From assembly GCF_004365815.1 (NCBI RefSeq), contig NZ_SODD01000015.1, positions 1 to 21,171 on the forward strand: a stretch of 21,171 nucleotides of DNA, given 5' to 3'. The position numbers and the translations under genes were made by a program. The stretch comes from Breznakia blatticola. Its GTDB lineage: Bacteria; Bacillota_I; Bacilli_A; Erysipelotrichales; Erysipelotrichaceae. The notes under the pieces were generated by a model. That model made no database searches. It saw nothing but the letters and a program-made list of their open reading frames with translations, and was not told the origin of the DNA. Positions 1 through 21,171 of this stretch are shown here, piece by piece (within the stretch, counting starts at the first letter, position 1; the number at the start of each line of letters is the position of its first letter).

Positions 1-2
1 AG

Positions 3-734
3 CACCATCTCAAAAGATATTTCGAGAAAATCCCTGAAAATGAGCGATTAAAGGTCAAATATGTCACTATGGATATGTGGCTAACCTACAAAGATTTCAC
101 TAAACAATACTAAAAAAATGCTATTATAGCAGCTGATCCATTTCATGTCGTTAAAAACTTAATGGAGTGTTTCACTAATATTCGCTTAAATATTCTTCGA
201 CAAGTTGAATACGGTAGTGACGCATATCATTTACTAAAAAAATGGAAAGATCTTCTTGATAAAGATTGCAACTTAGACAACGAACCAAGATATAATAGTC
301 GTTTTCGTCAGAAACTAAATAAACGGCAATTACTAGAAATGACATTAGCTATTAGCGAGAATCTTGCTCAGGGATATAAGTTGAAGGAAATGTATAGAAA
401 TTTTAATCAGAACGGTACATCCGAAAACTGTGAAGAATGGTTTGATGCTTTACCAATTGCATTTAAAGATTCTACTATTAGTGAGTATGAGCCATTTATA
501 ACCTTACTAACTAACTGGAGAATAGAGATACTCAATTCTTTTAAAAGACCTTATGATGATAACCGAAAACTCTCCAACGCACTATCCGAAAATGCTAATG
601 GTAAAATTAAAATCTACATCGCTATATCTAGAGGAATCTCAAACTTTGAACGATTTCGAAAGAGAATTCTATTTGCATTAAATAAAAAAGTATATTACTC
701 GATAACAGATAAAGTTGATTTACAGTCAAAATAA
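3..734 (+). pseudogene. ISL3-family DDE transposase, C-terminal ~240 codons; 5' end lost at the window edge; one in-frame TAA at 111-113
   Basis: Frame 3 reads HHLKRYFEKIPENERLKVKYVTMDMWLTYKDFTKQY-TAA-KNAIIAADPFHVVKNLMECFTNIR and continues in the same frame into tracked ORF 162-734. The blocks V.MDM (D), A.DPFHV (D) and SN.LSE.ANGKIK....RG..NFERFR.RIL (E) match the DDE_Tnp_ISL3 signature as I remember the family. No search was run. Confidence 0.8.
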
Positions 735-748
735 CCTCACAAAAAAAA

Positions 749-790
749 GGAAGTATTTCATCACCATATTTGGTATGAATACTTCCTTTA
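749..790 (+). terminator. Hairpin downstream of the transposase stop
   Basis: GGAAGTATT (749-757) pairs with AATACTTCC (778-786). An A-run (741-748) precedes it and TTTAT follows. The loop is long (~20 nt), so it is only a moderate terminator candidate. Confidence 0.4.
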
Positions 791-800
791 TAAGATGTGT

Positions 801-848
801 AACCACACATTAAGTGATAGTCCTATTTTCAAAAACCACACATTAAGT
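801..848. repeat. 15-bp perfect direct repeat AACCACACATTAAGT x2 (801-815 and 834-848)
   Basis: Read directly from the sequence. The repeat lies between the transposase remnant and the operon terminator. It may be subterminal IS sequence or a small duplication. Confidence 0.6.
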
Positions 849-856
849 TACATTAC

Positions 857-891
857 CCAAAAAAAACCAATCTCATGTATAGAAATTGGTT
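857..891 (-). terminator. Rho-independent terminator of the phosphorylase/ABC/kinase operon
   Basis: The minus strand reads AACCAATTTC-tatacat-GAGATTGGTT (10-bp stem with one G.U) followed by TTTTTTGG. It starts 9 nt after the kinase stop at 900-902. Confidence 0.7.
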
Positions 892-899
892 ATTATAAT

Positions 900-1805
900 T
901 TAGCGTAGATATGTATCTCTAGCACCAACAAAGGCTCCATAGGTTGGACCATTTACCGGCTCTACTAAAGTGAGTGCTGGTAGCAATTTTGCTTTAAACG
1001 CTTGCTTCATTTGTTCAGCATTCCATAAACTTCCACCATAACTTATATTTGTGATGCCTGTTTGTGCATATAAGGTATTTGCTAGAAGTGCTAAATCCGT
1101 TGCTGCCTGTTCAAATATTGCTAGTGCAGCAGGATCTTTTTCCTTTGCTAGTTCATATACATCTAATGATAGTGATGCAAGTTTCTCACGTTTGTTTTCT
1201 AGTGTATCAGAAACAAAAGAAATTATATCGTATGGGCTAGTAAACTCATATTTATTCATCATGTAGGTATAAAGGAAGGTTTGTTTTTTACGCCCATCTG
1301 CTTGTTCGCTAAATTCCTTTAACAACATTTTACCAACTGCATAAGCGCTTCCTTCATCACCAATTTGATAGCCCCAACCACCACTCATCGTAAAGTGATC
1401 TTTTGCTTTTGCATAAGCGATACTTCCAGTTCCTGCAATCACAAGAATTCCATCCGCACCATCGAATGCCCCAAATAAAGCAACTTGTCCATCATTGAAT
1501 ACAACAAATGGAACATCACCAAATGCTTTTTTACATACTTGGTCGGTCTTTTCTTGCATCGGGGCATTACCACCATAGCCACCTAGACCCAATCCAACAT
1601 AAAGTTGGTAAGCTTCATCTTTTGGAAATTGCTCTTTAATAAAGTTAAATCCTTCTTTTAAAAGTTCCACCGATTCAGCTTCACTTTTTTGCATGATATG
1701 TACACTACCTAGAGTGATTGAAGCTAGTTCTTTACCATTTGCATCATATCCGGCAAAGTGTGTTTTTGTGCCTCCACCGTCAATTCCAATAATATATGTT
1801 TTCAT
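900..1805 (-). CDS. BadF/BadG/BcrA/BcrD-type ATPase, N-acetylglucosamine-kinase-like sugar kinase (301 aa)
   Basis: Tracked ORF 900-1832. The preferred start is ATG 1805 (MKTYIIGIDGGGTKT), with AGGAG 8 nt upstream and 16 nt after the stop of the ATPase gene. The tracked ATG at 1832 would overlap that gene. The motifs GIDGGGTKT, IAGTGS and GGWGYQIGDEGS are typical of the NAGK/BadF kinase fold. Confidence 0.8.
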   Translation of the reverse strand: MKTYIIGIDGGGTKTHFAGYDANGKELASITLGSVHIMQKSEAESVELLKEGFNFIKEQFPKDEAYQLYVGLGLGGYGGNAPMQEKTDQVCKKAFGDVPFVVFNDGQVALFGAFDGADGILVIAGTGSIAYAKAKDHFTMSGGWGYQIGDEGSAYAVGKMLLKEFSEQADGRKKQTFLYTYMMNKYEFTSPYDIISFVSDTLENKREKLASLSLDVYELAKEKDPAALAIFEQAATDLALLANTLYAQTGITNISYGGSLWNAEQMKQAFKAKLLPALTLVEPVNGPTYGAFVGARDTYLR

Positions 1806-1821
1806 CCAGTTGACTCCTAAA

Positions 1822-2916
1822 TTATTTGTCAATTCTCAGTGTTGTATCCACATCAAAGAAATGTACTTTTCCTAAATCAAATGTTAATTTTGTTTGTGAA
1901 TGTGATTCAATTCCTAAGCGAGTTGAAACTTTCGCAATTAATGGTTGATCATAAAATGTACCATGTAAAATACTTTCATGTCCTAAAAGCTCACTAATAT
2001 CTACTTGGAAGGTAAAACTTGCACTTGGATAGGTTCCTTCTACAATTCCTTCTGAATAAATATCCTCTGGGCGAATTCCCATAACAACTTCTTTACCTTC
2101 ATAATCCTTAATATCTGAATCGAATTTTTCTGGTAATTCCATATGTAAATCCCCGATTACAAAACTATTATTTTCAATACGTCCATGTAAGAAATTGGTA
2201 GCTGGACTTCCCACAAACCCTGCCACAAACATGTTTGCTGGATTGTTGTAGATTTCTTTTGGTGTTCCAATTTGTTGGATATACCCATCTTTCATTACGA
2301 CAATGCGTGTTGCCATTGTCATCGCTTCTGTTTGGTCATGGGTAACATAAATTGTTGTCGCACCAACACGTTCATGTAATTTGATAATTTCTGAACGCAT
2401 CGCTACACGTAATTTTGCATCCAAGTTACTTAATGGTTCATCCATCAAGAATACTTCTGCATTTCTTACAATTGCACGTCCTAGTGCAACCCTTTGACGT
2501 TGTCCACCCGATAACGCCTTTGGCTTACGGTCTAAATAATCTGTAATTTCAAGAATTTTTGCTGCATCGCGTACACGTGCATCAATTTCAGCTTTTGGTA
2601 CCTTACGGATTTGTAGACCAAAGGCCATATTGTCATACACACTTAAGTGTGGATACAGTGCATACGATTGAAAGACCATGGCGATATCACGATCTTTAGG
2701 TAATACATCATTCATCTTTGCTTCATTGATGAATAGTTCACCTGATGTTATATCTTCAAGACCGGCAATCATACGTAAAGTTGTACTTTTCCCACATCCT
2801 GAAGGACCAACAAAGACGATAAACTCTTTGTCTTTTATTTCCAAGTTGAAATCAAATACCGCTTGGACATTATTATCATAAATTTTATTTATATTTTTTA
2901 GCTGTAGTGTTGCCAT
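1822..2916 (-). CDS. Sugar ABC transporter ATP-binding protein, MsmK/MalK/UgpC type (364 aa)
   Basis: Walker [10 protein letters not shown], signature [14 protein letters not shown], Walker [12 protein letters not shown] and H-loop YVTHDQ are all present. A C-terminal MalK-like regulatory domain follows. The RBS is TAGGAGGAACT-ATG. Confidence 0.93.
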
Positions 2917-2924
2917 AGTTCCTC

Positions 2925-3095
2925 CTATTTATATCGACGATTGTATAGATATAACAATCCAAGTAAACCGCATAATCCAACAAGTTGTACGAGTAGACCT
3001 GCATACCCTATATGTTTTTGTCCTACAATCACCATGGTTAGTGAAGCAATAAAGGTACAAATAATTAAAATTGTTTTAAGTGTTTTATTTTCCAT
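2925..3095 (-). CDS. Untracked small ORF, 56-aa predicted two-TM membrane protein
   Basis: Hand translation gives [56 protein letters not shown]. The ATG at 3093-3095 lies 9 nt after the permease stop and has AGGTG upstream. Its TAG stop (2925-2927) sits inside the Shine-Dalgarno (TAGGAGG) of the ATPase gene. Two hydrophobic helices are separated by GQKH, with a basic C-terminus. At under 60 aa it is below the cut-off of the ORF track. Confidence 0.55.
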
Positions 3096-3104
3096 ATGTA
3101 GCAC

Positions 3105-3974
3105 CTAATCCTTTAATCCACCAAGGGTCATCCCTTGTGTCAGTTTCTTTTGCACCATAATATATAGGATCAATGTTGGTAACATAACAATCACAAGTCC
3201 TGCATACATCGGTCCATAATTTGCTGCTGCTTTTTGCGATTGCATCAAGTTGATTAGACCAACTGGTAATGTTTTACTTGCTCCTGGCATCAAAGTTAAA
3301 GCAATAATGTATTCATTCCAGAAAGACAAGAAGTTAAATAGAATTACCGTGATGATACTTGGCTTTGCCATTGGAATCATTATTTTTACCATCGTGCGGA
3401 AATAGCCAGAACCATCCATATACGCTGCTTCTTCATACGCTTTTGGTAATGTTCTAAAGTAACTTGTTAGTAAGTAGATCGTAAATGGTAGTGCAGTAGC
3501 TGCATAAATAATAGCTAACACCACAATGTTATTCAAAAAGATTCTCTGTCCTATAATTTGTGAAATCCCTTTATCCCAACTTAATAACATCAGGAAGATT
3601 GGTACAACAATATAGTTCACGTTAATGAATAATCCACTCATAAATCCAAGGTTTACAATTTTCTTTCCTTTAAAGCGGAAACGCGCAAGTGCATATGATG
3701 CAGGTAAAGCAACAACCAACAAAATCAGAAGACCCAATCCTGTTGCCACAATGGAATTGATGAAGTACTCACCCATATTCGCTTTATCAATGGCATCAAT
3801 AAAGTTTTGGAAATGAAGGCCAATCGGCATTGTCCATGGACTACCATAGAATTCACTATTTTGTTTCACCGATGCTAGAAACACCCAAGCAACTGGCACA
3901 ATAATAGAAATCGCTAATGTAAATAAGGCTACATATATAAAGATGCGATATAAACGATTTGTTTTTTTATCCAT
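3105..3974 (-). CDS. Carbohydrate ABC transporter permease, MalG-like (289 aa)
   Basis: Six hydrophobic segments. The EAA loop reads YEEAAYMDGSGYFRTMVKIMIPMAKP. The RBS is GGAGGT. Confidence 0.92.
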   Translation of the reverse strand: MDKKTNRLYRIFIYVALFTLAISIIVPVAWVFLASVKQNSEFYGSPWTMPIGLHFQNFIDAIDKANMGEYFINSIVATGLGLLILLVVALPASYALARFRFKGKKIVNLGFMSGLFINVNYIVVPIFLMLLSWDKGISQIIGQRIFLNNIVVLAIIYAATALPFTIYLLTSYFRTLPKAYEEAAYMDGSGYFRTMVKIMIPMAKPSIITVILFNFLSFWNEYIIALTLMPGASKTLPVGLINLMQSQKAAANYGPMYAGLVIVMLPTLILYIMVQKKLTQGMTLGGLKD

Positions 3975-3985
3975 AACATAACCTC

Positions 3986-4879
3986 CTAAAATTCCATGTC
4001 ATCACGTAATGTGATTTTATTTACTACTGCACTAAGTACAAATGAGAAGATAAAGACAATTGCTCCAATTGCCATACCATACCCATATGTTGCATTATCA
4101 TATGCTTGACGATATAAGTAGCTTAAGAATACTTCACTTGCTCCATTTGGACCCCCACCGGTCATAACTTTCACAAATAAGAAACTTAAGTTAATTGAAC
4201 TAATAATATAGAATGTCAACGTTGTTCTAATATTCCCCCAAATCAATGGCAATGTGATTTTAAAGAATTGTTGAACTTTGTTTGCTCCATCCAGCGATGC
4301 ACTTTCATAGAGGTGTTCTGGAATACTTGACATACTTGCCATATACATAACCATGTAGTATCCAATTGCCTGCCAAATCATCGTTCCAATCACTGCATAA
4401 ATTACGATGGATTGATCTCCTAAAAATTTAATTCCTTCCCAATTTTCAGGCTTAAATAAACCAATAATACTATTTAATAATCCATTGCTTGGATCATAAA
4501 TTGCACTAAAGATAGAAGATATTACAACGACAGATAATACGTTAGGTATATAGAAAATAACTCGAAAGAAGTTTTCTCCTTTTACCTTTTCTCTTGTAAG
4601 AATTGCCGCAAAAACCACCGCGAATATAAGTGTAACAATCGCAACCAATACAATAATCAGAATGGTGTTTTGACACGATCTAATAAAGTTCATATCTTTA
4701 AATAAAATAAAGAAATTGTTTAATCCGACAAACTCTTGATTTGCGGATAATCCTCCCCACTTCAACAATGACATTCGAAATACATTTAATGTAGGGAAGA
4801 CCATAAATACCGTAAATAAGATAATTGCTGGCGCTAAACACAACCAAATAAATCGTCTCTCTTGTTTTTTGTTTTTCAT
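3986..4879 (-). CDS. Carbohydrate ABC transporter permease, MalF-like (297 aa)
   Basis: Polytopic membrane protein. The EAA loop reads YESASLDGANKVQQFFKITLPL. It lies 11 nt upstream of the MalG-like gene. Confidence 0.92.
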   Translation of the reverse strand: MKNKKQERRFIWLCLAPAIILFTVFMVFPTLNVFRMSLLKWGGLSANQEFVGLNNFFILFKDMNFIRSCQNTILIIVLVAIVTLIFAVVFAAILTREKVKGENFFRVIFYIPNVLSVVVISSIFSAIYDPSNGLLNSIIGLFKPENWEGIKFLGDQSIVIYAVIGTMIWQAIGYYMVMYMASMSSIPEHLYESASLDGANKVQQFFKITLPLIWGNIRTTLTFYIISSINLSFLFVKVMTGGGPNGASEVFLSYLYRQAYDNATYGYGMAIGAIVFIFSFVLSAVVNKITLRDDMEF

Positions 4880-4894
4880 ACGTCTTCCTTTCTT

Positions 4895-4921
4895 AAAAAA
4901 ATAGCGGTGTTGCCACCGCTA
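4895..4921 (-). terminator. GC-rich stem-loop plus T-run between the binding-protein gene and the permease genes (intra-operon attenuator or mRNA stabiliser)
   Basis: The minus strand reads TAGCGGTG-gcaa-CACCGCTA followed by TTTTTTT. It starts 4 nt after the SBP stop and ends ~15 nt before the permease RBS (AAAGGAAG). Confidence 0.65.
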
Positions 4922-4925
4922 CATT

Positions 4926-6269
4926 TTATTTGTTTGCTTCAACAACTTTTTTAAGCCCAGTTAGGAATTCATCATACCATTGATCAACCGTTTTGTCTTT
5001 TGTCATTACTGAGTTTACGGTTCCATATAAGATTCCTTCTGCACCTGTTAAGTCTACACCTTCCACTTGGTTTTCAAGTGCTGCAAATCCAACTGCGTTA
5101 GCTTTTGCACCATTGTCGTAGATTGAGTAGAAAATTTTATTAATGTCATCATCTTTAATGTTGTCAGATGCGTTAACTGTAGGCATTACAGCAGATTTTC
5201 CTTTTGTGTAGAATAATGTAGCTGCTTCATCTGAGTAGCAGTAAGCCATGAATTTTTTAGCTAAATCAACATTTTCTGCACCTTCTGGAATGTACATTTG
5301 TTCTGTGAATGTAGTTGAGTAAGCATCACCATCAGCAGTTACTTTTGGTAAAGCCATCATTCCCCATTCAAATCCTTCAGCTCTTGGTGCATCTTCCATT
5401 TCACCTGGTAACCAAGTTCCATTAGGAATAAATAGTGCTTTGTTGTCTAAGATTGCTTGTTGGTTTTTCGTGAAGTCAGTTCCGTTAGCTTGTGCTACAG
5501 TGTTTGGTTCAATGTATTCAGCAAGTTTTCCAACGATTTCAAATGCTTTTTTCGCATCTTCACTTTCCCAAGTTTTTTCATCATAGTGCATCATTTTGTC
5601 ATATGCATCTGGTCCAGCAGTTTCATTTAATAATGCAGAGAAGAATGCATCAAAGTATCCAGTTGTTGGGTATGTAAATAAAGCAATACCTTCTGCTTTT
5701 GCTTTGTCTCCTAAAGCAAACATTTCATCCCAAGTTGTTGGTACTTCCCATCCTTTTTCAGCAAATAATCCAGCATTGTAGAACAATCCACATGGTGAAT
5801 AGTTAAGTGGTGCTAAGTATAATTTACCATCATCGTAAGGACGTAAGTTTAATGCATCTGTAAATCCAGGAATGATGTTTTCTTTTACAGTTACATCTGA
5901 TCCAGGAATTTTCATGTCTAATAAATCATCAATTGGTTGAATTTGTTTTTCTTTCACCATCGTGTCAGTTAATCCACCTTGTGCTCCAATTGATAGGTAG
6001 ATAATATCAGGAATGTCTTCACCAGCTTGGATTCTTGGACGAAGTACATCTGAGATGTTCTTTTCGAATTCCAATTCTACCTTTACACCTTCGATTTTCT
6101 CAAATTCTTTGGCAACTGCTTCCCAACCGCCAGTTCCAAATCCACCATCAAGTCCTGCAATTTTAAGAACTTTTTCGTCTGTGTCAGCTTCTTTACCAGA
6201 ACCTCCACATCCTGCTAATGCTGTTAACATCACAGCACTCACACAGGCGAACTTCATAAATTTTTTCAT
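4926..6269 (-). CDS. Extracellular solute-binding lipoprotein, family-1 (CUT1) sugar-binding protein (447 aa)
   Basis: The signal peptide carries a lipobox (MLTALAG-C-GGSGK). Size and composition are typical of oligosaccharide SBPs. The RBS is AAAGGAGGA. By context it is the importer for the GH112 substrate disaccharide. Confidence 0.88.
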   Translation of the reverse strand: MKKFMKFACVSAVMLTALAGCGGSGKEADTDEKVLKIAGLDGGFGTGGWEAVAKEFEKIEGVKVELEFEKNISDVLRPRIQAGEDIPDIIYLSIGAQGGLTDTMVKEKQIQPIDDLLDMKIPGSDVTVKENIIPGFTDALNLRPYDDGKLYLAPLNYSPCGLFYNAGLFAEKGWEVPTTWDEMFALGDKAKAEGIALFTYPTTGYFDAFFSALLNETAGPDAYDKMMHYDEKTWESEDAKKAFEIVGKLAEYIEPNTVAQANGTDFTKNQQAILDNKALFIPNGTWLPGEMEDAPRAEGFEWGMMALPKVTADGDAYSTTFTEQMYIPEGAENVDLAKKFMAYCYSDEAATLFYTKGKSAVMPTVNASDNIKDDDINKIFYSIYDNGAKANAVGFAALENQVEGVDLTGAEGILYGTVNSVMTKDKTVDQWYDEFLTGLKKVVEANK

Positions 6270-6327
6270 TGATTCGTATCCTCCTTTTATTGTGTCAAAT
6301 CAATCATCTACTTAAATCATAGTGCAA

Positions 6328-6341
6328 GTTAAGCGCTTACA
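6328..6341. promoter_or_regulatory. cre-like box (CcpA operator candidate) in the phosphorylase-SBP spacer
   Basis: The minus strand reads TGTAAGCGCTTAAC against the consensus TGWNANCGNTNWCA. Twelve of 14 positions match, and the core TAAGCGCTTA is a perfect palindrome. It lies ~22 nt downstream of the candidate -10 at 6363-6368. Confidence 0.5.
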
Positions 6342-6362
6342 CCATACAAGATATTGTCACGT

Positions 6363-6391
6363 ATTTTATATATATTGACTAACGCTTTCAA
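6363..6391 (-). promoter_or_regulatory. Candidate internal sigma-A promoter for the ABC transporter genes
   Basis: The minus strand reads TTGAAA (6386-6391), a 17-nt spacer, then TAAAAT (6363-6368). It begins 17 nt after the phosphorylase stop. I saw no hairpin between the stop and this promoter. Confidence 0.45.
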
Positions 6392-6407
6392 TATCTCTAA
6401 AACAACA

Positions 6408-8570
6408 TTAGACCGTAAACCATTTGATTTCTGTTGGTTCCAATTCTACTTTGTGGGTTTGGCCATTTGTTGTAAAAACCGTTGCTTCTTGTTTCTCATA
6501 TGTATTGTTTACCACACAGTAACTACTTGTTGATGGATACATATTTACTTCCACATTGTAGTTATCTGCATACCACTCTTCAATTTGATCTTCTTTACCA
6601 GCTGCATAGAACAAACTACGGTATAAAAGTCTCGTGTTTTCAAAGTTAAATGGTAATCCACTCATGTAAACTGCACGTCCTTTTCCATAATTATGCACTG
6701 CCAAGTTCACACTTTTTCCAGTCGTCTTAATTACAGTTGTATCGCGATCAGCATATGCAAATTGCACCTTATTTCCAAAGTTAAGCGTCTCTGGTAAACC
6801 TTTTGTAATGAAGTGTTCATGCTCATCCCAGTTATACTTGTCATGAGATAGGGTGAATCCAACTTCTTTATCTACACCAAGCACATCATATAATTGGAAA
6901 TAGTGTCCTTCTTTTTGATATGCACTAGGATCTCCAATTCCGATAAATCCATTTCCTTGGTATATATATTGACGTATTTTTGTAACGATCGCTTCATTTT
7001 TCCAGTATTCTCCTCCCGAGAATGATGTATATGCATCACCAACGTTTAGAATCACTCCTGGAGTATCAAGTACATCTTGACGTTCTAGTAATTCATCAAA
7101 ACTGATGAATTCGATATCTACTGGCAAACCACTTAGTGCTTCCAAATATCCTTCATAACCATAGTTGTCTTCGTATGGAATGGCATGATGTACCATGTGT
7201 GCACCCCATGAACGTAATTTTCCATACGAGTTAAGTACATATACTTTGAATGGTACACAGTATGGTTGTACTTGATTAACTTTGTCATACAATTCACGGA
7301 ATTCATCAGCAACTTCTTTAACATAGTCGATAAATTCTGGGAACTCCAATGCTAGTTTTAAGTATCCACCATAACCAATACGGTCAACTGGTTTTCGTAA
7401 TATCGCACGTCTTGCAGTTACCCAGTTCACTTTTGCTTCATGTAAAGGATCGCCTCCTTCATGGAACGTATCTGGGAAGAAGTATGGAAGTAATCTTCCT
7501 TCTGTATATTTCACACCTGGAATATCTGAGATGATTCGTAATGTTGAACCATTTCCTACACTTCCTACAACTGCATCCAAGCCAACTTCTTTAAAGTATT
7601 TACCATATGGCTCTGTACCAATCCAGTGATCTCCTAAGAACATCATCGCTTCTTTGCCAGCTTCATGTGTCGCATCAACAAATACTTTCATTAACTTACT
7701 AACTTCAATTTGTTGGAACTCCATGAAATCCTTGAATTCTTTGGTTGGAATGACAAACTGTGAATTGTAAGTTCCTTTGTTAATAATGAACTCTGGTCGA
7801 AATGGATAGCCAGCCCATGCTTCAAACTTTTCTAAAATATAAGGAGAAACACTTGCGTTATAGCCAAACCATTCTACAAATGATTCACGCGCTTGTTCAT
7901 CAAAAATCAATGTAAATTGATGGAAGAATGTTGTAAATCGAATCACATCAATTTCTGGATTTTCTTTTAAGTATCGTTTGAACTTATCAATCACATACGC
8001 TTGCGTCTTTGGTTGACGTACATCATATGTCATTTGATGTTCTTCATCTTTCCAATCATTGGTAATCGCATTGTACATATGTACAGGATCCCAAATAATG
8101 TATGCTAGAAAGCTTACCGTATATGCATGAAATGGTATAGCGTTACGAATTACCACTTCCTGTGTTGCTTCATCATAACTCCAATCTTCAAAGGCTACGA
8201 TTTCACCAGTTGTACGATCGATGACTTCCCACCACTTTGACATGTCATCATTTGTATTTGGTTGTAATAAATCTTTGTAGATATATTTCATGATTGAAAT
8301 TCTCAGTTCATCACTACTTGCACTTTCAAATTGTGACATGATGTATACTTGTTGAATTTCATCTGGGTTTTTTCTTGCCCAGTCATTATCTTTTCTTGTT
8401 GTATAATACGTTGCGTATTTTTTTACATCCAGACTTTTTAGTTCATCTGGCATGACGGTTCCATCGCAATCCCGTATCGCATCTCCACCCCAATAGTCTA
8501 TGATGCGAACGGTTTCACCGATCATATCGATATCTGTAGGGACGGTCAGTCTCCCTTTCTGTTTGCTCAC
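6408..8570 (-). CDS. lnpA: 1,3-beta-galactosyl-N-acetylhexosamine phosphorylase (lacto-N-biose/galacto-N-biose phosphorylase), GH112 (720 aa)
   Basis: GTG start with a GGAGGAG RBS. Long blocks match my memory of Bifidobacterium longum LnpA: YWEVIDRTTGE, YTVSFLAYIIWDPV, VIRFTTFF.QFTL.FDE, GKEAMMFLGDHWIGTEPY, GLDAVVGS.G.G.T.R.I.DIPGVKYTEGR.LPYFFPDTF, YGKGR.VY.SGLP and LL.R.LFYA. Confidence 0.93.
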   Translation of the reverse strand: MSKQKGRLTVPTDIDMIGETVRIIDYWGGDAIRDCDGTVMPDELKSLDVKKYATYYTTRKDNDWARKNPDEIQQVYIMSQFESASSDELRISIMKYIYKDLLQPNTNDDMSKWWEVIDRTTGEIVAFEDWSYDEATQEVVIRNAIPFHAYTVSFLAYIIWDPVHMYNAITNDWKDEEHQMTYDVRQPKTQAYVIDKFKRYLKENPEIDVIRFTTFFHQFTLIFDEQARESFVEWFGYNASVSPYILEKFEAWAGYPFRPEFIINKGTYNSQFVIPTKEFKDFMEFQQIEVSKLMKVFVDATHEAGKEAMMFLGDHWIGTEPYGKYFKEVGLDAVVGSVGNGSTLRIISDIPGVKYTEGRLLPYFFPDTFHEGGDPLHEAKVNWVTARRAILRKPVDRIGYGGYLKLALEFPEFIDYVKEVADEFRELYDKVNQVQPYCVPFKVYVLNSYGKLRSWGAHMVHHAIPYEDNYGYEGYLEALSGLPVDIEFISFDELLERQDVLDTPGVILNVGDAYTSFSGGEYWKNEAIVTKIRQYIYQGNGFIGIGDPSAYQKEGHYFQLYDVLGVDKEVGFTLSHDKYNWDEHEHFITKGLPETLNFGNKVQFAYADRDTTVIKTTGKSVNLAVHNYGKGRAVYMSGLPFNFENTRLLYRSLFYAAGKEDQIEEWYADNYNVEVNMYPSTSSYCVVNNTYEKQEATVFTTNGQTHKVELEPTEIKWFTV

Positions 8571-8635
8571 AAGATCTCCTCCTTTGCCTTACATCCACAT
8601 CATACCCAAAGCACTTTTTTTGTACAAGAGGGCAA

Positions 8636-8662
8636 ATTGTAAGCACTTACATTTTTTATCAA
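8636..8662 (-). promoter_or_regulatory. Candidate promoter of the phosphorylase operon with an overlapping cre-like palindrome (8638-8651)
   Basis: The plus strand reads TGTAAGCACTTACA, with perfect arms TGTAAG/CTTACA. It matches the cre consensus at 13 of 14 positions, with the central CG replaced by CA. On the minus strand TTGATA (8657-8662) is followed by a 15-nt spacer and TACAAT (8636-8641). The spacer is short, so the promoter call is weak; the palindrome itself is unambiguous. Confidence 0.4.
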
Positions 8663-8765
8663 TATATATAAAATCCATAACGAAATAATCGTTTTTTTTC
8701 ACTTTTTTAGTTATGTTGCGAACTTTTCAAAAAAATGAATAATTTTTATTTTTTCTTTTTTAACG

Positions 8766-8794
8766 TTGTAAATTCATATTTTTCTATCTACAAT
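8766..8794 (+). promoter_or_regulatory. Sigma-A promoter of the first AraC-family regulator
   Basis: TTGTAA (8766-8771), a 17-nt spacer, then TACAAT (8789-8794). It lies ~36 nt upstream of the GGAGG RBS and the ATG at 8831. Confidence 0.6.
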
Positions 8795-8830
8795 GAGATT
8801 GTGTAAAGGTTTTATTCTAGGGAGGTTATT

Positions 8831-9685
8831 ATGAGTAACAATCGCTATCAAATCATTCGAAAACAACATGAAAAAACGAAGCTTGTTCTTCGTTATATTA
8901 CGCATGCACAAAGGGGTTCAGATTGGCATAGCGTAAAGCATGTCCATGACTTTACAGAGATATTTTTCGTCGTGAATGGCAAGGGACGTTTTCTAATCGA
9001 TAATGAAAGTTTTAGTACATACAGTGATGATGTTGTCATCATCAGTTCCAAAATTCCACATACGGAAAGCCCAATGGAAAATGAAGATTTTGAATACATC
9101 GTATTAGGTGTTGAGGGTTTAGAATTGCAAGATCATAATGGCAATAAATTAGTACGCCAAGTCTTTAATTTAAATAGTGAACATGACAAAATGATGTTTT
9201 ATTTAAATGTACTGTTACAAGAAGTAGAACTTAAAAACGAACGATATGAAGCCATTTGCCACAATATCTTGGAAGTGCTAATCTTTCTAATCATTCGCAG
9301 CAATGATAAACAACTTTCCTATCGAAGTATTACCAAAGGGATGAAAGAATGTGAAATCATTGAAAACTATATTAAAGCAAATTATCATAAAAATATTACA
9401 CTTGATGACCTAAGTGAATTAACGTATTTAAGTAAATTTTATATCAGTCATGCATTTAAACGATATAAAGGAATATCACCGATTTCCTACTTAATTCAAA
9501 CGCGCATACAGCACGCAAAGAAGCTATTAGAGAGCACAAATAAATCAATGGCACAGATTGCTACAGATGTTGGCTTTGTCAGTCAGTCGCACTTCTCACA
9601 AACATTTAAACAAGAAACAAATCATACGCCATTTGAATATCGAAAACTCTCACAAGAACTCAAACAAGATACAGATCGTCAATAA
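8831..9685 (+). CDS. AraC/XylS-family transcriptional regulator, cupin sensor plus HTH_18 (284 aa)
   Basis: The N-terminal cupin-like region reads HVHDFTEIFFVVNGKGRFLIDN...IPHTE. The C-terminal double HTH reads ITLDDLSELTYLSKFYISHAFKRYKGISPISYL...MAQIATDVGFVSQSHFSQTFKQETNHTPFEYR. It is divergent from the phosphorylase operon. Confidence 0.9.
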   Translation: MSNNRYQIIRKQHEKTKLVLRYITHAQRGSDWHSVKHVHDFTEIFFVVNGKGRFLIDNESFSTYSDDVVIISSKIPHTESPMENEDFEYIVLGVEGLELQDHNGNKLVRQVFNLNSEHDKMMFYLNVLLQEVELKNERYEAICHNILEVLIFLIIRSNDKQLSYRSITKGMKECEIIENYIKANYHKNITLDDLSELTYLSKFYISHAFKRYKGISPISYLIQTRIQHAKKLLESTNKSMAQIATDVGFVSQSHFSQTFKQETNHTPFEYRKLSQELKQDTDRQ

Positions 9686-9688
9686 TGC

Positions 9689-9716
9689 AAAAAGGTACAG
9701 TTAGCTGTACCTTTTT
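9689..9716 (+). terminator. Rho-independent terminator of the AraC gene
   Basis: AAAAAGGTACAG-ttag-CTGTACCTTTTT, a perfect 12-bp stem running into a T-run, 4 nt after the stop. Confidence 0.8.
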
Positions 9717-9741
9717 TGTTCTTATTTGAAGTAAGACACAC

Positions 9742-9770
9742 AAAAACCCATGTATTTAACATGGATTTTT
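9742..9770 (-). terminator. Rho-independent terminator of the DUF4874-like/889-aa operon
   Basis: The minus strand reads AAAAATCCATGT-taaat-ACATGGGTTTTT, followed by GTGTG. It lies ~55 nt after the stop at 9825. Confidence 0.7.
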
Positions 9771-9824
9771 ATGAAGTCAGTATATTTATTATCAAGTTAA
9801 TATATTAACTAAGAGGGCTTTATT

Positions 9825-12494
9825 TTACTTCTTTACTTTCTTTTGATACCCAAAAGTAAGTACAAATGCTGATGCAAGTAACATCAATACCCATACACCT
9901 GTATTGGTAGTATCTGAAGTATCTGTTCCTGTTGTTGGTTTTTCTTCATTACCAGGAGCGATATTTGGTTTTTCTTCATTTGGTTTTTCACCTGGTTTTC
10001 GTAATTGATTAATTGCATTTGTAAGTTCTACTTTTGCTTGTAATACATCACCTGCAGTTGCACTTGGATCACTTAAAACAACTTTTGCATCTGCTAAGGC
10101 ATCTATGAATACTTTCCATGTTTCTTTAGTGTAATCTGCTTCTTTTAGTTTTGTGCAGTCATCAACAAGATCCTGTAGTTCTGTTTTATCTACTGCTTCA
10201 TTACTAACTAAACGACTTACCGCATCCATTAGTGCATCATATGCAAGATCAATTTCACCTTGTAATGCTTGGTTGTTAGCTAAAATTGTCTTCGCGTTTT
10301 GAAGTTGTGTATGTACATCATTCCATGATGCTTGTGTATAATCCGCTTCATGAAGCGCTTCTACTGCACTAACAACGAACTGTAGTTTTGTCTTATCACC
10401 TAAGCGAACAAGTGCATCCATCGCTGTTTCTAGCGCTGCTGTAGCTGCATCAACTGCCTCTTGGCTTTCTGGATTTGCTACTACACCATTTGCATGTGTA
10501 AGCACGTTTGTTAGCTTCTCAACACTTGCAGTTGTATATAATGTTTTATCCAAAGCATTTGCTTTTGCGATTGCTTCAGTAAGTTTATCAGTTTGAATTG
10601 TTGGTGTTGTTTGTTGTTCAATAATATCCAATGTTGTGCGAATATCTGCTTCTAATTGATTCACTTTCGCTTGTGTGTTACGTGCAAGTGTATCTTGATT
10701 CTCAGCAAGTAACATATGCATCTCTAGTAATTCAATCACTTCTGGATCTGCTTTTAATCCACTTCCTTGTTTTTGATTTTCAAGAACTGTTTTTGCTTTG
10801 GCAATTGTTGCTTCTAAAGAATTACAATCCACTAAAGCATCACCTTTAATTAGTAATAATTGTAACTTAGTTGCTTGTTGCTCTGATGCACTTCCTTTCA
10901 TATCAATTTTAAAAGTATCTGATACAACTTGACCTTGTGTTGTTAAATCAAAGGTTTGACCTTCTACTTCATGGATACTATTTTTCCATGGAATCGATAC
11001 ATTGTTTGTAATTGGTACCCATTGATCACCTTTTTTTGCTGAAATTGCGATTGTTGATACCCCATGTGATTTTGGTTTGTCTGTTAAGATCAATAATTCT
11101 TTAGCATCAATTGCTTGATCAAAAGTTAGATAAATCGATCCATCAAGTGCACTACCAAATTCCTCAAATGTTACGCCCGTTCCTAATTGGCCGTCGATTA
11201 AATTTTCTAATTTCCCTTCTTTAATCGTTACATTTTCTGCTTGGATTTCCACCTTTTTAGAAAGTTCATTTTGGCTTGCATAGAACGTTTGAATTTCATT
11301 ATTAAGCTTTGCTAGTTCTGCTTCATAATCCGCTTCACTTACATCAGGATTTGCAGCAACAACTTTTGCTTGTTCTAATACAGCAAGCAATGTTTGTACA
11401 CTTGTAGTACTAAACTCTCCGTAATTATCCCCAATTAATAATCTACGTAAGTTTTTCTCCATTGCATCAACAACGGCATTTAATTCACCAATTTTACGAA
11501 CAAGTTTTCCATTTGGCTTAACTAATCGCATATTGATTTTTGTTGAACCCCATTGTGCATATCCTGCATTTACTTTAATTCTAAATTTTGTAGTTTGTAC
11601 TGCTTTTTTAAGCGTATAAACTAGATTTTCTTGTGCTTGTACACCTGCTTTTGTTTTCCAAGCAAATGTTACATTTTTTTCGAGTGATTTCCATTCGCCA
11701 TCTTCAAAGTATTCAAAATCTGCGTTTTTAATTCCTTGACTTGTTGGATACCAACCAATCATTTCGACGCGATCGATTTCTACAAGATTTGTATAGTCAT
11801 ATACGATATATGCATTTTTCCCCGACAAATCACCACCAGGTCCAAAATCAATATCATTTGCATCTGGGTTACTCACAAAGTAATCCATCTCTCCTTTTTT
11901 TAGTGTTAAGTTTTCAAAACTTACTACTGGTTTTGTCATTCCCGATGTAGCTGCATCATCAATTTTTGGTGCAATTACATGCATACATGTTTTCTTGCTC
12001 CATCTTGTGTTTACACCCAACACAACAATACGAATATCTGTTGTTGTAATTGGTTGATGGAAGTATTTTGTAAGTGTCGTTGGCCCACCAACACTACCAT
12101 TTGCATAGGTAACTGGTGTTTCTTCTAAATCTACCCATTGGTCTTGATCTTTGTATTGTACTTTATACTTATTAATCCCTTGTTGATCACCCCACCAACC
12201 AGTGAATGTTACACCAATAAACGTTTCCTCTTGATCATATGCATACGCAAAATACGCATTTCCTTCACTCATCAATTGTTCATCCACGAAGAAATTAAAA
12301 TCTTTCTTGTTTTCTAAATTCACTAAATTTTCATACATACTTGGTGTTGTATCTGAATTTAAAGTAATTCCATTTGTACTAATTATTGGCAGGTTATCTT
12401 TTGCTAGAACTTTAGCATTTCCCTGTATGATAAACATACTCAATAAAAGGACTGTCGCAATTATACATTTCCCAATTTTATTTATGTATTTCAT
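9825..12494 (-). CDS. Secreted surface protein: three beta-sandwich (galactose-binding-domain-like, putative CBM) modules, FIVAR-type helical stalk and C-terminal TM anchor; no recognisable catalytic domain (889 aa)
   Basis: The signal peptide reads MKYINKIGKCIIATVLLLSMFIIQGNAKVLA. Three ~120-130-aa modules (aa ~60-178, 195-328, 420-552) share a discoidin-like pattern (hydrophobic-x-V...GW/W...G(I/V)...Y...W..L.....W........RI.V). FIVAR-like repeats carrying the Y-T-x-x-S/T-W motif span aa ~555-833. The tail reads TDTSDTTN-TGVWVLMLLASAFVLTFGY-QKKVKK. The RBS is GGGAGG, 11 nt after the upstream gene stop. Confidence 0.75.
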   Translation of the reverse strand: MKYINKIGKCIIATVLLLSMFIIQGNAKVLAKDNLPIISTNGITLNSDTTPSMYENLVNLENKKDFNFFVDEQLMSEGNAYFAYAYDQEETFIGVTFTGWWGDQQGINKYKVQYKDQDQWVDLEETPVTYANGSVGGPTTLTKYFHQPITTTDIRIVVLGVNTRWSKKTCMHVIAPKIDDAATSGMTKPVVSFENLTLKKGEMDYFVSNPDANDIDFGPGGDLSGKNAYIVYDYTNLVEIDRVEMIGWYPTSQGIKNADFEYFEDGEWKSLEKNVTFAWKTKAGVQAQENLVYTLKKAVQTTKFRIKVNAGYAQWGSTKINMRLVKPNGKLVRKIGELNAVVDAMEKNLRRLLIGDNYGEFSTTSVQTLLAVLEQAKVVAANPDVSEADYEAELAKLNNEIQTFYASQNELSKKVEIQAENVTIKEGKLENLIDGQLGTGVTFEEFGSALDGSIYLTFDQAIDAKELLILTDKPKSHGVSTIAISAKKGDQWVPITNNVSIPWKNSIHEVEGQTFDLTTQGQVVSDTFKIDMKGSASEQQATKLQLLLIKGDALVDCNSLEATIAKAKTVLENQKQGSGLKADPEVIELLEMHMLLAENQDTLARNTQAKVNQLEADIRTTLDIIEQQTTPTIQTDKLTEAIAKANALDKTLYTTASVEKLTNVLTHANGVVANPESQEAVDAATAALETAMDALVRLGDKTKLQFVVSAVEALHEADYTQASWNDVHTQLQNAKTILANNQALQGEIDLAYDALMDAVSRLVSNEAVDKTELQDLVDDCTKLKEADYTKETWKVFIDALADAKVVLSDPSATAGDVLQAKVELTNAINQLRKPGEKPNEEKPNIAPGNEEKPTTGTDTSDTTNTGVWVLMLLASAFVLTFGYQKKVKK

Positions 12495-12505
12495 TGTGAA
12501 CCTCC

Positions 12506-14002
12506 CTACTTCAAGATGCCAAGGACATTGTTTCCTTGTACATAATTTAAATCATTGGCAAATCGAATCGTCGTTCCATCTTCCACTTCTGCGCGAATTG
12601 CTACCATATATGGTTTTGATGCGTCTGGTCGTGTAAGTTGTACGTTAATTTGCTTATTACCCGGCTGTAATTCACTTGCCTTGCACATACTTGTTGCATC
12701 TACAACAGTTCCCTTTGCATCAAGTAATACAAGTTCCATCTTTGTGACTTTGTGTGGTGCAGAAAATCCGTAGTTAGCAATATCTACAGACACATTTACA
12801 ACATCATCCTTTACTGTTGCTGTTGCACTTTCCACTTTTAAATAGTATCCTAAATAATCACGTAAATATTCAAACATGTTTCGTGGAATGTTGTTCCCAT
12901 CAGCATCCATAAACCATGCTTCATCGTAAGGTAAATCATATGTATCTAAAATGGCTTGGTTCACATATTCGTGTTGCCACTCTGCCATACTATATGTTTT
13001 TCCTTGTTCTTTATTTTGTTCTTTGTAGTTATGTGTCATAGACAGTGAAGTAAAATGATGTTCTTTCATACGTTGTGCAATTAAATATGCATTAATTGCT
13101 TTACCACCTGTATAATATCCATTCGCACTTCCCCAAATCATTTCTCCATCCACGAGAAGTTGTTTGGATTCTTCTGTCATTTTCTTCCACTTTGTCGCAT
13201 TTCTATCTGCTCCTGCAGTATTCCAAGAGTGTAGTACACCAATTAGAAAGTCATCATGGAATGCTACTCGATTATAATCTTCACTTGTATTAGGCACATT
13301 ATTTTCTTTAATGTATGAATAACGTACTTGTACTTGCATATCTTTTGGTGTTGCTGCTAATACTGCATCCATTACCGCCTTATTGTCAATACGAGACATC
13401 GCACCTGAATCCCATTCTCCCCATGCACCAACAATTCCTGCTTGGAATACATGGATTTGATCTTTATGTTCTTCAATGAATGGTTTTACTTGCACCATAT
13501 GACGTTGAATTTGAGCAAGTGTTGGTTCTTGCGATGTTGGATTTGAATCATTTGAAACATATGCAAAACGGAAAATTGCTTTAAGATCATGTTCTTTTAG
13601 CTTATCAAAATAAGCATTCATGTTTTTAAATGCATTATCATCTAAGTCTTTATCCTTATATCCAGTTAGATAAAAATACACTTGAATCAATTTTGGATTA
13701 TCTGACTTGTATGTTGCAATTTCATTTTCCAATTGTTCAATTGCATCTACTGTTTTGTACTCAAATAAACTCTTATTGGTTTCCACATTGAGATACACTT
13801 CCATTCGATATCCACGGTTTGGATTCTCTTGAAGCAACATGCTTTGATTTCCATCTAGACTTTTCACATTGAAGTCATATGTTTTTTCTTTTGGAATCAA
13901 ACTTCTCTGATTTAGTAAAACATTTGTGGAGATCATTCCACCAATTAATGCAAACACTAACATTCCTAGAACGAAGTATTTGCTTCTTCTCAATTTGTCC
14001 AC
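12506..14002 (-). CDS. N-terminally membrane-anchored putative glycoside hydrolase, DUF4874/DUF4832-like TIM-barrel plus C-terminal beta-sandwich (498 aa from GTG 14002; 508 aa from ATG 14032)
   Basis: The tracked ORF is 12506-14032. The ATG at 14032 has no RBS. An internal AAGGGAGGT (14011-14019) lies 7 nt before GTG 14000-14002, giving (M)DKLRRSKYFVLGMLVFALIGGMISTNVLL, a signal-anchor. The motifs ENPNRGY (13811-13825), GIVGAWGEWD (13412-13426), AFHDDFL and VDGEMIWG resemble my memory of the DUF4874/DUF4832 pair of predicted clan GH-A-like hydrolases. This was not verified by search. Confidence 0.6.
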   Translation of the reverse strand: MDKLRRSKYFVLGMLVFALIGGMISTNVLLNQRSLIPKEKTYDFNVKSLDGNQSMLLQENPNRGYRMEVYLNVETNKSLFEYKTVDAIEQLENEIATYKSDNPKLIQVYFYLTGYKDKDLDDNAFKNMNAYFDKLKEHDLKAIFRFAYVSNDSNPTSQEPTLAQIQRHMVQVKPFIEEHKDQIHVFQAGIVGAWGEWDSGAMSRIDNKAVMDAVLAATPKDMQVQVRYSYIKENNVPNTSEDYNRVAFHDDFLIGVLHSWNTAGADRNATKWKKMTEESKQLLVDGEMIWGSANGYYTGGKAINAYLIAQRMKEHHFTSLSMTHNYKEQNKEQGKTYSMAEWQHEYVNQAILDTYDLPYDEAWFMDADGNNIPRNMFEYLRDYLGYYLKVESATATVKDDVVNVSVDIANYGFSAPHKVTKMELVLLDAKGTVVDATSMCKASELQPGNKQINVQLTRPDASKPYMVAIRAEVEDGTTIRFANDLNYVQGNNVLGILK

Positions 14003-14103
14003 AGACGTACCTCCCTTTATGATTACTCTCATCGTAACATTTACACTTTTTTATTTCTTACGCAATAAAGATGAGTATTTAACAAACGTATAAAATATGG
14101 AAC

Positions 14104-14117
14104 CGTAAGCGTTTACA
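14104..14117. promoter_or_regulatory. cre-like box in the divergent spacer between the DUF4874-like operon and the second AraC gene
   Basis: CGTAAGCGTTTACA matches TGWNANCGNTNWCA at 13 of 14 positions. It overlaps a possible -35 (TTTACA, 14112-14117) for the AraC gene, with AATAAT 17 nt downstream. Confidence 0.5.
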
Positions 14118-14160
14118 AATTCTATATTTTAGGTAATAATTATATTGTGAGGGAAATACT

Positions 14161-15033
14161 ATGGATAGAAACGATACACAATTGGAGCATACATTTTTAG
14201 AACAACTACAAGGGAATTTAATACATAACGCTCTAATCCAACACTTACCAGAAAACTATCATTTTGGACCACATACACATCGAAATATAGAAATCTGTGT
14301 CGTTCAAAATGGAGAGTGTGATATTATCATCAATGGAAATCGAGTTACCGTACATAAAAATGAATTTATTGTTTTATTTCCACATGTAATTCATAGTTTT
14401 CAAGTAAAAGAAAATACAACATGCACATTTATGCAAATGCATTTTTACTTGGAACACTTTGAAGCACTAAATTCAAGTCTGAAAAAAGATTTGAAATTTA
14501 TGCAATACCTATCCAAGAAAAGTAAATTGTATATTAAAGCACCAACAACTCATCAAATTCAAAACTGTATGGAGCGTATTACAGAAGAAATGCATCATAG
14601 ACATAGTAAAGGGAATGTCTTATCCAACTTATACATATTTGAAATAGTACTCTTGTTATCTAGAGAGATGGAACCTAATTTTCACAATCAACACAGTGAA
14701 GAAAACTTACATGTCGCAAAAGCGATTCAATACATTCATGAACATATTGAAGAACGTCTACCGCTAGATGAAATTGCGTTATATTGCAATATAAGCAAGC
14801 GACATTTAACCGATTTATTTAAACGTTATTTACGTATCACAGTAAATGACTATGTACAAATCACCAAACTAAATTACATCATGGATTATATGTCCGACCA
14901 TCATACAAATTTGACTGAACTCGCATATCGGTATGGATTTAGTAGTCCACAATACTTCTCAACAATATTCAAGCGTATTGTTGGTGTAAGTCCTAAGGAA
15001 TTCTTAAAGATGAAATCTGTAAAACACAACTGA
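14161..15033 (+). CDS. AraC/XylS-family transcriptional regulator, cupin sensor plus HTH_18 (290 aa)
   Basis: The cupin-like N-terminus reads HTHRNIEICVVQNGECDIIINGNRV...FPHVIHSF. The C-terminal double HTH reads LPLDEIALYCNISKRHLTDLFKRYLRITVNDYV...LTELAYRYGFSSPQYFSTIFKRIVGVSPKEFLK. The RBS is GAGGGA. Confidence 0.9.
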   Translation: MDRNDTQLEHTFLEQLQGNLIHNALIQHLPENYHFGPHTHRNIEICVVQNGECDIIINGNRVTVHKNEFIVLFPHVIHSFQVKENTTCTFMQMHFYLEHFEALNSSLKKDLKFMQYLSKKSKLYIKAPTTHQIQNCMERITEEMHHRHSKGNVLSNLYIFEIVLLLSREMEPNFHNQHSEENLHVAKAIQYIHEHIEERLPLDEIALYCNISKRHLTDLFKRYLRITVNDYVQITKLNYIMDYMSDHHTNLTELAYRYGFSSPQYFSTIFKRIVGVSPKEFLKMKSVKHN

Positions 15034-15044
15034 ATATTTCATAA

Positions 15045-15074
15045 AAAGATCTCTACGGCTTTGTAGAGATCTTT
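15045..15074. terminator. Bidirectional terminator between the convergent AraC and 1680-aa genes
   Basis: AAAGATCTCTAC-ggcttt-GTAGAGATCTTT, a perfect 12-bp stem. It is flanked by an A-run on the left and a T-rich run on the right, so it can serve both strands. Confidence 0.8.
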
Positions 15075-15082
15075 ATTATTAC

Positions 15083-18000
15083 TTATTTCTTTTTCATTTT
15101 TCTTGTATAGCCAACCCCAATCCCTAGTGCAGATAATGCAAGTAACATCAGTAATACATTTATATTTGTTGTATCACCTGTGTCTGTACCATCTGCTGGT
15201 TTATTTGGTTTTTCAGGTGAAATACTTGGCAATTCTTTACTTGGTTCTTTTAGTTGGTTAATTGCATTTGTAAGTTCAACTTTCGCTTGTAGAACATCAC
15301 CAGCTGTTGCATTTGGATCTTCTAAAACTGTTTTTGCTTTTTCTAAAGCATCCACAAATACATTCCAAGAATCTTTTGTGTAATCAGCTTCTTTTAGTTT
15401 AGAACTGTCTTCAACAAGATCTTGCAATTCATCTTTTGCAACTTCTACAGTGCTTGTTAGTTTACTTACTGCATCTAATAATGCATCGTATGCAGCATCC
15501 ACATCACTTTGTAGTGCTTGATCATTTGCTAATACGACATTCGCTTTTGCAAGTGCATCTGCTACAGCTGTCCAAGTTTCTGGCGTATATTCACTTTCAT
15601 CTAACACTTCAACGATATCAACTAATACTTTTAACTCAGCTTTATCTCCAAGTTTTACAAGTGCATCAATTGCCGCTTGTAAGTTTGCAGTAGCACTATC
15701 TAGTTGACTTTGTTTGTCTGCTTCATTAAGTGCTTTCTTTGCTGCATCTAGTGCAGTTTGTAAAGCATTTGCTGTTTCTGTAGTGTATTTACTTTGATCA
15801 ATTTTCTCTGCTTTTGCAATTGCATCTGCAAGTTTTGTCGAATCAAGTTTTACACGAACAAGCGCATCTTTTGCAGTAGTATATGCATCTGTAACACTTG
15901 CAATTGTTTCATCTTCAATATCCAATACATGTGACGCTTCGATTAATGCATCATATGCATCTTTGTAATCTTTATAGCTATCTGCAGTAAAGTATTCTGG
16001 ATCTTCTAATGTTTGTTGAGCTACAAAATCTCTAAATGAGTTGTAATCACCAATTGGTTTAAGTTCTTGGAAGAAACGAAGTTCAACAGCAGCAGCATGT
16101 TTTGCTTGTACTCCATAATCACTTAATACTTTGATTCGTACTGCTGAAGAAGTCACAACATCATCAAAGTAAATCATTTGTGCACCACCATCATTGATTG
16201 TACCTGTTTTTACATCAACCCAATTTCCTTCATCATCTTTCACTTGAATCAAGTAGTCTTTCATGTTTCCATTTGTTTTTGCAGTACGTCCAGTGTACTC
16301 CATAGAATCAAATGATAGTTCTTCACCAAAGTCTAAAGCAATCCAGTGATCACGTGGATCTGGGTATGCTGCAGCCCAGTTTGAGTGCCACAATGTATTT
16401 GTTTTTCCATCGATGGCAAATTTTGCTGGTCCTTCTGTTTGTGATTTTCCATATTCAGAACTTGCTGTTGCAGTCCAATCTGTACGATCTAATTCTTTTG
16501 TTCCTTCAAGGAGTAAACCTTTGAATTGATTTTGTGCATCATCGTATCCAACACTCACATTTTTAAATGTAAGATTTCCAATGAATCCACTAAATTCTTT
16601 ACTACCAACAGTAACTTTTGCATTTGGATTTGTTGGTAGTGATGCATCTGGTAAATAGATTGAGCTATGTAAATTTCCATCTACATACACTTTACATAAA
16701 CCATTTAGTTCTCTAGCTACAGCTACTGTGTGAATTGCATCGTCAGCAACTTGTCCCACATATTTTGTTGTTGTCGTTGTAGGTACATACTCTGCAGTTC
16801 CTACTAATCCATGTTCAAGATCAACTACTTCAGTAATCAATTCTTTTGAAGATAATGTTTCTCCATTAATTGTAGTAACGATATATCCTTCATCATCAAT
16901 TGCGACTGTAAGTCCATCTTGATTGTATACTACGGCATTCTTAGATGCTGTTTTTAGAATAAATGATAGTCCAAATTCACCAACACCGTCAAATGTGTTT
17001 GTATCTTTTAGCTCGTATGCTTTTTTATTCAATCCAAACATCGGAATATCTGCACGTGATAATGATCCTTGAATAACATCAGCATCATCTTTAAAATCAT
17101 CTGTTGTTGTTAAGGCTGCAACTACATGATCTTCATATGCTTTTACTTCTAATGTATCATTTGCTGTGTTTCCTGCAATATCAGCATATGTCACTTTCAC
17201 TTCGTTTGTTTTTGCTAATGGACTATCACATACAACACGAGCAGTACGGTAATCTTCTAGTAAAGTTATTGAACTAACTTCATTTCCTTTAATTGTTACT
17301 GTTAGTTCATCTGAAATACGTTCACTAAAACGAATATCTAATGTTTTATCATCTGTATTTCTAACAACTTCAATTGTTGGTGCTTGACCATCTTGAATTC
17401 CATATTGGTATGCAACCATTTCATATGGCGCAAGTTTTACAGTTACACTATCTCCATAAGAGATTGTTTTATCATCTGCTTTATTTTTGTATGGACAGAT
17501 CTGTGTTTGTTTCACACTTTGTACATCTGTAGCTACACCAGCATTTCCATCATATGTGAATGTATACTCTTTTTCTGATGCTGTTGGGTTTCTAAAGTAT
17601 ACAATTCCTTGATTTCCATCCCATGAAGAGTATCCATAAATTCCTTGTTTTGATTTTGGTGATGAACCAAATAGTTTAGCTTTTTCTAAGATTTCTTCAT
17701 TTGCTTCTGCAAACTCTAGTACATCAGCTGTTACTTTCCATTTTGCATCATCCATCATATCAGGAGAGAAATATAATTCCCAGAATGCAGTTCCACGCAT
17801 TGCATTCGCAAACATGTAGTCTCTGAATTCTTCAGTATTCATTTTTACTCCTGCTGCATTTCCATAAATTGGATCATGGTTGTATACATTTTTCAGTGGG
17901 AATTGGAAGTCTCCATCCACTCCATTCACAAAGTAAACATTATCACGACCAGAAATCATTTTTGCTGATTGTGTACCACCATTCGTCGCATCACTAGCTA

Positions 18001-20125
18001 AGTCTCCAGCATTTTGTTGCCAAACAGTGTTTACCCATTGTAAGTGCCATGGTGAAGGATTCACATAACAAGTTGCATTGATAAACAACCCTTTTCCTTC
18101 CGCAGCTCTTTGTGCTCTCATCGTTTCAAACACATCAATCCAACGTTCCCATAATTCACTTGTATAGTACATGTTGTTGTCTCCACCAACCATGTGTTCA
18201 CTTTCAGCATCTGTACTTGGTCTTGATGCAAATCCATCAAGTTTCCAGTAATCAATATCAAAACGTGCTTGGTAATCTACAAATAGTTTTTCTAATAAAT
18301 CAACATAGTTTTTCGAACTAACATCAATTGCCTTTTTCAAAGCAGCGTTATTGTTTACATATCCAGTTCCTTTACTTTCAAGGTACTCTGAGAATGTTTT
18401 ATTTAATTCGTATCCACCTTGAGGTCCTAACCATAATCCAAATGTCGATGCAAATTTCTTTGTCATTTCCATTGATGGATATAATTCATTCGGGAATTTA
18501 TCATTGAATTCCCAGAATCCAGTACGGTTGTATGAGTTTCCTGAACGACCTACATCGATTCCAGTATATGTTGGATCGTTGTAGTTATTCCATCCATCAT
18601 CAACTACATAAGAATCAAGTGGTTCTACACCATTTTGTGACAATCCTTTTTCTGATGCATAGAAAATACGTTGAATACTTTCATCTGTAATTCCCATACG
18701 GTTTTCATACCAAGAATTGTATTGTGTTCTAAATGTTGTTTTTGTTGCGATTGTATCAATGTATGCAAAGAAATCAGTTTGCACAACATTTTTATCTGTA
18801 CCCACTGCAGCACCAACTACATTTGGCCATGTTTGATAACTACCTTCACTTAATGCACCTTCTGCTTCTAATTGTGCAATACTTTTTCCAGAGTAGTAAC
18901 GGATTTTCATTGTATCTTTTACAATGTTTGTATCTGTTGCTGGGAATTCGCTTCCAAAGAACATTCCATCTGCATAAATTGGTTGCCCAAGTTGCATTTC
19001 TGGAGCTAAGAAGTTATATGCACCTTCTGCTACATAGTAACTATCTGGACGACTCCATACTCCTTCAACTGTATTATCCAACACAAAATGATCCATTTCG
19101 ATGTAGTCAATTCTTGCTTTTTCTTTATCATCGGCATTTACGCGTACAAAACTACGCATAAAGTAATCACCATCTAGCATTGTTACATGGTATGAGAATG
19201 TCCAGTTTACACCATCTTTTTTGTATGGTTTATACATGAATGCAAGTTCTTTACCACCTTGAATTTCATTCACCTTAACTTGATCAATTGTTAAATTTGA
19301 TGAACGAATTACACTATCTTCTTGTACTGCTTTTTCATATGTATCTTCATACAAACGAACTTCTGCCATACAAAATGATTTTGACCCATATACATCTGAT
19401 TTTTGAATCAAACGTACATAACGTGCATTTTGTGGAGTATCAAAGTTAGCATATACTAAATCACCAACATTGTATAAGTTACCTACTTGGTGAATATTGT
19501 AATCCGCTTTCGTGAATTCACCTTCTCCTGCTGCAGTCCAAGTCGTTCCATCATTACTTGTTTGAACTTCATATTCACCAACAGTTCCATTCACTCCCCA
19601 ACTTGCATTTGTACTTCCTTGACGTTTTTGTAATGAAAATGATTTGAATTCTTTTTGTTCTTTCAAATCGATTGTCACTACATAAGGAAATTTATTTCCT
19701 ACGTAGTAATCAATATCTGTTGCATCATTTGCATCAAGAAGTGCAGCTGCATCTTTTGAACCTGTACCATCATTCGTTGCAATCGTTGCTGACCAACCAG
19801 TTCTCGATAACTCTTTTACTGGTTTTACATCTTCGACAACGGTTCCGCCAGAAATAATGTTTACTTCAAAGTCATTTGACTTTGTCGCCGGTTTTAATTG
19901 TTTATTAATTCGATGGTTTGTAATATCTATCGTATTTACATGCCCATCTTCAATTTTAAAATTTCGTGTAAGGTATTCATTACCGATACTTGCCTTATCA
20001 CTTTCATTTGTTACACTCACTGTCGCGCCAGTTTCCTTGTTTAGCGTTTTCTCAGTTTGTGGAAATAATGAAACAATACAGCTCAGTAACAACCCAAGTA
20101 CCAAACTCTTTTTTATTATTTTCAT
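15083..20125 (-). CDS. 1680-aa cell-surface multidomain glycoside hydrolase: F5/8-type-C (CBM32-like) module, clan GH-D (GH27/GH36)-like catalytic core, Ig-like module, LamG/ConA-like module, second F5/8-type-C module, FIVAR stalk and C-terminal TM anchor
   Basis: Signal peptide MKIIKKSLVLGLLLSCIVSLF. The first discoidin module (aa ~105-260) contains WSATIATNDG...YVRL...MAEVRLYE. The core spans aa ~270-905 and carries YVVDDGW (aa 506-512; the DDGW codons are nt 18590-18601). It also carries FGLWLGPQGG, DIDYWKLDGF (K628-L-D630, nt 18236-18244), INATCYVNPSPW and VWQQNAGDLASD. This mirrors the order of the GH36 blocks DDGW / FGLW.EPE / KWDMN / CSSGG / W.SDN.D. The Ig-like module is aa ~915-1000 and the LamG-like module aa ~1005-1200. 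The second discoidin module (aa ~1210-1353) reads DWTATASSE...FAIDGKTNTLWHSNW...AAAVELRFF. FIVAR repeats span aa ~1360-1625. The tail reads TDTGDTTN-INVLLMLLALSALGIGVGY-TRKMKKK. Confidence 0.8.
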   Translation of the reverse strand: MKIIKKSLVLGLLLSCIVSLFPQTEKTLNKETGATVSVTNESDKASIGNEYLTRNFKIEDGHVNTIDITNHRINKQLKPATKSNDFEVNIISGGTVVEDVKPVKELSRTGWSATIATNDGTGSKDAAALLDANDATDIDYYVGNKFPYVVTIDLKEQKEFKSFSLQKRQGSTNASWGVNGTVGEYEVQTSNDGTTWTAAGEGEFTKADYNIHQVGNLYNVGDLVYANFDTPQNARYVRLIQKSDVYGSKSFCMAEVRLYEDTYEKAVQEDSVIRSSNLTIDQVKVNEIQGGKELAFMYKPYKKDGVNWTFSYHVTMLDGDYFMRSFVRVNADDKEKARIDYIEMDHFVLDNTVEGVWSRPDSYYVAEGAYNFLAPEMQLGQPIYADGMFFGSEFPATDTNIVKDTMKIRYYSGKSIAQLEAEGALSEGSYQTWPNVVGAAVGTDKNVVQTDFFAYIDTIATKTTFRTQYNSWYENRMGITDESIQRIFYASEKGLSQNGVEPLDSYVVDDGWNNYNDPTYTGIDVGRSGNSYNRTGFWEFNDKFPNELYPSMEMTKKFASTFGLWLGPQGGYELNKTFSEYLESKGTGYVNNNAALKKAIDVSSKNYVDLLEKLFVDYQARFDIDYWKLDGFASRPSTDAESEHMVGGDNNMYYTSELWERWIDVFETMRAQRAAEGKGLFINATCYVNPSPWHLQWVNTVWQQNAGDLASDATNGGTQSAKMISGRDNVYFVNGVDGDFQFPLKNVYNHDPIYGNAAGVKMNTEEFRDYMFANAMRGTAFWELYFSPDMMDDAKWKVTADVLEFAEANEEILEKAKLFGSSPKSKQGIYGYSSWDGNQGIVYFRNPTASEKEYTFTYDGNAGVATDVQSVKQTQICPYKNKADDKTISYGDSVTVKLAPYEMVAYQYGIQDGQAPTIEVVRNTDDKTLDIRFSERISDELTVTIKGNEVSSITLLEDYRTARVVCDSPLAKTNEVKVTYADIAGNTANDTLEVKAYEDHVVAALTTTDDFKDDADVIQGSLSRADIPMFGLNKKAYELKDTNTFDGVGEFGLSFILKTASKNAVVYNQDGLTVAIDDEGYIVTTINGETLSSKELITEVVDLEHGLVGTAEYVPTTTTTKYVGQVADDAIHTVAVARELNGLCKVYVDGNLHSSIYLPDASLPTNPNAKVTVGSKEFSGFIGNLTFKNVSVGYDDAQNQFKGLLLEGTKELDRTDWTATASSEYGKSQTEGPAKFAIDGKTNTLWHSNWAAAYPDPRDHWIALDFGEELSFDSMEYTGRTAKTNGNMKDYLIQVKDDEGNWVDVKTGTINDGGAQMIYFDDVVTSSAVRIKVLSDYGVQAKHAAAVELRFFQELKPIGDYNSFRDFVAQQTLEDPEYFTADSYKDYKDAYDALIEASHVLDIEDETIASVTDAYTTAKDALVRVKLDSTKLADAIAKAEKIDQSKYTTETANALQTALDAAKKALNEADKQSQLDSATANLQAAIDALVKLGDKAELKVLVDIVEVLDESEYTPETWTAVADALAKANVVLANDQALQSDVDAAYDALLDAVSKLTSTVEVAKDELQDLVEDSSKLKEADYTKDSWNVFVDALEKAKTVLEDPNATAGDVLQAKVELTNAINQLKEPSKELPSISPEKPNKPADGTDTGDTTNINVLLMLLALSALGIGVGYTRKMKKK

Positions 20126-20248
20126 TTGAACCTCTTTCCTTTACATACTACATGCACCCATATGTCGCCAATGATTGAATCTGTTTCCCCGCAAATACAA
20201 TCACTTTTATTGACCTTTTATCAAAAACAAACATCACCCCCGCTTACG

Positions 20249-20262
20249 TGTAACCGCTAACA
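20249..20262. promoter_or_regulatory. cre box (perfect consensus match) in the leader of the 1680-aa gene
   Basis: TGTAACCGCTAACA (minus strand TGTTAGCGGTTACA) satisfies all fixed positions of TGWNANCGNTNWCA. It lies 12 nt downstream of a minus-strand TATAAT (20275-20280), which is the position of a roadblock or early-transcribed operator. Confidence 0.6.
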
Positions 20263-20274
20263 CTTTATATTTTC

Positions 20275-20280
20275 ATTATA
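20275..20280 (-). promoter_or_regulatory. Candidate -10 hexamer (TATAAT) for the 1680-aa gene; weak -35
   Basis: The minus strand reads aaaattaTATAATgaaaat. The hexamer 17 nt upstream is AAAACA, a poor -35, as expected for an activator-dependent (AraC-type) promoter. It lies ~150 nt upstream of the ATG at 20125. Confidence 0.35.
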
Positions 20281-20340
20281 TAATTTTGAAAATAAAATGT
20301 TTTATGGTTTTTAAGCAATGTTTTGCACTTTTCAGTTTGT

Positions 20341-20380
20341 TTTTTTAAAAAATAGGACCAACGCAATCGTCAGTCCTATT
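20341..20380 (-). terminator. Rho-independent terminator of the partial upstream surface-protein gene
   Basis: The minus strand reads AATAGGAC-(14-nt loop)-GTCCTATT followed by TTTTAAAAAA. It lies ~75 nt after the stop at 20456. Confidence 0.6.
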
Positions 20381-20455
20381 TGAAGCGCACAATAACAATT
20401 GATTTTGACTTCTTTCTATTTTTTGAAGTTATTTATTTTTATTGCGACACTAACT

Positions 20456-21171
20456 TTATGCTTTTTTTCTTTTCTTCAAGCCGTATGCAACTGCAATACC
20501 AGATAGTCCAAGCAATGCGATTAAACCAACTACATTTGTTGAATCTCCAGTGTTTGATCCTCCGTTATTATTGTTTGGTTTGTTAGCTCCGATACTTGGT
20601 AACTCTGTTTTTCCATCTACAGCAACTAATCCATTGATTGCCTTAAGTAAGTTATCATGTGCTGCATCAATTTCTGCTTGTGTTGCATTTGTGTTTGTTA
20701 ACACATCTTTAGCTTTATTTAATGCATCTACATAATTTGCCCATGAATCTTTTGTGTAGTCAGTTTCTTTTAACTTGTCACTATCTTTAATAACAGTTTC
20801 AAGTTTAGAAGAATCTGTGTTTGTATCATCGACTTTCACAAGACCTTTCATTGCATTTTCAAGAGTAGTTTTTGCAATATCTACTGCTTGTTGTGTTGCA
20901 TTTGGATCTGCTACTACTGTTTTTGCATCTGCTAATGCATCTTTAAGAACAGCCCATGAATCTGCAGTATAATCTGTTTCAGTTAATGCTTCTGCATTTG
21001 TAATTACAGTTGTAAGTCCAGTCTTATCAACAACTGCAACTGCTACTAAATCATCAATTGCACTTTCTAGTGCTGCTTTAGCATCATCTACTTCTTGTTG
21101 TGTTGCATTTGTATCTGCTACTACTGTTTTAGCATCTGCTAGTGCATCTTTAAGAACAGCCCATGAATCTG
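20456..21171 (-). CDS. 3' end of a third surface protein (N-terminus outside the window): FIVAR repeats plus the same C-terminal anchor
   Basis: The tracked ORF 20456-20851 starts at an internal Met. I translated the same frame by hand to 21171 and found no stop: ...DSWAVLKDALADAKTVVADTNATQQEVDDAKAALESAIDDLVAVAVVDKTGLTTVITNAEALTETDYTADSWAVLKDALADAKTVVADPNATQQAVDIAKTTLENAMKGLVKVDD.... The tail reads SNTGDSTN-VVGLIALLGLSGIAVAYGL-KKRKKA. Confidence 0.85.
   Translation of the reverse strand, partial: DSWAVLKDALADAKTVVADTNATQQEVDDAKAALESAIDDLVAVAVVDKTGLTTVITNAEALTETDYTADSWAVLKDALADAKTVVADPNATQQAVDIAKTTLENAMKGLVKVDDTNTDSSKLETVIKDSDKLKETDYTKDSWANYVDALNKAKDVLTNTNATQAEIDAAHDNLLKAINGLVAVDGKTELPSIGANKPNNNNGGSNTGDSTNVVGLIALLGLSGIAVAYGLKKRKKA
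20903..21171 (-). repeat. Tandem coding repeat with 210-bp period (one FIVAR module per unit)
   Basis: 21113-21171 (ATCTGCTACTACTGTTTTAGCATCTGCTAGTGCATCTTTAAGAACAGCCCATGAATCTG) is near-identical to 20906-20964, with 2 substitutions and 1 indel by eye. The encoded peptide DSWAVLKDALADAKTVVAD.NATQQ occurs twice. Confidence 0.8.

Follow-up and report, generated by a model that had tools for sequence, protein, structure and literature searches.

Four adjacent glycan-foraging units, probably independent of one another, around a GH112 import operon of Breznakia blatticola

The 21,171-nt stretch of Breznakia blatticola (Erysipelotrichaceae) DNA analysed here, referred to as the window, encodes a GH112 phosphorylase, a CUT1 importer and a series of exported proteins. 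B. blatticola is a bacterium of the cockroach gut. Two questions are raised by this locus: what supplies the phosphorylase with its disaccharide, and do the genes form one pathway? An earlier note on this DNA had proposed one coherent PUL in which one or both of two uncharacterised hydrolases release the disaccharide by an undescribed activity. The gene content and coordinates given there were correct as judged by Pfam and NCBIfam (Table 1).

Table 1. Features of the window
Feature	Position	Strand	Evidence or remark
ISL3-family transposase fragment, C-terminal part only	162-734	+	Pfam DDE_Tnp_ISL3, E 2e-17, profile positions 125-240 of 240
Terminator-like stem	891-865		3' of kinase gene
BadF/BadG/BcrA/BcrD-type sugar kinase, N-acetylglucosamine-kinase-like	900-1832	-	Pfam BcrAD_BadFG, E 5e-31
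MsmK-type ABC ATPase	1822-2916	-	Pfam ABC_tran and OB_MalK
Two CUT1 ABC permeases	3105-3974 and 3986-4879	-	Pfam BPD_transp_1 in each
Stem-loop	4922-4901		directly 3' of SBP gene
CUT1 solute-binding protein (SBP), CPR_0540 type	4926-6269	-	NCBIfam TIGR03850, 612 bits (cut-off 299)
GH112 phosphorylase	6408-8570	-	Pfam Lact_bio_phlase, LBP_M, LBP_C; NCBIfam TIGR02336, 960 bits (cut-off 560)
AraC regulator 1 (AraC1)	8831-9685	+	Pfam AraC_binding and HTH_18
Terminator-like stem	9773-9739		3' of 889-aa gene
Surface lectin-like partner protein, 889 aa	9825-12494	-	Pfam
DUF4874/DUF4832 protein, membrane-anchored, putative glycosidase	12506-14032	-	Pfam
AraC regulator 2 (AraC2)	14161-15033	+	Pfam
Terminator-like hairpin between convergent AraC2 and 1680-aa genes	15045-15074	.	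13-pair stem
GH36+CBM32 exo-alpha-N-acetylgalactosaminidase homologue, surface, 1680 aa	15083-20125	-	Pfam, fold comparison, homology to UGRO018_00697
Single cre-like site upstream of 1680-aa gene	20249-20262	+	exact match to TGWAANCGNTNWCA
Fourth surface protein, C-terminal 237 aa, FIVAR repeats and anchor	20456-21171	-	Pfam FIVAR

The GH112 import operon

The GH112 protein aligned with the B. longum lacto-N-biose phosphorylase (PDB 2ZUS) at 711 bits. The predicted operon ends with the BadF-type kinase gene, and the kinase scored 101 bits against NCBIfam NagK_SO3507, below the cut-off of 370. AraC1 is divergent from this operon; both AraC regulators described earlier were found by Pfam, and the two are related in the HTH region only (26% over 94 aa). 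AraC1 and the operon (unit A) would take up Gal-beta1,3-GalNAc/GlcNAc by CUT1 import, followed by GH112 phosphorolysis and hexosamine phosphorylation by the BadF-type kinase, and this intracellular part of the earlier proposal was upheld by Pfam, NCBIfam and the 2ZUS match.

The GNB/LNB pathway of Bifidobacterium longum consists of lnpABCD and a GNB/LNB-binding ABC transporter. As in that pathway and in the C. perfringens GNB phosphorylase locus, GH112 adjoins a CUT1 ABC importer in the window, and the window SBP is a member of the CPR_0540 family of C. perfringens. Unlike these systems the window is without NahK, GalT and GalE, has a BadF-type kinase instead, and carries a regulator of the AraC type.

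The 1680-aa surface enzyme and its GH36 relatives

The 1680-aa protein (unit C) is made up of a signal peptide, a CBM32-like domain, a GH36-like core (about residues 271-980) and an Ig/LamG-like region, followed by CBM32, three FIVAR domains and a C-terminal anchor. The core did not match any Pfam model, including those for GH36. Foldseek matched it to GH36 alpha-galactosidases (E 1e-20, TM 0.55-0.60) and a profile of the protein's family matched the GH36 structure 2XN0 (E 1e-4), in line with the GH27/GH36-like core recognised in the earlier note. BLASTP aligned the protein over 1614 aa with UGRO018_00697 of Hoskinsella mucinilytica at 39% identity, with 51% in the core. The Hoskinsella protein, a characterised homologue of matching architecture, carries the CAZy label GH36+CBM32 and is described as an alpha-N-acetylgalactosaminidase, an exo-enzyme releasing GalNAc (Pudlo et al., J Biol Chem 2026, PMC13096917). 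The 6777-nt and 6105-nt ORFs of homologous locus L028 correspond to UGRO018_00696 (GH31_18) and UGRO018_00697 (GH36+CBM32) in the tables of that paper. Like the window protein, UGRO018_00697 is a cell surface protein with an N-terminal CBM32-like domain, GH36-like core, Ig/LamG-like region, CBM32 and FIVAR domains. It is 2034 aa long, has a reported LPXTG anchor and adjoins the GH31_18 gene, whereas the window protein is shorter, carries a TGD[TS][TS]N-TM-basic tail at its C-terminus and lacks a GH31 gene beside it.

Two further GH36 enzymes acting on alpha-GalNAc are cited in PMC13096917, from Rahfeld et al. 2019 (ref 73, A-to-O blood conversion) and Calcutt et al. 2002 (ref 74, a C. perfringens gene). 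These have the CAZy family and a related alpha-GalNAc/GalN chemistry in common with the window protein but are far more distant from it, at about 12% identity in structural alignment. Both, named FpGalNase and AagA, respectively, are shorter proteins. The F. plautii enzyme, which has galactosamine as its substrate, matched the 1680-aa model with its structure 9AWT (E 4e-18).

Judged by homology and fold, the 1680-aa enzyme belongs to the GH36 alpha-N-acetylgalactosaminidase subgroup, which contains a characterised homologue (PMC13096917) and argues against the undescribed activity proposed for it. On the cell surface it would trim terminal alpha-GalNAc (Tn antigen, A-type caps) to give a monosaccharide and not a disaccharide, although an identity of 39-51% with the characterised GH36 leaves room for a different specificity. 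In 18 of 80 loci the homologues have GH31, GH101, GH123 and NagA/AgaS-like genes as neighbours, which agrees with the GalNAc/mucin-type glycan theme of the earlier note; GH101 occurred alongside the subgroup in 4 of the 80. Conservation of the neighbourhood with GH112 was not found: GH112 lay within 10 kb in one of the 80 loci (L009, Neobacillus mesonae, which also has GH31 and GH101) and near none of the DUF4874/DUF4832 family genes (0 of 88 loci). In Breznakia sp. PF5-3 the homologue of the 1680-aa enzyme stands alone among housekeeping genes.

A DUF4874/DUF4832 enzyme and its lectin partner

Pfam confirmed the family of the membrane-anchored DUF4874/DUF4832 protein. In the public annotation the gene starts at 14002, giving a 498-aa product that matches a protein named Breznakia blatticola at 100% identity. 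The AlphaFold model (pLDDT 92) predicted a (beta/alpha)8 barrel followed by a C-terminal beta-sandwich, and the best Foldseek matches were GH140, GH39, GH5 and GH14 (E about 1e-8, TM 0.3-0.5). E196 and E287 are invariant, and we infer from the model a retaining clan GH-A-like glycosidase with E196 as candidate acid/base and E287 as candidate nucleophile. No characterisation of DUF4874/DUF4832 was found in the literature searched.

The 889-aa protein has a signal peptide, three FIVAR domains, a C-terminal membrane anchor and three discoidin-like modules that are mutually related (E 1e-8 to 1e-9), in agreement with the three lectin-like modules noted before. Over 540 aa it shares 30% identity (E 6e-69) with the product of a gene downstream of DUF4874 on a contig that is Lachnospiraceae by NCBI protein name. 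AraC2 is divergent from the enzyme-lectin pair, and an AraC gene in the equivalent position in loci L082-85 and L091-93 is 43-48% identical to it. AraC, DUF4874/DUF4832 and lectin homologue genes occur together in L082-85, L091 and L092, while L088/89 hold the enzyme-lectin pair and L086 two DUF4874/DUF4832 paralogues with a lectin. This cassette is found in clostridial contigs without GH112 and also alone among housekeeping genes. AraC2, the membrane-anchored DUF4874/DUF4832 enzyme and its dedicated surface lectin (unit B) form a conserved cassette of their own that is inherited separately.

More distant relatives, 30-37% identical to the window protein and of the same Pfam family, occur in Bacteroidetes contigs from human-gut metagenomes. 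Their neighbours are ECF sigma/anti-sigma, SusC/D, GH16, GH89 and GH31 alpha-galactosidase genes, with the GH16 closest to 1UPS, a GlcNAc-alpha1,4-Gal-releasing endo-beta-galactosidase. These look like host-glycan (mucin-glycan) PULs; they are outer-membrane systems and, unlike the window, are without the lectin partner, AraC and GH112.

The source of the disaccharide and the layout of the locus

Known enzymes that release the GH112 substrate are GH101 (EngBF, SpGH101), GH20 (LnbB) and GH136 (LnbX). Among the complete ORFs of the window, none had a GH101, GH20 or LnbX catalytic domain by Pfam or NCBIfam. The only matches to the NCBIfam LnbX model were FIVAR tails (65-72 bits, cut-off 2500); LnbX and other surface glycosidases have FIVAR tails like those of the window proteins. 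The claim that the extracellular half lacks every known disaccharide releaser can be judged for the complete ORFs alone, because the fourth exported gene (unit D) is cut by the assembly. Its FIVAR-plus-anchor tail is common to the other surface proteins, its top database hit is likewise an incomplete Breznakia protein, and in a sister Breznakia assembly the contig end coincides with the right end of the window, so that the gene is cut in both. The enzymatic part of this surface protein would lie beyond the contig end. What can be read of the window has no gene for the source of the GH112 substrate; its most likely origin is unit D, a gene at another place in the genome, or other bacteria of the gut.

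If the releaser is canonical, with a GH101 endo-alpha-N-acetylgalactosaminidase or GH20/GH136 biosidase encoded by the truncated fourth gene or at another place in the genome, the locus would be a standard mucin-type O-glycan system. The GH101 genes near the GH36 subgroup, including that of the N. mesonae locus, the matching tail of the fourth protein and the truncation of its gene in both assemblies fit this explanation. However, the protein is read as a tail only and FIVAR tails are common to many enzyme families, and we regard this explanation as possible but on balance unlikely. It is similarly tentative that the operon scavenges free GNB/LNB which other members of the gut community release, the bacterium having no releaser of its own and its surface enzymes serving other sugars such as GalNAc. 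Scavenging is consistent with the separate regulators and terminators, with GH112 being unlinked from both surface-enzyme families almost everywhere, and with the distance of the H. mucinilytica GH112 genes (UGRO018_02077 and 02082) from its GH36 gene, but leaves the adjacency of the units in two Breznakia species unexplained.

It is improbable that the DUF4874/DUF4832 enzyme, aided by the lectin, is a new kind of glycosidase that frees the disaccharide by cleaving beta-linked Gal-beta1,3-HexNAc off host glycans, to supply the GH112 importer. The gene does have the GH112 operon on one side and the GH36 gene on the other, the family is uncharacterised and its modelled barrel is glycosidase-like, the two glutamates being invariant, and the Bacteroidetes relatives lie in host-glycan PUL-like loci. 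In lactobacilli, moreover, secreted and cytoplasmic paralogues adjoin a mannose-class PTS, which is compatible with oligosaccharide release and import. Against this, the structural matches are weak, the cassette brings a separate AraC regulator and can stand by itself among housekeeping genes, and GH112 is absent from the 88 family loci. Clan GH-A enzymes use beta-glycosidase chemistry and the commonest GNB route cleaves the alpha-GalNAc-Ser/Thr bond, so that a clan GH-A-like fold would exclude that route.

Together these data suggest that the window probably holds four adjacent glycan-foraging units that are separately transcribed and independent of one another in other genomes, juxtaposed rather than joined in the one coherent PUL first proposed. 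The locus is mostly ordinary, since it combines a standard GNB/LNB uptake operon with a surface enzyme whose type (GH36 alpha-N-acetylgalactosaminidase) has been characterised before and with an enzyme-lectin cassette that is inherited separately; the substrate specificities in B. blatticola are predicted ones. Terminator-like hairpins lie 3' of the kinase, 889-aa and 1680-aa genes. Of the cre boxes reported before, one remains as an exact match to the consensus TGWAANCGNTNWCA, which had at least one match in 9 of 100 shuffles; a second consensus matched inside the SBP gene only. The IS remnant at the left edge is present as the ISL3 transposase fragment.

A second Breznakia has units D, C and B in collinear arrangement, with nucleotide identities of 86-89%. 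The clustering of the four glycan units, and their retention as a block in two Breznakia species, may still point to a genus-specific functional pathway.

Gene map and the GH112 operon

An ORF listing combined with Pfam and NCBIfam scans reproduced the gene map of the earlier note almost exactly.

Features of the window with coordinates, strand and annotation
Feature	Coordinates	Strand	Annotation
ISL3 transposase fragment	162-734		Leftmost feature of the window; Pfam scan
BadF/NagK-like kinase	900-1832	-	Member of the GH112 operon
MsmK-type ATPase and two permeases		-	GH112 operon, between kinase and binding protein
CUT1 binding protein	4926-6269	-	TIGR03850, 612 bits
GH112	6408-8570	-	Pfam and TIGR02336
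AraC1	8831-9685		Divergent from the GH112 operon
889-aa lectin/FIVAR gene	9825-12494	-	Paired with the DUF4874/DUF4832 gene
DUF4874/DUF4832 gene	12506-14032	-	Paired with the 889-aa gene
AraC2	14161-15033		Divergent from the DUF4874/DUF4832-lectin pair
1680-aa gene	15083-20125	-	
Fourth FIVAR protein, C-terminal 237 codons	20456-21171	-	

Assignment of the phosphorylase to GH112 can be regarded as secure on profile matches: PF09508, PF17385 and PF17386 were each matched end to end, TIGR02336 scored 960 bits (cut-off 560), and comparison with the lacto-N-biose phosphorylase of B. longum (2ZUS) gave 711 bits. A complete CUT1 carbohydrate ABC importer was recovered by Pfam, consisting of an SBP_bac_1 binding protein, two BPD_transp_1 permeases and an MsmK/MalK-type ATPase. 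A CPR_0540-type binding protein and a hexosamine-kinase-like gene indirectly support a probable specificity for Gal-beta1,3-GalNAc/GlcNAc (GNB/LNB) rather than for Gal-beta1,4-L-Rha.

The kinase, 889-aa and 1680-aa genes are each followed by a terminator-like hairpin, in support of a predicted organization into separate transcription units. Cre boxes had been proposed, and the window contained at most one plausible cre-like site (20249-20262). An Rfam scan of the window returned no match. The genes for the binding protein and the first permease are separated by a GC-rich hairpin with a T-run behind it (4901-4922), which may act as an intra-operon attenuator that lifts binding-protein expression over that of the permeases.

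The absence of known disaccharide-releasing enzymes, also claimed from the sequence, held for the complete ORFs, none of which gave a GH101, GH20 or GH136 Pfam match, and is unsupported for the fourth gene, which is cut at the window end. The GH101 model PF12905 detected GH101 in one of the comparison loci (L029), demonstrating that the model works. Matches to the NCBIfam LnbX model were confined to the FIVAR tails.

The 1680-aa enzyme and its GH36 subgroup

The core of the 1680-aa enzyme (about residues 271-980) gave no Pfam match, and Melibiase, Glyco_hydro_36N and Glyco_hydro_36C were without a hit at E <= 0.01. The GH27/GH36-like core that had been read from the sequence was recovered by fold comparison and a family profile. 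Foldseek searches with an AlphaFold model (pLDDT 87) returned GH36 alpha-galactosidases as the top matches (E 1e-20, TM 0.55-0.60, 10-13% identity), and the match spanned all three domains of the fold, a (beta/alpha)8 barrel flanked by an N-terminal and a C-terminal beta-sandwich. With a subgroup profile, the GH36 structure 2XN0 was matched only at E 1e-4 across about 130 residues. GH129 and GH101 were considered for this core and rejected, as a profile search of PDB sequences gave GH36 as the sole glycoside hydrolase and the Foldseek top 50 consisted of GH36, GH31, GH97, GH27 and GH13. Homologues of the core number in the hundreds, with 353 confirmed in a genome scan. The clan GH-D motifs VVDDGW and YWKxDG were invariant in all 20 sequences aligned; K628 and D630 form the KxD motif, making D630 the candidate nucleophile. 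The alpha-N-acetylgalactosaminidase (alpha-GalNAcase) subgroup is a divergent branch of GH36.

The earlier note had treated this protein as an uncharacterized hydrolase, a view that gave way on comparison with UGRO018_00697 of Hoskinsella mucinilytica, an exo-alpha-GalNAcase characterized by Pudlo et al. (J Biol Chem 2026, PMC13096917). The two proteins were 39% identical across 1614 aa and 51% identical within the core, with an identical order of modules. UGRO018_00697 is placed in GH36 by CAZy, and because of this homology and shared module order the 1680-aa enzyme is a member of the characterized exo-alpha-GalNAcase GH36 subgroup. The tables of PMC13096917 list UGRO018_00696 as GH31_18+CBM32+CBM32 and UGRO018_00697 as GH36+CBM32, both on contig 7. 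In the H. mucinilytica locus used here (L028, strain UGRO018) adjacent ORFs of 6777 nt (2258 aa) and 6105 nt (2034 aa) equal these two genes in length, and the mapping from gene lengths and contig is secure. By analogy with this homologue, and from GH31, GH101, GH123 and NagA/AgaS-like neighbours at 18 of 80 loci, we infer that the 1680-aa enzyme hydrolyzes terminal alpha-GalNAc. Its product would be a monosaccharide, not the substrate of GH112.

For the subgroup's gene neighbourhoods, flanks of 10 kb were surveyed at 80 genome loci. GH112 was found at one locus, L009 of Neobacillus mesonae, alongside GH31 and a canonical GH101. Other neighbours included GH31 (12 loci), GH123 (6), GH101 (4), NagA-like (4) and AgaS-like (4) genes, and a DUF4874 or lectin homologue was present within the flanks at none of the 80. 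In H. mucinilytica the GH112 locus tags were distant from that of the GH36 gene. The subgroup is therefore marked by a GalNAc theme without a conserved link to GH112. Breznakia sp. PF5-3 (L001, 9206-14404) encodes a 1732-aa homologue that is 58% identical to the 1680-aa enzyme across 1610 aa. It is the sole such gene amid UvrA, HprK, Lgt, RapZ and WhiA, sitting between a His_Phos_1 gene and RapZ, and this insertion amid conserved housekeeping genes indicates that the GH36 gene travels on its own within Breznakia.

The N. mesonae scaffold (251-19617) carried an ABC permease, GH112, a large GH31, the GH36-subgroup member and GH101 in one block, and parts of this gene set were also seen in several Neobacillus, Virgibacillus and Sporosarcina genomes. 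Neobacillus is a soil genus, and a set of genes for mucin-type O-glycans is unexpected in this habitat.

The DUF4874/DUF4832 protein and its lectin partner

The DUF4874/DUF4832 gene and the 889-aa lectin gene belong together. Contigs with a DUF4874 protein that NCBI labels Lachnospiraceae carried a divergent AraC gene (product 48% identical to AraC2), then a DUF4874/DUF4832 gene, and the next gene downstream encoded a product 30% identical to the 889-aa protein (540 aa, E 6e-69). The pair was found by itself amid glycolytic and housekeeping genes in L088/89 and additionally in L091, L092 and Lacticaseibacillus rhamnosus. A metagenome scan detected at least 433 relatives of the DUF4874/DUF4832 protein. 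GH112, the GH36 alpha-GalNAcase subgroup and GH101 were each absent from all 88 DUF4874/DUF4832 loci compared.

Solved structures searched by sequence gave no match for either the DUF4874/DUF4832 protein, searched in its 508-aa form, or the 889-aa protein. An AlphaFold model of the former (pLDDT 92) placed a (beta/alpha)8 barrel between an N-terminal helix and a C-terminal beta-sandwich, and its Foldseek matches to GH140, GH39, GH5 and GH14 were weak and scattered (E 1e-8, TM 0.3-0.5). In the model E196 (GAWGEW) follows strand 4 (183-187) and E287 (DGE) ends strand 7 (284-286), and both residues were invariant in 26 of 26 sequences with identity down to 26%. These features fit a putative retaining clan GH-A-like glycosidase. 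The start of the gene was ambiguous, as the longest ORF opens with an ATG at 14032 and encodes 508 aa, and public annotation gives 498 aa from 14002. The 889-aa protein contained three mutually related discoidin-like modules, and Pfam confirmed that its lectin-like modules come without an enzyme domain.

In lactobacilli, DUF4874/DUF4832 genes occurred as a tandem pair of paralogues, of which one had an N-terminal membrane/signal segment and the other lacked it. Those of L. rhamnosus (L086, 8572-13067) and Lactobacillus apis (L087, 10001-12909) adjoin a mannose-class (AGA-type) PTS and LacI regulators, and the L. rhamnosus locus further carries a GH27-like gene and a lectin homologue. Distant Bacteroidetes relatives (30-37% identity) were located in SusC/D loci. 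L113, L130, L154 and about 45 other human-gut metagenome loci (L094-L170) contained ECF sigma, anti-sigma, SusC, SusD, GH16, DUF4874-like, GH89 and GH31 genes, in roughly this order where checked. The GH31 alpha-galactosidase scored 790 bits to 8J53, and the best solved relative of the GH16 protein was the GlcNAc-alpha1,4-Gal-releasing endo-beta-galactosidase 1UPS. This combination of GH16, GH89, GH31 and SusC/D suggests host mucin glycans as the target, and by gene content the loci look like a PUL for alpha-GlcNAc-capped mucin glycans with the DUF4874-like gene as a putative component.

A literature search returned no reported activity for DUF4874/DUF4832 and only incidental mentions, of an accessory gene in a Pel cluster and of a horizontally transferred amphioxus gene. 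The family was not named in a 2026 B. thetaiotaomicron O-glycan preprint or its supplements.

Source of the GH112 substrate and the fourth protein

Conserved co-occurrence with GH112, as expected for a coherent PUL, failed for both the 1680-aa enzyme and the 498-aa family, and the two locus surveys ruled out a GH112-linked PUL kept across genomes. The locus is instead a mosaic in which an operon for GNB/LNB import and phosphorolysis lies beside an autonomous enzyme-lectin cassette, a stand-alone gene for a GH36 alpha-GalNAcase and a further surface protein. The system types are known and the locus is an ordinary instance of them, with one uncharacterized enzyme family, DUF4874/DUF4832, attached; it adds an insect-gut example to the known GH112 and GH36 alpha-GalNAcase systems. 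That the GH112, GH36 and enzyme-lectin units assort independently is of modest interest.

The enzyme-lectin cassette could supply GH112, the one argument being their adjacency in Breznakia. Enzymes of clan GH-A type do not cleave the alpha-GalNAc-peptide bond, the usual source of GNB; the modelled fold would in principle allow a beta-linked biosidase. We consider it improbable that the DUF4874/DUF4832 enzyme and the discoidin-type lectin form a two-protein surface glycosidase system freeing beta-linked Gal-beta1,3-HexNAc from insect-host glycoconjugates for the adjacent GH112 importer. If true, this previously undescribed two-protein system would found a new GH family and provide a fourth route to GNB or LNB, structurally unrelated to the others. 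Three other origins of the GH112 substrate are more likely: action of the truncated fourth protein, a gene located outside the window, or cross-feeding. The DUF4874/DUF4832 family is a defined target for enzymology, with an AraC-enzyme-lectin cassette conserved in clostridial contigs, paired secreted and cytoplasmic paralogues next to mannose-class PTS genes in lactobacilli, and members in Bacteroidetes loci resembling mucin PULs.

The DUF4874/DUF4832 protein of the window shared 100% identity with one that carries the name Breznakia blatticola. A second Breznakia assembly (L090) was collinear over the FIVAR fragment, 1680-aa gene, AraC, DUF4874/DUF4832 and lectin genes at 86-89% nucleotide identity. 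Its contig start (position 5) coincided exactly with the right end of the window (21171), indicating that both assemblies were interrupted inside the same FIVAR-repeat gene, and the fourth gene was therefore split by repeat-induced assembly gaps in both genomes. A Logan contig and a sister-species contig both stop inside this gene, and the best database match to the tail of its product was another partial protein. Neither these nor an exact look-up of P0121, which gave no match, supplied the catalytic part.

Between the 1680-aa and 889-aa proteins, the FIVAR-plus-anchor tails were 53% identical across 253 aa, suggesting shuffling of a common tail cassette. The C-termini of the three exported FIVAR proteins (15083-15230, 9825-9970 and 20456-20600) contained ...DTGDTTN..., ...DTSDTTN... 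and ...NTGDSTN..., with the consensus [DN]T[GS]D[TS]TN, followed by a hydrophobic stretch of about 20 residues and a tail rich in K/R. An LPXTG motif was absent from all three tails, and a sister-species protein was labelled an LPXTG anchor protein by NCBI. In their residue pattern the tails look like a sortase-type tripartite signal without LPXTG, and may represent a variant sorting signal in Breznakia.

Follow-up and report, generated by a model that had tools for sequence, protein, structure and literature searches.

Three exported proteins share a C-terminal tail

We analysed a stretch of 21,171 nucleotides of the genome of Breznakia blatticola, a gut bacterium (contig NZ_SODD01000015.1), hereafter the window. 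Three genes on its minus strand encode large exported proteins, whose domains were assigned from translations and Pfam. The first (9825..12494) is an 889-aa protein with F5/8 type C (discoidin) and FIVAR domains. The second (15083..20125) is an enzyme-like protein of 1680 aa with two F5/8 type C domains and FIVAR domains; its central region is unannotated, contains a DDGW string and matched no solved structure in a sequence search. The third (20456..21169) runs beyond the window: the 237 C-terminal residues seen there, FIVAR repeats and the anchor, are the end of a 2268-aa GH101 endo-alpha-N-acetylgalactosaminidase (contig C15:20456-27262). Judged by inspection, all three proteins have an N-terminal signal peptide, in which a hydrophobic core lies between a basic N-terminus and an Ala-rich or polar cleavage region. 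The gene cluster to which the three belong resembles the galacto-N-biose/lacto-N-biose pathway for mucin-type O-glycans.

All three translations end in G-[TS]-[DN]-T-[GS]-D-[TS]-T-N, 19 hydrophobic residues and a basic tail. In the 889-aa protein these elements are GTDTSDTTN (9903..9929, minus strand), TGVWVLMLLASAFVLTFGY (9846-9902) and QKKVKK with the stop codon (9825-9845). The 1680-aa protein has GTDTGDTTN (15164..15190, minus strand, Thr at 15179-15181), INVLLMLLALSALGIGVGY (15107-15163) and TRKMKKK with the stop codon (15083-15106). The GH101 protein has GSNTGDSTN (20534..20560, minus strand, Thr at 20549-20551), VVGLIALLGLSGIAVAYGL (20477-20533) and KKRKKA with the stop codon (20456-20476). 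The original prediction, a tripartite sortase-type signal lacking LPXTG, was thus borne out in the three window tails, strings and positions included. It had also pointed to a proline-containing motif upstream of each signal; we found KPNIAP (9954..9971), LPSISP (15215..15232) and LPSIGA (20585..20602), again on the minus strand, with the Pro exactly 16 residues before the Thr in 3/3.

We numbered positions from the Thr of T-[G/S]-D, taken as P1. Asp stands at P2' in 3/3 window tails. The Thr is followed by Ser in the 889-aa tail and by Gly in the other two. No window tail has (S/P)-Pro at P4-P3; G-T, G-T and G-S are found instead.

The three window tails are paralogous and owe their mutual likeness to common descent; over the final ~250 residues, the 889-aa and 1680-aa proteins share 53% identity. 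The nine-residue motif is conserved more widely. An ortholog of the 889-aa protein from unclassified Breznakia (P0005, 76% identical) ends in GTNTGDTTN, with T-G versus T-S in the 889-aa protein itself, and in a further same-genus genome (L013) this protein's motif reads GTNTSDTTN. Altogether, three other Breznakia genomes retain the form G-T-[D/N]-T-[G/S]-D-T-T-N despite drift in the preceding spacer, and this argues for selection on the motif itself.

Related tails occur throughout the genome

We searched the genome for tails of the same build and found 47 distinct ones on unrelated exported proteins, with the consensus S-[V25/P14/I4]-x-T40-G29-D-T-T-N. The residue at P3, two before the Thr, is V in 25 tails, P in 14, I in 4, T in 2, L in 1 and S in 1. 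Thr or Ser at P3 is confined to the three window tails; all others have Val, Ile, Leu or Pro. The residue after the Thr is G in 29, A in 6, S in 4 and N in 3 tails, and can also be Y, F, M or Q. In 42/47 tails the hydrophobic segment follows the Thr at a distance of 6-9 residues. The tails were selected by a rule that included Asp at P2', so that the true frequency of this Asp is ~47 of 51-52 tails and not 100%. The tails grade continuously into canonical SPxTGD tails and one LPQTGD tail of the same genome.

Enrichment at C-termini had been named as a check of the original prediction. Across the long ORFs of the genome, the pattern TGD[TSEVQP][TSNVY] (24 versus 16 matches) was enriched 12-fold within the final 45 residues. 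It is this enrichment, together with the 47 tails on unrelated proteins, that puts the likeness of the tails beyond chance. A profile built from the tails gave 52 matches in this genome, and 31, 43 and 109 in three genomes of the same genus. A back-translated T-G-D-[S/T]-T-N pattern gave 7 matches in this genome versus 0 for the control and was concentrated in the family; the phylum-wide co-occurrence search with this pattern covered mostly small genomes of wall-less organisms and is uninformative beyond these two results.

We then compared the tails with curated anchor profiles. The LPXTG-anchor profile TIGR01167 matched 27 of 43 genome tails. The 1680-aa tail, scanned alone, scored 16.4-18.6 bits (cut-off 15.9) and aligned only from profile position 5 on; the GH101 tail scored 19-21.8 bits, from position 4 on; the 889-aa tail gave no match. 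Every alignment inspected started at position 4 or later, and the missing part is therefore Leu-Pro. The Pfam family Gram_pos_anchor did not match any of the three window proteins. The doubled-motif LPXTG anchor NF033073 was rejected as a description of the tails: 9/43 genome tails matched at E <= 0.1, and the best score seen in a full results table was 15.1 bits (cut-off 48), over the hydrophobic part only.

The genome encodes class B sortases

The genome has three sortase genes, all of class B by TIGR03064 (186-208 bits, cut-off 153.75). Two lie in pilus operons with a signal-peptidase gene; the third is solitary and lies outside the window (contig C8:66281-67135). No TIGR01076-type (class A-type) sortase was found in the genome, of which the assembly is 97% complete, so that a further sortase gene could be missing. 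This is the opposite of a genome with only a class A sortase and ordinary LPXTG substrates, the case that the original prediction had named against itself: LPQTG occurs in 1/47 tails. The best solved relatives of the solitary sortase are SrtB of B. anthracis (1rz2, E 1.6e-39), L. monocytogenes and S. aureus; C. difficile SrtB comes next (E about 1e-27).

The relative G039 (99% complete) has a single sortase gene, of class B. None of its 14 tails inspected has Pro at P3; V, I or T is found instead (e.g. QTKTGD, KTKTSD). We considered sortase loop length as the basis of such Val-type motifs. The spacing of the catalytic Cys and Arg is ~18 residues in the solitary sortases of Breznakia, G013 and G023, versus 6-11 in most relatives compared. 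Motif usage does not track the loop: G023 has the long loop yet 11/12 of its tails are Pro-type, and G039 and G038 have short loops and lack Pro at P3 in 19/19 readable tails (14 and 5), which have mostly Val or Ile, and Thr in two. The loop was thus rejected as an explanation. We found no literature specific to sortases of Breznakia or Erysipelotrichaceae.

The tails are probably class B sorting signals

Taken together, these results suggest that a class B "housekeeping" sortase reads the three window tails as cell-wall sorting signals (probability about 0.75). Most likely, they represent an ordinary wall-anchoring signal used on ~50 Breznakia proteins, and a relaxed variant of the known C. 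difficile-type system rather than a new one. The original prediction had considered a distinct class of signal with its own transpeptidase. A matching transpeptidase is indeed encoded; the sortases found are of class B only. The signal, on the other hand, does not form a class of its own but belongs to the order-wide class B type known from C. difficile, where Asp follows (S/P)PxTG (PMC4155245).

The build of the tails, their spread and the sortase repertoire are observed here; cleavage, the position of the cut and the choice among the three sortases are inferred by analogy with SrtB of C. difficile and B. anthracis. Each protein would be exported by its N-terminal signal peptide and retained in the membrane through the hydrophobic segment and basic tail at its C-terminus. 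The solitary sortase would cut after the Thr of T-[G/S]-D (in the 889-aa protein after Thr 9918-9920, with the Asp at 9912-9914 on the minus strand) and transfer the Thr carboxyl to a peptidoglycan stem peptide. A glycan-binding protein and glycan-degrading enzymes would thus be covalently displayed on the wall. In this lineage, recognition would depend on Thr at P1, Asp at P2', Thr or Ser after the Asp, and a P3 residue that is either Pro or beta-branched (Val, Ile, Thr), with no part for Leu-Pro.

Alternatively, the window tails may be uncleaved C-terminal membrane anchors, derived from sorting signals and moved out of the range of the sortase by Thr or Ser at P3 and, in one of them, Ser at P1'. 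In favour of this, Thr or Ser is seen at P3 in 3/47 tails only, and the curated anchor profile does not pick up the 889-aa tail. Small changes also matter to C. difficile SrtB: NVQTG was left uncut in vitro (PMC4155245), and two proteins with SPSTG and SPQTG were unprocessed in vivo (PMC5569036), so that a plausible motif does not guarantee anchoring. However, the polar motif is conserved across Breznakia species while the adjoining spacer changes, and Thr at P3 recurs in G039, where the sole sortase is of class B and every tail inspected lacks Pro. We therefore consider the uncleaved anchor unlikely.

Another possibility, also raised in the original prediction, is an NPQTN-like x-x-x-T-N signal cut between the second Thr of D-T-T-N and the Asn, directly before the hydrophobic segment. 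S. aureus class B sortases do cut T|N (PMC4155245, PMC11987632), and T-N closes the motif of all three window tails. However, Asn is found in only 21/47 tails (S, Q, D, A, R or T elsewhere), and this cut would put Asp at P3, a position at which characterised sortases take Pro. In alignments with the LPXTG-anchor profile, the profile's Thr or Gly (positions 4-5) falls on the T-G of T-G-D. The models for general sortase B target signals (TIGR03063) and NPQTN signals (TIGR03068) did not match the three window proteins, and TIGR03063 matched 4/43 genome tails weakly. NPQTN, moreover, is not cut by C. difficile SrtB (PMC4155245). Cleavage at T|N thus seems very improbable.

Recognition of T-x-D-T-T-N by a non-sortase system (an exosortase-, archaeosortase- or rhombosortase-type or unknown enzyme) might fit the degenerate unprimed side and the weak, chance-level matches of a few tails to "-CTERM" profiles, but we regard it as the least credible reading: these matches are all below cut-off and cover the hydrophobic part only, no exosortase gene (EpsH family, PF09721) was found in the genome, and the tails merge into SPxTGD and LPQTGD forms.

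A conserved peptide lies upstream of the tails

We return to class B sorting signals as the preferred reading. The upstream motif is not restricted to the window: xP(S/N)(I/V)(A/G/S) is enriched near Breznakia tails, and two genera of a sister family may have a different conserved peptide, (V/L/I)(L/Q/M)G(D/E). Such lineage-specific peptides would stand 4-26 residues upstream of the tails. A DNA repeat or recombination scar was rejected as their origin in Breznakia; the codons differ freely and both Ser codon families are used, and the motif is therefore conserved at the protein level. We found nothing in the literature on conserved motifs upstream of sorting signals. A precedent is the Pro-Pro endopeptidase ZmpI (PPEP-1), whose cleavage sites lie directly upstream of PPKTG in CD2831 and CD3246 (PMC4591827). 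One secreted Breznakia protein matches the Pfam family of ZmpI (contig C37:12844-13950). A release site of this kind is not supported: the upstream motif has no Pro-Pro bond, and the candidate gene is not beside a substrate.

A more far-reaching reading may be considered, to which, with both its parts taken jointly, we give a low probability. The general class B sortase of Breznakia and other Erysipelotrichales may recognise mainly the primed side, T-x-D-[T/S]-[T/S]-N, tolerating almost any residue at P4, Pro or Val/Ile/Thr/Ser at P3 and residues other than Gly after the Thr; the upstream peptide may serve as a second site for processing, release or docking. If true, primed-side reading would be a specificity that no characterised sortase is known to have.

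These anchors escape standard annotation. Two of the proteins have close relatives that go under the names "hypothetical protein" and "discoidin domain-containing protein", the latter, for unclassified Breznakia, being the NCBI name of the 90% cluster of the 1680-aa protein. The surface proteome of Erysipelotrichales is thus under-called (~50 proteins here, >100 in one relative). If anchored to the wall, the GH101 enzyme and its partners would sit at the cell surface. The Val-rich P3 genome and the single-sortase relatives without Pro-type tails also offer a natural test of class B sortases on NVQTG-like motifs, a point left open by the C. difficile work. Because the system itself is already known, the gain is incremental.

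Comparison with known systems

The closest known system is C. difficile SrtB (CD2718; substrates CD2831, CD3246, CD3392 and CD2537), like the proposed Breznakia enzyme a general wall-anchoring sortase of class B. It cleaves the Thr-Gly bond of (S/P)PxTG, at least twice as well when the Gly is followed by the native residues (PMC4155245). T-G-D is found in 7/8 of its predicted substrates, and two have TGD(N/S)TN (PMC4155245); the same primed sides, TGDSTN and TGDNTN, are found in Breznakia. CD2831 was shown to be joined through its Thr to diaminopimelate (PMC4591827). The tails of two C. difficile proteins recur in relatives of this genome: that of CD0386 unchanged in the relative G037, and that of CD3392, an experimentally verified SrtB substrate (PMC5569036), with ~88% identity in the same-genus genome G001. 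However, C. difficile SrtB needs Ser/Pro-Pro, whereas P3 is Pro in 14/47 Breznakia tails, mostly Val or Ile in the others and Thr or Ser in the window. The residue after the Thr also varies in Breznakia, unlike the TG of C. difficile, and there are ~50 putative substrates in this genome versus eight.

The tail of C. difficile CbpA, NVQTGDQSN, has Val at P3 followed by T-G-D-x-S-N, a pattern that it shares with most Breznakia tails (e.g. SVQTGDETN and VVQTGDSTN). SrtB was not seen to process it in vitro (PMC4155245), and it thus gives no proof that Val-type motifs are substrates.

B. anthracis SrtB, the best solved relative of the solitary sortase, acts on IsdC (DNPKTGDE). It loses most activity without the P2' Asp and also needs residues outside the pentapeptide (PMC11987632); the required Asp matches the near-invariant Asp of the Breznakia tails. 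Unlike the predicted Breznakia enzyme, it is dedicated to one haem-uptake protein with Asn-Pro at P4-P3, whereas dozens of proteins without Asn-Pro are found here. S. aureus SrtB, acting on IsdC (NPQTN), is of the same class and likewise uses a non-LPXTG motif, but it cuts T|N after Asn-Pro-Gln, and the Breznakia tails have no conserved Asn and no NPQTN profile match.

The ZmpI sites, finally, are a precedent for a short conserved motif N-terminal of a class B sorting signal, used there for regulated release from the wall (PMC4591827). They differ in their Pro-Pro bonds (VNP|PVP), whereas xP(S/N)(I/V)(A/G/S) has none and is at most a putative site of a similar kind.

Three paralogous tails in a putative glycan-utilisation locus

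The genes of the window (contig C15:1-21171) form a locus reminiscent of the galacto-N-biose/lacto-N-biose pathway, which handles mucin-type O-glycans. They encode a BadF-type ATPase/kinase (900-1832), a sugar ABC transporter made of a solute-binding protein, two permeases and an ATPase (1822-6269), a lacto-N-biose phosphorylase (6408-8570) and two AraC-type regulators (8831-9685 and 14161-15033). The surface enzyme of the locus is a GH101 endo-alpha-N-acetylgalactosaminidase (contig C15:20456-27262), whose length of 2268 aa includes an uncertain number of FIVAR repeats: the window end, 21171, is an assembly gap (an N run, read as XXX) within near-identical copies of this repeat. At the contig start lies an ISL3-family transposase fragment (162-734, 190 aa), whose match covers just the C-terminal part (one half) of the profile.

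Three minus-strand genes were predicted to share a tripartite C-terminus, and translation confirmed the strings exactly. The 889-aa protein (9825-12494) ends in GTDTSDTTN, a 19-residue hydrophobic stretch and QKKVKK; the 1680-aa protein (15083-20125) ends in GTDTGDTTN, again 19 hydrophobic residues, and TRKMKKK; the GH101 protein (20456-21169, open at the window end) ends in GSNTGDSTN, a stretch of the same length and KKRKKA. A DUF4874/DUF4832 protein encoded between the anchored genes (12506-14032) has an N-terminal hydrophobic segment without a C-terminal sorting tail, and thus would sit at the membrane by means unlike those of its neighbours. The last ~250 residues of the 889-aa and 1680-aa proteins are 53% identical. 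The three tails are paralogs, so their mutual likeness reflects descent and is by itself no proof of a motif.

The window's own form of the motif is conserved in relatives (GTNTSDTTN and GTNTGDTTS in the same-genus genomes G001 and G003, GTNTGDTTN in the Breznakia ortholog), and the spacer directly N-terminal of it varies among these proteins. The 889-aa protein has a 76%-identical ortholog, and the 1680-aa protein a 90% cluster, in "unclassified Breznakia", which assigns the genome to Breznakia (family Erysipelotrichaceae). The C-terminal ~130 residues of the 889-aa protein's ortholog (P0005) are nearly identical to the 1680-aa protein (window 15083-15500) and not to the 889-aa protein, a pattern suggestive of exchange between paralogous anchor modules by recombination or gene conversion. 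The central ~630 residues of the 1680-aa protein (residues ~270-900, window 17426-19315) gave no Pfam match and no sequence match among solved structures; they contain a DDGW string, as in alpha-galactosidase-like enzymes, and have homologues in 12 of 41 related genomes. This region is probably an uncharacterised glycoside hydrolase module.

The window tails are outliers in a large family

We translated all long ORFs of the assembly (2.46 Mb, 98 contigs, 97% complete) and kept those ending in a hydrophobic stretch and a basic tail. Forty-seven distinct tails had [T/S/A]-x-D shortly ahead of the hydrophobic stretch, and the proteins that bear them were unrelated in their N-terminal parts. The tails were aligned on the Thr before the proposed cut (P1). 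This position was T in 40, S in 5 and A in 2, and it lay 6-9 residues from the hydrophobic stretch in 42 of the 47. P1' was mostly Gly (G29, A6, S4, N3, Y2, M1, F1, Q1). Asp at P2' was imposed by the selection rule, its real share being about 47 of 51-52 candidate tails. Further on, Thr and Ser prevailed at P3' (T21, S8, V6) and P4' (T29, S12), and P5' was Asn in 21 tails. On the N-terminal side, P4 was often Ser (S18, G8) and P3 most often Val or Pro (V25, P14, I4, T2, L1, S1); every Thr and Ser counted at P3 came from the three window tails.

The genome-wide enrichment that the original prediction called for was found. TGD[TSEVQP][TSNVY] had 24 hits within the C-terminal 45 residues of long ORFs and 16 in the rest of their sequence, which is eight times as large, so its enrichment is 12-fold. 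A profile built from 43 tails matched 52 places in the genome. Among the members of this large family, the three window tails deviate most; they do not form a separate one.

A second motif lies upstream of the tails

A proline-containing element had also been predicted upstream of each motif. It was present in all three proteins (KPNIAP, LPSISP and LPSIGA), with its Pro exactly 16 residues before the central Thr in every case. There were 19 occurrences of P[S/N][I/V][A/G/S] within the C-terminal 90 residues of the 47 proteins and 161 in the remaining 872,000 residues of the long ORFs, an enrichment of about 24-fold, and a looser pattern was found in 30 of the 47 tails versus 0.035 expected per tail. 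The motif was either fused to the sortase motif, with Pro at P5 (LPSIATGD, KPSVATGD), or separate, 6-26 residues upstream and often followed by Pro (NPSIAP, APSVAP). Its codons vary freely, so it is the peptide that is under selection, and it recurs in same-genus genomes. Most tails of G039 and G038, from two genera of a sister family (loci L100-L119), have another string, (V/L/I)(L/Q/M)G(D/E), ~12-20 residues upstream of xVKT(G/S)D; it parallels the xPS(I/V)A of Breznakia.

Release sites upstream of the sorting motif exist in C. difficile (PMC4591827), but these are Pro-Pro bonds, unlike the Breznakia motif. The genome encodes a secreted 368-aa protein (contig C37:12844-13950) with an HExxH metalloprotease domain matching Pfam ATLF (29.6 bits). 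The search used this family as the one to which ZmpI, the Pro-Pro endopeptidase of C. difficile, belongs. The gene for the 368-aa protein adjoins no tail-bearing gene.

Class B sortases accompany the tails

The original prediction had weighed the case of a genome with only a class A sortase and ordinary LPXTG substrates. We found three sortase-domain genes, all scoring as class B (TIGR03064, 186-208 bits; cut-off 153.75 bits), neither a TIGR01076-type sortase nor an exosortase in the 97% complete assembly, and LPQTG in only one of the 47 tails. Two of the genes lie in five-gene pilus operons with genes for a signal peptidase, a tip protein and a pilin whose tails read ...FTGF... and ...ITGI.... 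The third is solitary (contig C8:66281-67135) and encodes a 279-aa protein with an N-terminal membrane segment, the candidate for the general enzyme. Among solved structures it is closest to SrtB of B. anthracis (E 1.6e-39), L. monocytogenes and S. aureus, followed by C. difficile SrtB (E about 1e-27). About 18 residues separate the catalytic Cys from the Arg (TC-SYESGQNPSNTNTSDIED-R) in the solitary class B sortase of Breznakia and two other genera, versus 6-11 in the other relatives. We considered this loop length as a correlate of motif type, and it fails to track it.

A class B sortase was matched in 37 of 40 related genomes, many of them without any other sortase. Three genomes of the genus had 31, 43 and 109 places matching the tail profile; in other genera the number ranged from 0 to 23. 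We read 80 tails from relatives for P3 usage. Same-genus tails had Val/Ile in 14 of 20 and Pro in 6 of 20. Among other relatives, all G037 tails read were SPKTGD or APKTGD, G023 had Pro in 11 of 12, G013 was mixed and G038 had Val in 5 of 5. Pro was absent from P3 in all 14 tails read from G039 (such as KVKTGD, HVQTSD, QTKTGD, KTKTSD, IIKTED), which include Thr at P3, like the window tails. This 99% complete genome has a single sortase gene, of class B, and is the clearest co-occurrence evidence of class B enzymes partnering tails without Pro.

A probable relaxed variant of the class B pathway

The best reading of the window tails, with a probability of about 0.75, is the ordinary sortase pathway served by an enzyme of class B. 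After export, the hydrophobic tail would retain the protein, cleavage would fall directly behind the Thr in T-[G/S]-D, and that Thr would become linked to the stem peptide of the peptidoglycan. Simple membrane anchoring of the three window proteins seems improbable, yet it keeps some weight because Thr or Ser at P3 is rare in this genome and small deviations can abolish processing in C. difficile. The counts across the genome, its set of sortase genes and the tails read from relatives support the sortase pathway, with the window tails as a relaxed variant of the known class B system and not the distinct sorting-signal class that had been proposed. The T-G pair of the proposed scissile bond is present in the 1680-aa and GH101 tails; the 889-aa tail has T-S. 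The other proposal, a sortase-B-like cut between Thr and Asn, is disfavoured because Asn occurs in under half of the tails (21 of 47), Asp would fall at P3, and in profile alignments the Thr and Gly of the anchor motif pair with T-G in T-G-D.

Scanned as tails, 27 of 43 matched the LPXTG-anchor profile TIGR01167; the alignments inspected all begin at profile position 4 or later, so the absent part is Leu-Pro-x. The GH101 tail scored above the cut-off, the 1680-aa tail did so only as a tail fragment, and the 889-aa tail gave no match. Sortase-B target profiles and all "-CTERM" profiles fail on the tails. These results explain the lack of a wall-anchored call for these proteins in public annotation.

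Comparison with characterised class B systems

The only sortase of C. difficile, a class B enzyme, cleaves SPKTG, PPKTG, SPSTG and SPQTG peptides between Thr and Gly and leaves LPETG, NPQTN and NVQTG uncut; when the two native residues that follow Gly were added, SPKTG, PPKTG and SPQTG peptides were cleaved at least twice as much, and T-G-D occurs in 7 of 8 predicted substrates, including SPKTGDSTN and SPKTGDNTN (PMC4155245). Mass spectrometry showed the Thr of PPKT linked to diaminopimelate (PMC4591827), and CD3392 and CD2537 are verified substrates (PMC5569036). Among relatives, a G037 protein (L027) has the same tail as C. difficile CD0386, without any change, and one G001 tail (L045) is about 88% identical to that of CD3392; these matches probably reflect mobile-element-borne collagen-binding-type adhesins common to several orders. 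For B. anthracis SrtB acting on DNPKTGDE, both P5 Asp and P2' Asp are needed, loss of either causing the largest activity drops (PMC11987632). The two best-conserved residues of the Breznakia tails, P1 Thr and P2' Asp, therefore occupy positions whose recognition by class B enzymes is established.
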